Shown here: positions 1 through 64,000 of the stretch, one piece after another | Position numbering within the stretch: position 1 is the stretch's first letter | Layout: the number at the start of each line of letters is the position of its first letter | DNA from: an uncultured Gemmatimonadales bacterium | Lineage (GTDB): Bacteria > Gemmatimonadota > Gemmatimonadetes > Gemmatimonadales > GWC2-71-9 | Assembly (NCBI GenBank): GCA_963795085.1 | Contig: CAWCFX010000002.1 | Location: 32,001-96,000, forward strand | Direction: 5' to 3' | DNA length: 64,000 bases | Made by a program: the position numbers and the translations under genes | Notes under the pieces: model-generated | Seen by the model: the letters and a program-made list of their open reading frames with translations, nothing else | What the model was told of the DNA's origin: nothing | The model's database searches: none

Positions 1-838
1 TCTGCTCCGACTCGAACGGTTCCAGCAGTTCGCCCTCGTGCTGCAGCAGCCGGAGGTCGTTCGCCATCTTGGCCGCCGATTGGGCGACCCCGCTCAGCGC
101 GTCCACCACCTGGCTGTCGCCCTTCCGGGTGTACGTCTGCCCGCTCACCGGATAGGCCTGGCCGAATCCCATTTTGCGGCAGACCCGGCGGTCCAGCTCC
201 CGCACCTTGTCGTGGTCGCCGCTGAAGAGCTCGAGGAACGAGGCCTGGGTGCCGGTGGTGCCCTTGCAGCCGCGGAACCGCAGGTGCTCCAGCCGGTGGG
301 CCAGGTCCTCGACGTCCAGCGCGAAATCCAGCATCCAGAGGGTCGCCCGCTTGCCCACGGTGGTGAGCTGGGCCGGCTGGAAATGGGTGTACGCGAGGCA
401 GGGGATGTCCCGGGTCCGGAGCGCGAAGGTCTCCAGCGCGTCGAGCACCGCGATGCAGCGGCCCAGCAGCAGCCGCAACCCGTCCCGCATGACGAGGAGA
501 TCGGCGTTGTCGGTCACGTAGGCGCTGGTGGCGCCCAGGTGCAGGAAAGGCCGGGCCGCGGGCGCCTGGTCGCCGAACGCATGGACATGGGCCATCACGT
601 CGTGGCGGAAGCGCCGTTCATAGCCGGCGACCTGGGCCAGGTCGGTGTCGTCGAGGTGGGCGCGCATCTCCGCGAGCGCCTGGTCCGGGATGGCCAGTCC
701 GAGCTGCTGCTCATGTTCCGCCAGCGCGAGCCAGAGCCGGCGCCACACCCCGGCCCGGTGACGGTCGCCCCAGAGCCGCTGCATGGCGGGGGACGAGTAA
801 CGGGTGCCGAGGGGAGAGCGGTAGCCGTCGTCGCTCAT
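1..838 (-). CDS. purB: Adenylosuccinate lyase, N-terminal part (runs off the window; not in the ORF track)
   Basis: Manual minus-strand translation from ATG 838: MSDDGYRSPLGTRYSSPAMQRLWG...RHDVMAHVHAFG...FLHLGATSAYVTDNADL, typical ADSL N-terminus; ATGA overlap with the upstream htrA stop. Confidence 0.93.
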   Translation of the reverse strand, partial: MSDDGYRSPLGTRYSSPAMQRLWGDRHRAGVWRRLWLALAEHEQQLGLAIPDQALAEMRAHLDDTDLAQVAGYERRFRHDVMAHVHAFGDQAPAARPFLHLGATSAYVTDNADLLVMRDGLRLLLGRCIAVLDALETFALRTRDIPCLAYTHFQPAQLTTVGKRATLWMLDFALDVEDLAHRLEHLRFRGCKGTTGTQASFLELFSGDHDKVRELDRRVCRKMGFGQAYPVSGQTYTRKGDSQVVDALSGVAQSAAKMANDLRLLQHEGELLEPFESEQ

Positions 839-2295
839 CGGAACACCAGGTCGGTGAAGGCGTACTGGCCGTTGCGTTCGATGTGGACCCGGATCGGCTG
901 CCGGGGCGGCGCCGCGTCGAACAGCTCGCCCACCTGCTCGGCCCGGCGGATCATGGCGCGGTTGACCGCGATGATCACGTCGCCGCTCATGAGCCCGGTG
1001 GCCTGGGCGATCGGGGGCGTGATGCGGAAAATCAGGGCGCCCTGGTCGCTCCGGAGGCCCCGCTCGGCCTGGACCGCGGGGGTGATGGTGATGAGCTCAA
1101 TGCCGCGAAGCACGCTCACTTTCTCCGAGGTGACCGTGGGCAGGTCGCCGCTGATGAGCAGCCGTTCCTCGGTACTGGTGCCGGAGCGGACCCGGATCCG
1201 GATGGAGTCCCCCACCCGGAGGTCCAGCTTGGTGGCCTCCCAGTCGAGGAAGTTCCGGAGCCGGCGGCCGTTGGCTTCGATCAGCACGTCGCGAGGCTTG
1301 ATGCCCCCCCGGTCGGCCGGGCCGCCGGGGGCCACCGCGGTCACCACCACCCCGCCCTGGGTCTTCCAGTCCTGCATGCTCTCCGCGCCGGCGACGTCCA
1401 GCCCCACCCAGGCCCGCCGGATGGCGCCGTGCTGGACGATTTCTTCCGCGATCCGCATCGCGCGCTCGATCGGAATGGCGAACCCCAGCCCCACCGACCC
1501 TCCGCTCTGGGAGAAGATGGAGGAGTTGACGCCGATGACCTCGCCCAGCGAATTGGCGAGGGGGCCGCCCGAATTGCCGGGGTTGATGGCGGCGTCGGTC
1601 TGGATCATGTCGAGGTAGAGCCCGGCCTGCTCCCGGCCCGGCAGGATGTTCCGGCCCACCGCGCTGACCACGCCGGCGGTGACGGTCGGCTCGGCGTTGC
1701 CGAGCAGGAACGCGAACGGGTTGCCGAGGGCCACGACCCACTCGCCGATCAGCAGGTCCCCGGTGCGCCCGACGCGGACGGTGGGGAGCCCGGTTCGCTC
1801 CACCTTGAGCACCGCGATGTCGGTGATCGGGTCTTCGCCCAGCACCCGCGCGGGGAGGTCGGTCCCGTCGCTCAGGGTCACCACGACCCGCTCCGCCCCG
1901 CCGACCACGTGCTGGTTGGTGATGATGGTGCCGTTGGACTGGACGATGAACCCGGTCCCGCTCACCGGGACCAGCTGTTCCCGCCCCTGGGGGACGAAGA
2001 ACAGGTCGAACATGGACGGGGACGAGACCCGCCGGCGGGAGGTGGCGCTGACGGAGACGACCGCGGGGCCGACCCGGGTGGCCGCATCCACGATGGCGGT
2101 GCGCCGGGAGGTGTCGAGGGCGGCGTTGCGTTCGGCGGTCTGGGTTGAGGCGTCGGCGAAGGGGACCAGGCCGGCCTCGGATCGGTCGCTCCTGCAGGCG
2201 GTGGCGAGCAGGAGGAGGACGAGCGCACCCAGCGCACAGCGCTGGTCGTAGCCGCGGCCCCCCCGTTTTGCTGTGCCGCCTGTTCTACCGTTCAT
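835..2295 (-). CDS. HtrA/DegP-family serine protease with two PDZ domains, probable lipoprotein
   Basis: TNQHVV, DIAVLK, IQTDAAINPGNSGGPL triad motifs; lipobox-like LLATAC; exact start uncertain. Confidence 0.93.
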   Translation of the reverse strand: MNGRTGGTAKRGGRGYDQRCALGALVLLLLATACRSDRSEAGLVPFADASTQTAERNAALDTSRRTAIVDAATRVGPAVVSVSATSRRRVSSPSMFDLFFVPQGREQLVPVSGTGFIVQSNGTIITNQHVVGGAERVVVTLSDGTDLPARVLGEDPITDIAVLKVERTGLPTVRVGRTGDLLIGEWVVALGNPFAFLLGNAEPTVTAGVVSAVGRNILPGREQAGLYLDMIQTDAAINPGNSGGPLANSLGEVIGVNSSIFSQSGGSVGLGFAIPIERAMRIAEEIVQHGAIRRAWVGLDVAGAESMQDWKTQGGVVVTAVAPGGPADRGGIKPRDVLIEANGRRLRNFLDWEATKLDLRVGDSIRIRVRSGTSTEERLLISGDLPTVTSEKVSVLRGIELITITPAVQAERGLRSDQGALIFRITPPIAQATGLMSGDVIIAVNRAMIRRAEQVGELFDAAPPRQPIRVHIERNGQYAFTDLVFR

Positions 2296-3073
2296 TCACA
2301 TCCTCGCGCTGGTCCACGAAACACGCTTCCGGATACTCGGCAGCGATGAAGTAGAGTCCCTGCGGCGGTGCGGGGGGACTGGTTTCGTCGTTGTCCGAGC
2401 GGGCCAGCAGCCGCTCCATATCCTCCACCGGCCGGCGTGCGAGCCCGATGTCCACCATGGTGCCGACCAGGAACCGGACCATGTGGTGCAGGAACCGGTC
2501 GGCCTGGATCTCGAACTGGAGGCCGGCCTCGCCCCGATCAGTCCACCGGGCCCGCTGCACCTGGCAGCGGTAGTGCGGTTTCGCCGGGCCCTTCGCGGCG
2601 AACGCCTGGAACGCGTGCGTGCCGGCGAGCGTCGCGGCGGCCCGGTCGAGCCCGGCCCGGTCGAGGGGCCGGCCGAGCGCCCATTCGTACGGCCGCCGGA
2701 AGGGCGACGCGGAGCGCTCATCGGTCCCGACCAGGTACTGGTAGCGCCGCGCGGTGGCACTCTTCCGGGCATGAAACCCGGGGGCCATCTCGTGGATCCG
2801 CTCGACCCAGCAATCCGGGGGGAGCAGGGCATTGAGCCCCCGCCGGAGCGCCGCCCCGGCCCACTTCGGGGGAACCGTCAGGCTGACGCCCATCCCCAGG
2901 GCGTGGACGCCGGCATCGGTCCGGCCGGCGGCGTGCACCGGAATCCGGTCGCCGTTGAGCCGGGCCAGGGCGGCTTCGAACTCGCCCTGCACCGAGCGCC
3001 CGGCCTTCTGGCGCTGCCATCCCACGAACTCGCTGCCGTCAAAATGCAGAATCGCGAGAAAGGTTCGGCTCAC
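2285..3073 (-). CDS. truA: tRNA pseudouridine(38-40) synthase
   Basis: FDGSEFVGWQRQ, AGRTDAGVHA, FHARKSA, FLHHMVR, APPQGLY; GTG 3073 (or TTG 3082) start. Confidence 0.96.
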   Translation of the reverse strand: MSRTFLAILHFDGSEFVGWQRQKAGRSVQGEFEAALARLNGDRIPVHAAGRTDAGVHALGMGVSLTVPPKWAGAALRRGLNALLPPDCWVERIHEMAPGFHARKSATARRYQYLVGTDERSASPFRRPYEWALGRPLDRAGLDRAAATLAGTHAFQAFAAKGPAKPHYRCQVQRARWTDRGEAGLQFEIQADRFLHHMVRFLVGTMVDIGLARRPVEDMERLLARSDNDETSPPAPPQGLYFIAAEYPEACFVDQREDVNER

Positions 3074-3119
3074 GTGCGGCAAAATAGCCGAATTGAGCGG
3101 GCATATGAAGGGTTGATAA

Positions 3120-3280
3120 GAACGGGGCGGTAGAACAAAGGGCGGGAGAACAGAGGCGGTAGAACAACGGGCGGGAGAACTGGGCGGGAGAACAGAGGCG
3201 GTAGGAAAAGGGCGAGAGAACTGGGCGGTAAAACAGAGGCGGTAGGAAAGGGCGGTAGGAAAAGGGCGGTAGAACAGGGT
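3120..3280 (+). repeat. Degenerate tandem array, about 11 units of 13-15 bp, GGCGG(T/G)AG(A/G)A(C/A)..; left arm flanking the four-helix-bundle gene
   Basis: Read directly: ggcggtagaacaaag ggcgggagaacaga ggcggtagaacaacg ... Confidence 0.9.
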
Positions 3281-3304
3281 TGGGTGGCCGGTGGGGGAGG
3301 CAAG

Positions 3305-3685
3305 CTACGGGTTTTCCGGCGTCGGGGTTATTGCCCTGGTCACGGCACGGCTGAGTTTCCACACCAGGCGACCGGCCCTGTCCCGCAGGAGATCCAGTCC
3401 GGCCCATTCATCTTCTGGCAAGTAGCCGAGGTCCCGGCCGAGCAACAGGCAGTACGACAGTTCCGAGGCCGACCCCAAGGCGATGTCCAGGAACCGGCGA
3501 AACTCCCGGGGGCCTCGCTTGGCGGAGCCCTCGGCAATGTTCATCGGAATCGAGTAGGCTGCCCGCCGTGCCTGCGAAGTCAGCTCAAACCGTTCACCCG
3601 GCGGCCAGGTCCCGGTTGCCCGATAGACGGCAAGGACCAACTGGTGGCTGACTTGCCACGCCCGAAAGCGTTGGTAGGGTAGCAT
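3305..3685 (-). CDS. Four helix bundle protein (23S rRNA intervening-sequence protein / Avd-like family)
   Basis: 126 aa: AWQVSHQLVLAVY..T..WPPGERFELTSQARRAAYSIPMNIAEG...EFRRFLDIALGSASEL, the family signature. Confidence 0.92.
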   Translation of the reverse strand: MLPYQRFRAWQVSHQLVLAVYRATGTWPPGERFELTSQARRAAYSIPMNIAEGSAKRGPREFRRFLDIALGSASELSYCLLLGRDLGYLPEDEWAGLDLLRDRAGRLVWKLSRAVTRAITPTPENP

Positions 3686-3766
3686 GTTGCCAACCTGGCG
3701 ACGGAGCGTCAACCCACTCACAAACTCACCCACCACAACGAGTTGGAGCAGCTCCACCCGGCTCAG

Positions 3767-3943
3767 CTTACCGCCCTTTTCCCGCCCGCTATTCTCCCGC
3801 CCGGAGTTTCTCCCGCCCTGTTTTACTGCCCTCTGTTCTACCGCCCGTTGTTCTCCCGCCCTGTTTTACCGCCCCCTGTTCTCCCGCCCTGTCTTACCGC
3901 CCTCTGTTCTCCCGCCCGTCGTCCTCCCGCCCCTTTTCCTACC
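3767..3943 (-). repeat. Same 13-15 bp array in inverted orientation (about 12 units, TTCTACCGCCC / TTCTCCCGCCC); right arm
   Basis: Reverse complement of the 3120-3280 units. Confidence 0.9.
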
Positions 3944-3958
3944 TCTATGCATCAGCCC

Positions 3959-4005
3959 TTGCCCTTCGGTGCACTTTCGGGTAATATGGTTCGGCTTCCC
4001 TTCGG
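3959..4005 (+). promoter_or_regulatory. Putative sigma70 promoter of lexA (TTGCCC-N17-TAATAT) overlapped by two TTCGG-N6-TTCGG direct-repeat boxes (candidate SOS boxes)
   Basis: -35 at 3959-3964, -10 at 3982-3987; TTCGG at 3965, 3976, 3990 and 4001. Confidence 0.6.
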
Positions 4006-4024
4006 TCACCCCCGGGAGACAACC

Positions 4025-4633
4025 ATGCCGCTTACCAAGCGCCAGAGTGAGATCCTCGCCTACCTCCAGGACTACATCAGAGATCACAGCTACGCGCCCA
4101 GTTTCGAGGACATCGCGGAGCATTTCGAGTTCCAGTCGCTGGCCACGGTGCACGAGCACCTGACCAACCTGGAGCGCAAGGGCTATATCCACCGCACCCA
4201 TAATGAAAGCCGGTCGATCGAGGTGCTGCCGCCCAAGGGGCAGGCGGGTGCCACCGAGATCCCCATCCTGGGCAAGGTCGCCGCGGGTACCCCCATCGAG
4301 TCCCTGATGCATGAAGAGACCCTGGCGGTGCCGGACCAGATCCTGCCCCGGCGAGGTCCCAATTACGCCCTCAAGGTCCGGGGCTCGTCCATGATCGACG
4401 AGCATATCATCGATGGCGACTATGTCGTGGTCCATGGCCAGAACGCGGCCGAAAACGGAGAAATGGTCATCGCGCTGGTGAACGGGAGCGAGGCCACCGT
4501 TAAGAAGTTCTTCCGGGAACCCGGCGGCTGGATCCGGCTGCAGCCGGCCAACGAAACCATGCAGCCCATGCGCTTCCAGGAACGGGACGTGCTGATCCAG
4601 GGAGTGGTGGTGGGGGTGATCCGGAAGTACTGA
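4025..4633 (+). CDS. lexA: SOS repressor LexA
   Basis: MPLTKRQSEIL..YAPSFEDIA winged HTH; VAAG cleavage site; GSSM catalytic Ser; TVKK catalytic Lys; GGAG RBS. Confidence 0.97.
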   Translation: MPLTKRQSEILAYLQDYIRDHSYAPSFEDIAEHFEFQSLATVHEHLTNLERKGYIHRTHNESRSIEVLPPKGQAGATEIPILGKVAAGTPIESLMHEETLAVPDQILPRRGPNYALKVRGSSMIDEHIIDGDYVVVHGQNAAENGEMVIALVNGSEATVKKFFREPGGWIRLQPANETMQPMRFQERDVLIQGVVVGVIRKY

Positions 4634-4645
4634 CGGGCTCTAAGA

Positions 4646-4829
4646 CGAGGGCGGGAGAAGATGGCGGTAAGAATAGGGCGGTAGGAATAGGGCGGTAGGA
4701 CAAGGGGGCGGGAGGTCGGACCGGGAGAACAAGGATGTACCCGTTCCACGGCCCTCCTTTACCGCCCTCCTTTACCGCCCTCCTTTACCGCCCGTCGTTC
4801 TCCCGCCCTTTGTTCTACCGCCCTGTTCC
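4646..4829. repeat. Inverted pair of the same GGCGGTAG arrays (4646-4733 / 4751-4829) with a short spacer and no gene
   Basis: gggcggtaggaatag... followed by ...cctcctttaccgccc...gttctaccgccctgtt. Confidence 0.85.
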
Positions 4830-4868
4830 TGGCTCAACCCCGCGCCGGTTCCTGCCGATACAGCCTTC

Positions 4869-5513
4869 ATGACGGAAACCAAGATCTGCGGCATCACCGC
4901 GGCCGAGGATGCGGTCACGGCGGTGGCCGCCGGGGCATCCTACCTCGGGGTGGTGTTTACACCCGGGGCCCGGCGGGTGGAGCCCGCGTTGGCCCGGGAC
5001 ATCGTCCTCGCCGCGGGGCAGACGCCGGTGATCGGGGTCTTTGCCGGCCGTCTCCGGGTCAGCGAGATCCTGGATATCACTGCGGCGGCTGGTTTCGCCG
5101 GCATGCAACTGGCGCCGCCCCACTCGACCGCCGATGCCCGGCGAATCCGCGCCATGGGATACCTGGTCTGGCGGAGCATGCCACTCGAGTCCGACCGGGA
5201 TCTTGCCTGGTTGGCCGGCGTACGGGAGGCCGCCAGTGCCGTGGTGGTCGGTCCCCCGCCTCGGCATGGTGTTGGCGGAAACCCGGTCTTGTTACCTTTA
5301 GAACTGGCGCGGGAGGCGCGCGCCCACCTTCCCGGTCACCAGATGGTTCTTACCGGCGGACTCACGCCCCACAACGTGGGGAACGCGATTGCCGAAGTGC
5401 GGCCCGACATTGTCGAACTGGCCCTTGGCGACCCAACCCGAGCCGGCAGCACCGACGCCGGCCGAATTCAGCAATTCATGGAGGCAGTGATTGCGTCTTA
5501 CGCGCCACGCTGA
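4869..5513 (+). CDS. Phosphoribosylanthranilate isomerase-like protein (divergent TrpF)
   Basis: TKICGIT, GASYLGVVF, LTGGLTPHNV; several C-terminal active-site motifs altered. Confidence 0.75.
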   Translation: MTETKICGITAAEDAVTAVAAGASYLGVVFTPGARRVEPALARDIVLAAGQTPVIGVFAGRLRVSEILDITAAAGFAGMQLAPPHSTADARRIRAMGYLVWRSMPLESDRDLAWLAGVREAASAVVVGPPPRHGVGGNPVLLPLELAREARAHLPGHQMVLTGGLTPHNVGNAIAEVRPDIVELALGDPTRAGSTDAGRIQQFMEAVIASYAPR

Positions 5514-5549
5514 CACTCGGAGCGTTCTCCCCTGCCGGGGCATCCGGTA

Positions 5550-7262
5550 ATGGGGGAGACTCTCGGCGCCTCCGCTATCCTGCCGCCGGCGCACGTCGAG
5601 GAACTGATCAAGACCATGATCAAGGCGCTGCGCGCCTTCCAGATGTATCTCCCCAACAACCCGATCTACCAGAAGGCCCAGGCCAATATCGTCGAGGCCT
5701 TCGTGCCCGTCTGGGACGCCACCGACGAACTGGTCCTGGCCATCGTCGAGACCGACTTCATCTGGGACGAGAACGTGGTGTACAGCCAGGCCAACAAGAG
5801 CGAAAGCCTGGCCTGGACGCTGTACAAGGACGGGATGCGGGTCCTGACGTTGAAACGCGGGGTGGAGCGGGCGGAGATGGCGAAGTTCCTGGAGGTGGTG
5901 CAGAAGGCCCGGATGCTTCCGGCCGATGCCAACGATGATCTCAACACCCTGCTGTGGGAACAGCAGTTCGAACGGATCGAGTACCGCTTCACCGACTTCC
6001 TCACCGATGCGGCCATGCCCGAAGCCACCGGGGAGTACGGGGCCGCCGGCGCCGGCGAGGAGGTCCAGGCCCAGGTCCAGGAAGAAGTCGCCGAAGCCAA
6101 AGAGGAGGGGCCGGGCCGGACCGGTATCGTGGACCTCGAGGATTTCGATTCCACCCTCTACTTCCTGGACGAGAACGAAATCACCTACATGGCGCGGGCC
6201 CTGGAGCGGGAATATCACCAGGACTTCCGCAGCTCGACGCTCAACATCCTGCTGGACCTGCTGGAACTGCAGACCGAGGAGACAGTGCGGGAGGAGCTCT
6301 TCGGCATCTTCGAGACGCTGATGCCCAACCTGCTCAACGCCGGAGAGTTCCGCCATGTCGCCACCATCCTCAGGGAGGCCCGGGTCATCGGCGAGCGGGC
6401 CAAGGGCCTGACCGACGACCAGCGCCGCCGGCTGGAAAGTTTCCGGGGCCAGTTGAGCGACCCCGCCGTGCTGACCCAGCTGCTGCAGGCGGTGGACGAA
6501 GCGACCGCGGCCCCGTCCGCCGACGACCTGGGCGAACTGTTTCGTGAACTGCGTCCCGGGTCGCTGGAGACCATCCTGGTGTGGCTCCCCCGGATCACTT
6601 CCGCGACCGTTCGCAACCTGCTGGTGGAGGCGTCGGAACGGCTGGCCGCGGCGAGTCCCCAGGAGATGCTCCGGCTGCTGGCCCTGACCGGGTCCGAGGC
6701 CCTGGCCGGCACGATTGATCTTTGCGGACGGCTCCAGTTGCAGGGGTCGGTTCCCGGTCTCGGCTCAACCATGACGCACGAGAGCCAGCCTGTCCGGCTG
6801 GCCAGCGTCAAGGCGCTGGTCGCCATCGGCACCGCCGGGGCGCTGCAGGCGCTGGAGCGGGCCCTCGACGATGCCGACCGGGAGGTCCGCATCGCGGCGG
6901 TGCGCGCCCTGGGAACCCGGGGGTATAAGAACGCGCTCAAGCGGCTCCAGGAGGCGGTCCTCAACCGGGGCCTCAAGGACGCCGACCTCACCGAGCGCAT
7001 CGCGTACTTCGAAGCCTATGCCATGGTGGCCGGACCCGCCGGGCTCGAGCCGCTGGCCCGCATCCTCCTGCCGGGTGGTGTGTTCAAGCGGAAGGAATCG
7101 GCGGAGAGCCGGGCCTGCGCCGCGAAGGCGATTGCCCTGATCCGGAGCCCGGAGGCCAGGGCCATCCTGGAAGAGGCCCGCGAGGACAAGGACCTGGTGG
7201 TGCGGAACGCGGTGACCCGTGCGCTCCGGGAGTCCACCGCGGTCCGGGAGCCGGGCCGATGA
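5550..7262 (+). CDS. HEAT-repeat domain protein
   Basis: C-terminal repeats (VRLASVKAL, DADREVRIAAVRALG, ESRACAAKAIA, VVRNAVTRAL). Confidence 0.85.
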   Translation: MGETLGASAILPPAHVEELIKTMIKALRAFQMYLPNNPIYQKAQANIVEAFVPVWDATDELVLAIVETDFIWDENVVYSQANKSESLAWTLYKDGMRVLTLKRGVERAEMAKFLEVVQKARMLPADANDDLNTLLWEQQFERIEYRFTDFLTDAAMPEATGEYGAAGAGEEVQAQVQEEVAEAKEEGPGRTGIVDLEDFDSTLYFLDENEITYMARALEREYHQDFRSSTLNILLDLLELQTEETVREELFGIFETLMPNLLNAGEFRHVATILREARVIGERAKGLTDDQRRRLESFRGQLSDPAVLTQLLQAVDEATAAPSADDLGELFRELRPGSLETILVWLPRITSATVRNLLVEASERLAAASPQEMLRLLALTGSEALAGTIDLCGRLQLQGSVPGLGSTMTHESQPVRLASVKALVAIGTAGALQALERALDDADREVRIAAVRALGTRGYKNALKRLQEAVLNRGLKDADLTERIAYFEAYAMVAGPAGLEPLARILLPGGVFKRKESAESRACAAKAIALIRSPEARAILEEAREDKDLVVRNAVTRALRESTAVREPGR

Positions 7263-8743
7263 CCGACTCCACCGCCGGCCGTTCCCCGGCCCCCGATTCT
7301 CCCCGGCCGGGATCCGGGGGAGAAGGCGCCCTGCGCCATGCCGGCCGCGGGTTCCTGCTGGCCTTCTACACCGGGCTCCGGAGCCTCAAGCTCTATCCCA
7401 TCGAGAACGCGACCGCGCAGAAGGCGCTCGACGATCTCCAGGCGGCGGCCGGCAGCCTGCTGGCGACCGAGGAGGATATCGAACTGCGCCTCTCCGGCGA
7501 TTTCCTCTTCCTCAACGGCACCCGGCTCCGGCTGGAGCTCGAGAACTACGCGTCGTTCAGCTACATCCTGGCCATGTTCCGGAGCTTCAACATCGGCACC
7601 GTCCACGTGCAGCGGGAGGTCGAGCGCCGGGAGTGGCAGATCTTTATCGGGCTGCTGCTCAATCTCTCGCCGATGGAAGAGGGCCCCGCCAAGCTGCTGG
7701 CGCTGACCGAACGGATGCGGAGCGGCGGCGTCACCCGGATCGACCTGGAGCCCACGGTCGAAACCCAGGACGAACTGGATGAACTGGAGCGCGCCAAGGA
7801 ACTGGCCAAGCGGACCTACACCCAGGGCGTGGCCGTCACCAAGGAAGTGGTCAACAGCATCCGGATGGGCCGCACCGCGAGCATCAAGAAAGTCAAGCGG
7901 GCGGTCCAGTCCATCGTGGACCAGGTGCTGAACAACGAGACCTCGCTGATGGGACTCACCACCATCCGCGACTACGACGAATACACGTTCACCCATTCGG
8001 TCAACGTCTGTATCTTCTCGGTGGCGCTGGGCCGCCGGGTGGGGTTTACCCGGCTGCAGCTCTATGACCTGGGGCTCGCCGCGCTCATGCACGATATCGG
8101 CAAGGCGCGGATTCCCATCGAGATCCTCAACAAGACCAGCGGCCTCGATGAAAAGGAGTGGTTTGTCATCCAGGCCCATCCCTGGATGGGCGCGCTCACC
8201 CTCTTCGAAATGCGGGGCTACAGCGAGATCCCGTACCGGTCGATCGTGGTGGCCCACGAGCACCACATGAAAATCGACCTCACCGGGTATCCCCGGGTGG
8301 TGCGCCCGCGGGAACTGGGATTGTTTTCCCGTATCGTCGCCGTGGCCGACGGCTTCGACGCCGCTACCACCCGGCGCGCCTACCAGAGCGTGCCGATCCA
8401 GCCGGACGAAGTGCTGCGGGAAATGTGGGAGAACCCCCGGCGCGGCTACGATCACGTGATCGTCAAGGCGCTGATCAACCTGATCGGCGTCTATCCGGTC
8501 GGGACCTGCGTGATCCTGGACACCTTCGAGGTCGGCATCATCGCGGGCCCCAATCCCGACCCCGCGTTCCTCAACCGCCCGCTGGTCAAGATCGTCATCG
8601 ATCCCGATGGCGCCGTCATGCTGCCGCCAGCGCGCACCATCAACCTGGCCGAACGCGACCCGTCCGGCGCCTTCCTCCGCTCGATCGTCAAGGTGACCAA
8701 TCCGGACCGCTATGGCCTCACCGTCGGCGATTACTTCGTCTAA
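7259..8743 (+). CDS. HD-GYP cyclic dinucleotide phosphodiesterase (RxxQ variant)
   Basis: YTFTHS, LMHDIGK, HEHH....TGYP, VADGFDA, RRAYQ; ATGA-coupled to the HEAT gene. Confidence 0.9.
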   Translation: MTDSTAGRSPAPDSPRPGSGGEGALRHAGRGFLLAFYTGLRSLKLYPIENATAQKALDDLQAAAGSLLATEEDIELRLSGDFLFLNGTRLRLELENYASFSYILAMFRSFNIGTVHVQREVERREWQIFIGLLLNLSPMEEGPAKLLALTERMRSGGVTRIDLEPTVETQDELDELERAKELAKRTYTQGVAVTKEVVNSIRMGRTASIKKVKRAVQSIVDQVLNNETSLMGLTTIRDYDEYTFTHSVNVCIFSVALGRRVGFTRLQLYDLGLAALMHDIGKARIPIEILNKTSGLDEKEWFVIQAHPWMGALTLFEMRGYSEIPYRSIVVAHEHHMKIDLTGYPRVVRPRELGLFSRIVAVADGFDAATTRRAYQSVPIQPDEVLREMWENPRRGYDHVIVKALINLIGVYPVGTCVILDTFEVGIIAGPNPDPAFLNRPLVKIVIDPDGAVMLPPARTINLAERDPSGAFLRSIVKVTNPDRYGLTVGDYFV

Positions 8744-8755
8744 GCCGCCGCCGGC

Positions 8756-10831
8756 ATGAACGTCCGGGTCATCCTCGACTGGTATGCCCGCCTGCTCTCC
8801 GGGCTGGGGATCCTGGTCCTCGCCGCCGCCGCGGTCCGCGATCCGGGCTGGCTCCGGCACCCGCAGCTCGCCCTGCTGCTGCTGGGCATGGTGGTCCTCC
8901 TCCGGGGCGGCCAGATCTCGCTGACCAAGTATGCCTACCTGACCCAGATCGGGGTGCCCGCGCTGCTCGGCGGGATCATGATCGGCCCCGGCGCCACGAC
9001 GCTGGCCCTGGGAATCGGCGTCCTGGGGACCGACCTCTTCTGGGTGCGGAAGAGCGTGGCCGCGGCCCTGGTCAACGCCGGCCGCGAGGTCATCGCCTTT
9101 GTCGCCGCCTACGGTCTCTTCGCCGGGGTGCTGGCGGTGACCCGGCCGGAAGGTTTCACGCTCGACTATCTCCCGGCCGCGGCCACCCTGGCCGCGATGT
9201 ACTTCTTTCTCTCCCGCTCCCTGTTCTACTTCACGCTCCTCTTCCGGAACAAGCTGGAGAGCGACGAGCGGCTGGTCATCCTCCGGTACGAGCTGCTGAC
9301 CTACCTGCTGACCATCGCGGCGGTGACCGTGCTCATCGGCGCGATGCAGAGCCTGTCCGCGCCGGGCTGGGTCACCGTCCTCCTGGTCGTCGGGGTCATC
9401 GGGCTCCTCACCAAGCGGATCCTGGAGGAGGCGATCGCCGCCGAGGAGTTGAACAAGGTTCATGTCCGCGAGAAGGTGATCGCCGGTAATCTCAGCCTGC
9501 AGGACTCCTTCGCGGAGATGGAGCGGCTGGCGCACCGGCTGCTCGACTGGGGGGACATGCGGGTCTATCGCGCGGCGGGTGCCGGTGCGGCGCTCATCTA
9601 CCGCGGCGCGTATGGCCGCGACACCCGGCACCAGCCGCTCTACGACGCGGAGGGGCTCCGGGCCGAAGTCATCCGGACCGCCCAGCCGATCGTGATCACC
9701 GATGCCGCCCGGGACGCCCGGGTCACGACGCCGGACCCTTCTGCCCGGAGCATCCTGATCGCGCCGCTCCGCCTGGGAAACGAGACCATCGGGACCCTGG
9801 AACTGGAGCACCACAAGCGTCACGCCTACCGGGAACGGGACATGGAAGCGGTCCGGACTTTTGCCGGGCAGCTGGCCACCGCCATTCACATCGCGGACCT
9901 GCGCCAGCCCCTGGTCGAAACGGTCGAACGGATCGGCCGCCAGGTCGAGAGCTTCGGGCGGCACGCCGAGATGCTGAAGCAGACCACCCTCGCGGTGGCG
10001 GCGGGCTCCCAGTCCATCCGGGCCGGGATGTCCGACCAGGGCCGGCTCGTGAAAACCGGCCTCGACACGACGGGTGACGTCTCGCGCGCGGTGACCGACA
10101 TGGCCAGCGAAGGCGCCCGGGCCGCCACCGCGGCGGAGGCGGCCAGCGCGGTGGCCGCCACCAGCCAGGGCACCATCGGCGACGCCATCCAGCGGCTGGT
10201 CCAGCTCAAGAGCGTGGTGGCCGACAGCAGCCGGGAGGTAGAGGAACTGGGACGGGTGACCAGCCGGATCAACGAGTTCATCGGCTCGATCCGGGAGATC
10301 GCGGACCTCACCAACCTGATCGCCCTCAATGCGGCGATCGAGGCGGCCCGGGCGGGCAAACACGGCCAGGGATTTTCAGTCGTGGCCGACGAAGTCCGCA
10401 GCCTGGCCGCCCAGAGCGCGGGAGCTTCCCGGGAGGCGGCGGTCCTGCTGGAACTGATCGGGGGGCAGGTGGCGACCATCGCGGCGCTGATGCAACGGGG
10501 CCAGCTGGTGGTTGGCGGGGTGGAGGACCTGAGCGCCTCGGCCGGCCGTGCCCTTACCGCCATCGTGGAATCGACGCGGGAGGCGGGATCCCACGGGCGC
10601 CAGATCGCGGCCACCGCGGCCGCCCAGCAGCGCACCTTCAACCAGTTGCGGGGCCAGATCGACCAGATCGCCGCAGTCGCCTGGAAGACGCTGGAGGAGG
10701 CCAACGATATGGCCGCCCGGGCCGCCCAGGCCACGGACGGCCACCACGAAATGGAGCAGGCGATCCGGGACCTGGGCGCCGTGGCGAACCACCTGCAGGA
10801 CATCGCCAGGACGTTCAGTGCGGAGGGATGA
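8756..10831 (+). CDS. Methyl-accepting chemotaxis-like protein with multi-TM N-terminus and GAF domain
   Basis: [33 protein letters not shown] signalling tip; GAF-like SILIAPL..GTL..YRERD. Confidence 0.9.
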
Positions 10832-11342
10832 ACCGAAGGGGCAAGAGGGAAGGGCGGCTGGGCCGGGCGAATCCGGAAATCCGCCGAGCCCGGTTCGCGC
10901 CTACCTGGCCCTGGGGAGCAACCTCGGCGACCGGGCGGCCCACCTGGCGTTCGCGCGCCACGAGCTGGGACTCCTGCCCGGCTCCCGGATCGTGGCGAGT
11001 TCCGCGGTGGAAGAGACGGCACCATTGGGCGGCAGGGTGCAGCCGCCCTATCTTAATCAGATGGTGCTGCTGGAGACCGGCCTGTCCCCCCGGCAGTTGC
11101 TCGATGCCTGCCTCGCCATCGAGGACGCGGCCGGCCGGATCCGGCGCGAAGCCTGGGCGTCGCGCACCCTCGACATTGACATCGTGCGCTATGGGGACGA
11201 GACCATCCGGGAGCCGGGACTGGTCGTTCCGCATCCCGGATTCGCCGAGCGGGAGTTCTGGCAGCGGGAGCTCGCTGAAATCGAACGGGCCCTGAATGCC
11301 GGCTCACTGGCCCACTGGCCCACTGACCCACTGACCCACTGA
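10818..11342 (+). CDS. folK: 2-amino-4-hydroxy-6-hydroxymethyldihydropteridine diphosphokinase
   Basis: [27 protein letters not shown]; start uncertain (GTG 10818); C-terminal tail is encoded by the 8-bp repeat. Confidence 0.92.
11303..11342 (+). repeat. 8-bp tandem repeat CCCACTG(A/G), 5 units, ending at the folK stop and abutting the panB ATG
   Basis: ctcactgg cccactgg cccactga cccactga cccactga. Confidence 0.85.
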
Positions 11343-12164
11343 ATGGAGCTCATGCCGCCCGAGAAACGACCGCGCAACGTGCTCGACCTTCTCGCCATGA
11401 AAAAGGATGGCCGGAAGATCGTCGTGCTCACGGCCTACGATGCGCTCTTTACGCCGCTCCTGGTGGACGGCGGAGCCGACCTGCTGCTGGTGGGCGACTC
11501 GGTCAACCAGGTCGTGGCGGGCGCCCCCAGCACCCTGAGTGCGACACTGGACCAGATGATCTACCACGCGACGGCGGTGCGCCGGGGCAGCGGCGATCTC
11601 CTGGTCATCGTGGATCTTCCCTTCCTGACCTACCAGGTCTCCATCGAAGAGGCGCTCCGGAATGCCGGCCGGGTCATGCAGGAGACGGGGGCGCACGGGG
11701 TGAAGCTGGAAGGCGGGGTCCACATGGCGGCGACCATCCGGGCGATGGTCGATATCGGAATTCCGGTCATGGGCCACATCGGGCTGACGCCGCAATCGGT
11801 CCACGCCCTGGGTGGCTACCGGGTCCAGGGCCGGGACCCGGCCGCCGCCGACCGGCTCCTGGCGGATGCCCGCGCCATCGAGGAGGCGGGGGCCTTCGGC
11901 CTGGTGCTGGAGCTGGTGCCGGCGCCCCTTTCCGCCCGGATCACCGCGGCGCTGACCATCCCCACGATCGGCATCGGCGCCGGCCCCGATTGTGACGGCC
12001 AGGTCCTGGTGACCCCCGACATGCTGGGTCTCAACCAGCGGTTCAATCCCAAGTTTCTCAAGCGATACGCCGAGCTGGCGGACCTGGTGCGCAAGGCCAC
12101 GGCCGACTTCGCCGCGGACGTCCGGGATGGCCGGTACCCGGACCGGGACCACAGCTTTGAGTGA
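11343..12164 (+). CDS. panB: 3-methyl-2-oxobutanoate hydroxymethyltransferase
   Basis: LTAYD, LLVGDS, VKLEGG, GHIGLTPQS, IGIGAG..CDGQVLV. Confidence 0.97.
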   Translation: MELMPPEKRPRNVLDLLAMKKDGRKIVVLTAYDALFTPLLVDGGADLLLVGDSVNQVVAGAPSTLSATLDQMIYHATAVRRGSGDLLVIVDLPFLTYQVSIEEALRNAGRVMQETGAHGVKLEGGVHMAATIRAMVDIGIPVMGHIGLTPQSVHALGGYRVQGRDPAAADRLLADARAIEEAGAFGLVLELVPAPLSARITAALTIPTIGIGAGPDCDGQVLVTPDMLGLNQRFNPKFLKRYAELADLVRKATADFAADVRDGRYPDRDHSFE

Positions 12165-12197
12165 CCATCGTCTCTCCTACCACCGCTCCTGGATTCG

Positions 12198-13073
12198 ATG
12201 CTCCCTCTCGAAACGGTAATGCCGACCTTTGACCGCCCCGGGGAACTCAAGGCCTGGGTCGCCGCGCGAAAAGCGCAGGGCCATCGGGTCGCCCTGGTCC
12301 CCACCATGGGTGCGCTCCACGAGGGGCACCTGCGGCTGGTGGACGAAGCGCGCCGAACTGCCGATGCCGTGGTGATGAGCATCTTCGTCAACCCGCTGCA
12401 GTTCGGTCCGAAAGAAGACCTGGCCCGCTATCCCCGGAACCTGGAGCGTGACTCCGAACTGGCGATGGGGCGGGGGGTGGATGCGCTGTTTGTCCCGGCC
12501 GTCGAAACGATGTACCCACCGGGCGCCGAGGTGCGGGTGGTGCCGGGAGAAACCGGTTCCCGCTGGGAAGGCAAGATGCGGCCGGGCCACTTCGAGGGCG
12601 TCCTGACCGTGGTGGCCAAGCTGTTGCACCTGGTGGGGCCCGACGTGGCGGTCTTCGGCCAGAAGGACATCCAGCAGGCGGTTCTCGTCCGCCGCATGGT
12701 GCGCGACCTGGACTGGGATCTCGAACTGGTGGTCGTCCCCACGGTGCGTGAACCGGACGGCCTGGCCCTGAGCAGCCGGAACATCTATCTCGACGCCGCC
12801 GCCCGGGCCAACGCGCTCGCACTGAGCCGTGCGCTGGCCCGCGCCCACACCCTGTTCAGTTCCGGCGAACGCCAGGCCAGCACGCTGGAGCGGGGCATGC
12901 AGGAAATTCTTCGCGGCCATCCGGGGGTGTCGGTTGAGTACATCGCGATCGCGGAGGCCCAGTCCATGCGGCCGGTGGACGTGGTGGACCAGGCCACGAT
13001 CGTTGCCCTCGCCGCCCGCATCGGCACCACCCGCCTGATCGACAATATCATCCTCGGCCAGGGATTGCGTTGA
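12198..13073 (+). CDS. panC: Pantoate-beta-alanine ligase
   Basis: VPTMGALHEGH, SIFVNPLQF, RPGHF, FGQKD, GLALSSRN, RLIDN. Confidence 0.97.
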   Translation: MLPLETVMPTFDRPGELKAWVAARKAQGHRVALVPTMGALHEGHLRLVDEARRTADAVVMSIFVNPLQFGPKEDLARYPRNLERDSELAMGRGVDALFVPAVETMYPPGAEVRVVPGETGSRWEGKMRPGHFEGVLTVVAKLLHLVGPDVAVFGQKDIQQAVLVRRMVRDLDWDLELVVVPTVREPDGLALSSRNIYLDAAARANALALSRALARAHTLFSSGERQASTLERGMQEILRGHPGVSVEYIAIAEAQSMRPVDVVDQATIVALAARIGTTRLIDNIILGQGLR

Positions 13074-13648
13074 GCTTCGAACCCCCGGGCACGCCCAGCG
13101 AACTGCGGCCCACGATTCCCCCATGGGCGGTCATGTCTCCGGCCCGGCTGGCCCACGTGCACCGGGTCGCCCGCCTGGTGTTCGACTGGGCTGAAACGCT
13201 TGGCGTGCCCGATTCCGAGCGGAACCGATGGCTCCGCGCCGTCTGGCTCCACGATGCCTTGCGGGATGCGACGGCCGAGGAGCTGACGCATTGGGCGCCA
13301 TCCGCCACCGGACCGGTCGCATTACGCCACGGGCCGGCAAGCGCGGCCCGTGCCAAGGGGGAAGGCGAAGTGGATCGCGGGGTCCTCGATGCCGTACGCT
13401 ACCACTCGGTGGGACTGGCCGAGTGGGACATGGTGGGGAGGATACTATACTGCGCCGACTACCTGGAGCCGGGCCGGGACCGTGACCGGGTGCGCCGGGA
13501 CGAGCTGGCCGAGCGGCTGCCCAGGGACATTTCCGGGGTGTTGCGCGAGGTGGCCCGCGACCGGGTCGCCCGGCTGGTCAGCAAGGGCTGGCCTATCCCC
13601 GAACCCACCTACCGATTCTGGAACAGCCTCTGCGCCCCACGCGCCTGA
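13070..13648 (+). CDS. HD-domain hydrolase, YqeK-like (possible Ap4A hydrolase)
   Basis: RLAHV, LHDA, HGPASA, VRYHSVG, ADYLEPGR. Confidence 0.75.
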   Translation: MSFEPPGTPSELRPTIPPWAVMSPARLAHVHRVARLVFDWAETLGVPDSERNRWLRAVWLHDALRDATAEELTHWAPSATGPVALRHGPASAARAKGEGEVDRGVLDAVRYHSVGLAEWDMVGRILYCADYLEPGRDRDRVRRDELAERLPRDISGVLREVARDRVARLVSKGWPIPEPTYRFWNSLCAPRA

Positions 13649-13668
13649 TCCTGATTGCCCTGGGCGTC

Positions 13669-14052
13669 GTGACCCTGACCGCAGGCATCGTGGTTGCGGC
13701 CCGGCTCAAGCGCGACCGCGTCGAAGGGCACGCCTACGCTATCCCCTCGGCCCGGGACCGGATCATGGTAGAGGTGCTGAACGGCACCAGCCGGAACGGC
13801 CTGGCCCGTACCGCGACCCGCCTGCTGCGGCGGCAGGGACTGGACGTGGTGTTCTTCGGATCGGCCGACAGCGCGGACCGCTCCGACTCGACCCGGGTGA
13901 TTGCCCGCCGCGAGGATGCCGGTGCCGCGGAGATTGTCGCCAGGGCCCTCGGCGCCGGGTTGGTTGAAGTGGAGCGGGACACGCTGCGGAGGGTGGACGT
14001 GACGGTGATCCTGGGGATGGACTACATACCGGCGGACGAGGTACATCCCTGA
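13669..14052 (+). CDS. LytR C-terminal domain protein
   Basis: VEVLNGT...GLA ... DVTVILGMD; the frame extends upstream to about 13630 as a hydrophobic anchor. Confidence 0.8.
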   Translation: MTLTAGIVVAARLKRDRVEGHAYAIPSARDRIMVEVLNGTSRNGLARTATRLLRRQGLDVVFFGSADSADRSDSTRVIARREDAGAAEIVARALGAGLVEVERDTLRRVDVTVILGMDYIPADEVHP

Positions 14053-14092
14053 AGTGAGAAAGTGGGTCAGTGGGTCAGTGGGTCAGTGGGTC
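14053..14092 (+). repeat. 8-bp tandem repeat AGTGGGTC x4 plus one variant, directly after the LytR-C stop
   Basis: Read directly. Confidence 0.9.
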
Positions 14093-14152
14093 AAAGCGAA
14101 GAGGCCCGTGGGATGCTTCCGCAGCCGCCAACCTCACGTTAACCGTTGGATT

Positions 14153-14222
14153 CCCACTGTCCCACTGTCCCACTGTCCCACTGTCCCACTGTCCCACTGT
14201 CCCACTGTCCCACTGTCCCACT
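14153..14222 (-). repeat. 8-bp tandem repeat CCCACTGT x8 plus a partial unit, directly after the glycerate kinase stop; inverted relative to 14053-14092
   Basis: Read directly. Confidence 0.95.
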
Positions 14223-15546
14223 ACCGTACCAGGCCTACCACCACATCCCTCACATTCGTCCCCGTTGGTCCGGTTATCAGGAGCGCCCCGGCGCGCTCCA
14301 GGGCAGGATATGCATCGTGGCGGGCGAGATGACGCTCGGGATGGTGGATCATGGTGGTTGTAGTGCCGTCCACGATGGCGCCGGCCGCGTCGGTCGGCCC
14401 GTCCCGGCCGTCGGTGCCGGCCGCGAGGATGGTGATGCGGTTCCCGGCATCGGCGCCGGCCAGCCGGAGCGCGGCGCTGAGCGCCAGGTCCTGGCAGCGG
14501 CCGCCCACGCCCGCCGGGTTGAGACGCGGGTCCCGCGGCGTGGCCGCACCGTCCATGTCCAGGCGCACCGTGGTCTCGCCGCCCCAGAGGAACCCGCCGG
14601 CTTGACCCCGCGCCGCGGCGTCGAGGAGCAGCTCGGCGATCGCCGAGCCCTGCTCGGTCGCATCTCCCTCCAGCTCCGCCTGAATGTGGCAGGGAATTCC
14701 CCTCGCCTCCGCCTCCCGCGCCGCGCCATTGAGCGCGGTACCGGTGTTGGCGATGACCCGATTTTGAACCCGTGAGAAGCGCGGGTCATCAAACTTGGGG
14801 GTCTCACCCCGAAGCCCCGCGACCACGTCGTCCACATAGCGGCTCACCGACTCCGGGAGGCGAGCCCAGAGCCCGGTCGACGCAAGGAGCCCCCGCAATT
14901 CCGCCGCGCTGGTGGGGTCGGGCGCGCAGGGACCCGAGCCCAGCACGGCCAGGTCATCGCCGGCCACGTCAGAAATGGCGAAGACCCGGACCCGTGCCGG
15001 CGAGAGTCCGAGGGCGAGCCGTCCCCCGCTCCAGAGACTCACCCGCTTCCGGATCTGGTTCATGGTATGGATGTCCACCCCGGCGCCCAGCAGCAACTGG
15101 TGCAGCGCGACGAAGTCTTCCCGGGTCACGCCGGTTACCGGCGTCCCGATAAGGCTGGAGGTCCCCCCGGAGAGCAGCACCCACACCTCGTCGTCGGTGC
15201 GCAGCTCGCGGGTGAGCCGGTCGATCGCCAGCGCCGCTTCGTGAGAGCGGGTGCCGGGGACCGGATGGTCTCCGGTGAGGTAATGGATACCGGGAAGGTG
15301 ACGGGCCGGGCCCGGCGCCGGGCTTACCACCACGGCGCCGGTGACCGGCTTTCCGCGGGAGCGGCTCCATTCCATGGCGGTGTCCGCCATCGCCAGGCTG
15401 GCCTTACCGGTGGACACGAGGTAGAGCCGGCCGGCGGCGATCGCCGGCGTACCCTCCAGCGCGGCCACCAGGGCAGGGGCGGGGTCGGCCGCCGCGACCG
15501 CGGCTCGAAAAAGAGCTTCTACTGTCTCCCGGGATGTCTCCGCCAT
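14221..15546 (-). CDS. Glycerate 2-kinase (DUF4147/MOFRL family)
   Basis: GKAS, GDHPVP, LLSGGTSSL, ISDV, GGETTV, GTDGRDG, TGPTGTNVRD. Confidence 0.92.
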   Translation of the reverse strand: MAETSRETVEALFRAAVAAADPAPALVAALEGTPAIAAGRLYLVSTGKASLAMADTAMEWSRSRGKPVTGAVVVSPAPGPARHLPGIHYLTGDHPVPGTRSHEAALAIDRLTRELRTDDEVWVLLSGGTSSLIGTPVTGVTREDFVALHQLLLGAGVDIHTMNQIRKRVSLWSGGRLALGLSPARVRVFAISDVAGDDLAVLGSGPCAPDPTSAAELRGLLASTGLWARLPESVSRYVDDVVAGLRGETPKFDDPRFSRVQNRVIANTGTALNGAAREAEARGIPCHIQAELEGDATEQGSAIAELLLDAAARGQAGGFLWGGETTVRLDMDGAATPRDPRLNPAGVGGRCQDLALSAALRLAGADAGNRITILAAGTDGRDGPTDAAGAIVDGTTTTMIHHPERHLARHDAYPALERAGALLITGPTGTNVRDVVVGLVR

Positions 15547-15598
15547 CCGGCATATATTCCCTGTCCGAGACGCCAACGCAATAGGACGTGATGAACTC

Positions 15599-16573
15599 AT
15601 GAGCGACAGGCCCGTGGTGGTGGTCACCCGACGGCTGCCGGAAGCGGTCGAGAGCCGGCTGGCCCGGCACTTCACCGCCCGTTTCAACCACGATGACCAC
15701 CCCTTCACCCGGGATGAACTGCGGGGCGCGCTGGCCGCGGCGGACGGGGTGTTGTGTACCGTGACCGATCCGTTCGATGCGAGCGTGCTCGGCGTGGAAC
15801 CGCTGCGGGCCCGCATCCTCGCCAACTATGGGGTTGGCCATAACCACATCGATCTCGACCGGGCCCGGGCCCGGGGCATCGTGGTGACCAACACGCCCGG
15901 CGTGCTCACCGAGGCCACGGCGGACCTCGCCATCGCGCTGATGCTGATGGTGGCGCGCCGACTGGGGGAGGGCGAGCGGGAACTCCGGCGCGGGGATTGG
16001 TCCGGCTGGCGCCCCACCCACCTGGTGGGGCAGGACGTTGCCGGGCGGACGCTGGGGATCATCGGGCTGGGACGCATCGGGCAGGCGGTGGCGCGCCGGG
16101 CGGCGGGCGGCTTCGGGATGACGGTGCTGAGCTACATGCCGAGGCCGCTGCCCGGGACGCAGGCGCAGGCGCTGGGCGTGACGCAGGTGTCCCTGGCCCG
16201 CCTGCTGGCCGAGTCGGATTTCGTCTCGATCCATGCACCCGCGACGCCGGAGACCAGGGGAATCATCAGCCAGGAGCGGCTGGAGCAGATGAAGGAGGGC
16301 GCCTACCTGATCAACACCGCCCGCGGCGACCTGGTGGACCAGGACGCGCTGGTTGCGGCGCTGCGCGCGGGACGGATAGCCGGCGCCGGGCTGGATGTGT
16401 ACGCGGATGAGCCGGTCGTTCCCCCCGAACTCACGGCCCTGGAGAACGTGGTGCTCCTCCCGCACCTCGGGAGCGCCACGCACTCGGCTCGGGTCGCCAT
16501 GGGGATGAAGGCGGTGGCGAATCTCGAAGCGTGGTTTGCGGGCACGAACCCCCCGGACCGGGTGGGTGAATAG
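15599..16573 (+). CDS. D-glycerate dehydrogenase / glyoxylate reductase (2-hydroxyacid dehydrogenase)
   Basis: VTNTPGVLTEATAD, GIIGLGRIG, INTARG, GLDV, LPHLGSAT. Confidence 0.92.
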   Translation: MSDRPVVVVTRRLPEAVESRLARHFTARFNHDDHPFTRDELRGALAAADGVLCTVTDPFDASVLGVEPLRARILANYGVGHNHIDLDRARARGIVVTNTPGVLTEATADLAIALMLMVARRLGEGERELRRGDWSGWRPTHLVGQDVAGRTLGIIGLGRIGQAVARRAAGGFGMTVLSYMPRPLPGTQAQALGVTQVSLARLLAESDFVSIHAPATPETRGIISQERLEQMKEGAYLINTARGDLVDQDALVAALRAGRIAGAGLDVYADEPVVPPELTALENVVLLPHLGSATHSARVAMGMKAVANLEAWFAGTNPPDRVGE

Positions 16574-16628
16574 CAGATTCCAGTGCTTCGACCCGGTCAG
16601 CGGCTCCCGACAACCGCATGTCTGGCGG

Positions 16629-17075
16629 CTATTTTACCCTGAACTCCTGGTTACCCACCTCCCGGCCATCCAGCGTGATGACCACCCGGTACTTGCCTGC
16701 CGGCCAGGCGGTCGGCTTGGCAATGTGGAACTCGGTGGAAGCGGGGCCGGTGGCCGCCACCCGCTGCTCCGAATGTTCCACGACCTGCCCGTCCTCGAAG
16801 GTCCAGTGGGCGGTGAGAAGCCCGCTGCCGGAGCCGGTGGTCGCCACCGAGGCGTAGATCGTGTCGCGGGTCGTGAAGTCGTCGGTGCTGGTCGTGATTC
16901 GCTTGTCGGGTCCGATGGCCCGGCCCAGGGAGACGCTGGAGACCGCGAGCGGAAGGGCGGCGCCGGGTGGGCTGGAGTCCGCGACCGGCGGGGCGCCCTT
17001 GTCCTTCTTGCAGGCGGCGGCCAGGAGCGTCGTGGCTGCAAGGGCCAGCAGCGCGGTCCGGAACGGCGATCTCAT
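16629..17075 (-). CDS. Hypothetical lipoprotein (Ig-like fold likely)
   Basis: Lipobox LLAAAC; WPAGKYRV; ATGA-coupled to the LysM gene. Confidence 0.7.
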   Translation of the reverse strand: MRSPFRTALLALAATTLLAAACKKDKGAPPVADSSPPGAALPLAVSSVSLGRAIGPDKRITTSTDDFTTRDTIYASVATTGSGSGLLTAHWTFEDGQVVEHSEQRVAATGPASTEFHIAKPTAWPAGKYRVVITLDGREVGNQEFRVK

Positions 17076-17371
17076 GACGTGCCTTTCGACGGGGTATCGG
17101 CGTCGGGAGACGGGGTATCGGCGTCGGGAATCGTAAGAACCTGGCCTGGATAGATCAGGTCCGGGTCCTTGATGGTCGAGCGGTTCGCCTCGAAGAGCCG
17201 GGGCCATAAGGCGGCATTTCCCCACAACCGCCGGGCGATCCGGGAGAGGCTGTCTCCGGACATCACCGTGTAGGTGGTGGGACCCGGCCTCGACGCCGGC
17301 TCGGGCGCGGTCGAACTGCTCCCCCCCTGCACATCCGAGAAGTCCGCAGTTGGTTTCTTGCCATGGTCCAT
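17072..17371 (-). CDS. LysM domain protein
   Basis: YTVMSGDSLSRIA...W..LFEANR..IKDPDLIYPGQVLTIP. Confidence 0.9.
   Translation of the reverse strand: MDHGKKPTADFSDVQGGSSSTAPEPASRPGPTTYTVMSGDSLSRIARRLWGNAALWPRLFEANRSTIKDPDLIYPGQVLTIPDADTPSPDADTPSKGTS
17088..17129. repeat. Perfect 21-bp tandem duplication in the LysM gene tail (PDADTPS x2)
   Basis: gacggggtatcggcgtcggga x2. Confidence 0.9.
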
Positions 17372-17572
17372 GGGGGTCACTCCTGGTTGCAAGTCTTTCC
17401 AGCTTTACACGAATGACGTATTGTTGGTCTATTCTCCCCCGGGCACAGTGATAGCGCTCACCCCGTTCGCATTCTCGGCCGGGAGAGGAGCGGACCTGAG
17501 GGGTTCCATAACCAGCCAAAGCCGGCCACGGCTCCACCAGTCTCTACCCCCAACCTCTCTCCGGGTTCCTTC

Positions 17573-18766
17573 ATGAGCAGCCGCGTGCGACTCTCGGTCA
17601 TGATGTTTCTCCAGTACTTCATCTGGGGCGTGTGGTTCGTCACCATGGGGACCTACCTGCTCCAGACCCTGCACTTCACGGGTCAGCAGGTGGGGCTGGC
17701 CTACGGCGCCACGGCGATCGCCGCATTGGCCTCGCCGTTCTTCATCGGTATCGTCGCCGACCGGTTCTTTGCCTCGGAGAAGCTGCTGGCCATGCTGCAC
17801 CTGGCCGGCGGCGTGCTGCTCTGGTACGTCTCCACCCTGACGACATTCGCGACGTTCTACCCGGCGCTCATCGCGTACGCGCTCTGTTACATGCCGACCC
17901 TCTCCCTTACCAATTCCATCGCCTTTCACCATGTCGAGGATCCCGCCAGGGATTTCCCCTTTATCCGGGTTCTGGGCACCATCGGGTGGATCGTGGCCGG
18001 CGTGCTGGTGGGAAAGGTGCTCCACGCCGATGCCCAGGCCACGCCCATGCGGATTGCGGCCGGGGCCTCGATCCTGATGGGGCTGTACGCCCTGATGCTC
18101 CCGGCCACGCCTCCCCGCTCGGCCGGGGCCCCGTTCAGCGTGCGGGATGCGCTGGGGCTCGACGCGCTGCAGCTGCTCAAGGACCGCTCGTTCGCGATCT
18201 TCGTCTTCGGGTCGTTTCTCCTCTGTGTTCCCCTGCAATTCTATTACAGTTTCGCGAATGCGTTTCTGAACGAGATCCGGGCTCCCGATCCGGCCTTCAT
18301 CCAGACATTCGGGCAGATGTCCGAGATCATCTTCATGCTGGCGCTGCCGTTCCTGCTCCGCAAGTATGGCATCAAGACCATCATGCTCGCCGGGATGCTG
18401 GCCTGGTCGCTGCGCTATTTTGCCTTTGGGTACGGCGACAGCGGAAACGGCATGTGGCTGATCTACCTGGGTATCATCCTGCACGGGATCTGTTACGACT
18501 TCTTCTTCGTGAGCGGCCAGATCTATACCGACGCACAGGCGGGCCCCAAAGTCCGCGCGGCGGCCCAGGGCTTTCTCAATTTCGTGACCAACGGACTGGG
18601 ATACATGATCGGCGCCTACATCTCGGGCCGCGTGGTGCAGGCCAACCTGGTCGTCAGCGGCGCCCACGATTGGCGGGCCATCTGGATGGTGCCCGCCATC
18701 GGGGCCGGGGTAATATTCCTGGTGTTCGCGGTCGCATTCCGGCCGAAGCCGGCCGCGAGCAGGTAG
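17573..18766 (+). CDS. MFS nucleoside:H+ symporter family permease
   Basis: [53 protein letters not shown]. Confidence 0.9.
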
Positions 18767-18811
18767 GGGTGTGCTGGCGCCCCCTGGCCCCTTTCTCCCC
18801 TGGAGTTCCCC

Positions 18812-20419
18812 GTGATCCTTGCGGCTCTACTGCTGATGGTCGTGCCCCTGGGCGGCGACTCCACCGTAATCGCCATTATTCCCCGCCCCGTGAGCGTGAC
18901 GGTGGGCCAGGGGCACTTCACGATCTCTGACCGCACAGCGATCTGGACCGACAGCGCCTCGGCGCCGCTCGGTCAGCAGCTCCGGGATTACCTCCGGCCG
19001 GCGACCGGGTTCGACCTGCCGGTCCGGTCCGGCTCTCCCGGCGCCGGCGCCATTGTCGTACGTCGTGACCCCGCGCTCGCCCGGCTGGGCGCCGAAGGTT
19101 ACCGGCTGGAGGTGCAACCGGGGCAGGTTACGATCTCCGGCAGCGCCGACGCCGGCCTCTTCTACGGAATCCAGAGCCTTCGCCAGCTCCTGCCGGCCGC
19201 GATTTTTCGGGAGGCCGCGGTGGCGGGCGCTGCCTGGACCATTCCGGCGGTGGTGATCGAGGATTACCCGCGTTTCAAATGGCGGGGGGCGCACCTCGAC
19301 GTCTCCCGCCACTTCATGCCCCGTGAGTTCGTCAAGAAGTACATCGATCTCCTCGCGCTCCACAAGATGAACTCCTTCCACTGGCACCTGACCGAAGACC
19401 AGGGCTGGCGGATCGAGATCCGGAAGTATCCCCGCCTCACCGAGGTCGGGGGCTGGCGGAACGAGACCCTGGTTGGCCGCTTTACGAGTGACCCGGCCAG
19501 GCGGGTTTTCGATGGCCAGCGGCACGGCGGGTATTACACCCAGGAGGATATTCGCGAGATCGTCGCGTACGCCGCGGTCCGCCATGTCAATATCGTCCCC
19601 GAGATCGAGATGCCGGGGCACGCCCAGGCCGCGATCTCGGCGTATCCCGGCCTGGGCAACACCGGCCGGCAGGTCCCGGTCATGACCATCTGGGGCGTGA
19701 GTGAGAACATCCTCAACCCCGAGGAGTCCACCATCCGGTTCATGCAGGACGTCCTGGCCGAGGTGCTGGAACTCTTTCCCGGTCCGTACATTCACATCGG
19801 GGGCGACGAGGCACCCAAGACCCAGTGGAAAAACAGCCCCCGGGCCCAGGCCCGGATGCGGGAACTGGGGCTCCGAGACGAGGACGAGTTACAGAGCTGG
19901 TTTATCCGGCGGATGGATACGTTTCTCACCGAGCGGGGGCGCCGGTTGGTGGGGTGGGACGAAATCCTGGAGGGAGGGCTGGCTCCCAACGCAACGGTGA
20001 TGTCGTGGCGGGGGATCAGCGGAGGGATCGCCGCGGCCCGGGCGGGACACGACGTGGTCATGGCCCCCGGCAGCCACACCTACTTCGATCACTACCAGTC
20101 CCAGGTCCGGGAACGGGAACCGATCGCCATCGGCGGCTTCACGCCGGTCGAGAAGGTCTATGGGTTCGATCCGGTGCCCGATTCCCTCGAGCCGAAGTAC
20201 CGGCAGCACGTCCTCGGCGCCCAGGGACAGGTGTGGACCGAGTATATCAAGACTCCAAAGCATGTCGAGTACATGGCGTTTCCGCGAATCAGCGCGCTGG
20301 CGGAAGTGCTCTGGACGCCGGTGGAGCGAAAGAGCTATCCGGATTTCAGCCGGCGCCTGCCCGCGCATCTCGACCGGCTGCGGGCGCTGGACGTCAACTA
20401 CCGGCCAGAGGGGCCATAG
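18812..20419 (+). CDS. Beta-N-acetylhexosaminidase (GH20)
   Basis: DYPRFKWRG, DVSRHF, HWHLTEDQGWR, PEIEMPGH, HIGGDE. Confidence 0.95.
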   Translation: MILAALLLMVVPLGGDSTVIAIIPRPVSVTVGQGHFTISDRTAIWTDSASAPLGQQLRDYLRPATGFDLPVRSGSPGAGAIVVRRDPALARLGAEGYRLEVQPGQVTISGSADAGLFYGIQSLRQLLPAAIFREAAVAGAAWTIPAVVIEDYPRFKWRGAHLDVSRHFMPREFVKKYIDLLALHKMNSFHWHLTEDQGWRIEIRKYPRLTEVGGWRNETLVGRFTSDPARRVFDGQRHGGYYTQEDIREIVAYAAVRHVNIVPEIEMPGHAQAAISAYPGLGNTGRQVPVMTIWGVSENILNPEESTIRFMQDVLAEVLELFPGPYIHIGGDEAPKTQWKNSPRAQARMRELGLRDEDELQSWFIRRMDTFLTERGRRLVGWDEILEGGLAPNATVMSWRGISGGIAAARAGHDVVMAPGSHTYFDHYQSQVREREPIAIGGFTPVEKVYGFDPVPDSLEPKYRQHVLGAQGQVWTEYIKTPKHVEYMAFPRISALAEVLWTPVERKSYPDFSRRLPAHLDRLRALDVNYRPEGP

Positions 20420-20467
20420 GCGGGAACTCCTCTATCACCCATCGGGCAGTGATTCTCTGGTCAGAAG

Positions 20468-21742
20468 CTAACGGCTGGCGGTGGACGGCCTTTTCCTGTC
20501 GCCGGGCTTCCAGGTGCCTTTCGCCACCGCGGGCATGAAGGTCTCGAGGCCGGGAGGCGGGAAGTCCAGAGTCCGTCCGGTTTCGGCCGACTGATAGGCC
20601 GTCATCAGGAGCCGCACTACCTCAAACCCGTCATCCAGGGTCAGCAGGGGTTCTTCCTTGCCGAGGAAGACCCGGACGAAATGGCGATCTTCCGCCTCGT
20701 ATCCATAGGCGACGGGCTCCTGGGCGACCACCGGCATCAATCCCATCTCCGCGTTCTGTTTTTCCACCAGGTCCTCGCCGGCCTTGCCCCGGACTTCGCG
20801 GCTGAAAAACAGCTTGAGCTCGCTGTCCAGGGTATTCCAGCTCATGGAGTACTCCGGCCCCATCAACTCGCCGGAAAGCCGGAGGCCCGCCCCGACAAAG
20901 CTCCATGAGGTCGAGGCTTCGCCGATCAGGGTGTGTCCTTCGGCGTCCTCAAACTCGATGGTGACGCTGGCGAAATCTTCAGACGGCGCCTTCGTGTAGT
21001 CCACCGCTTTGCCCATCGTGTCGGCCAGCTGCTTCGCGTACTCCGGGCGGGTCCACTTGAGGCTGGCGATTCGGCCGCTCACCCGGACCGGCCGGATGCT
21101 GTCCCGGCGGTCTCCCGGCTTGGTGAGGAGGAAGCGGACCAATTCGACCGAGTGGCACATCATGTCGTTGAGCACGCCGCCACCCTGGAGGTTCCCCTGC
21201 CAGAACCAGGGGGCATGCGGCCCGCTGTGTTCCTCCGCTGCCCGCGCCAGGTACGGGCGGCCGGTGGTCGCCGCGCCGCGGGCCCAGATCAGCTCCCGCC
21301 CCCGGGTCACGGCGGGCGAGAAAAGCTGGTTCTCCAGGTAGCCGTGGCGGAGTCCGGCGCTGGTCACCAGGTCCCGCACGGTGATCGCTTCCGCGAGGTT
21401 CCGGGCCAGGGGTTTTTCGCAGGCCAGGCCGGCCAGGGCTCCCTTGCCCCGGGTAATCGTATCCACGATCTCTTCCACGTTTTCGATCCGGGTGTGGTTG
21501 GGGCCACACAGCCAGATGGCGTCAATGGAGGGATCCGCCACCATGGCGGCGATGGAGGCAAAGGCCCTGGCATCGCCAACGTCGAGGGAGCGCGCAAAGG
21601 CGGCGGCATCGGCCGCACGCCCGGCGTTCGGGCTCCAGATGCCCCGGACATCCGCGTCCCGCACCCCGGTGAAGGCCTGGATGTGAAACCGGGTGTTGAA
21701 CCCGCTTCCGATGAACCCGACGCCGAGTCGCTTACCGGGCAT
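20468..21742 (-). CDS. Gfo/Idh/MocA family oxidoreductase
   Basis: GFIGSG, CEKPLA, GGGVLNDMMCH. Confidence 0.9.
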   Translation of the reverse strand: MPGKRLGVGFIGSGFNTRFHIQAFTGVRDADVRGIWSPNAGRAADAAAFARSLDVGDARAFASIAAMVADPSIDAIWLCGPNHTRIENVEEIVDTITRGKGALAGLACEKPLARNLAEAITVRDLVTSAGLRHGYLENQLFSPAVTRGRELIWARGAATTGRPYLARAAEEHSGPHAPWFWQGNLQGGGVLNDMMCHSVELVRFLLTKPGDRRDSIRPVRVSGRIASLKWTRPEYAKQLADTMGKAVDYTKAPSEDFASVTIEFEDAEGHTLIGEASTSWSFVGAGLRLSGELMGPEYSMSWNTLDSELKLFFSREVRGKAGEDLVEKQNAEMGLMPVVAQEPVAYGYEAEDRHFVRVFLGKEEPLLTLDDGFEVVRLLMTAYQSAETGRTLDFPPPGLETFMPAVAKGTWKPGDRKRPSTASR

Positions 21743-21858
21743 GTAGAGGTCCTTGAGGTGTGTAGAGATCGGTTGGCAGCCTGCACGGGGGAAGACAAAG
21801 CCCAACTCCTCACCGGGAACGCCGTGATATAGGAGCCCGTTCCCCCGCCTGGAATTTC

Positions 21859-22452
21859 CTAGTATCGGACTCCCAGCTTGGCCAGCGCTTCGGGCGGGCA
21901 GCCGTTCCACTCGGTCACGAATGTGTTGCCGCGGTACTGCAGGTCGGCCACGCCGAGCTTGCTGGAAAAGAATGCCGATGCGGTCATGTCGCGGAAGCGG
22001 GTGAAGAACTCGACGCCGTGGCTCAGCTCCGGTTTGGCCTTCGCCGGGTAGGCGAGGTCATCGAGCAGGGCGGTCTGCTCGGCCGGAGTAGCGGACCCGA
22101 ACGCCTTGCCCGTGCGCCGCCGCATCTCGTTGTCCATCCAGGCCAGCCCTCCCCGCACGGCGACCTGGTTATCGGGATATTCGCTCAGGATGTAGTCGAT
22201 GAACTCCGGTGCGGCGGCGTCGGACGCGCTGCCCGACCGCTCGTCCCTCGGGATGATCAGGTCACCCAGCACCCGGACGGTTTCGAACTCCTGGGGCGTG
22301 AAAAACTTGAGGTCCGCCGGGGCCGGGGATGCCTGGGCCCGTACGGCCGCCGCCCGGGCCCGTGCGACGGCATCCGGCGACCAGTTGAGCGCGGTAGTAA
22401 GGGGGACCGCCGCCAGGATTCCCAATAGGTCCCGCCGTTTCATGCCCGCCAT
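21859..22452 (-). CDS. Gluconate 2-dehydrogenase subunit 3 family protein (Tat-exported)
   Basis: KRRDLL Tat motif; DLIIP..SGSASDA..PEFID. Confidence 0.88.
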   Translation of the reverse strand: MAGMKRRDLLGILAAVPLTTALNWSPDAVARARAAAVRAQASPAPADLKFFTPQEFETVRVLGDLIIPRDERSGSASDAAAPEFIDYILSEYPDNQVAVRGGLAWMDNEMRRRTGKAFGSATPAEQTALLDDLAYPAKAKPELSHGVEFFTRFRDMTASAFFSSKLGVADLQYRGNTFVTEWNGCPPEALAKLGVRY

Positions 22453-22480
22453 GTCGTGCCCCCTGGATGATCAGATCAAA

Positions 22481-22552
22481 TTCCCTCAATTCCCTCAATT
22501 CCCTCAATTCCCTCAATTCCCTCATTTCCCTCAATTCCCTCAATTCCCTCAA
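22481..22552 (-). repeat. 9-bp tandem repeat TTCCCTCAA x8 abutting the GMC oxidoreductase stop
   Basis: Read directly; one unit is TTCCCTCAT. Confidence 0.95.
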
Positions 22553-24271
22553 TTACAAAGCTCCCGCCCGCCGCTGTTCGATGATGTACTCGCTGGTGCG
22601 CATGGAGAGCGCCAGGATGGTCCACGTCGGGTTCTTGTCCGCCTGGGATACGAACGGTCCGCCGTCCGCCACGAACAGATTTTTCACGTCGTGGGCCTGG
22701 CAATGCCGGTTGAGGACGGAGGTCACCGGGTCGTTGCCCATCCGGGTGACCCCCAGCTCGTGGATGATGCTGCCTCCGTTCGCGATGCCGTACCCGTTGT
22801 CCGCGCTTGGCATGGGGGAGAAGACCTGCCCGCCCATCTCGGCAATCAGGGAGCGAAACGTCTCCTGCATGTGCTTGACCTGCCGGTATTCGTGGTCAGT
22901 CCATTTCCAGGTGAAGCGGAGCACCGGGATGCCCCAGCGGTCCAGGACCTTGGGGTCGATCTCGCAGTAGGAGTCGGCGTTGGGAACCATCTCGCCGCGG
23001 CCGGAGAATCCCACGGTCGCGCCGTAGTAACGGCGATACTGGTCTTTGAGGGACTTTCCGTAGCCGCCGCCCTCGGGGTAGCGGTGAATGCCGCCCATGA
23101 AGCCGTAGGCCGGCGGATGGAGCCCGCCCCAGATCTCGACGTGATAGCCTCGCGGGAAATCGAGCGTCTTGTTGTCCAGCCACCAGGGCATGTACAGGTG
23201 CCCGCCCCCGGTGCCGTCCTCGTTGTGGGGAACATGGTCCATCAGTTTGGGAATGAAACCCGCGACATCGGTCCCGGTCGTATCGGTGAGATAGCGGCCC
23301 ACCGTCCCGCTGGAGTTGGCAAGCCCCTGGGGAAACCGGCCTGACTTCGAGTTGAGCAGCAGCCGGGCGGATTCGCAGGCGCTGGCGGCCAGCACCACGA
23401 TGCGAGCCTGCACGTGGAGGTCCTGTCCGGTCGTCTTGTCGATATAGTTGACCCCGGTGGCCAGGCCATCGGGGCCGGTGGTCACCTCCCGCGCCATCGC
23501 GTTGGTCACGAGGGTGAGCTTGCCGGTCTCCCGGGCCGGGAGGATCAGGACGTTCCCGGAGGAAAAATTGGAATTGGTCCGGCACCCTCGCCCACACTGG
23601 CCGCAATAGTGGCACGCGGGCCGCCCGTTGTGGGGCCGGGTCAGAATGGACAGCCGGGAGGGAATGCAGGTGACCCGCATCTTGTCGGCCGCCTGCTTGA
23701 CCATGAGCTCGTAGCAGCGGGGCCGGGGGGCCGGCAGGAAGTTGCCGTCGGGCTCGTTGGGGAGGCCTTCCCGGCTGCCATAGATGCCCACCAGGTCGTC
23801 CACCCGGTCGTAGTAGGGCTTGAGATCGTCATAGCTGATGGGCCAGTCGTCGCCCAGGCCGTCCAGGCTCTTGCGGCGAAAGTCGTTGGGACCGAAGCGG
23901 AGCGAAATCCGGCCCCAGTGATTGGTCCGTCCCCCCAGCATCCGTACCCGGAACCAGTCAAACCGGGTGCCCGGCGCCCGGGTGTAGGGTTCCCCCTTGA
24001 GCGACCAGCCGCCGAGGCCGGCGTCGAACTCTCCGAAGTTGCGTTCCGGCGTGGACGCGCCGCGCCGGGGCGAGTCGTACGGCCAGGTGAGCATCGCGGA
24101 ATCGGTGGCGTTGTCCCACATGACGCCGGCCTCGAGCATGACCACTTCGGCGCCCGCGTCGGTGAGCATCTTCGCGGCCATCCCGCCGCCGGCACCGGAG
24201 CCGACGATGCAGACGTCATAGACCTTGCTATGGGAAGCTCCGGGCATCACGGGTCCTCGTGGCGGTGGCAT
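22553..24271 (-). CDS. GMC family FAD oxidoreductase (glycoside 3-dehydrogenase-like) 1
   Basis: IVGSGAGG, GGRTNHWGR, CHYCGQCGRGC, HELG..RMG, NPTWT. Confidence 0.9.
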   Translation of the reverse strand: MPPPRGPVMPGASHSKVYDVCIVGSGAGGGMAAKMLTDAGAEVVMLEAGVMWDNATDSAMLTWPYDSPRRGASTPERNFGEFDAGLGGWSLKGEPYTRAPGTRFDWFRVRMLGGRTNHWGRISLRFGPNDFRRKSLDGLGDDWPISYDDLKPYYDRVDDLVGIYGSREGLPNEPDGNFLPAPRPRCYELMVKQAADKMRVTCIPSRLSILTRPHNGRPACHYCGQCGRGCRTNSNFSSGNVLILPARETGKLTLVTNAMAREVTTGPDGLATGVNYIDKTTGQDLHVQARIVVLAASACESARLLLNSKSGRFPQGLANSSGTVGRYLTDTTGTDVAGFIPKLMDHVPHNEDGTGGGHLYMPWWLDNKTLDFPRGYHVEIWGGLHPPAYGFMGGIHRYPEGGGYGKSLKDQYRRYYGATVGFSGRGEMVPNADSYCEIDPKVLDRWGIPVLRFTWKWTDHEYRQVKHMQETFRSLIAEMGGQVFSPMPSADNGYGIANGGSIIHELGVTRMGNDPVTSVLNRHCQAHDVKNLFVADGGPFVSQADKNPTWTILALSMRTSEYIIEQRRAGAL

Positions 24272-24343
24272 GGGGTGAAGTACTGCGGGCAGTTTCCTAA
24301 TGTAGCATGCGCCGCCCCCGGGCGGAACGCGCCGGAGAGCGGG

Positions 24344-24793
24344 TCAGGCGTCCAGGATGGGGCGGCTCTGTTTCTTTTCTTTCAGCCGCTGTACGTCCTC
24401 GAACCGGTAGACCACCAGCCCGGAGTCGGTGATTTCCACGTCGCCGATGCCCCGCTGCATCAGGGACTCCAGCGACTGCTGGGCGTCCTCCGGAGAGACC
24501 CCCAGTTCACCGACGATCTCGATCACCGTGAGCCGCCCGCTTTTTCGCCCGGCGAGCCGGATGACCTCGGACTCGATTGCCGGCAGGGTGCGGGGTACCT
24601 CCCCGGCCGGCTGGCGCCGCTCCTGCCGGTGCAGGTGAATGAGCCCCCCCGCCGCGGCCGCCGGGATCCCCACCGCGACTCCATACGTCAGGATCGCCAC
24701 CGGCCAGGTCATCGGCGTCTCCGCCAGCGAGAGACCGAGCAACATGAACAGCGCCACCGAGATCAGTATGCCGGCCCCGATCAGCTTCGTCAC
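24344..24793 (-). CDS. Hypothetical membrane protein (2 TM plus winged-helix-like tail)
   Basis: GTG start 24793; hydrophobic N-terminus; GRLTVIEI...GLVVYRF. Confidence 0.65.
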   Translation of the reverse strand: MTKLIGAGILISVALFMLLGLSLAETPMTWPVAILTYGVAVGIPAAAAGGLIHLHRQERRQPAGEVPRTLPAIESEVIRLAGRKSGRLTVIEIVGELGVSPEDAQQSLESLMQRGIGDVEITDSGLVVYRFEDVQRLKEKKQSRPILDA

Positions 24794-24797
24794 GGGA

Positions 24798-25652
24798 TTA
24801 GACGGACAGACCCTTGAGGTACTGGTAGCTGCGCGCCGCGGACGCCAGGGGATCGGCCGGCTGGTCGTGTTCCACAAAGAAGTGGCGGATCCCGGCCTCC
24901 TTTCTATGGGCCAGGATGGCCCCGAAGTCGATGTCGCCCTGGCCCACGTCCACCATCTGGGGGCGATCGCCGCCCTTCTTCATGTCTTTCACGTGGACCA
25001 TCGGGAACCGCCCCGGATAGCGCCGGAAATATTGCATCGGGTCGTGGCCGCCCAGGGTGATCCAGTAGAGGTCCAGCTCGATTCGCACCAGGGCCGGGTC
25101 GGTCTCCGCGAGGAGCAGGTCAAAGGGCACCGGGCCGGCGCCGAGTGAGTGGAATTCGAAGTCGTGGTTGTGATAGGCGAACTCCAATCCTGCATTCCTG
25201 GCCTGCCGTGCGGCCCGGTTGAATCGCTCCGCTACCCGCTTCCAGTCTTCCAGCGTACGCCGGTCCTCTGCCGGCGTCCAGGCGATGACGACGTACTGGT
25301 GCCCCAGCCGGTTGGCGGTGTCGAGCGCGCCCCGCCAGGCCTCCGGGTCCTTCACGGCCTCATACGGCAGGTGCCCGGAGGGGGTCTTGAGACCGACGCG
25401 CTCCAGCACGGACTTTACCTCTTCCGGCGTGCGATCATACAGACCGGCGAACTCGACCTCCTGGTAGCCGATCGCGGCCACCCGCTCCAGGGTTCGCTCG
25501 AAGTTCGAGGCCATTTCGGTGCGCAGGGTGTAAAGCTGGATCCCGATGCGGTCGAGGGTGTCCCGTCCCATGGAGAGTCCGGGGTGCCAGGGAAAGGCGG
25601 CAGCCGCCAGCGCCGTGGCGGAGGTCCGGCAGAAGTCCCGGCGAAAGATCAT
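24798..25652 (-). CDS. Sugar phosphate isomerase/epimerase (xylose-isomerase-like TIM barrel), Tat signal
   Basis: RRDF, GIQLYTLR, YHNHDFEF, ELDLYW, HVKD, FVEHD. Confidence 0.9.
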   Translation of the reverse strand: MIFRRDFCRTSATALAAAAFPWHPGLSMGRDTLDRIGIQLYTLRTEMASNFERTLERVAAIGYQEVEFAGLYDRTPEEVKSVLERVGLKTPSGHLPYEAVKDPEAWRGALDTANRLGHQYVVIAWTPAEDRRTLEDWKRVAERFNRAARQARNAGLEFAYHNHDFEFHSLGAGPVPFDLLLAETDPALVRIELDLYWITLGGHDPMQYFRRYPGRFPMVHVKDMKKGGDRPQMVDVGQGDIDFGAILAHRKEAGIRHFFVEHDQPADPLASAARSYQYLKGLSV

Positions 25653-25693
25653 CAGATGGCTCTCCTGGAAGTGGGATCGTCGATCATCACGCC

Positions 25694-25796
25694 GCACTCT
25701 GCAGTCTGCACTCTGCACTCGTACTCTGCACTCTGTACTCTGCACTCTGTACTCTATACTAGTACTCTGTACTCTGTACTCTGCACTCTGCACTCA
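25694..25796 (-). repeat. 7-bp tandem repeat (AGTGCAG/AGTACAG on the minus strand), about 14 degenerate units from the GMC2 stop
   Basis: gcactct/gtactct units read directly. Confidence 0.92.
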
Positions 25797-27479
25797 GATC
25801 TCGTTCCGCTTCATTGCCCCCACCGCAAACGCGGCGGCCCGGGCGGTCAGCGCCATGTAGGTGATGGAGGGATTCTGGTTGGCCGAGCTGGTCATGCAGG
25901 CGCCATCGGTGACGAACAGGTTGGGAACGTCGTGCGCCTGGTTGTGGCCGTTGAGCACCGAGCTGCGCGGGTCGCGTCCCATGCGGGCGGTGCCCATTTC
26001 GTGGATCGTGCGGCCCGGTGGGTGGTCATCCACAAACGTACGGATGTCCTTGAGCCCGGCGGCATCGAGCATCTCGCCGGCGGTTGCCGACATGTCCTTG
26101 AGCATGCGGCGCTCGTTGTCACTCCACTCGCAGTGAATGCGGAGTGCGGGAATACCCCACTTGTCCTGCACGGCCGGGTCCAGGTCAACCCGGTTGGTGG
26201 GGCGGGGCAGGCACTCCCCAAAGCCGTAGAACCCGAAGGTCCACGGCCCCGGCGTACGGAGCGCCGCCTTGAGCTGGGTGCCGAAGCCGGGGAGGTCATT
26301 GCCGCGGCCCCAACCGGCGCGCCCGCCGCCGCCCTGGAAACCATAGCCCCTGAGGAAGTCGGGATGCTGGTCTTTCACATTGCGGAACCGGGGCAGGTAG
26401 ATGCCGTTGGGCCGCCGTCCGAAGGTCGCCTGGTCTTCCATGCCCTCGAGCCGGCCCGAGGCGCCGCCGCCCATGGTGTGATCCATCAGGTTCCGGCCCA
26501 GTTCGCCGCTGGAGTTCGCCAGGCCCGTGGGGAACCGTTCCGTCCTGGAGTTGAGCAGGATCCGGGTGGATTCGAGGGCGGACGCGCAGAGAAAAACGAC
26601 GCGGGCCTGGTACTCGATCGATTCGCGGGTGTTGGCGTCGATAACGCGGACGCCGGTCGCCCGGTCGCGCCTGGCGTCATAGGTGACGGCTTCGACCACG
26701 CTCCAGGGCCGGAGGGTGAGCCGACCGGTGGCGTACGCCGCCGGCAGGGTGACCCCGACGCTGCTGAAATATGAATGGGTCACGCATCCCCGTTCGCAGG
26801 GCCCGCAGTAGTGGCAGGCGGCCCGGCCCCCATGCGGCTGGGTGAGAATGGCCGCCCGGCCGATCGTCAAAACACGCTCGCCGCCAAAGGAACGCATGAT
26901 TGCTCCCTGGACCGCCTTCTCCGCGCAGTTAAGCGGCATCGGCGGCAGGAACTGGCCGTCGGGAAGCTGGGGAAGCCCCAGCCGTTCTCCGCTGACCCCG
27001 ATGAACCGTTCCACGTGGTCGTACCAGGGCGCGATATCGGCATACCGGAGTGGCCAGTCCACCCCGTATCCGTCCCGCGCGTTGGCCTCGAAATCCAGGT
27101 CGCTCCAGCGATAGACCTGGCGCCCCCACATGATCGAACGCCCCCCGACCTGTCGGCCCCGGATCCAGGTAAACGGCGTGGTGGCATCGAAGGTGTAGGG
27201 GTTCTCCCGGTCGTTGACGAAGAACTTGTGGCCCCATTCGTCGCAGGCGTAGCACTGCTTCTGGATGAACTGGTCCCGCTCCAGCTCTTCCCGGTTGCCG
27301 AACCCGCGGAACCGCAGGTCCCACGGCGGGACGTGTTCGACATAGTCGGCGGGGGTCGTCGGACCACCCGCCTCGAGCACCAGGGTCCGGAGTCCATGTT
27401 CGCAGAGTTCCTTGGCGGCCCATCCCCCGCTGATGCCGGAACCCACCACGATCGCGTCGTAGCTCTCCCGGCCGCTCAT
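25794..27479 (-). CDS. GMC family FAD oxidoreductase (glycoside 3-dehydrogenase-like) 2
   Basis: VVGSGISGGWAAKEL, GGRSIMWGRQ, CHYCGPCERGC, IHEMGTARMG, NPSITYMA. Confidence 0.92.
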   Translation of the reverse strand: MSGRESYDAIVVGSGISGGWAAKELCEHGLRTLVLEAGGPTTPADYVEHVPPWDLRFRGFGNREELERDQFIQKQCYACDEWGHKFFVNDRENPYTFDATTPFTWIRGRQVGGRSIMWGRQVYRWSDLDFEANARDGYGVDWPLRYADIAPWYDHVERFIGVSGERLGLPQLPDGQFLPPMPLNCAEKAVQGAIMRSFGGERVLTIGRAAILTQPHGGRAACHYCGPCERGCVTHSYFSSVGVTLPAAYATGRLTLRPWSVVEAVTYDARRDRATGVRVIDANTRESIEYQARVVFLCASALESTRILLNSRTERFPTGLANSSGELGRNLMDHTMGGGASGRLEGMEDQATFGRRPNGIYLPRFRNVKDQHPDFLRGYGFQGGGGRAGWGRGNDLPGFGTQLKAALRTPGPWTFGFYGFGECLPRPTNRVDLDPAVQDKWGIPALRIHCEWSDNERRMLKDMSATAGEMLDAAGLKDIRTFVDDHPPGRTIHEMGTARMGRDPRSSVLNGHNQAHDVPNLFVTDGACMTSSANQNPSITYMALTARAAAFAVGAMKRNEI

Positions 27480-28030
27480 CCGTCCAGCCGCTCCGTGACA
27501 CACCCGTCATACCGGCCGGGAATAATGGCATACCGCAGTTCTTCCTTCATGCCGGCTTCGGACGTGTAGTAGCCATACAGCGTGAGTCCCTTGATCCGCT
27601 GAAAAAAGTTCCCGGCCGGAGCCCGGCTGGCCTTCAGGGCCTGGAGTTCGTCGTCCATTTTCTGAAGAAGCTCAATCTGGGCGTCTTCGGAGAGTGCCAG
27701 AAAACTTTCCGCCCCGGGTCGGCTCCGGGCGTCCACGTTGGCCAGGCCGGCCATGAACAGGGACCGCTCCTCGTCCCGGTACCATTCGCCCACGATCACC
27801 GCGATGAACTGGGGAACCCCCGCGTCGAGGGCGCCCGGGGTGTCGGTCCGCGGAATGATGAGATCGCTGATGCGGGCCACGGTATCCGCCTGGTGCGTTG
27901 AAAAGGGGCCGAGCGGCCGGCCGGGGTGATAGCGGAGCTGCCGGGAGGCTGCCCAGAGCCGTTCGGGCCGGATGGTCGCGAGAATGGCGCCGGCACAGGC
28001 AACAGTGGCAAGGAGGTCGCGTCGGTTCAT
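27476..28030 (-). CDS. Gluconate 2-dehydrogenase subunit 3 family protein (Tat-exported) 2
   Basis: NRRDLL, IIPRTDTPGA, GYYTSE, IPGRYDGC. Confidence 0.9.
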   Translation of the reverse strand: MNRRDLLATVACAGAILATIRPERLWAASRQLRYHPGRPLGPFSTHQADTVARISDLIIPRTDTPGALDAGVPQFIAVIVGEWYRDEERSLFMAGLANVDARSRPGAESFLALSEDAQIELLQKMDDELQALKASRAPAGNFFQRIKGLTLYGYYTSEAGMKEELRYAIIPGRYDGCVTERLDG

Positions 28031-28076
28031 TACGCCGGCCAGGGGAGGGATGTCATTTCAACATAACCAGGCGGCA

Positions 28077-28553
28077 TCATCCCGGCTGCCTGGTGGCGGC
28101 CGGGACGCCCCGCACGAAGCCGATGTAGTCGGTGGCCGCCGGAACCGCTCCCCCTTCGCGCATGGCCCTGGCGATCTGTCCCCGGTGATAGGCCCCGTGG
28201 AGGCAGACGTGGAGCAGGATATCCTCGATGGAGGATTCGAATGCCTGGCCGGCGGAATTCCGGTATGGTACCATCCGGTCGAAGCCTGATGGGGTGTGCT
28301 CCACCAGCCTCTGGAATGCGGCGAGGTTTTCCTCTGCCAGCCGAACGCACTGCTCCACCGTCAGATCAGGCCAGACCGCGATGCGCGACTCCCGTCCTTC
28401 GATCCTTCCCAGCCAGACGTGCTCGGCTCCCAGGACGTGTGCCAGGAGGTCAATCCACCCCGGGTCCGGTTCCTGGGCCCGCGCGAGGGCGGTCAGCACC
28501 TCCCGATCGGCCCAGCCGAGGTGGGCGAAAAGCCTTGAGAAAGCGACGGACAT
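28077..28553 (-). CDS. DinB family protein
   Basis: HVLGAE..WL.RI; HVCLHGAYHRGQI. Confidence 0.85.
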   Translation of the reverse strand: MSVAFSRLFAHLGWADREVLTALARAQEPDPGWIDLLAHVLGAEHVWLGRIEGRESRIAVWPDLTVEQCVRLAEENLAAFQRLVEHTPSGFDRMVPYRNSAGQAFESSIEDILLHVCLHGAYHRGQIARAMREGGAVPAATDYIGFVRGVPAATRQPG

Positions 28554-28659
28554 GCCGATAATCCTTGAGGAGGGGGGGTGTTGGGCCCGCGCCTTGCCTT
28601 TCCCGCGCCGGTAACCCATTCTCCAGCTAAGGCTTACCTCGACTTGAGGGTCCTGCTCA

Positions 28660-29712
28660 GTGACGATAAACCTGCACGACTCCACCCAGGCCCGGATCCT
28701 GATCGTCGATGACGAACAGGGGAATGTGGACGTGCTCTCGCGGATGCTCAAGGCGGCGGGGTACCAGACGGTCGTCGGCACCACGGACTCCACCCGCACC
28801 GTCCCGCTCCTCCACGAGTTCAAGCCGGACCTGATTCTCCTCGACCTCACCATGCCGGAGATGGACGGGTTTGCCGTGCTGGACCAGCTGGCGCCGCTCA
28901 TCCCGAGGGACATGTATCTCCCCATTCTCATCCTGACGGGTGACATCCGCTTCGAGGCTCGCCAGCGGGCCCTTTCGGATGGAGCCAAGGACTTCCTGCT
29001 CAAGCCCTTCGACATGACGGAGGTGCTGCTCCGGATCAAGAACCTGCTGGAGACCCGGTTTCTCTACCTGCTGCTCCAGGAGCAGAACCAGACGCTCGAA
29101 TCCCGGGTGGCGGCGCGCACCCGCGAGCTGGAGGAGGCCCGGGTCGAAGTGCTCCAGCGGCTCTCCGACGCCGCCGAGTACCGGGACGACGACACCGGGC
29201 AGCACACCAAGCGCGTCGCGGCCATTGCCGTCGCCATCGGGCGGAAGATCGGACTCCCCGGCGACACCCTGGACCTGCTTCGCTGGTCCTCGCCGCTGCA
29301 CGACGTGGGGAAGATCGGCATTCCCGACGGAGTCCTGCTCAAGCCCGGCCGGCTGACGGACGGGGAGATGGAAGTCATGAAATCCCACACCACCATCGGG
29401 GCCCGGATCCTCATGGGCGGGCGCTCTCCCCTGGTGCAGATGGCCGAATCGATCGCCCTCAACCACCATGAGCGCTGGGACGGAACCGGGTATCCCCGGC
29501 AACTGGCCGGGGAGGCGATCCCGCTCGAGGCCCGGCTGGTGGCGGTCGCCGATGTCTTTGATGCGCTGACCCACGCCCGGCCCTACCGGGCGGCCTGGAC
29601 GGTCGAGGCGACCCGGGCCGAAATCCTGGCGGGAGCCGGGAAGCATTTTGACCCGGAGATCGCCAACATTTTCCTCAACCTACCCATGAGCGGGAGGGCC
29701 TTGGCGTCCTGA
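28660..29712 (+). CDS. Response regulator with HD-GYP phosphodiesterase domain (RpfG-like, canonical RxxR)
   Basis: ILIVDD, LLDLTMP, KPF; HDVGK, HHERWDGTGYP, RPYR. Confidence 0.93.
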   Translation: MTINLHDSTQARILIVDDEQGNVDVLSRMLKAAGYQTVVGTTDSTRTVPLLHEFKPDLILLDLTMPEMDGFAVLDQLAPLIPRDMYLPILILTGDIRFEARQRALSDGAKDFLLKPFDMTEVLLRIKNLLETRFLYLLLQEQNQTLESRVAARTRELEEARVEVLQRLSDAAEYRDDDTGQHTKRVAAIAVAIGRKIGLPGDTLDLLRWSSPLHDVGKIGIPDGVLLKPGRLTDGEMEVMKSHTTIGARILMGGRSPLVQMAESIALNHHERWDGTGYPRQLAGEAIPLEARLVAVADVFDALTHARPYRAAWTVEATRAEILAGAGKHFDPEIANIFLNLPMSGRALAS

Positions 29713-29985
29713 GTGCGCCAGGTTGGCCACAGTGTAGCGTCCGGCCAACATAGAGTGCAACACCTTTCCTGGCCCGCTCTACCATGTTGTTACATCGCAA
29801 GGGGTTCCTCGCTATTCGACGGAGTCGCCCGCGGCCTGGTCCATGCGATAGCCTTGAACGGTATTCCAGAAAACAGGGCTGTATCTCATGCTCGGCCCCG
29901 CTTGTGGCGTCCAGTCCGCAGCGCTGGATGGCGGGCATAGGTCGTGCTCCCTTACCCTGTCTACTTCATATCCCGGATTGAACCT

Positions 29986-32181
29986 GTGACTCGCGAATCG
30001 CTTCGCCGCCGCTGGCTGGTATCCCTCCTTCTCGTGGCGGCCGCCGGGTGTGGCGGGGATGGACCGTCCGAACCCGGCAACCCGGATCTGCAGATATCCG
30101 TTGCTGGTGGTAACAACCAGGCGGGAACCGTGGGCGCCGGTCTGCCCCAGCCGGTTCAGGTCCTGGTGACCGACGTCCTCAACCGGCCGGCGGCCAACCG
30201 GGTGGTGAACTTCTCGGTGCTTACTGGCGGAGGCAGTACCACGAATACCACCACGACCGACGCGAGCGGCCATGCCACCGCAACCTGGCAGCTGGGGACC
30301 GTCGCCCTGTCCAGCCAGACGCTGGAGGCCCGGGTGCTGACACCGGCGGGCACCCGGAAATCAGTCGCATTCACGGCCATCGCGGTGGCCGGGGCGCCTG
30401 ACACCATCACCGCCGTTGCCGGGACCTCCCTGAGCGCGGCCGCGGGAACTCCGGTACGCACCCTTCCTTCCGTCCGGCTGGCTGACGAATACGGGAACCT
30501 GGTGGCGGGCCACACGGTGAACTTCGTCGTGACCCAGGGCGGCGGTACGGTCCAGACCGGGGCCCCGGTGAGCAACGCCATGGGCGTCGCGACGGTGGGC
30601 GGCTGGACGCTGGGAGCCGCGCAGGGTCCCAATGCGCTGACCGCGACCGCGCAAGGCACGGCGACCGGGGTGGTGTTCCAGGCTACTGGCACGTCGCCGG
30701 TGGCGAGCCAGGTGGCGGTCCTGACCGAGCCGACCGGAGCCCTGGTCAGCGGGACAACCCTTGGGCAGCAGCCAGCCGTCCAGGTTGCCAACGCGAGCGG
30801 CGACCCGATCCTGGAGCCCAACATTTCGGTCACAGCCTCGGTGGCCGATGGCGCCGGCGGCGCGACCCTCACCGGCACAGTGACGGCCACGACGGACGCC
30901 AACGGCACGGCGACCTTCACCAACCTTGGTCTGGCCGGGACGGTGGGCAGCTACACGCTGGACTTTACCGCGGCCGGCCTGGCGCCGGACACGTCGGGAG
31001 CCATTGCCCTCTCGGCGGGACCGGCCACCACGATGATCGACAATGTCGGCACCCACCAGTCCGTCAATGCCGGCAGCAGTGTTCCCACGGCGCCCTCGGT
31101 CCAGATTACCGACGATTGGGGCAACGGCATCGGTGGCATCGGGGTGAGTTTCTCGGTGACCGCCGGCAATGGCCTGGTCACCGGCGGGGCCGCCACCACC
31201 GGTCCCAACGGGGTCGCCACGGTCGGATCCTGGCAATTGGGCTCCACCTCCGGGCCCAACGCGCTCACAGCGACGGCGCAGCACCCGGGACTGGCCGGCA
31301 ATCCTGTCGTCATCAACGCCACAGCCCTGGGGAACTTCTGGTCGCCGCGCGCGGCGATGCCGGTACCGCGCCGGTTCACCGCCTGGGCAGCCAACCTGGG
31401 CCTGCTGTACGCCGTGGGGGGTCGCGACGGGGCGCTCAACGTCCGCGACACCGTCGAAGTCTATAACCCGGTGGCGAACGCCTGGAGCGGCCGCCGTGCG
31501 ATGACCACGGAACGGGTGGGCGCCTCGGCCGGGTTCATCCAGGGCAAGCTTTACGTGGCCGGTGGCAACCCGCAGGGCGGAGTGCCCATCACCACGACGG
31601 AGGTCTACAGTCCCAATAACACCTGGGCCTTCGTCGCCGCGCTCCCCACCGAGCGGAACTTCTCGGCGTTCACGGTGATCAACGACAAGCTCTACCTGGC
31701 TGGCGGGGGGAACAGTGCCGGGCAGATCAAGACCACGGTGGTGTATGACCCCCTGGCCAACCAGTGGACCGCCCTGGCCGACTTGCCTGACGTGCGGAAT
31801 GACGCAGTGGCGGTGGCGCACAACGGCCTGATGTACGTGATCGGGGGCCAGGTGCTGAACACGGTTGACGGTGCCCTTCTGGTGTACGATCCCCAGGCCA
31901 ATAGCTGGACGCCGCTGGCTCCCATGCCGACCCCCCGCTACCACGCCAACGCGGAAGTCCTGAATGGCAAGATCTACGTGATCAGCGGTCTTCTCCAGGG
32001 CGCGGTGGCCTCGACGGTCGTCGAGGTCTATGACATCGAGGCCAATACCTGGTCCACGGCCGCGCCGATTACCACGGCGCGCTCGGCCGCCGCGATCGCG
32101 GTCATCGATGGGGTGATCTATGTCGCGGGGGGGAGCGCCAACAACACGGTGACGGGGGTGGTAGAGGCCTACGTGCCCTGA
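29986..32181 (+). CDS. Lipoprotein with tandem Ig-like modules and a C-terminal Kelch beta-propeller
   Basis: VAAAGC lipobox; repeated GVATVG.W.LG modules; six Kelch repeats (LYAVGG..YNP..W). Confidence 0.85.
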   Translation: MTRESLRRRWLVSLLLVAAAGCGGDGPSEPGNPDLQISVAGGNNQAGTVGAGLPQPVQVLVTDVLNRPAANRVVNFSVLTGGGSTTNTTTTDASGHATATWQLGTVALSSQTLEARVLTPAGTRKSVAFTAIAVAGAPDTITAVAGTSLSAAAGTPVRTLPSVRLADEYGNLVAGHTVNFVVTQGGGTVQTGAPVSNAMGVATVGGWTLGAAQGPNALTATAQGTATGVVFQATGTSPVASQVAVLTEPTGALVSGTTLGQQPAVQVANASGDPILEPNISVTASVADGAGGATLTGTVTATTDANGTATFTNLGLAGTVGSYTLDFTAAGLAPDTSGAIALSAGPATTMIDNVGTHQSVNAGSSVPTAPSVQITDDWGNGIGGIGVSFSVTAGNGLVTGGAATTGPNGVATVGSWQLGSTSGPNALTATAQHPGLAGNPVVINATALGNFWSPRAAMPVPRRFTAWAANLGLLYAVGGRDGALNVRDTVEVYNPVANAWSGRRAMTTERVGASAGFIQGKLYVAGGNPQGGVPITTTEVYSPNNTWAFVAALPTERNFSAFTVINDKLYLAGGGNSAGQIKTTVVYDPLANQWTALADLPDVRNDAVAVAHNGLMYVIGGQVLNTVDGALLVYDPQANSWTPLAPMPTPRYHANAEVLNGKIYVISGLLQGAVASTVVEVYDIEANTWSTAAPITTARSAAAIAVIDGVIYVAGGSANNTVTGVVEAYVP

Positions 32182-32207
32182 CCGGCCATCAGCGATTGGG
32201 CCGGGCG

Positions 32208-33272
32208 CTAATCGCTGAGGGCCAGCCGTTGATTGTCTACCTCCACCCTCAGTTGTCCGCACGCCGCATTGATGTCCAGGCCCCGGCTCCGGCGGACGAC
32301 CGCTTCGATCCCCTGGTTCCTGAGCCGGTCGGCAAAAGCGCGAATCCGGTTCCCCGACGTCGGGGTGAGGTCGGGGGCGCCGCCGGGGTGAAGGGGCAGC
32401 AGGTTGACGAGGGCGCCCAGCGGCTGGGCCAGTTTCACCAGCAGGTCGGCGTCCCGATCCGAGTCGTTTTTCCCCGCGATCAGCACATACTCGAAGGTCA
32501 CCCGCTTGCGGAAGGCCCGGGCGGCCTCCAGCACCTGGTCGAGGCCGTACTTTTTCTCGATCGGCATGATGGCAAGGCGGCGGTCCGCCGCCGGCGCATG
32601 CAGGGATAGGGCCAGACGGAATTGTTCCGGCCGGAGCGCCAGCTCCTGCATCCCGGGGATGATGCCGACCGTGCTCACCGTAATGTGGCGTGCCCCGATG
32701 CCGAGACCGTCCGGATCATTGAGCAGGGTGAGGGCGGTGTCCACGCCGGGCCAGTTGAGCAGCGGTTCACCCATTCCCATGAATACGACGTTGGTCGGCC
32801 GCTCCGCCGGCAACCGGAGCGCCACCTCCCGGACCTGCCCGGCGATTTCGAACGGCGTGAGATTGCGGCGGAACCCCATGCGCCCGGTCGCGCAGAAGAC
32901 GCAGCCCAGCGCGCACCCCGACTGCGAGGAGATGCACAGGGTCCGGCGCCCGCCACTGGGGATCAATACCGATTCGATGGCCTCGCCGTCGGCTAGCCGC
33001 CAGAGAAACTTCCGGGTGCCGTCGCTGGAGTCCTGCTGAACCTGGAGTTCGAGACGGGGCAGGGGATAATCCCGCTCCAATGCCTCCCGGACCACGGCCG
33101 GAAGGTCGCTGACATCGGTCCAGGAGGGTGTCGGCCGGGTCCAGAGCCGGGGTAGCATCTGACGGACCCGGAAGGCCGGGAGGCCCTGGCCGGCGGCCCA
33201 GGCCTCGAGCCGGGCCCGGGCGGCCCGGGGGGCCAGGTCGAGAATCGTCTCCGGTATGGACGGCTTCTTCAT
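32208..33272 (-). CDS. rlmN: 23S rRNA (adenine(2503)-C2)-methyltransferase
   Basis: CALGCVFC, FMGMGEP, SLHA, EYVL, AACGQL. Confidence 0.96.
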   Translation of the reverse strand: MKKPSIPETILDLAPRAARARLEAWAAGQGLPAFRVRQMLPRLWTRPTPSWTDVSDLPAVVREALERDYPLPRLELQVQQDSSDGTRKFLWRLADGEAIESVLIPSGGRRTLCISSQSGCALGCVFCATGRMGFRRNLTPFEIAGQVREVALRLPAERPTNVVFMGMGEPLLNWPGVDTALTLLNDPDGLGIGARHITVSTVGIIPGMQELALRPEQFRLALSLHAPAADRRLAIMPIEKKYGLDQVLEAARAFRKRVTFEYVLIAGKNDSDRDADLLVKLAQPLGALVNLLPLHPGGAPDLTPTSGNRIRAFADRLRNQGIEAVVRRSRGLDINAACGQLRVEVDNQRLALSD

Positions 33273-33439
33273 GCGTCAATTATAAGCGCTCGGCGCAACC
33301 TTCCGGCCCATCCCGCCCCTTTACCCCCTTCCCACTGGTCCCGTGCCGCCTTGCCCCCTCACCCTCGTGCCCCCTTTCGTATCCTGCCGCACCGCCTCCC
33401 AGCGGTTTACTTTCCTTCGGATATGCCCGCCCTGACGCC

Positions 33440-33898
33440 GTGCTGCTCACCGACCTGATCACTCCCGCCCGCATCCGCCTGCCGGTTGAGGCGCACGATA
33501 AGACCGGGGCGATTCGTGAATTGGCGACGCTGCTGGTCGAGCAGTGTGGCGGCGTCCTGGAGGACGTGCTGCTGGCCATCGAGGAACGGGAACGGGTCCT
33601 GAGCACCGGGATCGGCTTCGGGGTCGCGGTGCCGCACGGAAAATCGCCCACCCTCAATGGCCTGGGACTGGTCTGTGGTGTGAGTGCCCGTCCGATTGCC
33701 TTTGATTCCGTTGACGGGGAGCCGGTGCGCCTGTTCTTCATGCTGGCGGGACCCGAATCCACCGCCGGGCCGCACGTCAGGGCGCTGAGCCGGATCGCGC
33801 GGCTGGTGCGGCGGGAGTCGGTGCGCACCCGTCTCCTGGGCGTGGACACCCCCATCGAGTTTCACCGCGTCATCCGCGAGGCCGAAGCGTGGCAATGA
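33440..33898 (+). CDS. PTS EIIA (Ntr/fructose-type) domain protein
   Basis: RERVLSTGIGFGVAVPHGK, FDSVDGEPV. Confidence 0.9.
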   Translation: MLLTDLITPARIRLPVEAHDKTGAIRELATLLVEQCGGVLEDVLLAIEERERVLSTGIGFGVAVPHGKSPTLNGLGLVCGVSARPIAFDSVDGEPVRLFFMLAGPESTAGPHVRALSRIARLVRRESVRTRLLGVDTPIEFHRVIREAEAWQ

Positions 33899-33911
33899 AG
33901 ATCCCATCCCC

Positions 33912-35684
33912 ATGACCCAGACCTCATTGCGTACCCATCGCCCCGGCGACCTGCGCCGCGAACATGCCGGGACCGCCGTCCGCCTCGGCGGGTGGATTCA
34001 CCGGGCCCGGGACCTGGGCGGCCTCCTCTTCATCGACCTTCGGGACCGTACCGGCATTGTCCAGCTCTCGTTCAACCCGGCCTGGACGCCACCTGATGTG
34101 ATTGCCGCGGCCGCGGCCGCTGGCACCGAGTCGGTGCTGCTGGTGGACGGAATCGTGGAACTCCGACCTGACCTGGCCCGGGAGTCTCAGCTCGCCACCC
34201 GGGACGTCGAGATCCATGTCACCGGCTGCCGGGTGGTGGGGCCCGCGGTGACCCCGGCGATCCCGGTGGGGCGGAAAGAGGGCGAGGAGTTGCCGGCCGA
34301 AGAACTCCGGCTCAAACACCGGGTGCTGGATTTGCGGCGGCCCGAGCTGCAGCAGAACCTGGTGCTGCGGCACCGGCTGCTGCAGCGGGCCCGCCGCACC
34401 CTCACCGATCTTGATTTCCTGGAAATCGAAACGCCGATCCTCACCAAGCCAACACCCGAAGGGGCCCGTGACTACCTGGTGCCCAGCCGGGTCCATCCCG
34501 GTGAGTTCTATGCGCTGCCGCAATCGCCGCAGATCTACAAGCAGTTGCTCATGGTGGCCGGGTATGACCGCTACTTCCAGCTGGCCCGCTGTTTCCGCGA
34601 CGAGGACTTGCGGGCCGACCGCCAGCCCGAGTTTACCCAGATCGACCTGGAAGCGTCCTTCGTGACAGCCGAAGATGTCCAGGCGGTGGTCGAGCGGGTG
34701 CTGGTTGACCTGTGGGAGGAGGCGGGCCAGTCGGTGCCGCGGCCGTTCCGACGGCTCAGCTGGCGGGAGGCGGTCGAGCGATTTGGTATCGATAAGCCTG
34801 ACCTTCGCTTCGGGCTGGAGCTGCAGGACCTTACCGCCCAGGTCGGCGGCGACGCCGCATCCTTTGTCAGCGAGGCCACGGCCCGGGGCGGCCGGCTTCG
34901 TGGCCTGGTGGCGGGCGGCGGCTCGGCGCTGGCCCGGAAGGATCTCGACGCCCTGACCCAGCTGGCCAAGGCGGCCGGTGCGGGCGGCCTCATGTGGGCC
35001 CGCCGCACCGCCGCGGGCTGGGAAGGGCAGGGGATCAAGGCGCTGGGCGCCACTCTCCTGGAGCAGGTCAGCGCCCGGGAAGGCGATCTCCTCCTCGCCC
35101 TTACCGGCCCGGACCCGGTGACCTCGGCGGGGCTGCATGCCGTCCGCACCGAGGTGATCCGCCGGCTTCAGCTCAAGCCGCTCGTGGCGCATGCCTTTGC
35201 CTGGATCGTGGACTTCCCCCTGTTCGAGCTGGATGAAGGCAGCGGGCAGTACCTCCCGGCCCATCATCCGTTTACCGCACCACACCCGGAGGACGCTGCG
35301 CGGCTGGAGAGTGATCCGGCGCACTGCCGGGCTCAGCACTATGACGCGGTATATAATGGAAACGAGTTGGGGAGCGGATCCATCCGGATCACCGACACCG
35401 GGGTCCAGCGGACCATCTTCCGGCTGCTGGGCATTCCGGACGATGAGATTCGCCGCCGGTTCGGATTCCTGCTGGATGGGCTGGCCGCCGGCGCCCCTCC
35501 GCACGGGGGCTTCGCCCTGGGATTTGATCGGATCGCGATGCTGCTGGCGGGTGCCACGTCGCTGCGGGACGTGATTGCGTTTCCCAAGACCACGGCGGCA
35601 CGGGCTCTGTTCGAAGGCGCCCCTACCCGGGTGGACCCGCGCGATATCGCGGCCCTGCACCTGAGGGTCGAGGGTGACGCGTGA
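33912..35684 (+). CDS. aspS: Aspartate-tRNA ligase
   Basis: RDLGGLLFIDLRD, TPEGARDY, ALPQSPQ, CFRDEDLRADRQPEF, GAPPHGG, VIAFPK. Confidence 0.97.
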   Translation: MTQTSLRTHRPGDLRREHAGTAVRLGGWIHRARDLGGLLFIDLRDRTGIVQLSFNPAWTPPDVIAAAAAAGTESVLLVDGIVELRPDLARESQLATRDVEIHVTGCRVVGPAVTPAIPVGRKEGEELPAEELRLKHRVLDLRRPELQQNLVLRHRLLQRARRTLTDLDFLEIETPILTKPTPEGARDYLVPSRVHPGEFYALPQSPQIYKQLLMVAGYDRYFQLARCFRDEDLRADRQPEFTQIDLEASFVTAEDVQAVVERVLVDLWEEAGQSVPRPFRRLSWREAVERFGIDKPDLRFGLELQDLTAQVGGDAASFVSEATARGGRLRGLVAGGGSALARKDLDALTQLAKAAGAGGLMWARRTAAGWEGQGIKALGATLLEQVSAREGDLLLALTGPDPVTSAGLHAVRTEVIRRLQLKPLVAHAFAWIVDFPLFELDEGSGQYLPAHHPFTAPHPEDAARLESDPAHCRAQHYDAVYNGNELGSGSIRITDTGVQRTIFRLLGIPDDEIRRRFGFLLDGLAAGAPPHGGFALGFDRIAMLLAGATSLRDVIAFPKTTAARALFEGAPTRVDPRDIAALHLRVEGDA

Positions 35685-35738
35685 CGCGACAGGTGATGAG
35701 CGACGAGCGAGAAGTGACGCGTGAGAAAGCGACAGGTG
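35674..35738 (+). repeat. Degenerate 7-bp repeat (GTGACGC/GCGACGA/GTGAGAA) spanning and following the aspS stop
   Basis: Read directly; about 8 degenerate units. Confidence 0.6.
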
Positions 35739-35766
35739 GCAGGCGGGTTGGGTTCCTTCAAAAAGG

Positions 35767-36726
35767 ATGGACCAGTTGGGAGATGAAGTTCATCATCGGC
35801 TTTCCGCCGAGGGCGCCGATCCTCTGATCCTGGCGGGGGTCAATGACAGCAACCTGGTGGAACTGGAGCGGGCGCTCGGGGTCCGGGTCTCGTTGCGGGG
35901 CGACACGCTGACGCTGAACGGGACCGCGGAGCAGCTGGAGCGGGCCACGCCCGTGGTAATGGGCCTGATCGACCTGGCCCGCATGGGGGAGCCGGTGTCC
36001 GCCGAGGACGTCATCCGGTTTGCGGCCGAGGGCCAATCGGCCGAGGCGGTGGCGGGGGGCGAACAGAAGATCGTGCTCCCCGGCTTGCGGCGGGTGATCG
36101 CGCCCAAGACCGCGGGGCAGCGGGATTATCTGCAGGCGATTTCCACCCACGACATCGTGGTCGGGATCGGACCGGCCGGCACCGGCAAGACCTACCTGGC
36201 GGTGGCCAAGGCGGTCGAGGCCCTGGCCCGCAAGCGGGTCAAGCGGATCATCCTGGCCCGTCCCGCGGTCGAGGCCGGTGAGTCGCTGGGGTTCCTGCCC
36301 GGAGATCTCCAGGCGAAGGTCGATCCCTATCTCCGCCCGCTCTACGACGCGCTGGAAGACATGATGCCGCACGACCGGGTCCAGCGCGCGCTGGAGACCC
36401 GTACCATCGAGATCGCTCCGCTGGCCTACATGCGGGGCCGCACCCTCTCCGATGCGTTCATCATCCTGGACGAGGCGCAGAACGCCACCGGCGCCCAGAT
36501 GAAGATGTTTCTCACCCGGCTGGGGGTAAACTCCAAGACGGTGGTGACGGGCGACAAGACCCAGATCGACCTGCCCCGGCGGGAAGAGTCGGGACTGGTC
36601 CAGGTGGAGCGGATCCTGCCCGGCATCGAGGGAATCTCGTTCTGCTACCTGAGCGAGAATGACGTCATCCGGCACCGTCTGGTACGGGAGATCATCCGGG
36701 CGTACGCGGCGGATCAGAGCGGCTGA
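35767..36726 (+). CDS. phoH: PhoH family ATPase (YbeZ-like)
   Basis: GPAGTGKT, RPAVEAGE.LGFLPG, APLAYMRGRTL, DEAQN. Confidence 0.95.
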   Translation: MDQLGDEVHHRLSAEGADPLILAGVNDSNLVELERALGVRVSLRGDTLTLNGTAEQLERATPVVMGLIDLARMGEPVSAEDVIRFAAEGQSAEAVAGGEQKIVLPGLRRVIAPKTAGQRDYLQAISTHDIVVGIGPAGTGKTYLAVAKAVEALARKRVKRIILARPAVEAGESLGFLPGDLQAKVDPYLRPLYDALEDMMPHDRVQRALETRTIEIAPLAYMRGRTLSDAFIILDEAQNATGAQMKMFLTRLGVNSKTVVTGDKTQIDLPRREESGLVQVERILPGIEGISFCYLSENDVIRHRLVREIIRAYAADQSG

Positions 36727-38453
36727 TGTCCGCCTCGTGGTCGGAGATCAGGCAGGAATCACTGGCGGGCATGACCGGCCCCCGAAAGGCCTGGTTCCAC
36801 CTGGTCCGCTGGGGGGTGCTGCTGATCGTGGCGCTGGTGACCTACCTGGTGTTCCCGACCACCGGGTCTCTTGACGTGCCGGTGTACCCGATCGGCTCCA
36901 CCGCCGAGCGGGAGGTCGTCTCGCCCACCGACCTGGTCTACTGGGAAAAGGTAACCCAGTATCTGGAGCAGCCCGGCCGCAGAGGCGGGGCGGCGCACAA
37001 CCAGCAGATCGCGGTGGTGGATTCGCTGCGCCACGTGGTGCGGGCCGGCGACCGGGTGGTTTCGCTCGGAGAAACGGTGACCCGGGACCAGAGCCTGACA
37101 CTGTCCGCCCTCTCTCACGCCCTGGCGGACCAGGCCGGAGGCGCCGGGCTGCTCCGCTCGGTGCTGGGGCCGGTCCTGTTTAACTGCCTGGTGCTGGGGA
37201 CGTTCTGGCTGCTGCTGATGTTCTACCGCTGGGAATCCTACAGCAGTATCCGCGAGATGATGTTTTTCGGCATGGTCTTCTCCGTCGTCGTGGTGCTCTC
37301 CGCCATGATGAGCCGCCTGCTGCCGGACCGGCCCGAGCTGATCCCGGTTCCCTTCGCGGCCATTCTGATCACGCTCATCTACAACGGCCGGGTGGGCCTG
37401 TATGCCGCCACGACTTTGGCCATCCTGATCGGCAGCCAGTGGTCGCTCCGCGATTCCGAGGCGCTCTTTCTCGCCCTGGTGGCCGGTGTCGCGGCCGCCG
37501 TGGGCACCCGGGCTGCCCGCCGGCGCAAGGAGTTGTACCTCACCATCGGCGCCACGGTGGGGGCCTATGCCCTCGCCGCTCTGACCCTGGGCCTGCTCCA
37601 GGGGTGGCTTCCGGCCGAGATGGGGTGGTCCGCGATGCGGGGGGCCGTGACCGCGCTGGGCAGCGCTTCGGTCGCCATGCTGCTGTTGCCGGTGGCGGAG
37701 GCCGGCACCCTGGTGACGACGGACATCACCCTGCTGGAACTCTCCGATCCGGGCCGCCCGCTGCTCCGGCGGCTCGCCCTGGATGCGCCCGGCACCTACG
37801 CGCACAGCATCGCGATGGCGAACCTCTGCGAAGCCGCCTGCAACGCGATCGGCGCTAATGGACTGCTCGCGCGAGTCGGCTGCTATTACCACGACATCGG
37901 CAAATCCAGGCATCCCGAGTATTTCGTGGAGAACCAGAAGCCGGGGCGCAATCCGCACGACCAGCTCAAGCCCGCGGAGTCGGCGGCGATCGTCCGGAAC
38001 CACGTCCTCGACGGGATGGCGATGGCCCGGGACGCCGGGCTGCCGGAGTCCATCGTCGCCTTCATTCCCGAGCACCATGGGACCCAGTACATCGAGTACT
38101 TTCTCGACCGGGCCCGGAAGGACGGCGCGGTCAACCCCGAAGAGTTCCGCTACCCCGGACCCAAGCCCCGGTCCGCGGAGACCGCCATCGTCATGCTGGC
38201 GGATTCCACCGAGGCGGCTCTCCGGCTGCTGGGGGACCCGACCGCTGAGCGGGTTCGCAGCGCGGTGGACTTCCTGGTGCAGGAGAAGCTCGATGCCGGG
38301 CAACTCAAGGACTCGCCCCTCACGCTGAGCGAGCTCGACCGGGTCAAGGAAGAATTCGTCCGGGTCATGAGCAGCATGCGCCACGTCAGGATCGAATACC
38401 CCGAGCGGATCGGCGGAATTGCCGCCCGGTTTCCCCAGACCCGCAAGCCGTGA
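36726..38453 (+). CDS. 7TM-HDIG phosphohydrolase (PgpH-like)
   Basis: Multi-TM region; APGTYAHS, YHDIGK, YFVENQ, HHGT, YPGPKP, MLADS. Confidence 0.9.
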   Translation: MSASWSEIRQESLAGMTGPRKAWFHLVRWGVLLIVALVTYLVFPTTGSLDVPVYPIGSTAEREVVSPTDLVYWEKVTQYLEQPGRRGGAAHNQQIAVVDSLRHVVRAGDRVVSLGETVTRDQSLTLSALSHALADQAGGAGLLRSVLGPVLFNCLVLGTFWLLLMFYRWESYSSIREMMFFGMVFSVVVVLSAMMSRLLPDRPELIPVPFAAILITLIYNGRVGLYAATTLAILIGSQWSLRDSEALFLALVAGVAAAVGTRAARRRKELYLTIGATVGAYALAALTLGLLQGWLPAEMGWSAMRGAVTALGSASVAMLLLPVAEAGTLVTTDITLLELSDPGRPLLRRLALDAPGTYAHSIAMANLCEAACNAIGANGLLARVGCYYHDIGKSRHPEYFVENQKPGRNPHDQLKPAESAAIVRNHVLDGMAMARDAGLPESIVAFIPEHHGTQYIEYFLDRARKDGAVNPEEFRYPGPKPRSAETAIVMLADSTEAALRLLGDPTAERVRSAVDFLVQEKLDAGQLKDSPLTLSELDRVKEEFVRVMSSMRHVRIEYPERIGGIAARFPQTRKP

Positions 38454-38872
38454 CCGTCATCCGCGTCGGCGGGCGAGTCCTCGCGCTGCCGGTGCCGCTG
38501 GTGCGGAAGGCGGTCCGGGTGGTGCTCGAGTCGGAACAGCGGTCGGCGGTCATTTCGGTCACGTTTCTCGGCGCCCGCACCATGCGCCGGCTCAACCGGC
38601 AGCACAAGAAACATGACGTCCCGACCGATGTCCTGGCGTTCGCACTGGCCATGCCCGATGGCAGGCTCGCCGGCGACGTGTACGTCTGCCGGGCCGTCGC
38701 GGAGCGGCAGGCCCGGGACGCGGCAGTGAGCCTGCGGCAGGAACTGGTCCGCCTGGTCGTCCACGGCGTGCTGCATGTGCTGGGACACGAACACCCGGAC
38801 GGCCGGGGCCGGGAATCCTCCGCCATGTGGCGAAGGCAGGAACGCTATGTCCGCCGGGTCCTCGGCGGCTGA
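38450..38872 (+). CDS. ybeY: rRNA maturation RNase YbeY
   Basis: LNR...PTDVLAF, HGVLHVLGHEH. Confidence 0.93.
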   Translation: MTVIRVGGRVLALPVPLVRKAVRVVLESEQRSAVISVTFLGARTMRRLNRQHKKHDVPTDVLAFALAMPDGRLAGDVYVCRAVAERQARDAAVSLRQELVRLVVHGVLHVLGHEHPDGRGRESSAMWRRQERYVRRVLGG

Positions 38873-38892
38873 CTCGTGCGCCACGGAGCCTG

Positions 38893-40092
38893 ATGCTGCA
38901 ATCGGTCCTCTCAGTCATTCAACTGCTCTTCGCGCCCATCATCGCGGGGATGCTTACCCTGTGGGCCGGCTGGCTGGCCCTCGCGGGCGAGGCGGGCGAC
39001 CAGCTCCCCCGGGTGCTGGAAGGACAGTTCCGCGCGTTCGAGGACGAAGCCTCCAGCGCCCGGCGGCTGCACGTGTCCCATCTGGCCCTGCTGGTGCTCG
39101 CGGGCGCCTTCTCGGCCGTGGCGGTGTCGTGGTGGACGTGGCCGCCGGTGCTCGCCATCCCCCGGCTGCTCCTGGTCGTCGGCCTGGTGTGGATCGTGGG
39201 GGACAGCCTGCCGCGCCTGCTGGCCACCATCGCGCCCGACCTTCCCGGGCTGCTCCACAAGCCCGCGATCCGGACCCTGGCGCCTTTCGGGCCGCTGCTC
39301 CGGCTGGTGAACTGGGCCGATCGCCGCCGCCAGCCGGCTCCCTCCGACGCACGGCGGCGGGAGTCCGGCGCCAACCAGCGCGACATGCTCCTGGGCCTGT
39401 TTTCCCTGGCCGATACGACGGTCGCCGAGGTCATGACACCGCGGATCGACATCATCGCCGTGGACGTGGCCGCCGACCGCGACGAAGTCATCGCGACCCT
39501 GCGCCGCTGCGAACACGCCCGCCTGCTGGTGTATGATGAACACCCCGATGCCATCACCGGCGTGCTGTACGCCAAGGACATGCTGGCCAGCATGGCCGAG
39601 GACCGCGACCCCGCGGCCTGGCACACGCTGATCCGGCCGGCCGCCTTCGTCCCCGAGGGAAAGACCCTGGACCGCCAGCTCCGTGACTTCCAGCGGGGCC
39701 CCAGTCACCTGGCCGTGGTAGTGGATGAATTCGGGGGTACCGCCGGGCTGATCACGCTGGAGGACATCCTGGAGCAGATCGTGGGCGAGATCCAGGATGA
39801 GCACGATACCGACGAGGTCGCGCCCATCCAGGAGGCGCCCGATTCCCATTTCGTGGTGCAGGGCAACGCCGCGCTGGCCGAGTTGGAGGCGGTCCTGGGC
39901 CACGTGTTCAACCGGGAGGACGTGAGCACGGTGGGCGGCCTGATGCTGGCGCTGTTCGGGCGGGTGCCCCGCGCCGGCGAAACCGTGGAACTGGACGGGT
40001 TCCGGTTCATGGCCGACCAGGTGGTGCACCGGCGGGTCCGCCGGGTGCAGGTCTTTCCCGGCGCGGCGGCGCCCCCGGGGCGGGCGTCGTGA
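38893..40092 (+). CDS. Hemolysin-family CBS/CorC protein 1
   Basis: EVMTPRID, HLAVVVDEFGGTAGLITLEDILEQIVGEI. Confidence 0.9.
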   Translation: MLQSVLSVIQLLFAPIIAGMLTLWAGWLALAGEAGDQLPRVLEGQFRAFEDEASSARRLHVSHLALLVLAGAFSAVAVSWWTWPPVLAIPRLLLVVGLVWIVGDSLPRLLATIAPDLPGLLHKPAIRTLAPFGPLLRLVNWADRRRQPAPSDARRRESGANQRDMLLGLFSLADTTVAEVMTPRIDIIAVDVAADRDEVIATLRRCEHARLLVYDEHPDAITGVLYAKDMLASMAEDRDPAAWHTLIRPAAFVPEGKTLDRQLRDFQRGPSHLAVVVDEFGGTAGLITLEDILEQIVGEIQDEHDTDEVAPIQEAPDSHFVVQGNAALAELEAVLGHVFNREDVSTVGGLMLALFGRVPRAGETVELDGFRFMADQVVHRRVRRVQVFPGAAAPPGRAS

Positions 40093-41273
40093 ACTGGATC
40101 GTCTTTGGGGTGGGGATGTTGCTCGCGGTGTTCGGGGCGGGCGCCAGTGCCGCGCTGGTCTCGGTCGGCCGGATCGAACTGACGCGGGCGGCCTCCCGCC
40201 GGCTCCGCGGCGGGCCGGGCTCGCCCTCCTGGCTGGCCCGGATCGACCAGTATCTCGCGGCCGCCTCCGCCACCATGTCCCTCGGGGTCATCATCCTGGG
40301 CGCCTCCTTCCCGGTCCTCTTCACCGGGTTCCGGTTCCTCATCGTGGCCACCCTGATCATCCTGCTCGCGGTGCCCCTCGTGCTGTTCAGCGGGTACCTG
40401 CTTCCCCGCTGGCTGGCCCAGCCACGGGCCGAATGGATCGTGCGGAAGGTGGTCCCGGTGCTGCGCCCCTGGGCCGCGATCGTGGCCCCGCTGCTGCCCT
40501 CCCGGCAGGGGCGGCGCCCCCCGGAAATCCGCTCGGTGATGCGCGAGGGTGCCGCCGCCGGCCTCGAGAACGATGAAGAGATGCTGATGGTCGCCGGCGT
40601 CATGAGCTTCAGCGACCGGCCGGTCCGCGAGGTCATGACCCCGCGCACCGACATCGTCGCCATCGCGGAGGACGCCGATCTGAGCGACATCCGGCTGACC
40701 TTCGCGCAGAGCGGATACACCCGGATCCCGGTGTACCGCGGCAGCCTGGACGAGATCGCCGGCATGCTCCACGCCTTCGACCTCTTCAAGCTGGTGCCGG
40801 GCTCTCCGCTGCCGGTGCGGCCGGTCGCGATCGCCCCTTCGTCCCGGCGCTGCGGTGACCTGCTGCTCGACATGCAGCGGGAACGGCGCCACCTGGCGGT
40901 GATTCTCGATGAATTCGGGGGAACCCTGGGGCTGGCCAGTTTCGAGGACCTGCTGGAGGAGCTGGTCGGCGAGATCTTCGACGAGCACGACGAAGAGAGC
41001 CGGCAGCCGCCGATGCCGGCCCTGGACGTCTTCGAGACCGACGGGGCCACCGCACCCTCCGCCATCGAGGAGCGCTTCGGCGTCCAGCTCGACGAGACCG
41101 GCGCGACCACCATCGGCGGATTGCTGGTCGAACTGGCCGGCCGGATTCCCCAGCCGGGCGAACGGTTCCTCCTGAAGGGACTGGAGATTGACGTAGTGCA
41201 GGGATCACCCAACCGGGTGGAACGGGTGCTGATCCGCCCCGGCCCGGTTTCGGCCGTCCCCCTGGGCCGCTGA
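40089..41273 (+). CDS. Hemolysin-family CBS/CorC protein 2
   Basis: EVMTPRTD, SGYTRIPVY, DEFGGTLG...EDLLEELVGEI. Confidence 0.9.
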   Translation: MNWIVFGVGMLLAVFGAGASAALVSVGRIELTRAASRRLRGGPGSPSWLARIDQYLAAASATMSLGVIILGASFPVLFTGFRFLIVATLIILLAVPLVLFSGYLLPRWLAQPRAEWIVRKVVPVLRPWAAIVAPLLPSRQGRRPPEIRSVMREGAAAGLENDEEMLMVAGVMSFSDRPVREVMTPRTDIVAIAEDADLSDIRLTFAQSGYTRIPVYRGSLDEIAGMLHAFDLFKLVPGSPLPVRPVAIAPSSRRCGDLLLDMQRERRHLAVILDEFGGTLGLASFEDLLEELVGEIFDEHDEESRQPPMPALDVFETDGATAPSAIEERFGVQLDETGATTIGGLLVELAGRIPQPGERFLLKGLEIDVVQGSPNRVERVLIRPGPVSAVPLGR

Positions 41274-41284
41274 AGGCGGCGCAC

Positions 41285-42922
41285 GTGCGGGCCCTGACCG
41301 TCCTGTTCCGCCTGACGCCCTTTCTCCTGGCCTTTCTCCGGGACCGCCGCCGCTTCGTCCTCTTCGGGCGCCCCGCCCGGCGAACGCCGGACCATCACCA
41401 GCGCCGGGCCCAACGCCTGACCGACACGCTGGCCCGGCTGGGGCCGGCGTTCATCAAGCTGGCCCAGGTGTTCGGCTCCCGTGCGGACATTCTCCCGGAG
41501 CCATACCTCGGCGCCATCTCCACCCTGGCGGACCGGGTCCCGCCCCTGGAGCCGGGTGTCGCGGAGCGGGTGATCGAGCGCGAGTTGGGCCGCCCGGTGG
41601 GGGCGGTCTTCGCCCGCTTCGACCCCGAACCCCTGGCCGCCGCGTCCCTCGGACAGGTCCACCGCGCCGAGTACGCCGGCCGCGAGGTCGTGGTGAAGAT
41701 CCTGCGGCCCGGCGTGGAGGATCTGGTCCGCGCCGACCTGGACGTGTCTTTCAAGATCCTGTTCCTGCTCAACATTCTCTTTCCCAACCACCACGTCCGG
41801 GCCATCACCGCCATCGTCCAGGAGTTCCAGCGCCGGATCAGCGACGAAATGGATTTCCGGGAGGAGGGCCGCTACGCCGCCATCCTGCGAAAGAATTTCG
41901 CCGCCGAGCCCCGCGTCGTGGTTCCCGAGGTCGTCGCCGGACTGACGCACCGGCGGGTGCTGGTGCTGGAATACATCGACGGCACCCGGATCGACCGCCT
42001 CCAGGACCGGCTGGCCGCCGGCGAGATCCGGCTGCACGAACTCATCGGGACCATCGTGGAGCTCTATCTGCAGATGATGCTGATCGACGGGTTCTTCCAC
42101 GCCGATCCCCACCCCGGCAATCTCCTGGTGGACCGGCAGGGCCGGGTGGTGCTGCTCGATTTCGGGATGGTGCTGCCGGTGGAGCGGGAGACCCGGGCCC
42201 GGATCATCCGGACCGTGCTCTCCGCCGGCCGCCAGGACGTGGACGGAGTGATCAACGGGTTCTACGAACTGGGTATTCTCGACCCCGAGGTGGACCGGGG
42301 GACCGTTCGCGATGCCGCCCAGGAACTGATGTCCCTCTCTTTCCAGGACGACTATTCACCGCGGCAGCTGCAGCGGATCGTGGAAGAGATTCTCCAGACG
42401 TTCTATAACTGGCCGCTGATGCTGCCCTCGGAGCTGGTGTATTTCGGACGGGCGGCCGTGCTGGTCGAGGGGCTGGGCCTGCGCTACGATCCCAACTTCA
42501 ACGGGATGACCGTGATCCGGCCGGCGATCGACCGCTACCGCGACCGGATGATCAGCGGGCTGCTGGATGGCGAAAGCAAGACGCCGCTGAGCGACTGGAC
42601 CCAGGAGGCCGCCACCACGGTGCGGACGATCCGAGACCTCCTCCGCCGCATCGAACGGGAGGAGCTTCGGGTCCGCTGGCATCCCCGGGACACCCTGGAG
42701 CTGCAGCGGTTCCTGGCCCAGCAGGTGCGCCGCGGCCTCCTCGCGGTCTTCGCCTTTACCATCGCGCTCATCACCAGCATCATTTTTCTCGCGCTCCGCC
42801 GGGTCGAGGTGCTGGTCGTCGGGCTGGCGCTGTCATTCGGAATGTTCCTGGTGATCTTCCTGCTCCCCAGCCATCTCTTCCAGAATCCGCTGCGCTTCCG
42901 GGCCCGGTGGCCGGGCCGGTAG
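41285..42922 (+). CDS. ABC1/UbiB family atypical kinase
   Basis: LGPAFIKLAQ, AAASLGQVH, VVVK, FHADPHPGN, DFGM. Confidence 0.93.
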   Translation: MRALTVLFRLTPFLLAFLRDRRRFVLFGRPARRTPDHHQRRAQRLTDTLARLGPAFIKLAQVFGSRADILPEPYLGAISTLADRVPPLEPGVAERVIERELGRPVGAVFARFDPEPLAAASLGQVHRAEYAGREVVVKILRPGVEDLVRADLDVSFKILFLLNILFPNHHVRAITAIVQEFQRRISDEMDFREEGRYAAILRKNFAAEPRVVVPEVVAGLTHRRVLVLEYIDGTRIDRLQDRLAAGEIRLHELIGTIVELYLQMMLIDGFFHADPHPGNLLVDRQGRVVLLDFGMVLPVERETRARIIRTVLSAGRQDVDGVINGFYELGILDPEVDRGTVRDAAQELMSLSFQDDYSPRQLQRIVEEILQTFYNWPLMLPSELVYFGRAAVLVEGLGLRYDPNFNGMTVIRPAIDRYRDRMISGLLDGESKTPLSDWTQEAATTVRTIRDLLRRIEREELRVRWHPRDTLELQRFLAQQVRRGLLAVFAFTIALITSIIFLALRRVEVLVVGLALSFGMFLVIFLLPSHLFQNPLRFRARWPGR

Positions 42923-42943
42923 GGCGCTGGCTATGTTGCGGCT

Positions 42944-44458
42944 ATGAGTTCCATCCCGTCCCCCCGCATCCTGGCTGCCGCTCTCCTGGTGTCCGCCGCG
43001 TGCGGCGGCGGCAACGATCCCGGCAAGCAGGCATCCGCGGTGGCGATCGCCGCCGGCAATAACCAGAGCGCCCCGGTCGGATCCGCCGTGCCGGTGCCTC
43101 CGGCCGTGCTGGTTACCGATGACAATGGCGATCCCCTCCAGGGAGTCCGCGTCACCTTCACCGCGGTCGGCCAGGGATCGGTTACAGGGGGCACGGCCAC
43201 CTCGAAAGCCAACGGCATTGCCACCGTCGGCAGCTGGACGCTGGGCACCTCGGTCGGCACCAATACCCTCAACGCCTCGGTGCCCGGAGCCGGATCTATC
43301 GCGTTCACTGCCCAGGGCACGCCGGGCAGCCCGGTCCGGGTGGCCGCGTCTACCCCCACCAGCGTGGTCGGCGTGATCGGCGCCCCGGTGTCCCCGCCGC
43401 CTGCGGTCCGGGTGGAAGACGCCTTCGGCAACGGCGTCCCCGGCGTCACGGTCACCTTTGCCGTGACCTCCGGCGGAGGATCGGTCACCGGCGCCATCCA
43501 GGTAACCAACAGCGCCGGTGTGGCGACGGTGGGGAGCTGGACGCTGGGATCCGGCGCCGGGACCAACACCCTGACCGCCACCACCCAGCCAGCCGGCCTG
43601 ACCGGCAACCCGGTCACCTTCACGGCCACCGGCGCCTCCTCGGCATACGCGATTGACCTCCGCTACCTGAGCGGGATGTCCCCGTCTCACCTCCAGGCTT
43701 TCCAGAACGCACAGGCCCGGCTCCAGAATATCATCATCGGCGATGTCAGCAACCAGCCCGTTAACATCACAGCCGGCCGCTGCCTGCCCAACCAGCCGGC
43801 GGTGAACGAAACGGTGGACGATATCATCATCTTCGCCGAGGTGGCGGCCATTGACGGCCCGGGCAAGATCCTGGGTCAGGCGGGTCCCTGCATCATTCGC
43901 GGAAGCAATGGACTGCCGGTGGTCGGGATCATGCAGTTCGATGTAGATGACCTGACGAGCCTGGAACAGTCAGGCCTCCTGCCGCTGGTCATCCTCCACG
44001 AGATGCTGCATGTCGTCGGGGTCGGGTCGGTGTGGGGGCTGAAGGGACTGCTCTCCGGGGCCGGTGGGAGCGATCCCTTCTTCGTTGGGCCCCGGGCCAT
44101 CGCATCGTTCAACTCGGTGGGCGGGGACGCATACGTGGGGAACCGGGTTCCGGTGGAAGGCACCGGCGGGCCGGGCACGCGCGACTCGCACTGGCGGGAA
44201 ACCGTCTTCAAGGCCGAGTTGATGACCGGGTTCATCAACAATGGCGTGAATCCGCTCAGCGTGGTGACTATCAGTTCCCTTGCCGACCTCGGATACACCG
44301 TGGACACGGCCCGGGCCGACCCATTCGTGGTGGTCCCGCCGTTCGTGGCTCCTCCCGCCGCGGCCCGGGCTCCCGGGTTCATGCTGGAGGATCGCTGGAA
44401 CGGACCACTCTACCGGGTGGATCCACGGGGACAAACCGCGCCGGTGCCCCGGCCATGA
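42944..44458 (+). CDS. Lipoprotein with Ig-like modules and a leishmanolysin-like (M8) zinc metalloprotease domain
   Basis: VSAAC lipobox; HEMLHVVG, GGPGT..SHW, ELMTG, LADLGY. Confidence 0.85.
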   Translation: MSSIPSPRILAAALLVSAACGGGNDPGKQASAVAIAAGNNQSAPVGSAVPVPPAVLVTDDNGDPLQGVRVTFTAVGQGSVTGGTATSKANGIATVGSWTLGTSVGTNTLNASVPGAGSIAFTAQGTPGSPVRVAASTPTSVVGVIGAPVSPPPAVRVEDAFGNGVPGVTVTFAVTSGGGSVTGAIQVTNSAGVATVGSWTLGSGAGTNTLTATTQPAGLTGNPVTFTATGASSAYAIDLRYLSGMSPSHLQAFQNAQARLQNIIIGDVSNQPVNITAGRCLPNQPAVNETVDDIIIFAEVAAIDGPGKILGQAGPCIIRGSNGLPVVGIMQFDVDDLTSLEQSGLLPLVILHEMLHVVGVGSVWGLKGLLSGAGGSDPFFVGPRAIASFNSVGGDAYVGNRVPVEGTGGPGTRDSHWRETVFKAELMTGFINNGVNPLSVVTISSLADLGYTVDTARADPFVVVPPFVAPPAAARAPGFMLEDRWNGPLYRVDPRGQTAPVPRP

Positions 44459-44507
44459 CGCCCCGGGCTCTCGGCCTCACGCTCGCCACTGTTCTGACCG
44501 GAGATCC

Positions 44508-45035
44508 ATGACCTTCCGTCTCGATGAGGCCGTCCCCATCCTGGCCCGGACCCCGGTGGTGCTGCGCACCCTGCTGGCCGGCCTCCCCCAGCCGTGGCTG
44601 GAGGCCCACGAAGGGGCCGATAGCTGGAACCCGTACCAGGTGGTGGGCCACCTCATCGATGGTGAGCGGCACGACTGGATCGTCCGGGCCCGGATCATCA
44701 TCACCCGCGAAAGCCGCCGGTTCGAACCATTTGACCGTTTCGCCCACCTGACGTGGACGCGGGGCCAGTCGCTGGACGAGCTGCTGGATTCTTTCGGAAA
44801 ACTCCGGGCGGCCAACCTGGGAACGCTGGGCGAGTGGCGGCTCGGTGAAGAGATGCTCGACCGCACCGGCGTCCACCCGGACTTCGGGGTGGTCACCCTG
44901 CGGCAGCTGCTGGCCACCTGGGTCGCCCACGACCTTGGCCACCTGGGCCAGATCGCCAGGGTGATGGCCAAACGGTACACCGGGGAGGTGGGGCCATGGA
45001 AGGCGTATCTTCCGGTGCTTGCGACTCGCGGATAA
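44508..45035 (+). CDS. DinB family protein
   Basis: W...VVGHLI, W..HDLGHLGQI. Confidence 0.85.
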   Translation: MTFRLDEAVPILARTPVVLRTLLAGLPQPWLEAHEGADSWNPYQVVGHLIDGERHDWIVRARIIITRESRRFEPFDRFAHLTWTRGQSLDELLDSFGKLRAANLGTLGEWRLGEEMLDRTGVHPDFGVVTLRQLLATWVAHDLGHLGQIARVMAKRYTGEVGPWKAYLPVLATRG

Positions 45036-45090
45036 GGGTGCCGGTGGGTGCTCAGTGACCCGGGGCCGTGGGCCCGGGGGCGAATCGAGA

Positions 45091-45361
45091 ACCGTTGGCG
45101 GTTTTTCTACTCCTGTCCGCGCGAAACGGGTTACCACGTTCTCCGGACCCGGGTCGATATTCCCTCTATAGGGGGCGGAGGCCTCGCGCCGGGAGGTCAA
45201 AGGCACAATGGCGAATCCCGCTGGGGGATTCGCCATTTTTGTCATCCTGGTTCCGCCCTCCGCGGACCGTTGGCGGTTTTTCCATCCCTGTCCGCGCGAA
45301 ACCGGTTACCACGTCCTCAGGAATAAGGCCGATATTCCCTCTATAGGGGGCGGAGGCCTCG
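45091..45361. repeat. Two 96-bp direct repeats (45091-45186, 45266-45361; 85/96 identical)
   Basis: Manual alignment, 11 mismatches and no gaps. Confidence 0.92.
45207..45240 (+). terminator. Intrinsic terminator-like hairpin (13-bp stem, 5-nt loop, T-tract)
   Basis: AATGGCGAATCCC-GCTGG-GGGATTCGCCATT-TTT. Confidence 0.75.
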
Positions 45362-45464
45362 GTGGCCTGGTCAGCGGCCTTACTCGTCCCATCCCTCCCT
45401 TCACCCGCCTGTGCGCCTTCGCGGCGCCCCCGCGAGAAAGGCCTCCAGGGTCCGCCCATCCCCC

Positions 45465-48257
45465 CTACAACTCCGTCGACAGCCGCAGGTACACCGAGCG
45501 ACCGTTATATCCGAACGGTGACGCCGCCGCCCACGGGAAGGTTCCGTAATTGTTGTTGTAGTCCATCGCCCGGTCGCCGGATCCGCTGTCCACGATTACC
45601 TGTGACGATGGCTGGTCGGGGTACGTATCAAAGAGGTTGCGGGCGCCCAGCGCGATGGAGACCCGGCTCAGCCGGTAGCCCACCTCGGTGTCCACCAGGG
45701 TCTTCGCGCCGTAGTTCTCCCGGCACAAATCGCAGAACCCGGGCTGCGCCGAGGAAAACTTGCCGAAATAGGAGGCCCGGCCCAGGAGGTTCAGCCGGCC
45801 GGCCTCATAAGTCGTCGTAAACGTCGCCCGCCAGTCCGGCCGCTCTTCGGTGATACCGATGTAGGTGACCGAGTCGATCAGGCCCGGTTCCGCCGAGTTG
45901 GCGAGGACGGCGGGGATCGGGTCGATCCGGCGGATCTGGTTCCTGGTGTAGTTCACGCCCAGGTTGAAGTTGAGCCGCCCGGTCTGGCCCACCGGGACCA
46001 GGAGGCTGCTGGTGACATCAATGCCCTGGGTGCGGGTGTCGATGCCATTGGTGAAATACTGGACCCCGCCGATCCCGGTGAACCCGCCCCCCGCCAGAAT
46101 GGCCAGGGTGGTATCGTCGTCGAAAGTCGCGCCGAGGATGATGCGATCGTCGATGTCGATGTGGAAGAAATCCACCGTGATGTTGAAGGCCTCGGTCGGG
46201 CTGAAGGAGAATCCGGCCGAAAGGTTCTTGGAGGTCTCTTCCTGCAGCGGCTGGGCGCCCAACAGCCGGGAGGCAGGATGGTCCACCGGGAAGATGCCCA
46301 CGTCAATGAACTCCCCGGCGATCACGTTGGTGGTGACCTTGCTGAAGGAGATCTGGCTGAGCCCGGGCGCACGGAAACCGGTGCTGGCCGCGGCCCGGAG
46401 GGTGAGCCGTCGCGACGGCTGGAGCCGCAGGGCCAGTTTCCCGGTGATCCGGCTGCCGAAGTCACTGTACCGCTCGTACCGGGCGGCGCCGTTGACCAGC
46501 AGCTGGCTCGAGAGATTGGTCTCCAGGTCGGCATAAATGCCGAAATTGTTCCGGCTCTGGTCGGTCTCGTCGGACGGCGTGAAACCGGGGAACACCGAGG
46601 AGCCGGCCGGGGCGACATCGCTCGAATCCTGGGCCAGGTGGCCGCCGTTGATGTAGCTGGCCAGTTCGCCCCGGACGATCTGGTAACTCTCACGGCGGTA
46701 CGCCGCACCCACGGCCACGTTCAGGTCGCCGGGCAGCCCGATCGAGATCGGCTTGGCGAAGTTGAGCGCCGCCACCATCTCGTCCCGGCTTACCTCGCCC
46801 GCGAAGAACGAGGTCTGGTTGGGGATATTGGGATCGTCCGCGTTGCCCAGGATGCCATCGGCGCCGGGCGCGCAGGGTGTGTCCAGGCAGGGGCCCAGGG
46901 AGGCGTTGAGGGTGTTGCGCAGGTTGTATCTGAAGTCGTTGTGGCCCAGCGTCCCGCCGAAGTCCACCGACCAGCCGCCGGCCAGCCCGCGCCACCCCGC
47001 CGCGGCGGAGTAGTCGGTCACGTCCGGATTGAACTCGGGCAGGAAGCCCAGCGGATAGATCTCCGGCCAGTTGCGGTTGCTGCCCAGGTAGCGGCGATAC
47101 CCGTTGCCGGTGCCCTCGCGGTGGCTGTATCCGCCAAAGGCATAGACTTCGCTGGTTCGGGTCTCGGTGAGCGGCAGCCGGAAATTGGCGAAGGTCATCA
47201 GGTCCTTCTCTTCGCCGTCGCCCCAGTGGTGGTTCGGCTGGGGCACCGGGTTGTTCTTGGTGACCACCTGGCCATGTTCGTCGATGACATCGGGAGTGCC
47301 GCCGGCGTCCTCGTAGGGATCGGCCCAGGCCCGGTTGGTAGCGTCGCGGTCCCGGTATTCGGCGAAGAGTCCGAGCGATCCCCGGCCCACGCCCAGCCCG
47401 ACGCCCCCGTTCACATCGAACGAGGTGCCGTCGTCCTGGTAGTACCGGGTGACGTACCGGCTCCCCTCGCCCCGGAGAAAGGGCCGGAACTGGCCTTCCT
47501 TCATCACCAGGTTCACGACACCGGCGATGGCATCGGAGCCGTACTGGGCTGACGCGCCATCCCGGAGGACCTCGATCCGGTCCACCGCGCTGGCCGGTAT
47601 GGAGTTGAGGTCCACCCCGCTGGAACCGGCGCCCATGCCGTACGCAAAATTGTTCATCAGGGCGCTCTGGTGCCGCCGCCACCCGTTGACCAGCACCAGG
47701 GTGTGGTCGGGAGAGAGCCCGCGCAGGGTGAACGGACGGACGATGTCGTTGGCGTCGGTCACGCTCTGCCGGGGAAAATTCACCGAGGGCGCCAGCGCCT
47801 GGAGGACCTGGGAGGTCTCGGTGGTTCCCTGCCGGGCGATCTCCTCCGCGGTGAACACATCGACCGGTACCGCCAGTTCCTCGCTCGCCGAGTGGCGGGC
47901 ACGGGAACCCACCACCACGTCTATCGGCGCCAGTTGCACCGGGGTGCGCATGAGCGTGAAGTTCTGGGTGACCGCCTGGCCGGCGCCGACCGTTACCGGC
48001 TGGACCAGGGCCACGTGCCCGATCAACCGGACCCGTACGCTGTACCCGCCGGCGGGGATTCCCCGTACTTCATAGTTTCCCAGGCTGTTGCTGGTGGCCC
48101 GAAGGCCGGTCCCCTCGATCGTGACCATGGCATTGGCCAGTCGTTCGCCGGCGCTGTCGGTGACCATGCCCCGCAGGCTACCGGCCTGGGCGGCAAGAGG
48201 AATGGCGGAAAAGACCATCAGGAGGGCGAGGGCAATCCAGACGCGCACGCGAGGCAT
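45465..48257 (-). CDS. TonB-dependent receptor with N-terminal carboxypeptidase-regulatory-like domain
   Basis: Signal peptide; LRGL.PD.TLVLVNG.R; RIEVLRDGASAQYGSDAIAGVVN; TGFRAP; C-terminal PFGYNGR.VY. Confidence 0.93.
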   Translation of the reverse strand: MPRVRVWIALALLMVFSAIPLAAQAGSLRGMVTDSAGERLANAMVTIEGTGLRATSNSLGNYEVRGIPAGGYSVRVRLIGHVALVQPVTVGAGQAVTQNFTLMRTPVQLAPIDVVVGSRARHSASEELAVPVDVFTAEEIARQGTTETSQVLQALAPSVNFPRQSVTDANDIVRPFTLRGLSPDHTLVLVNGWRRHQSALMNNFAYGMGAGSSGVDLNSIPASAVDRIEVLRDGASAQYGSDAIAGVVNLVMKEGQFRPFLRGEGSRYVTRYYQDDGTSFDVNGGVGLGVGRGSLGLFAEYRDRDATNRAWADPYEDAGGTPDVIDEHGQVVTKNNPVPQPNHHWGDGEEKDLMTFANFRLPLTETRTSEVYAFGGYSHREGTGNGYRRYLGSNRNWPEIYPLGFLPEFNPDVTDYSAAAGWRGLAGGWSVDFGGTLGHNDFRYNLRNTLNASLGPCLDTPCAPGADGILGNADDPNIPNQTSFFAGEVSRDEMVAALNFAKPISIGLPGDLNVAVGAAYRRESYQIVRGELASYINGGHLAQDSSDVAPAGSSVFPGFTPSDETDQSRNNFGIYADLETNLSSQLLVNGAARYERYSDFGSRITGKLALRLQPSRRLTLRAAASTGFRAPGLSQISFSKVTTNVIAGEFIDVGIFPVDHPASRLLGAQPLQEETSKNLSAGFSFSPTEAFNITVDFFHIDIDDRIILGATFDDDTTLAILAGGGFTGIGGVQYFTNGIDTRTQGIDVTSSLLVPVGQTGRLNFNLGVNYTRNQIRRIDPIPAVLANSAEPGLIDSVTYIGITEERPDWRATFTTTYEAGRLNLLGRASYFGKFSSAQPGFCDLCRENYGAKTLVDTEVGYRLSRVSIALGARNLFDTYPDQPSSQVIVDSGSGDRAMDYNNNYGTFPWAAASPFGYNGRSVYLRLSTEL

Positions 48258-48450
48258 ACGATCTCCGACTCGAGGGTGGCTTGCTGGGCTGTCGAAAGGG
48301 GATGTAACGGTATGGGACTACTATATATGGAGTCATTTGGGGCCGGTCAAGCTGGCCGAGGAGATGCATCCTCCCCCGGATCCCGCGTGGGTATCCGGGT
48401 CCTCTACTTGCTGCCATTGCCTATCTCCTTCTCCCCTGCGACTTTCCAGC

Positions 48451-49481
48451 ATGCACTGGGACGCGCTGCTCGCCGATCTCCGGGCCCGAAAAATGGCGGC
48501 GCTGGCCCGGGCGATCTCCGTGGTGGAGAACGGGCGCGCCGGCTTCGAGGAGTTGCTCATCGCGATCCATGAAGACCTGGGAAAGGCCCGCCGGGTAGGG
48601 CTGACCGGGCCCCCCGGTGCCGGGAAGTCCACCCTCACCGAGGAACTGGTCACCGCCTACCGGGCTCGCGGTCTCACGGTGGCCGTGGTGGCGGTAGATC
48701 CGACCAGTCCATTCACCGGGGGCGCGCTGCTCGGCGATCGCATCCGGATGGAGTCGGTGGCGCTGGATGACGGGGTCTACATCCGGTCGATGGCTACCCG
48801 CGGCTCCCTGGGAGGCCTGGCGACCACCACCCGCGAAGTCTGCGACGTGCTCGACGCCGCGGGGTTTGACCGGATCCTGATCGAGACGGTCGGGGTCGGA
48901 CAATCCGAGCTGGACGTGGGGCGCAGTGCCGATTCGACGATTCTCGTCCTGGTGCCCGAATCGGGAGATGGCATCCAGGTGCTCAAGGCGGGGGTGATTG
49001 AAATCGCCGACCTGTTCGTGGTCAACAAGTCGGACCGGCCGGGCGCCGACCGGATGCGGCAGGAACTCGAGGTCATGCTGGGACTGCGTGCCGGGCGGAC
49101 GATGAAACACGTGCCCGCGCATCACGGGGCGCTCAAATCGGCGGAGGCCCGGATGACCCGGCCGACCGAGCCGGACCGGTGGACCCCGCGGGTCCTGTCC
49201 GCCGTCGCCGTGAAGGGCGAGGGGACCGAGGCGCTGGTCGACGCCCTCGATGTCCATCACGCCTGGCTGGAGTCCTCCGGGGCGCTGCTGGAGCGGCGCC
49301 GTCGGCGCATGGAACAGCGGACCCGGGAGGTCGTGGACCGGGCCGCCCGGGAGTGGATCTGGGACGAGACCCGGGCCGAAGCCATGATCCGGGACCGGCT
49401 CGATGATGCGATGGCGGGGCGGGTGAGCCCCTACGAGATCGCCGCGGGAGTGCTGGACAGCCTCAAACAAGGTGCTCGATC

Positions 49482-49485
<4 letters not shown>
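48451..49485 (+). CDS. meaB: Cobalamin-mutase-associated GTPase chaperone MeaB/ArgK
   Basis: GPPGAGKST, AVDPTSPFTGGALLGDRIRM, ETVGVGQSE, NKSD. Confidence 0.93.
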
Positions 49486-51192
<1,707 letters not shown>

Positions 51193-51194
<2 letters not shown>

Positions 51195-51295
51195 TGCAGA
51201 GTGCAGAGTGCGGAGTGCGGAGTGCAGAGTGCAGAGTGCAGAGTGCAGAGTGCAGAGTGCAGAGTGCAGAGTGCAGGGTGCCGCGTGCCGCGTGC
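51193..51295 (+). repeat. 7-bp tandem repeat AGTGC(A/G)G x12 plus 3 degenerate units, starting inside the mutase stop codon
   Basis: Read directly. Confidence 0.95.
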
Positions 51296-51343
51296 TTCTT
51301 CCGGCATTTTCTTTCGATTATTCGTTTGTGAAGGTTTTGATCA

Positions 51344-52498
51344 ATGGCTGACCTTGATGTCTCCAAGAGACTGGCCCGGCTCGCCCGGGTGCGCGCCGGA
51401 AATCACCGCGTGGTGTCCTGCTACCTCAAGCTGGAGCCGAGGGACCGGAGCCGCGGCAAGTATCTCATCAAACTCAAGAACCGGGTCCGGACCGTCAGCG
51501 AGGCGCTGAACTACATTGACCTGCCCCGGGGCGGCCGCGAGGCCGTCCTGGCGGACCTCGCCCGGATCGAAGACCACCTGAAGAACCCGGGCAACCTCCC
51601 GTCCAGCCAGGCGGTCGCCGTCTTCGCCGCCGAGTCACTTGGGCTGTTCGAAAGCGTTCCGCTGCCCTGGGTCTACCGTTCGCGCCTGGTGGTGGACCGG
51701 ACCCCGCTGACCCGGGAGCTTGCCTCGATCGCCGACGAGTTCGGCCGCCTGCTGACCGTGGTGTATGACCGCGCCAGCGCCCGGATCTTCGAAGTCACCG
51801 CGTTCGAATGCCGGGAAGTGCTCGGCGTCCCCGCCATCTACACCCGTGGCAAACGCTACAAGGGCGAGAAGCAGGGGATGTTCGGGCCCAGCGAGCACGA
51901 TTACCATACCCGGATCCGGGAAGAAAAGAATCGGCATTTCGACCACATCGCGCAGCAGCTCTTCCAACTCAACCAGCGGGAGCCGTACCTGGGCCTCATC
52001 CTGGCCGGTACCGGCAGCGATGCCGGCGCGCTGGCGCCTTTTCTCCACAGCTACCTGGCCGACCGGGTGATGGGCGTCGCGAAGCTCAATCCCAAGAATG
52101 TGAGCGCCGCCGGGGTACGCGAAGCGTCGCTGGACGTGCGCCGCGAATGGGAGCGGCAGTCGGAGCGGGCTCTCATGGCGGAGCTGGAAGAGTCGCTGGG
52201 CAACCGCTGGGCGGTGAACGGTATGGCGCCCACGCTTCGGGCCCTCGCCCGGGGCCAGGTCCGCACCCTGCTGGTCAGCGCCGATGCCGCCCAGCCCGGG
52301 TTCCGCTGCAAGGATTCCGGGCGCCTCACGCTGGCTGAGCGGGATTGCCGCGATGAGGGCGGTGGCGAAGCGGTCCTCGACGTGGTGGACGACGCCATCG
52401 AAGAGGCCCTGCGCCAGCGGGTGAACGTCAACGTGGTTTACGACGAGGATGTCGTCGGCAAGATCGAAGGGCTGGCCGGCCTGCTGCGCTTCCGGTAG
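51344..52498 (+). CDS. Bacterial aeRF1-like (baeRF) release-factor superfamily protein
   Basis: VVSCYL N-domain, DRASARIF middle domain, AVNG..TL.AL..GQV..LLV...GLAGLLRF L7Ae-like C-domain; no GGQ. Confidence 0.75.
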
Positions 52499-52542
52499 GC
52501 CGGTCCCGCCCCCGGCTGGCCACCTTTGATCTCGAGGGATGC

Positions 52543-52974
52543 ATGCACGCCACCAGGACCAGAAAACTCGCTCGCCCCATTCGTGTTCTCGTCGCCAAGC
52601 CGGGACTGGATGGCCACGATCGCGGCGCCAAGGTCGTGGCCGCTTCCCTGCGCGATGCCGGCATGGAGGTGGTATACACCGGACTGCACCAGACGCCCGA
52701 CATGATCGCCCGGGCGGCGGTCCAGGAGGACGTGGACGTGGTGGGACTCTCGATTCTCTCCGGGGCGCACATGACGCTCTTCCCCCGGGTCAAACAGCTG
52801 CTGGCCGACATGGGGCGGCCCGAGATTCTCGTCACCGGCGGCGGGATCATCCCCCAGGATGACATGGATGCGCTGGAAGCGCAGGGCATCGGCCGGCTCT
52901 TCGGGCCGGGTACTCCCACGACCGATCTCATTGAATACATCCGGGGCTGGGCCCAGGCCCACCTGGAAACCTGA
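52543..52974 (+). CDS. Cobalamin-binding small subunit of the mutase (IcmB-like)
   Basis: [29 protein letters not shown]. Confidence 0.93.
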
Positions 52975-52977
52975 GCC

Positions 52978-54615
52978 GTGCCGGTCCCCGCCTCGTCCGC
53001 CCGGCCCAGCCGGCTCCGGACGCTCACCGACGAATATCAGCGGCTCGCGGCCACCCTGCGCCAGGGCGGCGGGGCCAAACGCATCGCGAAGATGCACGAG
53101 CAGGGCCGGCTTTCTCCCCGGGAACGGGTGGAGCAGCTGGTGGATCCCGGCACGCCCTGGCTGGAGTTGGGGCTCCTGGTCGCCTATGACCAGTACGATG
53201 GCCAGGCCCCCGGCGCCGGCGTCATCACCGGACTCGGCGTGGTGGAAGGCCGCGAAGTCGTCATCGTAGCCAACGATTCCACGGTCAAGGCCGGGTCGTG
53301 GTGGCCGGAAACGATCAAGAAAATGCTGCGCGCCCAGGAAGTCGCGATGCGGCAGCGGATCCCGATCATCTACCTGGTGGACAGCGCCGGCGTCAATCTG
53401 CCCTACCAGGGCGGCGTCTTCCCCGGCCAGTACGGCGCGGCCCGCCTCTTCTATTACAACTCCATCATGCGGCGGTACCTGCACGTGCCGCAGATCAGCG
53501 CCGTCATGGGGAGCTGCATCGCGGGCGGGGCGTACCTCCCGGCGCTTTCCGACGTGATCTTCATGGTGGACGGCACCAGCTTCATGGGGCTCGGCGGACC
53601 CAACCTGGTCAAGGGCGCGACCGGCCAGACGGTGGACGCCGAGTCGCTGGGCGGCGCCCGCACCCACACCTCGGTCAGCGCGGTGGCGCACTACCGCGCG
53701 GCCACCGACGTGGAGTGCCTGCGCCGGATCCGGGAATACCTGGCCCGGCTCCCCCGGCGGGACGGCGTCCGGCACCGGGTCGATGCCGGGGCGCCGCCCA
53801 GCCGGCCGGTGGAAGAACTGTATGACCTGCTCCCCCAGGACCACCGCATGTCCTACGACATGCACAAGGTGCTGGCCTGCGTGCTGGACGGCGGGCGGCT
53901 CGACGAGTTCCAGCCCGAAGCCGCGGGCGAGATGTTGTGCGGCCATGCCCGCATCGAAGGCCACCCCGTCGCCGTGCTGGCCAACCAGCGGGGGCTGGTC
54001 AAGGGGCAGCCCGGGGTGCCGCCCCGGACCGGTGGGATCATCTACACCGAGAGCGCCGAGAAGGCGGCCTACTTCATCGAGAACGCGAGCCGGGAACGGC
54101 TCCCGATCCTGTTCGTCCAGGACGTCAGCGGCTTCATGGTGGGGCCGGAGGCCGAGCATTCGGGGATTATCCGGGCGGGGGCCCAGTTCGTCGAGGCCAT
54201 GGCCACCGCGCTGGTCCCCAAGATCGTGCTCACCGTGAACCACGCATCCGGGGCCGGCTACTACGCGATGGCGGGGCAGGGGTTTGATCCCGATTTCATC
54301 CTCAGCTGGCCAACCGGGCGCATGGCGGTCATGGAAGGCGAATCGGCGGTAGGCGCCGTGCACGGCCCCGAAATGGACAAGGCCCGCCGGTCGAAGGCCG
54401 ACCTTCCGCCCGACGTCCAGGCCTCGGTCGAGGCCATGCGGGCCGACTACGAGCACCAGCTGGATGCCCGGTACGCCGCAGCCCGCGGGTTCGCCGATGC
54501 GATCATTGCGCCGGAAGAAACCCGGGACCAGATCGCGTTCCTCCTGCGGGTGACGGCAAACTACGCCGGCCCCCACGTGGGTGCCTTCATCCTGCCCGAA
54601 GGTCTCGGGCGTTGA
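52978..54615 (+). CDS. Acyl-CoA carboxylase carboxyltransferase (beta) subunit, methylcrotonyl-CoA carboxylase-like
   Basis: RERVEQL, ANDSTVKAG, VDSAG, AGGAY, GPNLVK, GAGYYAM. Confidence 0.9.
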   Translation: MPVPASSARPSRLRTLTDEYQRLAATLRQGGGAKRIAKMHEQGRLSPRERVEQLVDPGTPWLELGLLVAYDQYDGQAPGAGVITGLGVVEGREVVIVANDSTVKAGSWWPETIKKMLRAQEVAMRQRIPIIYLVDSAGVNLPYQGGVFPGQYGAARLFYYNSIMRRYLHVPQISAVMGSCIAGGAYLPALSDVIFMVDGTSFMGLGGPNLVKGATGQTVDAESLGGARTHTSVSAVAHYRAATDVECLRRIREYLARLPRRDGVRHRVDAGAPPSRPVEELYDLLPQDHRMSYDMHKVLACVLDGGRLDEFQPEAAGEMLCGHARIEGHPVAVLANQRGLVKGQPGVPPRTGGIIYTESAEKAAYFIENASRERLPILFVQDVSGFMVGPEAEHSGIIRAGAQFVEAMATALVPKIVLTVNHASGAGYYAMAGQGFDPDFILSWPTGRMAVMEGESAVGAVHGPEMDKARRSKADLPPDVQASVEAMRADYEHQLDARYAAARGFADAIIAPEETRDQIAFLLRVTANYAGPHVGAFILPEGLGR

Positions 54616-57398
54616 TTCCCCGGTCTTTTCCCGCCCGCGCTCTCGCCGCGGTACTGGTCCTGGCCGGCTGCGCCTCGGCCCGGTCCGCCATGGAGCCCGG
54701 CCGGGCCGACCCGGCCTCGCCAGTGCGGGATCCGGGCCCCCCGCCGGCGGAGCGGTGGTTTTCCCAGGAACCGGCCCAGGCCTTCCAGTTGCAGAAGATG
54801 CCGCTCTACACCACCGGCGTTCCCCGGTTTCTTCGTGACAACCCGGAGTCGGACGGCCGCGGAGTACTGATCGGCATCCTCGACAGCGGCATTGACGCGG
54901 GCATCCCGGGTCTCGCGCTCACCAGTACCGGCGACCGCAAGATTCTCGACCTGCGGGATTTTTCCGGCGAGGGACTGATCACCCTGGCCCCCGTCAATCC
55001 GCGGCACGATACCGTCCTGGTGGGCGGCGTTGCGCTGGGCGGCTTTGGGCGGGTCATCCTGTTCAACGCGGCGGGGCCCTGGTATGGTGGGGTGATCGCG
55101 GAGATCGCGCTGGGCTCGGGGCCGGCCGCCGACCTCGATGGCAACGGGTCGGCCGGTGACACGCTTGCGGTAATCGTCACCCGGGCCAGTGACGGCTGGA
55201 TCCTGCTTGCCGATACCGACCGCGATGGGTCCCTGGCCGGCGAGAAACCGATGCGGGACTACCTGGTGGGCCGCGACGTGTTCACCTGGTCACGGACGGG
55301 TAAGCAGGGCCAGGTGTCGGTGGCGGCCAACCTGTCCGACTCGGGCGGGCGTCCCGTCCTCTCGCTCTTCTTCGACACCAGCGGTCACGGTTCTCACGTC
55401 GCGGGCATTGCGGCGGGGTGCAACCTGTATGACGTGCCCGGCTTCCACGGGGTGGCCCCCGGCGCCCAACTCCTCGGCCTCAAGATCGCGAACAACGCGC
55501 AGGGCGGAATCTCTACCACCGGCAGCATGGTTCGCGCTATCGAGTACGCGATCCGGTTCGCCGCCCGCCGGCGAATGCCGCTGGTGCTCAACATGAGTTT
55601 CGCCGTGGGGAACGAAGTCGAAGGCCAGGCCCGTATTGATCACCTGGTCGATTCCATTCTTGGCGCGCATCCCGAGCTGGTCCTGGTCCTGAGCGCCGGG
55701 AACGACGGACCCGGCCTTTCCACGCTGGGCTTCCCCGCCAGCGCGCAGCGGGCCCTGACGGTGGGGGCGGTCCTTCCCGGCGATCCGGATGAACCGGCCG
55801 CGAGCCGGCGGGAGCCGGTCGCCTACTATAGTGGCCGCGGGGGAGAAGTGGCGAAGCCGGAGGTCGTCGCTCCCGGGACCGCCTACTCGACCGTGCCGCT
55901 TTGGGACCGGGGGGAGGAGGTAAAGAGCGGCACCAGCATGGCGGCGCCCCACGTCGCCGGACTGGTCGCCCTGCTCACCTCGGCTCAGCTGGCCGATGCC
56001 CGCCCCCGGCCGTCGGCTCGGCTGATCCGTCATGCGCTGATGGTGACGGCGCGCCCCATCCCCGACGCCTCCTTCGCGGACCAGGGGACTGGAATTCCCG
56101 ATGTCGGGGCGGCCTGGCGCTGGCTCCGAGGCGGGTACGCCGATGCCGAGGTTGACGTGCGGGCCGAGTCGGGAGTCACCGCGTCCTTTCGTCCCGCCTT
56201 TACGGACTCGGCGCAACGATTCACGCTCACTCGGCCGGCCGGGCTTCCGCCGGCCACCTTCACCCTGCGGAGCAATGTCGAGTGGATCGTGCCTCCGGGC
56301 TCGGTCACCATTTCCGATACCGCCGCGATCGTCACGCTTCGGCTCCGCCCCGGCCCGGGGTCGCCGGAGACGCACAGCGGGGTGGTGACCGGGTGGCCCG
56401 CGGATACGATGGCGGGGCCGGCATTCCGGCTGGTGACGATCCGCGGGCACGCCGTCACCTCGGTAGGCGGGATCCGGGAACCGGTTGCCATCCCTATCGC
56501 CGCGGGTGACGAGCGCCGCCTCTTCATCATCGCCGACTCAGGCCGGCCGTTCGTCGCGCGGGCGCGGATCGGCAGCCGGCAGCCGTTGCTGGTGTTTCTG
56601 CACGAGCCGAACGGAATGCCGCTTCGGGGGGCCGAGCCCCAGATCGCCGGGGCCGGCGATGAGGAAGTCTCCTTCCAGGTGGATGGCCGCGATGCGGTGC
56701 CCGGCGCCTATGAACTGGTCGCGGTCGCGCCGCCCACCGAACCCAGCTCGGCCCGGTTCGAAGTTGCCGCCGCGCCCTTCGCCTTCGATGCCCGGCGGGA
56801 GGCCGCCGGCGTCGTCGCCCGGGTGAAGCCGGCCGCCGGCCACCACGTCCGCCTCGGCCTGGTGGGCGGTGAACGGGTGGTCCATGTGGCGGCCCGGGGC
56901 AGTGACACCGTGACGGTGTCCTTCGTGGTGCCGGAGTGGGCCACCAGCCTGGCGGCCGACCTGGCGATGGCGCGCGACCAGTGGAGCCGGTTTACCGATT
57001 TCGGGTTCAGCCTCTTCGATTCCACCGGTGCCATCCTCGAAACCGCCCCGCTCAACTACGCCTTCGGCCGAATGGAGGCCGATTTCGACGCCGGGCAGCC
57101 GGCGCGGCGGATGTCGCTGCGGCTGTTCGCGGCGCTCGCGGAACCGGGAAGCGAGGAGTCGTGGCTGGCTACCCTGTCCATTCGGCTCTACGCCGGCCGG
57201 CCCGTGCGGCTCGCGGCCGCCCCTGCCGGGTCGTCGGCCCCCGGGGACGAAGAACTGACCGTGTTTCCCTTCCCGCCATTCCCCTGGACGCTGGGCGAGG
57301 AGTTCGTGCCCCTGGGTGTTCTTGAAATCGACCAGAAAGGCGCTACCTGGTCCCGGGAAATTCCCTTCCCCGAACCCGTAGCCCCGCTGATGCGATGA
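54612..57398 (+). CDS. S8 subtilase, tripeptidyl-peptidase II-like, probable lipoprotein
   Basis: DGRGVLIGILDSGID, HGSHVAGIA, SAGNDGP, GTSMAAP; LAGC lipobox. Confidence 0.88.
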   Translation: MIPRSFPARALAAVLVLAGCASARSAMEPGRADPASPVRDPGPPPAERWFSQEPAQAFQLQKMPLYTTGVPRFLRDNPESDGRGVLIGILDSGIDAGIPGLALTSTGDRKILDLRDFSGEGLITLAPVNPRHDTVLVGGVALGGFGRVILFNAAGPWYGGVIAEIALGSGPAADLDGNGSAGDTLAVIVTRASDGWILLADTDRDGSLAGEKPMRDYLVGRDVFTWSRTGKQGQVSVAANLSDSGGRPVLSLFFDTSGHGSHVAGIAAGCNLYDVPGFHGVAPGAQLLGLKIANNAQGGISTTGSMVRAIEYAIRFAARRRMPLVLNMSFAVGNEVEGQARIDHLVDSILGAHPELVLVLSAGNDGPGLSTLGFPASAQRALTVGAVLPGDPDEPAASRREPVAYYSGRGGEVAKPEVVAPGTAYSTVPLWDRGEEVKSGTSMAAPHVAGLVALLTSAQLADARPRPSARLIRHALMVTARPIPDASFADQGTGIPDVGAAWRWLRGGYADAEVDVRAESGVTASFRPAFTDSAQRFTLTRPAGLPPATFTLRSNVEWIVPPGSVTISDTAAIVTLRLRPGPGSPETHSGVVTGWPADTMAGPAFRLVTIRGHAVTSVGGIREPVAIPIAAGDERRLFIIADSGRPFVARARIGSRQPLLVFLHEPNGMPLRGAEPQIAGAGDEEVSFQVDGRDAVPGAYELVAVAPPTEPSSARFEVAAAPFAFDARREAAGVVARVKPAAGHHVRLGLVGGERVVHVAARGSDTVTVSFVVPEWATSLAADLAMARDQWSRFTDFGFSLFDSTGAILETAPLNYAFGRMEADFDAGQPARRMSLRLFAALAEPGSEESWLATLSIRLYAGRPVRLAAAPAGSSAPGDEELTVFPFPPFPWTLGEEFVPLGVLEIDQKGATWSREIPFPEPVAPLMR

Positions 57399-58765
57399 AG
57401 CGTCCGGTCCGGATCGCGGCGGGTCAGGGGTTCTGGGGCGACTGGCTGGAGGCGCCGGTCCGCCAGCTGGAGGGCGGACCCATCGACTACCTGGTCCTCG
57501 ATTACGTCGCGGAAGTCACCATGTCCATCATGCAGAAACAGCGGGCCCGGGATCCCTCCCAGGGATACGCCCGCGATTTCGTGGCGCTGATGGACCGGGT
57601 GCTGCCCGATCTGGTCAAAAAGAAGGTCCGGGTCATCTCCAACGCGGGCGGCGTCAACCCGGTGGCCTGCGCCGAGGCGGTCGTCCAGTCCGCCCGAAAG
57701 CAGGGACTGGCGGGCCGGCTCAAGGTCGGCCTGGTGACCGGTGACGATATCATGGGCCGGCTGGATGAGCTGATAGCCCGGGGGCATTCCTTCACCAACC
57801 TGGACACCGGCGAACCGCTCAGCGGCATTCGCGCCCAGGTGCAGGCCGCGAATGTCTATCTCGGCATGGCTCCTGTGGTCCAGGCGCTGGACCGGGGAGC
57901 TGATATCGTGGTGAGCGGGAGGCTGGCCGACCCGGTACTGGCGCTCGGGCCGCTGTTCCATGAGTTCGACTGGGCGGCGGATGACTGGGACAAGGTTGCC
58001 AGCGGCATCGTGGCGGGGCACATCATCGAATGCGGCGCCCAGAGCTCGGGGGGCAACCTGCTGCGCGACTGGCGCAAGGTGCGGAACCTCGCCGACATCG
58101 GTTTCCCCATCGTGGAAGTGGCGGAGGACGCCAGCTTCGTGGTGACCAAGCACCCGGGCACCGGCGGCGTGGTCAACATCGCCAGCGTCACCGAACAGCT
58201 GGTGTACGAGATCGGCGATCCCCGGCGCTACGTCAACGCCGACGGGGTGGCGGACTTCACCTCGATTCGCCTGGCGCAGCGGGGCAGGGACCGGGTCCAG
58301 GTGAGCGGGGTCAGAGGCAAACCCAGGACCGCGCAGTACAAGGTTTCGCTGGCCTATTTCTACGGCTACAAGGCGGTCGGTACGCTGGTCTACAGTTGGC
58401 CCGAAGCCTACGACAAGGCCCGCGCTGCCGACCGGATCATTCGGGAACGGCTGGACGCCCTGGGGCTCGAGTTCGAGAAGATCCATACCGAGTACGTCGG
58501 GTACGACTCGACCCATGGGCGGCTGGCCGGCCCCCCGGATCCCGACATGCCCGAGGTGCAGCTCCGGATCGGAGTGCGGGCCCGCGACCGGGCGCCGGTG
58601 GAACGTTTTACCCGGGAGATCGCTCCCCTGGTCCTGACCGGCCCGCCTTCCGTTACCGGGTACGGCTACAAGCCGGACGTCAAGGAGATCGTCGCCTTCT
58701 GGCCCGCCCTGCTGGACCGGGCCGAGGTGGACCCGATGGTGAAGGTGGAGATTCTCGAGGCATGA
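57395..58765 (+). CDS. AtuA / DUF1446 family protein
   Basis: GFWGD, LDYVAE.TM, NAGG.NP, ANVYLG, GR.AD, GHIIECG, EQLVYEI. Confidence 0.9.
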   Translation: MKRPVRIAAGQGFWGDWLEAPVRQLEGGPIDYLVLDYVAEVTMSIMQKQRARDPSQGYARDFVALMDRVLPDLVKKKVRVISNAGGVNPVACAEAVVQSARKQGLAGRLKVGLVTGDDIMGRLDELIARGHSFTNLDTGEPLSGIRAQVQAANVYLGMAPVVQALDRGADIVVSGRLADPVLALGPLFHEFDWAADDWDKVASGIVAGHIIECGAQSSGGNLLRDWRKVRNLADIGFPIVEVAEDASFVVTKHPGTGGVVNIASVTEQLVYEIGDPRRYVNADGVADFTSIRLAQRGRDRVQVSGVRGKPRTAQYKVSLAYFYGYKAVGTLVYSWPEAYDKARAADRIIRERLDALGLEFEKIHTEYVGYDSTHGRLAGPPDPDMPEVQLRIGVRARDRAPVERFTREIAPLVLTGPPSVTGYGYKPDVKEIVAFWPALLDRAEVDPMVKVEILEA

Positions 58766-58775
58766 TGACTTCCTG

Positions 58776-59171
58776 ATGCCGAAATCGAAACCCCGGCCCG
58801 CGCCGAAGCCCAAGCGCACGGTACTCTGCCAGCTGCGCCAGCTGGCGCACGCGCGCTCCGGCGACAAGGGAGACACGGCCAACATCGGCGTGATCGCGCT
58901 GCATCCGGAACTCTATCCGGTCCTGGTCCGCGAGTTGACGGTGGCCCGGGTGGCCCGCCATTTCCGGGGCATGGCCGGCCGGGTCGAGCGATTCGAACTG
59001 CCCAACCTGAACGCGCTCAATTTCCTGCTCCACGAGGCGCTGGATGGCGGGGGCACGCTCTCGCTCCGGACCGATGCCCAGGGGAAAGTGTACTCCACGG
59101 CCATTCTCCGGATGGAACTTCGGATTCCCGCGGACCTGGCCCGCAAGCTCAAACTGAAACTGGACCGCTGA
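58776..59171 (+). CDS. AtuA C-terminal-like small protein
   Basis: ARSGDKGD.ANIG, VERFELPNL.ALNF, SLRTDAQGK. Confidence 0.88.
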   Translation: MPKSKPRPAPKPKRTVLCQLRQLAHARSGDKGDTANIGVIALHPELYPVLVRELTVARVARHFRGMAGRVERFELPNLNALNFLLHEALDGGGTLSLRTDAQGKVYSTAILRMELRIPADLARKLKLKLDR

Positions 59172-59174
59172 CCG

Positions 59175-59927
59175 ATGCTGCAGACCGAACTCTCCGGGGG
59201 AGTGCTCACCCTGACGCTCAACCGTCCCGAAAAGCGGAATGCGCTGGCGGCCGAGATGCTGGGCGCCCTCACCGCGGCCCTGGACCGGGCCGATCTGGAT
59301 GCCGATGTCCGGGTCGTCGCCATCCGGGGCGCCGGCAAGGATTTCTGCGCCGGCGCCGACCTGGCCGAACTGCTGGCGTCGGCGGACCAGGGGGTGGAGG
59401 CGAACGAGAAGGCCGCGCTGGAACTGGGCAACGTGTTTCTCCGGATCCGGGGCATCGCCAAACCGGTTGTCGCCGTCATCCACGGCCGGGCGCTGGCCGG
59501 CGGGGCCGGGCTGGCCACCGCCTGTGATATCGCGGTGGCCCGGGAAAGCGCCCGGATCGGGTATCCCGAAATCCTGCGGGGCTTCGTGCCGGCGATGGTG
59601 ATGACCATGCTGCGCCGGGCGGTGGGCGAGAAGCTGGCATTCGACCTGGCCGCGACCGGCAGGGTACTGACCGCGGGCGAGGCGGCGGCGGTGGGCCTCA
59701 TCTCCCGCGCGCTTCCCGATGCCGATTTCGAGGCAGAGGTCGCCGAGCTCCTCCGCCGGCTGGCCGATGCCGGGCCTTCGGCCATCGCGCTGACCAAGAA
59801 ACAGTTCTACCAGCTGGATGGCCTGGGGTTCGCGGAGGGCATCGCGCTGGGCGCCCGGGTCAACGCCCTGTCCCGGGCGACCCCGGAGTTCCGCACCGCG
59901 ATCGGCGCGTTCCTGACGAAGGAGTGA
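59175..59927 (+). CDS. Enoyl-CoA hydratase/isomerase (crotonase) family protein
   Basis: LNRPEKRNAL, FCAGADL, AGGAGL, YPE...GF.PA. Confidence 0.92.
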   Translation: MLQTELSGGVLTLTLNRPEKRNALAAEMLGALTAALDRADLDADVRVVAIRGAGKDFCAGADLAELLASADQGVEANEKAALELGNVFLRIRGIAKPVVAVIHGRALAGGAGLATACDIAVARESARIGYPEILRGFVPAMVMTMLRRAVGEKLAFDLAATGRVLTAGEAAAVGLISRALPDADFEAEVAELLRRLADAGPSAIALTKKQFYQLDGLGFAEGIALGARVNALSRATPEFRTAIGAFLTKE

Positions 59928-60085
59928 TGTTTCTCTCCCGGCTGCGACTGGTGCTGGGCCTCGGCGGGATGGCGTTTCTGCTGGCCGGGATCGCCCGTGG
60001 AAACCGGCTGATCGTGTGGGGCGCGATCGGACTGCTGGGCGGCTCCTTCCTGGTCCGGCTCTATCTGCGGAAGCGGGAAGGGTGA
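59927..60085 (+). CDS. Small 2-TM hypothetical protein (52 aa, below the ORF-track cutoff)
   Basis: TGATG coupling to the crotonase stop; MFLSRLRLVLGLGGMAFLLAG...IVWGAIGLLGGSFLVRLYLRKREG. Confidence 0.6.
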   Translation: MFLSRLRLVLGLGGMAFLLAGIARGNRLIVWGAIGLLGGSFLVRLYLRKREG

Positions 60086-60096
60086 GGTCCCCCAAA

Positions 60097-60224
60097 TTCT
60101 CTCAATTCCCTCAATTCCCACATTCCCTCAATTCCCACATTCCCTCAATTCCCACATTCCCTCAATTCCCACATTCCCTCAATTCCCACATTCCCTCAAT
60201 TCCCACATTCCCTCAATTCCCACA
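60097..60224 (-). repeat. 17-bp tandem repeat TTCCCTCAATTCCCACA x7 perfect (60106-60224) plus one 9-bp variant
   Basis: Read directly; contains the NTF2 gene stop. Confidence 0.95.
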
Positions 60225-60686
60225 CTCCGCCGCTGGCCTCCTGGTGTCCGCCAGCGCGATGATCTTCCATCCGCCGGAATCCCGCGCCAGCAGAATGGCG
60301 TCCACGCCACAATGGCTGAATCGCTCACCGATATAGAATCGATAGTCCGTCCAGACTGAGGCCAGGTTGTCGGAGATACTCACGGTGGTGTTTTGAAGCC
60401 GTTCGTCCAGGAGCTGGCCGGGCGCGGCGGTGCTGATCATGCCGATGAACGCCTCGACGGGCGTGGCCTCGACCGCCGGAGTGCCATTCCGGTTCCCGGT
60501 GCTGATCAGCCGCGCCCCTTCCGCGAAGATGGAACGAAATGCGGCGGTATCCCTCGCCCGCATGGCGTCGAACATCCGGGTGATGACGGCCCGGACCGCT
60601 GTGTCGTCCGCGGGCGGAGTGGCCTGCTGCGCGTGGGCCGGAACGGACAGCACCGCCAGCATGGCGATCGACGGCAGGACTTTCAT
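60213..60686 (-). CDS. Secreted NTF2/SnoaL-like family protein
   Basis: Signal peptide (PAHA); A.VW.DY.F....FSHCGVD...L......WKI. Confidence 0.82.
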   Translation of the reverse strand: MKVLPSIAMLAVLSVPAHAQQATPPADDTAVRAVITRMFDAMRARDTAAFRSIFAEGARLISTGNRNGTPAVEATPVEAFIGMISTAAPGQLLDERLQNTTVSISDNLASVWTDYRFYIGERFSHCGVDAILLARDSGGWKIIALADTRRPAAECGN

Positions 60687-60864
60687 GGGGACTCCCGTGG
60701 TGAGGTGGCGGACCTTCCTACGCCGTGAACTGATCCAGGTTTCAGGTGAATATATCCCGCTGGAGACCCGCCCGTGATGGGGCGCACCTCTCTATTCGCC
60801 CCCCGGGTTAATCTTGGGGGAGGGATCCGTAACCCGCCGTCAGAAATTCCAGCCCGGAGTCGCC

Positions 60865-61971
60865 ATGACACCCGCCGACAAAGCGCGCCCCACTCCCGAA
60901 CCGGAAATCCGCAAAGGCCAGGGCGACGTCAAGCTCTCGCGGGAGGAGTTTGCCCGGAGGCTGGGGGAGCGGTTCGACGATCCGTCTTTCGATGGGGTGC
61001 GGGAATCCATCGACGTTGTGATCGACGTCGCCTGGAAAAACTACGACGAGTACCACAAGAGTCCCCGCAAGCGGAAAGCGGGGCCGGGATTTGCCGACCC
61101 GGAACACGAACTGCCGGTCGAGTGGCTGGAGGCCCGGGCCCGGATCATCGAGGCGGAGGAAAGGCAGAAATCCCCAGGTGGGCCTGGCCGCATTCTGCTG
61201 ATATGTGCCTCGCCCCGAAGCGACCAGACCTGCCCCGGCGAGATGTCGAAAACGTTCCGGCTGGTGACCCTGGCCCGGGAAGTCATCGAGACGGCCGGGG
61301 GAATGGAGTGCGACCTGCTCGACCTGAGCCATCTGACCTCGGAATACGGCCGCCAGATCCTTCCCTGCAAGGGCTGCGTATCCACCGCGATGCCGCTCTG
61401 CCACTGGCCCTGCTCCTGCTATCCCAACCATGCGCTGGGCCAGGTGAACGACTGGATGAACGACCTCTATCCTCGCTGGGTCGCCGCCCACGGGGTGCTC
61501 ATCGTGACCCCGGTGCACTGGTACCAGGCCCCCAGTGTCCTCAAGCTGATGATTGACCGCCTGGTATGCGCCGACGGGGGCAACCCCGACCAGACTTCCA
61601 CGCACGGCAAGACGGTCGAGGAGGCCAAGCGGCTGGAACTGGAAGGCTGGCCGTATCCCAAGCACCTGGCCGGCCGCGCCTTCGGGGTGGTAGTCCATGG
61701 CGATGTCGCCGGCACCGAGGAGTTGCGGCGGGCCCTGACCGACTGGCTCAAGTGGATGGGCCTCATTGAAAGCGGGGGGTGGGGCACCCTGGACCGCTAT
61801 ATCGGCTACTACGAACCCTACGCCACTAGTCACGACGCCCTGGACGCGGACGAGGACGTCCAGGAGGAGACTCGGAACGTGGCGCGAAGCGTGGTCGCCA
61901 TGGTGCGCCAGATCCGCGCGGGCGAATACACCCTTCCCGATCAAGGCCTGGATTCCCCCCGGCCCAAGTAG
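60865..61971 (+). CDS. Flavodoxin-like NADPH-dependent FMN reductase family protein
   Basis: ICASPRS..TCPGE.SK, PCKGC, CHWPCSC, TPVHWY, LKLMIDRL. Confidence 0.85.
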   Translation: MTPADKARPTPEPEIRKGQGDVKLSREEFARRLGERFDDPSFDGVRESIDVVIDVAWKNYDEYHKSPRKRKAGPGFADPEHELPVEWLEARARIIEAEERQKSPGGPGRILLICASPRSDQTCPGEMSKTFRLVTLAREVIETAGGMECDLLDLSHLTSEYGRQILPCKGCVSTAMPLCHWPCSCYPNHALGQVNDWMNDLYPRWVAAHGVLIVTPVHWYQAPSVLKLMIDRLVCADGGNPDQTSTHGKTVEEAKRLELEGWPYPKHLAGRAFGVVVHGDVAGTEELRRALTDWLKWMGLIESGGWGTLDRYIGYYEPYATSHDALDADEDVQEETRNVARSVVAMVRQIRAGEYTLPDQGLDSPRPK

Positions 61972-62075
61972 CTGGGGGAGACGCGCGACTGCCTGATCGG
62001 GCACTCCGCGGTTATCGGGACCGTCTCTCGTTTCCTCGATCCCGCCTGGCCAGCCTGCCGGGCGTACGGTGGGGG

Positions 62076-63491
62076 ATGTCCGATCTCTCCCACCGCCTGG
62101 CCCGCGCCCACGATCTGCTGCAGCGCCACTTCGGTTTTCCCGATTTCCGGCCCGCCCAGCGGCGGGTGGTGCAATCGGTGCTCGCCGGCCATGATACGCT
62201 CGCGGTGCTTCCGACCGGGGGAGGGAAGTCGGTCTGCTTCCAGGTCCCCGCCCTGGTGCTGGAGGGAATCACCGTGGTCATTTCTCCGCTTATTTCGCTC
62301 ATGCAGGACCAGGTCGAGGCGCTGCGCCGCCGAGGCGTCACCGCCGAGTTTCTGAACAGCACGCAGAGCGGCGAAGCCGCCGCCGCGATCCTGCGGCGAC
62401 TCTGCGGCGGCGACCTCCGCATGGTCTATATCTCGCCGGAGCGGCTCACTTCCCTGGCCGGCGATCTCCGCCGGCTCAACTGCCGGCCTGCCCTGCTGGC
62501 GGTGGACGAGTCGCACTGTATTTCCGAGTGGGGCCACGATTTCCGCCCTTCCTACCGGGACATCGCCCGGGCCCGCTATCTCCTGGGCAACCCACCGGTA
62601 GTCGCCCTGACCGGCAGCGCCACCCCCGAGGTGCGGGACGACATTGCCCGGTCCCTGCGGCTCAAGAACCACCGCCTGATTCTCGGCTCGTTCGACCGGC
62701 CCAATCTCTGGTTCGGCGTCGTCCGGGTTGCCGGTGAGGCTGCCCGGTGGACAGCCCTGCGACGGGCGCTCGCCGCATCGCGAGGAATGTGCATCGTGTA
62801 CACCGCCACCCGGGGCCAGGCGGAACTGGTGACCCAGGCCCTGCGTGAGCATGGCTACCGGGCCTCGCCCTACCACGCCGGTCTGCACGCCGGCGTCCGC
62901 GAACGAATTCTGCACGCGTTCCTCGCTGACGACGTGGACGTCGTGGTGGCGACGAGTGCCTTCGGCATGGGCATCGACAAGGCCACCGTCCGGCTGGTGG
63001 TCCACTGGATTGTCTCGCCCACCATGGAATCCTACTACCAGGAAGCGGGCCGGGCGGGGCGCGACGGCTCACCGGCGCGGTGCATCGCTCTCTACCACCC
63101 CGGGGATTCGGCACTGGCGCGCCGGCAACTGGAGACCACCCTCCCGCCCCGTCGGCTGCTGGAGCGGACCTGGCGGAGCGGGCCGCCGCCGGGTACGCCG
63201 CAGTCGGTCCTGGAATCCGCGGAACGGCTTCGCCGGGAATTGCGTCCCCAGGATGGGCCGATCGCCTGGGAAGCGATCGAAGCCCGGCGGTCGCGGGCCA
63301 CCGCGCGGCTGGCCGCTATGGAGCGTTACGCCCGGTCCAGGCGGTGCCGGCGCGGCTTGGTCCTCCGGTACTTTGGAGAGGTTCCGGGGTCCTGCAGCGG
63401 GTGCGACCGTTGCTCCGGAATGCCCGCGGAACTGGTGCCCCCCGGGCCGCTGGCGGAGCTAGCCAGAAGATGGGTGGGGGTGCAGATTTAG
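62076..63491 (+). CDS. recQ: RecQ family DNA helicase (short, no HRDC)
   Basis: PTGGGKS, SPLISLMQDQ, VDESHCISEWGHDFRP, AFGMGID, QEAGRAGRDG, CRR..C..CD.C. Confidence 0.92.
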   Translation: MSDLSHRLARAHDLLQRHFGFPDFRPAQRRVVQSVLAGHDTLAVLPTGGGKSVCFQVPALVLEGITVVISPLISLMQDQVEALRRRGVTAEFLNSTQSGEAAAAILRRLCGGDLRMVYISPERLTSLAGDLRRLNCRPALLAVDESHCISEWGHDFRPSYRDIARARYLLGNPPVVALTGSATPEVRDDIARSLRLKNHRLILGSFDRPNLWFGVVRVAGEAARWTALRRALAASRGMCIVYTATRGQAELVTQALREHGYRASPYHAGLHAGVRERILHAFLADDVDVVVATSAFGMGIDKATVRLVVHWIVSPTMESYYQEAGRAGRDGSPARCIALYHPGDSALARRQLETTLPPRRLLERTWRSGPPPGTPQSVLESAERLRRELRPQDGPIAWEAIEARRSRATARLAAMERYARSRRCRRGLVLRYFGEVPGSCSGCDRCSGMPAELVPPGPLAELARRWVGVQI

Positions 63492-63611
63492 CCCCTCATT
63501 CGCTCATTCCCTATGGAGAACCACGGCCACTGTTGAAGAACATCGGTTCGGTCTTCGATTCTGCCGCCTCGAGTCGGACGCCCCGGGTAGCTCTGCCGGT
63601 GGGCGGTCGCC

Positions 63612-64000
63612 ATGGATAGCGAAGCGCCAGGCCTCGCCGAGGAGTCGGCGCGGGATCGGCTGGCGGACGCGCTGGGCCCCAAGTTCGAGGTCCGCGATCT
63701 GCTGGGCCGGGGCGGCTTCGCCGAGGTGTACGAAGTGCACGACCGGCAGCTGCACCGCCGGCTGGCGGTCAAGGTGCTCCGGCCGGACCTCGCCTGGACC
63801 CAGGGCATGCTGCAGCGCTTCGAGAAAGAGGCGCGGGCGCTCGCCAGCCTCAGCCACCCCAACATTCTCCCCATCCATTTCGTCGGCGATCGCGGCGGCC
63901 TGGTTTACTACGCCATGCCCTACGTGGAGGGCCTTTCGCTCGGAGACATCCTCCGCACCGAAGGACCCATGGACGGCGAGCGGGCCGCCGGGCTGATACG
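63612..64000 (+). CDS. Hanks-type Ser/Thr protein kinase, N-terminal part (runs off the window)
   Basis: Manual translation: LGRGGFAEVY, LAVKVL, RFEKEAR..ASLSHPNI, YYAMPYVEG. Confidence 0.92.
   Translation, partial: MDSEAPGLAEESARDRLADALGPKFEVRDLLGRGGFAEVYEVHDRQLHRRLAVKVLRPDLAWTQGMLQRFEKEARALASLSHPNILPIHFVGDRGGLVYYAMPYVEGLSLGDILRTEGPMDGERAAGLI

Follow-up and report, generated by a model that had tools for sequence, protein, structure and literature searches.

The window, a 64,000-nt stretch of a Gemmatimonadota genome, carries short-unit tandem arrays, called with Tandem Repeats Finder, in the spacers between protein-coding genes (Table 1). Purine-rich arms are denoted R and pyrimidine-rich arms Y, as read on the + strand. 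Pfam matches bear out the gene names given in an earlier note on this DNA: truA, lexA, PRAI (trpF-like), HPPK (folK), panB, LytR_C, two GMC oxidoreductases (GMC1 and GMC2), aspS, methylmalonyl-CoA mutase and an NTF2-like gene, together with a glycerate-kinase-like gene (DUF4147+MOFRL). The first features form a cassette in which an R arm and a Y arm enclose a gene for a four-helix-bundle (4HB) protein, which matches PF05635 23S_rRNA_IVP at 104.1 bits (cut-off 33.8) and TIGR02436 at 99.7 bits (cut-off 24). When the cassette RNA is folded in silico, its two ~160-nt arms pair around the 4HB ORF (z -15.8). The arms at 4641-4715 and 4742-4824 also pair with each other (z -3.7).

Table 1. Tandem arrays and the four-helix-bundle gene of the window.
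Feature	Coordinates	Strand	Position and remarks
R arm, family D, 13-nt GGGCGG(T/G)AGAACA units	3119..3279	+	left arm of 4HB cassette; 45 nt upstream of truA start, truA on other strand
4HB gene, 126 aa	3305..3685	-	PF05635 and TIGR02436 matches
Y arm on + strand (purine-rich strand is -)	3777..3940	-	right arm of 4HB cassette; lexA start ~85 nt further on
R arm, family D	4641..4715	+	begins 7 nt past lexA stop
Y arm on + strand	4742..4824	-	44 nt ahead of PRAI (trpF-like) start
CACTGACC array, pyrimidine-sense	11305..11342	-	flush with panB ATG; encodes HPPK C-terminal tail
R arm, AGTGGGTC	14061..14093	+	8 nt past LytR_C stop
Y arm on + strand, AGTGGGAC on - strand	14152..14222	-	holds TAG stop of glycerate-kinase-like gene
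AATTGAGGG array	22479..22554	-	purine-sense for GMC1; first unit includes stop TAA
AGAGTGC array	25694..25795	-	purine-sense for GMC2; stop TGA in or abutting first unit
Degenerate purine-rich GTGACGC/GCGACAG repeats	35674..35745	+	overlap aspS stop; weak, TRF score only 30
AGTGCAG array	51193..51295	+	starts within methylmalonyl-CoA mutase TAG stop
17-nt AATTGAGGGAATGTGGG-type array	60105..60228	-	purine-sense for NTF2-like gene, overlapping its stop

The earlier note had proposed that the arrays show their purine-rich strand after stop codons and their pyrimidine-rich strand before starts. With our own gene calls, all of the typed intergenic arrays in the window (10/10) follow this rule. As it also described, the stop codon falls within the first repeat unit at the mutase (TAG-TGCAG), GMC2 (TGA-GTGCAG), glycerate kinase (TAG-TGGGAC) and GMC1 (TAA-TTGAGGG) genes. 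The exceptions that it listed are real: the window 4HB gene has both of its arms in reversed orientation relative to itself, a pyrimidine-sense array encodes the tail of HPPK, and the small ORF on the far side of the 17-mer array has that array in pyrimidine sense. In the congener G004, the spacers at the mutase and NTF2-like gene junctions are 5 nt and 3 nt, respectively.

Across the genome, 318 of 337 strong short-unit arrays are intergenic, and periods of 7, 8 and 9 are the commonest. Neighbouring genes were taken from a crude codon-score ORF caller, which places stops exactly and starts approximately; relative to these, 225 of 275 typed arrays conform (binomial p=1.1e-27). Where the nearest feature is a stop, 148 are purine-sense and 38 pyrimidine-sense; where it is a start, 77 are pyrimidine-sense and 12 purine-sense. 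Random slippage, as had been argued from the window, does not yield such an orientation (p about 1e-27). The rule is kept in 95/109 typed arrays when neighbours are limited to high-scoring genes, and in 53/63 from a 734-kb sample of G004. It also spans at least five unit families, as claimed, each mostly conforming genome-wide (A 59/69, B 47/58, C 36/42, D 19/23, F 16/18).

Seen from the neighbouring genes, the rule is a layout that depends neither on the strand of the neighbour nor on its being translated. R arrays lie closer to the left gene (121:25) and Y arrays closer to the right gene (104:25), whatever the gene strands, and spacers with two arrays read RY in 41 cases and YR in 1, with 14 and 0 in the G004 sample. 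Convergent spacers conform in 65/74 cases and divergent spacers in 28/34. Nine typed arrays have a tRNA gene within 120 nt, and 8 of them conform relative to the nearest tRNA, at both tRNA ends. This strand symmetry, together with the divergent and tRNA-adjacent arrays, argues against the suggestion that a translation-termination signal is the cause. Distance matters as well: where the nearest feature is a stop, R:Y is 132:16 within 20 nt and 16:22 further out, where the bias is gone, a pattern that a selection filter predicts better than a polarity fixed at birth.

The layout recurs in the pairing of arms. Among spacers with a single typed array (n=173), a complementary partner lies 3' of the R arm in 33 and 5' of it in 1, while reversed controls returned 0 partners; in the other 139, none was detectable. 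Pairs in short spacers fold at z<-3 against arm-shuffled controls in 25/34 cases. In the spacer between LytR_C and the glycerate-kinase-like gene, the 22 nt that make up the congener's spacer can still be recognised, flanked by the two arms; at this single locus, therefore, the arms were added beside each stop and not inserted as one cassette. The idea that the arrays are solo arms of 4HB cassettes therefore stands in part: their unit families and R..Y polarity are common to the arms of 5/6 4HB genes, but it is too simple for 139 arrays without a complementary partner and for arms lying outside an old spacer core. Two familiar element types do not fit. A crude scan found intrinsic terminator-like sites (GC-rich hairpin plus T run) within 110 nt past 9/135 stop-flush arrays versus 119/1088 array-free gene ends, and the units are directly tandem, with no unique spacers between repeats as a CRISPR array would have.

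The second main finding is a link to 4HB genes. R and Y arms enclose 5/6 of the 4HB (PF05635) genes of the genome; the arms belong to a different unit family at each gene, and these families also occur dispersed. Strong R..Y arms flank 4/6 (13-mer GGGCGGTA type, ACAGTGGG, AGCGTGC and 17-mer AATTGAGGG type), a fifth gene, which is truncated, lies between short GGACTGA..CTCAGTA arms, and no arms were found at one weak 4HB gene. The flanking families are the main dispersed ones (A, B, C and D, with 69, 58, 42 and 23 typed arrays); for family F (AAGGGGGC, 18 typed arrays), no 4HB gene was found in the genome. 4HB loci in other Gemmatimonadota records (n=34) read RY in 19 cases and YR in 1. In G026, G004, G021 and G024, about 12/20 read RY, with units that match families dispersed in the same genome. 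Over 51 loci, 4HB protein identity correlates with the sharing of 6-mers between flank units (Mantel r=0.43, permutation p<=0.0005). Arrays outnumber 4HB genes by ~50:1 in the genome, and 80-kb samples of G031 and G027, relatives with 5-8 4HB genes, contain no arrays, so the presence of 4HB genes is not sufficient. The flanks of 4HB genes from other phyla show less skew and a mixed polarity.

Neighbour polarity as such is not new: Rehm 2015 (PMC4692102) described it for a single heptamer family in Xanthomonas and Nostoc. In the extracts of that paper compared here, the intergenic heptamers GGGAATC / GGGGA(C/T)T lie nearer the 5' neighbouring ORF in any orientation; have their G-rich strand as the coding strand where they closely follow or overlap a stop, and as the non-coding strand ahead of an ORF; occur in inverted pairs described as 'convergent'; seldom lie between divergent ORFs; and differ in copy number and sequence among relatives (PMC4692102). 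The present arrays share the intergenic position, the polarity towards the 5' neighbour, the R..Y inverted pairs, the rarity between divergent ORFs and the variation of copy number and sequence between relatives. Unlike those heptamers, the arrays of this single Gemmatimonadota genome fall into five or more unit families, which are unrelated and have units of 7-17 nt, and about half of the arrays (140/275) are G4-incapable. Further, tRNA neighbours were tested here, and there is a 4HB link, of which the same extracts make no mention. Two points appear to be new: at least five unit families under one rule in one genome, and the tie between arrays and 4HB (PF05635/TIGR02436, 23S-IVS protein family) genes.

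A second parallel is the 23S rRNA intervening sequence (IVS) with an S23p / 4HB ORF in Coxiella and Leptospira. As described in the extracts of PMC4990558, its complementary ends close into a long stem around the PF05635 ORF, and purine-rich heptamers, in tandem and variable in copy number, precede the ORF, as in Coxiella. The ends of the window cassette similarly pair, in silico, into a long stem around the PF05635 ORF. Unlike the IVS, this cassette lies between truA and lexA and not within a 23S rRNA helix; cassettes here stand between protein-coding genes, and their arms are 30-160-nt tandem arrays. Of the RNase III domains, PF14622 was found in 0/31 genomes of the order and PF00636 was absent from the matches in the organism's own genome, with control genomes positive in 8/14; IVS-type RNase III processing is thus not to be assumed.

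REP and REPIN elements are dispersed intergenic palindromes enriched at 3' gene ends, with single 20-40-nt palindromes as arms, and RAYTs are small Y1 transposase genes flanked by inverted copies of their own repeat family, one family per gene. The present elements are likewise intergenic, dispersed, palindromic and concentrated at 3' gene ends, and here, too, a small gene sits between inverted copies of its own family, one family per gene, but the gene is 4HB rather than a Y1 transposase and the arms are tandem arrays; the 4 Y1_Tnp matches in the genome have no R/Y arrays within 2.5 kb. Cyanobacterial STRR heptamers are, like the arrays, short, skewed tandem units dispersed in spacers. Finally, the 4HB proteins belong to the same fold family as Avd of diversity-generating retroelements. 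DivGenRetAVD (NF033474) matches one 4HB paralogue weakly (23.4 bits, cut-off 80) and a search of the genome, which is 93% complete, found no RVT_1 reverse transcriptase, so that such a retroelement was rejected. Since no transposase flanked by these arrays was found in the genome either, we assign no copying enzyme.

We give an even chance to the reading that the arrays are genome-wide REP-like intergenic elements with a fixed head-to-head layout and form one system with the 4HB genes. The counts above show the layout, its symmetry, the 4HB link and the covariation of protein and unit. The elements are built from short, purine-skewed tandem units whose G/A-rich strand always runs 5'->3' from the adjoining gene into the spacer, so that both strands read 5'-R arm ... 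Y arm-3'. A full element would be a long imperfect hairpin, while many copies are single arms, and the layout is that of the two arms around IVS-type 4HB genes. The presence of one 4HB gene between the arms of each large unit family points to a single system of arrays and genes. We infer that arms are placed or extended at gene borders by copying other arrays of the same family, possibly with the participation of the cognate 4HB protein, and that selection then maintains the orientation. An R-first order would spare transcripts leaving a gene from long C-rich untranslated RNA and would provide T-purine-purine stops where an arm meets an ORF end.

Alternatively, though we consider it unlikely, the polarity may be left behind by a Rho-based transcript filter. 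Arrays would arise in either orientation, by slippage or selfish spread, and long C-rich, G-poor untranslated tracts would load Rho and be purged wherever the transcript has to go on, as at an operon junction or in a 3' trailer. After stops, only purine-sense arrays would be left, and C-rich tracts would persist solely in transcripts reaching a gene from beyond it. Rho is encoded in the genome, and many stop-flush arrays stand at junctions that are 0-5 nt or overlapping in congeners (GMC2/AP_endonuc is an ATGA overlap in G003, and mutase/baeRF is the 5-nt junction of G004), which places them inside operons, where they are purine-sense. Among arrays in co-directional spacers, 62 purine-sense ones are no more than 5 nt from the upstream stop, and 53/78 pyrimidine-sense ones are over 50 nt from it. 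The C-rich arm of R-first hairpins is never unpaired on either strand, and the tRNA-neighbour arrays are also compatible with this filter. However, 49 Y versus 4 R arrays lie 0-50 nt upstream of called starts, and such pyrimidine-sense arrays would be rut-like in 5' leaders unless promoters lie within or downstream of them; divergent spacers conform as well; and neither the 4HB genes within R..Y arms nor the covariation of unit and protein is explained.

A filter on translational punctuation is improbable. The stops, GTG/TTG starts and Shine-Dalgarno-like GAGG of the purine strand would be tolerated or useful after an ORF, with T-purine-purine as a supplied or backup stop, and harmful before one, where they would give spurious initiation. 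The stop is overlapped by 62 purine-sense versus 5 pyrimidine-sense arrays, and the R bias at stops is limited to 20 nt; orthologues of the glycerate-kinase-like protein are 2-3 residues longer than it, and its stop belongs to a variant unit; translation of the HPPK tail runs through a pyrimidine-sense array; and AATTGAGGG, read from its sequence, contains GAGG then TTG. Yet tRNA-flush arrays (1-20 nt) conform at both ends, where translation is irrelevant, RY pairs hold their polarity with both arms far from genes, and 47 R versus 4 Y arrays still lie 0-5 nt past an intact stop. The lexA and LytR_C stops, moreover, are ancestral, with arrays 7-8 nt downstream.

Less probable again is transcription-driven mutation, in which ribosome-free nascent RNA just beyond the stop would form R-loops, stabilised by G-rich non-template repeats that expand by feedback. 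This agrees with 109 purine-sense arrays that begin at a stop or no more than 5 nt from one and with the occupancy of spacers of at least 40 nt (convergent 30% vs divergent 8%), but it predicts purine-sense 5' leaders, whereas 77/89 start-proximal arrays are pyrimidine-sense; the geometric rule also holds for arrays between divergent genes and for those at the 5' ends of tRNAs, and the 4HB link is left without a reason. G-quadruplex regulatory elements, the proposal made for the heptamers of Xanthomonas and Nostoc, are very improbable as the cause of polarity: 135/275 arrays have four G3 runs with loops of at most 7 nt, and GGGNATC repeats form quadruplexes in vitro according to the extracts of PMC4692102, but G4-incapable and G4-capable arrays conform equally (115/140 vs 110/135), as does the AG(A/C)GTGC family (36/42), which lacks G runs.

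We tentatively suggest, as a rather doubtful further reading, that 4HB (23S-IVS / TIGR02436) proteins are sequence-specific partners of their own short tandem-repeat families and that each cassette of gene and arms would seed or homogenise gene-less arms at the borders of genes throughout the genome. A pentameric 4HB ring may read successive purine-strand units; the Xcc0516 structure, named in the extracts of PMC4990558, is a pentamer, and binding to the repeats is pure conjecture. If true, REP-RAYT would have a transposase-free counterpart among repeat-protein systems, one that would also explain the intervening sequences of rRNA and the heptamer arrays found in cyanobacteria and xanthomonads.

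Relative to their neighbouring genes, the short tandem arrays of this Gemmatimonadales genome (3.89 Mb, 67% G+C, six contigs) follow a consistent polarity. From the window, the earlier note had drawn a rule by which the purine-rich strand follows stops and the pyrimidine-rich strand precedes starts. Tandem Repeats Finder (score of at least 50, at least 3 copies) returned 337 arrays, of which 318 lie between genes, with a strongly bimodal distribution of purine content; we refer to arrays that are purine-rich or pyrimidine-rich on the + strand as R and Y, respectively, and to arrays classed as either as typed. Gene calls came from a simple ORF caller based on codon scores (3208 genes, 86% coverage; stops exact, starts approximate). 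The rule extends to the whole genome: 225 of the 275 typed arrays with two flanking genes obey it (p=1.1e-27; in the sense of the neighbouring gene, 148 purine-rich and 38 pyrimidine-rich arrays at stops, 77 pyrimidine-rich and 12 purine-rich at starts), as do 95/109 when only high-scoring neighbour genes are counted, and it is seen on every contig. All main unit families obey, with 59/69 arrays for the AATTGAGGG type, 47/58 for CAGTGGG, 36/42 for AG(A/C)GTGC, 19/23 for GGCGG(T/G)A and 16/18 for AAGGGGGC. Similarly, the congener G004 (~75% DNA identity), whose unit families are mostly unlike these, has 53 obeying arrays among the 63 typed in a 734-kb sample. The relatives considered here are draft assemblies, sampled in part.

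The window contains 11 strong short-unit arrays (3119 to 60228), and a weak purine-rich repeat overlaps the aspS stop. Gene names proposed earlier from sequence alone are borne out by Pfam matches for truA, lexA, PRAI/trpF-like, HPPK (folK), panB, LytR_C, a DUF4147+MOFRL glycerate-kinase-like protein, two GMC oxidoreductases, aspS, methylmalonyl-CoA mutase and an NTF2-like protein. By our own gene calls, each of the 10 typed arrays between genes of the window obeys, and the stop codon does lie within a repeat unit, the first, at the mutase, GMC2, GMC1 and glycerate kinase. The exceptions named in the earlier note are also genuine: the arms around a four-helix-bundle (4HB; PF05635/TIGR02436, the 23S-IVS protein family) gene, the end of HPPK, and the small ORF that faces the 17-mer array. 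The HPPK end is encoded by an array that also provides the TGA stop immediately 5' of the panB ATG, and HPPK orthologues have tails similar in length and unrelated in sequence. The glycerate-kinase-like protein falls 2-3 residues short of the length of its orthologues, and the stops of lexA and LytR_C are ancestral. As a separate observation, array-free spacers are pyrimidine-rich over the final 30 nt that precede called starts (purine fraction 0.46), with no Shine-Dalgarno-like purine signal; initiation may be largely SD-independent or leaderless, or the start calls may be imprecise.

Coordinates of arrays, genes and other elements in the window and on contigs (C) of the same genome
Location	Position	Strand	Feature	Observation
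Window	3305-3685	-	4HB ORF	Clear member of PF05635/TIGR02436
Window	3777-3940		Y arm beside lexA	Same family as the R arm, inverted
Window	4025-4633		lexA	Inverted relative to truA vs all four congeners (G001-G004)
Window	4641-4715		R arm beside lexA	
Window	11305-11342		CACTGACC array	Encodes the C-terminal 9 residues of HPPK, HWPTDPLTH
Window	51344-52498		Gene after mutase array	baeRF_family10 match (bacterial archaeo-eukaryotic release-factor-like family)
Window	59927-60085		52-codon hydrophobic ORF after enoyl-CoA hydratase gene	Probably a real small membrane protein, since it is conserved in G004
Genome	C1:5769-5956, C1:9438, C1:12359, C4:17859, C4:20713		Other recurrent element, core GAGTCATTGCGAGGAG...	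Beside several arrays
Genome	C6:737000-755000		Composite repeat cluster	CAGTGGG-type and AAGGGGGC-type arrays linked by a recurring spacer (...AGCTCCCGTGCGTCCCACTGAC...), both orientations
Genome	C4:546365-546576		24-nt tandem array, ~9 copies	Adjoins split Y1 transposase gene; unrelated to R/Y arrays

Both halves of the rule are a single statement in + strand terms, independent of gene strands: R arrays lie against the left neighbour (121:25) and Y arrays against the right (104:25), whichever strand the gene is on. Spacers with two arrays are ordered R..Y in 41 cases and Y..R in 1, and in the G004 sample in 14 and 0. R arrays start a median of 4 nt from their 5' neighbour and end a median of 65 nt from the other one; the stop codon lies inside 62 purine-sense arrays, and on the stop side, purine-sense arrays outnumber pyrimidine-sense ones 132:16 within 20 nt of the stop, against 16:22 beyond. 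Among spacers of at least 40 nt, occupancy is 30% for convergent, 13-14% for co-directional and 8% for divergent pairs. In Xanthomonas and Nostoc, one family of G-rich heptamers behaves in the same way according to the accessible text of Rehm et al. 2015 (PMC4692102), and the polarity rule itself is therefore not new. Those heptamers lie "almost exclusively" nearer the 5' neighbouring ORF whichever way it points, occupy the coding strand where they adjoin or overlap a stop and the non-coding strand where they precede an ORF, frequently form inverted pairs in convergent orientation, and are scarce between divergent ORFs, the same occupancy bias over spacer types as here; in that text, no function was found for them. 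Our literature search found no paper on intergenic tandem repeats of Gemmatimonas.

The arrays are further associated with 4HB genes. Four of the six PF05635/TIGR02436 genes in this genome lie between strong R and Y arms, each of another family, and a fifth, truncated, has short arms; the flanking families are the main dispersed families of the genome. Relative to the 4HB gene the polarity reverses the rule (R upstream, Y downstream), which places the gene inside the element. In silico, the arms of the window cassette RNA are predicted to pair over ~160 nt around the ORF (z -15.8), and 25 of 34 gene-less short-spacer pairs fold far better than arm-shuffled controls. The R..Y layout of 4HB loci holds generally across the phylum: other Gemmatimonadota records supplied 34 related loci, of which 19 are R..Y and 1 is Y..R, the remainder mostly having one arm or a missing flank, and the best-related loci come from records titled Gemmatimonadales and Gemmatimonas. 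In four relatives ~12/20 loci are R..Y, and their flank units match families that independent samples from each genome show to be dispersed. Protein identity correlates with shared flank-unit 6-mers across 51 loci (Mantel r=0.43, p<=0.0005), and the proteins most closely related to that of the window have mostly GGCGG-type units. In other phyla, 19 of 46 4HB loci lack arrays and the rest are mixed in polarity. With 15 relatives sampled, five genomes without PF05635 yielded 2 typed intergenic arrays in 312 kb, and several with 5-8 copies yielded none in 80-kb samples. Some counts include the unpublished genome G018, on which no conclusion depends.

For the 23S IVS of Coxiella, the accessible part of PMC4990558 describes tandem purine-rich heptamers upstream of a homologous ORF, between complementary ends. 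Our search of the openly accessible literature found no paper linking PF05635/TIGR02436 genes to flanking tandem arrays. In RNase III searches in which named control genomes were positive in 8/14, PF14622 was found in 0/31 genomes of the order (several 98-100% complete; G018 included) and PF00636 had no match in the present genome; IVS-style RNase III processing is therefore not to be assumed.

Orthologous junctions in congeners are often nearly empty, for example 5 nt at mutase/baeRF and 3 nt at small-ORF/NTF2 in G004, and an ATGA overlap at GMC2/AP_endonuc in G003, so many arrays are lineage-specific additions within operon junctions. The GMC1/dh3 and GMC2/AP_endonuc junctions both have stop-flush arrays in two or three congeners, with unit families that differ between them. 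Across 320 spacers orthologous with G004, 9 are occupied in both genomes, 18 only here, 32 only in G004 and 261 in neither; this sharing is greater than expected by chance (odds ratio 4.1, p=0.003) and may be explicable by insertion-tolerant spacers alone. At one locus, LytR_C/glycerate-kinase, the 22-nt spacer of the congener G001 is recognisable between two arms, which argues that there the arms were added beside each stop and not as one piece. The lexA inversion fits recombination between its flanking arrays; the 4HB cassette between truA and lexA is missing at the syntenic place in congeners. Four metagenome runs over window 2601-22600 gave short, low-depth contigs and no informative array polymorphism.

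The rule is best read, with about even confidence, as a fixed head-to-head architecture, common to these arrays and the 4HB cassette arms, viewed from outside. Selection filters probably act on top of this architecture: the stop-side bias is limited to 20 nt, and the stop is often provided by the array itself. A filter based on Rho, which is present in this genome, would suit operon junctions and R-first hairpins, but it suits pyrimidine-sense arrays near starts poorly. In a crude scan, hairpin-plus-T terminators are rare throughout, at 7% after arrays vs 11% at array-free gene ends. The rule holds in convergent (65/74) and divergent (28/34) spacers. Nine typed arrays lie no more than 120 nt from a tRNA gene, and with the nearest tRNA taken as the neighbour 8 of them obey, at 5' and 3' ends alike, the single exception being the far arm of a pair. 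The signal tied to translation termination suggested in the earlier note leaves these divergent spacers and tRNA neighbours unaccounted for. G-quadruplexes are rejected as the cause, as incapable arrays obey equally (115/140 vs 110/135 for capable ones). The polarity is shown to be geometric, hanging on neither G-quadruplexes nor translation. General composition fails (purine fraction of array-free spacers 0.48 after stops, 0.46 before starts), as does replication strand, the rule being strand-symmetric with R and Y balanced on the + strand (146 vs 129). RAYT-like mobilisation is dismissed because the Y1 transposase genes lack flanking R/Y arrays. For reverse transcriptase, no RVT_1 was found in this genome.

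Skewed 7-9-nt intergenic arrays have long been known in cyanobacteria and xanthomonads, and the small 4HB proteins of rRNA intervening sequences for equally long; we know of no function for either. The present genome joins them in one system, with several unit families that each have one 4HB gene between their own arms, and with protein and unit covarying across genomes. The geometric polarity narrows the mechanisms for the earlier observation in Xanthomonas and Nostoc, and the relation between arrays and 4HB genes is now open to direct testing.

Follow-up and report, generated by a model that had tools for sequence, protein, structure and literature searches.

The window, i.e., the whole stretch of 64,000 nucleotides analysed here, carries an intact gene of the four-helix-bundle family (4HB; TIGR02436 / PF05635) at positions 3305..3685 of the minus strand. 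Profiles, a predicted structure and Foldseek agree on this assignment. In HMM searches the 126-aa protein scores 99.7 bits against TIGR02436 (cut-off 24) and 104.4 bits against PF05635 (cut-off 33.8), the sole Pfam family on the flanked gene, and its predicted model (pLDDT 95) has four long helices. The best PDB match in Foldseek is XCC0516 (2GSC; E 3e-9, TM 0.89, rmsd 0.9), followed by BT_0352 and then by Avd of diversity-generating retroelements (DGR; 4DWL, 8UB7), with TM 0.74-0.76. An earlier sequence-only reading of the locus had proposed both the four-helix ORF and its kinship with Avd, and these data confirm both. Avd binds RNA, working on RNA in its own DGR system. PDB entries 2GSC and 2RLD hold five chains each, and, judging from these solved relatives, the window protein is probably a pentameric nucleic-acid-binding ring. 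No catalytic site is known for it, and a partner enzyme was not identified. Its nearest homologues belong to Gemmatimonadales records, so that the host is probably a member of this order; a phage collection gave no match to the protein and a plasmid collection gave 23 records, mostly cyanobacterial.

The gene lies between two tandem arrays of opposite orientation. The upstream arm (3768..3943, minus strand, 12 units) is purine-rich on the gene strand, and the downstream arm (3119..3279, minus strand, 11 units) is pyrimidine-rich and stops just short of the region upstream of truA; along the gene strand the order is purine arm, ORF, pyrimidine arm. TRF calls the arrays at 3119-3279 and about 3777-3940, and the split into units gives the numbers above, in agreement with the roughly 11 and 12 opposed units reported from the sequence alone. 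The unit has the core GGCGG(T/G)A(G/A) and is mostly 13-15 bp long (one unit has 11 bp and one has 16 bp). When the RNA of the cassette is folded, the arms pair as had been proposed (-455.6 kcal/mol, z -13 vs 20 shuffles), though not as a stem of about 160 bp: 160 is the length of an arm, and the duplex has only 125 pairs, with 17 bp in its longest unbroken helix. The inverted 7-mer score at the gene is 284, while the 99th percentile among 3042 genes of the same genome (hereafter G000) is 43. Arrays of the GGCGG-type window family number 22 in G000, 18 of them beyond the window's, and 0 in one triplet-shuffled genome. The armed cassette is not a product of chance. Rfam gave no match at gathering score between 2900 and 5000, only sub-threshold hairpin look-alikes. 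The signal for a consistent order of sub-units in the arms (F-type outer, B-type inner) was weak (10 before, 5 after, 17 neither), and a stricter version of the test gave 1 case. Four DNA read runs yielded short pieces over the locus and no informative junction; one contig has unit-sized indels in the downstream arm.

The spacer between the upstream arm and the ORF (3686..3767, minus strand) contains what is probably a leaderless promoter, whose -10-like hexamer (3697-3692) is weak and was recognised from the pattern of the homologues. Such a hexamer (YANNNT) lies 11-12 nt 5' of the start codon in 48/100 Gemmatimonadota 4HB genes, and the stricter TANNNT is at this position in 23/100 of them vs 154/1990 host genes. 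At the locus itself, a promoter/terminator scan gave none, with no consensus sigma-70 site. The distance between hexamer and start codon suggests that 4HB transcripts are leaderless, start inside the arms and leave out the purine arm. The statement that the purine arm precedes the ORF on its own transcript is correct for the order on the strand and doubtful for the transcript.

The architecture resembles the intervening sequence (IVS) of the 23S rRNA of Coxiella burnetii, described as an S23p ORF inside a 28-bp stem cut by RNase III, with tandem GACAGAT heptamers of variable copy number before the ORF (PMC4990558). Together with the strong predicted stem, this precedent would fit an RNA element whose arms are cut from the mRNA by RNase III. 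The stem of the window would form only on read-through RNA, and after the inversion of lexA (see below) no upstream gene reads in. We found no RNase III in G000, either with the PF00636 profile (0 matches) or by tblastn with E. coli rnc plus a local profile, for which Era controls were positive. RNase III is usually described as highly conserved. Among 61 Gemmatimonadales-like genomes, the enzyme (PF14622) was detected in one, on a 1.5-kb contig, while 8/14 control genomes were positive; a literature search found no statement on its rarity in this lineage. Since RNase III was found in 1/61 genomes of the order, the excision proposed in the sequence-only reading is not supported in this lineage, and we regard an IVS-like element cut out by RNase III as highly improbable.

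The reversed lexA

Beyond the cassette lies lexA (4025..4633, plus strand), whose orientation towards truA, trpF and the HEAT gene is opposite to that in relatives, and which has inverted arms of the same unit on both sides. Its stop codon is followed, with the first base 8 nt away, by a purine arm of 5 units (4641..4715, plus strand; TRF and unit split) and then by a pyrimidine arm of 5 units (4742..4824, plus strand; fold and unit split), before a trpF-like host gene (4869..5513, plus strand). These two arms form a gene-less inverted pair (4641-4824) with the unit of the window cassette and a fold z of -4.3. The outer 32 nt of the arm at 4742-4824 are the same as the outer end of the downstream arm of the cassette, with one base different. 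On the other side of the cassette, its downstream neighbour is the host gene truA (2285..3073, minus strand).

We compared this region with the 29 other lexA loci among the best 30 of 60 lexA matches (own locus included). Among these 29, truA lies 3' of lexA on the same strand at 25, trpF or the HEAT gene is directed away from lexA at 14, the gene order of the window occurs at none, and a 4HB gene is present at one, with another unit. This comparison of filled and empty loci, which the sequence-only reading had suggested, marks the cassette as a discrete piece of DNA. In the window, lexA is the only gene reversed, and its boundaries are the mutually inverted arms 3768-3943 and 4641-4715. With the inversion undone, the lexA stop is followed by the purine arm and then by the 4HB gene, its pyrimidine arm and truA, an order that agrees with the common layout. 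It appears from this order that lexA was inverted after the cassette had inserted, and the arm at 4641..4715 probably formed the outer end of the cassette's upstream arm until then. The location between truA and lexA, as first described, is the present position and a derived state. Another cassette (C6:720769-721071) has the opposite orientation to its counterpart in the congener G004 (L077/L195), between the same convergent genes; we infer that recombination between arms caused both flips.

The reversed segment includes lexA with its promoter (3932-4715), and the inversion could be fixed or switching. Different repeat elements lie at the lexA stop in G003, G004, G019 and G032 (L082, L085, L087 and L098), the one in G019 being another cassette, and this stop is an apparent insertion hot spot in these sequences. 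Upstream of lexA, four TTCGG words (3965-4005) are conserved in relatives and are a candidate LexA box of the lineage. Many relatives have trpC and trpD beside lexA and next to trpF, but neither gene was detected in G000 (93% complete), and the trpF kept without them is possibly a relic or repurposed.

Cassettes and arrays within and between genomes

The genome of the window (3.89 Mb in 6 contigs, 93% complete) has six intact PF05635 paralogues, five of which have inverted arms, each with a unit of its own (13-14, 8, 7, 17/9 and 7 nt). The sixth (C1:470491) is without arms, and CGATTGC, yet another heptamer, makes up the arms of a seventh copy that is broken. Six unit families are represented by 15-72 arrays each, with 273/276 arrays intergenic and 0-2 per family in one triplet shuffle; the motifs were picked after viewing the TRF output, and genes were called with our own caller. 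A motif-free comparison gives the same picture. When an array is matched to a cassette with which it shares at least 30% of its 6-mers, 154/325 gene-less TRF arrays of G000 match the cassettes of their own genome, and 33 match the best of the cassette sets of 24 other genomes. The 171/325 arrays left without assignment by this strict 6-mer test are, by eye, mostly variants of cassette units. In G004 (633 kb), 54/113 arrays match its own cassettes, 28 match G003 cassettes and 21 match G000 cassettes; in G038, 5/14 arrays match its own, tied with two relatives. Within a genome, arrays are specific to the units of the resident cassettes. G000 differs from the Xanthomonas, Nostoc and TAACTGA arrays treated below in that it combines several unit families, each of which corresponds to one of its 4HB paralogues. 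The window itself has gene-less arrays of other families at 11305-11342, 14061-14222, 22479-22554, 25694-25795, 51193-51295 and 60105-60228, most of which start at stops. Arrays with a period of 21-22 bp, unrelated to the 4HB units, lie at C1:426996-427740, C1:531591-531962, C1:876731-876934 and C6:744297-744594.

Three pattern tests on 61 genomes, whose counts include overlapping matches and the arms of cassettes, show how units and cassettes co-occur. The window core has 57 matches in G000, 17 in G032, 15 in G016, 6 in G004 and 2 in G003, all cassette-bearing, and, among genomes without the cassette, 21 in G005, 12 in G006, 2 in G009 and 1 each in G002 and G051. For GGCAC, genomes with the cassette have 79 (G058), 45 (G046), 26 (G044), 24 (G050) and 110 matches (G038, a related unit), and those without it have 29 (G056), 10 (G007) or 6 or fewer (five genomes). 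For TAGGG, the corresponding numbers are 43 (G038), 32 (G060), 22 (G044) and 7 (G046) with the cassette, and 12 (G032), 9 (G019), 8 (G058) and 1-2 (six genomes) without it. Every cassette-bearing genome had matches to its unit; the reverse fails in fragmented assemblies. Those of G005, G006, G056, G007 and (for TAGGG) G032, with arrays and no matching cassette, are fragmented, yet the gaps are real. The pair G040 and G060, of one genus, illustrates the association: the former has no 4HB gene and has 0 and 2 matches, and the latter, with only a TAGGG cassette, has 32 TAGGG and 0 GGCAC matches. The family was not found in 11/61 genomes of the order. Six genomes without 4HB have 4 arrays in the 400 kb sampled, and G000, G004 and G038 have 7.6-18.5 per 100 kb, while samples of 60 kb each gave 0 arrays in G043 (8 4HB genes), 0 in G044 (4 genes) and 1 in G024. 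Array density thus tracks the 4HB count only loosely, in samples of 20 kb that are thin.

Inverted arms are a recurrent feature of the family. We analysed 80 of the 150 listed PF05635 loci (219 in total) of 60 relatives, mostly high-scoring and off contig ends, and the best 80 loci each from a genome and a metagenome collection. With a strict test (one 6-mer present at least 3 times per flank, inverted, at loci with full flanks only), arms were found at 33/75, 21/68 and 27/63 4HB loci in the three samples vs 34/3042 ordinary genes, and the control for direct orientation gave 0/75, 3/68 and 0/63. The enrichment anticipated in the sequence-only reading is therefore 31-44 per 100 4HB genes against about 1 per 100. 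The period of the arms is 7 in 121/239 arms and 8 in 95/239, with a median of 4.3 units, and the arms in the clade of the window protein mostly share GGCGG(T/A). Similarity between proteins and similarity between arm units are correlated (Mantel r 0.33, permutation maximum 0.14; 84 of 163 proteins), a covariation that could come from physical linkage alone and does not show recognition. The cassettes occupy varied sites: the 35 loci of close homologues represent 25 different upstream contexts, as expected from the claim that they form a discrete cassette. The median dN/dS is 0.11 over the 89 unsaturated of 117 pairs (which are non-independent), a value indicating that the 4HB protein is under purifying selection.

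These associations could also arise if the 4HB protein had no part in the spread of the arrays, which would be due to slippage and gene conversion or to a RAYT, GxxExxY or DUF559 nuclease, the 4HB gene being cargo between inverted arms. The protein has no catalytic motif, arrays without a cassette occur in several genomes, and ordinary genes are also found between arms (e.g., an adk-like gene at C6:86760-87320 and a hydrolase-like gene at C6:748807-749382, both named by eye). Candidate enzymes are available as well. In G000, four matches are Y1/RAYT-like (the Y1 genes lie away from the cassette), four are GxxExxY and three are DUF559, and several of these genes have flanking repeats of their own (C1:1183064, C1:823891, C6:738791, C1:683383, C3:370563 and C4:546683). 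They could be a parallel set of small-gene-plus-repeat modules, and another enzyme could move all of them. Yet inverted arms are far rarer at ordinary genes (34/3042) than at 4HB genes under the same strict test, every lineage of 4HB genes retains a unit of its own, and the protein shows conservation. We therefore consider it unlikely that the gene is a mere passenger of its repeats.

Arrays at stop codons

The arrays are anchored at stop codons with a fixed polarity. In G000 the purine strand begins at most 20 nt from a stop codon of the same strand in 113/278 arrays, where random placement in the same gaps gives a mean of 34 and a maximum of 50; for the pyrimidine strand the number is 25 of 278. 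Convergent gaps are informative in this respect, since no promoter limits the position of the array there. A purine arm faces the stop at 45/45 such sites, and it does so within 20 nt at 40 (expected 23). In co-directional gaps, 65/142 arrays are near the stop vs 21.5 expected.

We considered whether the arrays supply the stop codon themselves. Four of the six units have no stop codon in any frame. Of 120 host genes, 18 have an orthologue in the fetched DNA of G004, and 15/18 of these end within 2 aa of it (3/18 are more than 2 aa shorter; other genes 254/326). This possibility was ruled out, and the stop codon is native, because four of six units are stopless and 15/18 gene ends agree. The same stops have in G004 no array or an array of another unit (at least 4 of 18). 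Units in register with the stop suggest that a telomerase-like priming may occur at stops.

A similar rule was reported for Xanthomonas by Rehm et al. 2015, whose GGGAATC arrays have the G-rich strand just past stops on the sense strand and form 70 inverted pairs in Xcc; their function is left unexplained in the account given there (PMC4692102). A single row of the supplementary table of that study puts the beginning of one array, repeat 15 (GGGAATC x4), 6 nt past the stop of bccP, with an overlap into the start of XCC0516, the best structural match of the window protein; the table lists no inverted partner for this array (PMC4692102). MacGregor 2015 described TAACTGA arrays, in an account that gives no mechanism and does not mention IVP (PMC4679880). 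Like these arrays of Xanthomonas and Nostoc and the TAACTGA arrays, those described here are intergenic and tandem, have the G-rich strand past stops and include many inverted pairs. The descriptions of the earlier arrays name no associated gene or mechanism (PMC4692102, PMC4679880).

Placement after stops would also suit a host regulon, in which the 4HB protein is a post-transcriptional regulator (TRAP/Hfq-like) with the arrays as candidate binding sites. Arrays would arise by slippage and be kept after stops to tune mRNA stability, Rho access or re-initiation, and the arms of the cassette would give autoregulation. TRAP and Hfq bind repeated sites, and Rho prefers C-rich RNA. A purine-first rule would keep C-rich, Rho-loading sequence off stop codons, the arm size is near the count expected for a pentamer (five chains in 2GSC and 2RLD), and the protein is under purifying selection. 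The Xanthomonas arrays are described as mostly transcribed and as stable in position between two species, although the same account found no regulatory role for them (PMC4692102). Against a regulon, units and sites turn over within the genus, the same stop having different units in G000 and G004, cassettes lie in many unrelated contexts, and the family was not detected in 11 of the 61 related genomes. Overall, we find regulation by the host improbable as the origin of this pattern.

We instead favour, with a probability of about one half, the reading that the window cassette is the loaded copy of a two-part element similar to REP/RAYT, with the 4HB protein as its unit-specific factor. This reading is based on the five armed paralogues among six, the match between arrays and cassettes of the same genome, the anchoring at stops, the conservation of the protein and the row on XCC0516. 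The gene of the protein lies between two opposed arrays of a short unit that is peculiar to the protein's lineage, and loaded cassettes and, far more often, gene-less copies with one or two arms are placed right after host stops, purine first. The 4HB protein would recognise its own unit, with about one unit per subunit (the median of 4.3 units per arm is near this), and read it on single-stranded RNA or on DNA exposed by transcription at gene ends. It may then recruit or license enzymes of the host, from recombination or repair, by which the array is written into the site. Once in place, the arms would serve homologous recombination, which would have inverted lexA at the window locus.

Known systems and a possible wider class

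The window cassette encodes a member of PF05635 and belongs to none of three known kinds of system, the rRNA IVS, the DGR and RAYT. With the Coxiella IVS it shares the protein family and an ORF in the loop of terminal inverted repeats. It differs in that it lies in intergenic DNA after the stop of a protein-coding gene, not inside an rRNA gene, in the length of its arms (about 160 nt vs a 28-bp stem), in the many gene-less copies across the genome and in the lack of a detected RNase III in the host lineage. Proteins of the window type are under purifying selection, whereas the ORF of the Coxiella IVS is described as expendable (PMC4990558).

The likeness to REPIN/RAYT systems is in organisation: a conserved single-copy gene, cognate flanking repeats, many non-autonomous extragenic copies and several families per genome are part of the published description of these systems (10.1101/2021.07.10.451892). 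The components differ, as a RAYT is an HUH (Y1) tyrosine transposase acting with short palindromes, whereas the window has an all-helical bundle and arms that are tandem arrays. With Avd of DGRs, reported as pentameric (PMC7826257, PMC10053308), the protein shares the fold, but the identity is 10-12%, and no reverse transcriptase, template repeat or variable repeat was identified here. Reverse transcriptase (PF00078, RVT_1) was not found in G000 (93% complete), G038, G044, G046 or G058 and is present in 8/61 genomes of the order. Retro-mobility with a resident reverse transcriptase was rejected on these counts. We looked for signs of an insertion sequence or MITE, such as a target-site duplication and fixed terminal inverted repeats, and found no alignable empty allele, the intergenic DNA of congeners being diverged. 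A literature search, mainly of open-access work, gave no link between the 4HB family and inverted tandem arms outside rRNA.

These observations bring together two open questions, the role of the very common PF05635 proteins outside rRNA and the origin of bacterial intergenic arrays of 7-8 nt, as posed by the reports on such arrays (PMC4692102, PMC4679880). The pairing of gene and unit names a specific candidate ligand for each protein, and binding to swapped units would probe this pairing directly. From the stop-codon rule one would expect targeting to be linked to the ends of genes, and two obvious mechanisms are removed by finding neither RNase III nor reverse transcriptase in G000. The arrays also appear to reshape genomes: two of them bound the inverted lexA, and another cassette has the opposite orientation in a congener. 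More speculatively, there may be a widespread class of mobile elements without an enzyme of their own, in which an Avd-like pentamer reads a lineage-specific unit of 7-17 nt and directs arrays to the stops of genes that are expressed, needing neither RNase III nor a reverse transcriptase. Such a class would be the source of the heptamer and octamer arrays of Xanthomonas, cyanobacteria, Bacteroidota and Gemmatimonadota, and the 23S rRNA IVS would be a special case that landed in rRNA. We hold this extension tentatively.

Among Bacteroidota-like, Bacillota and cyanobacterial 4HB loci, 57/90 have tandem repeats on both sides (orientation unscored), and in the Bacteroidota-like sample one of five genomes picked for GGGAAT arrays has a matching cassette (G381; 27/36 loci examined). 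One clear exception to inverted arms is the 4HB gene between cas6 and cas4 on a Pseudanabaena plasmid (L410; NZ_CP112875.1, 46268-46627), which has long heptamer arrays on both sides in direct orientation. On two plasmids of Nostoc PCC 7120 (L405 and L406), genes for an identical 4HB protein lie beside transposase genes (one annotated ISL3) and keep the downstream heptamer arm; these cassettes are possibly carried as cargo of insertion sequences.
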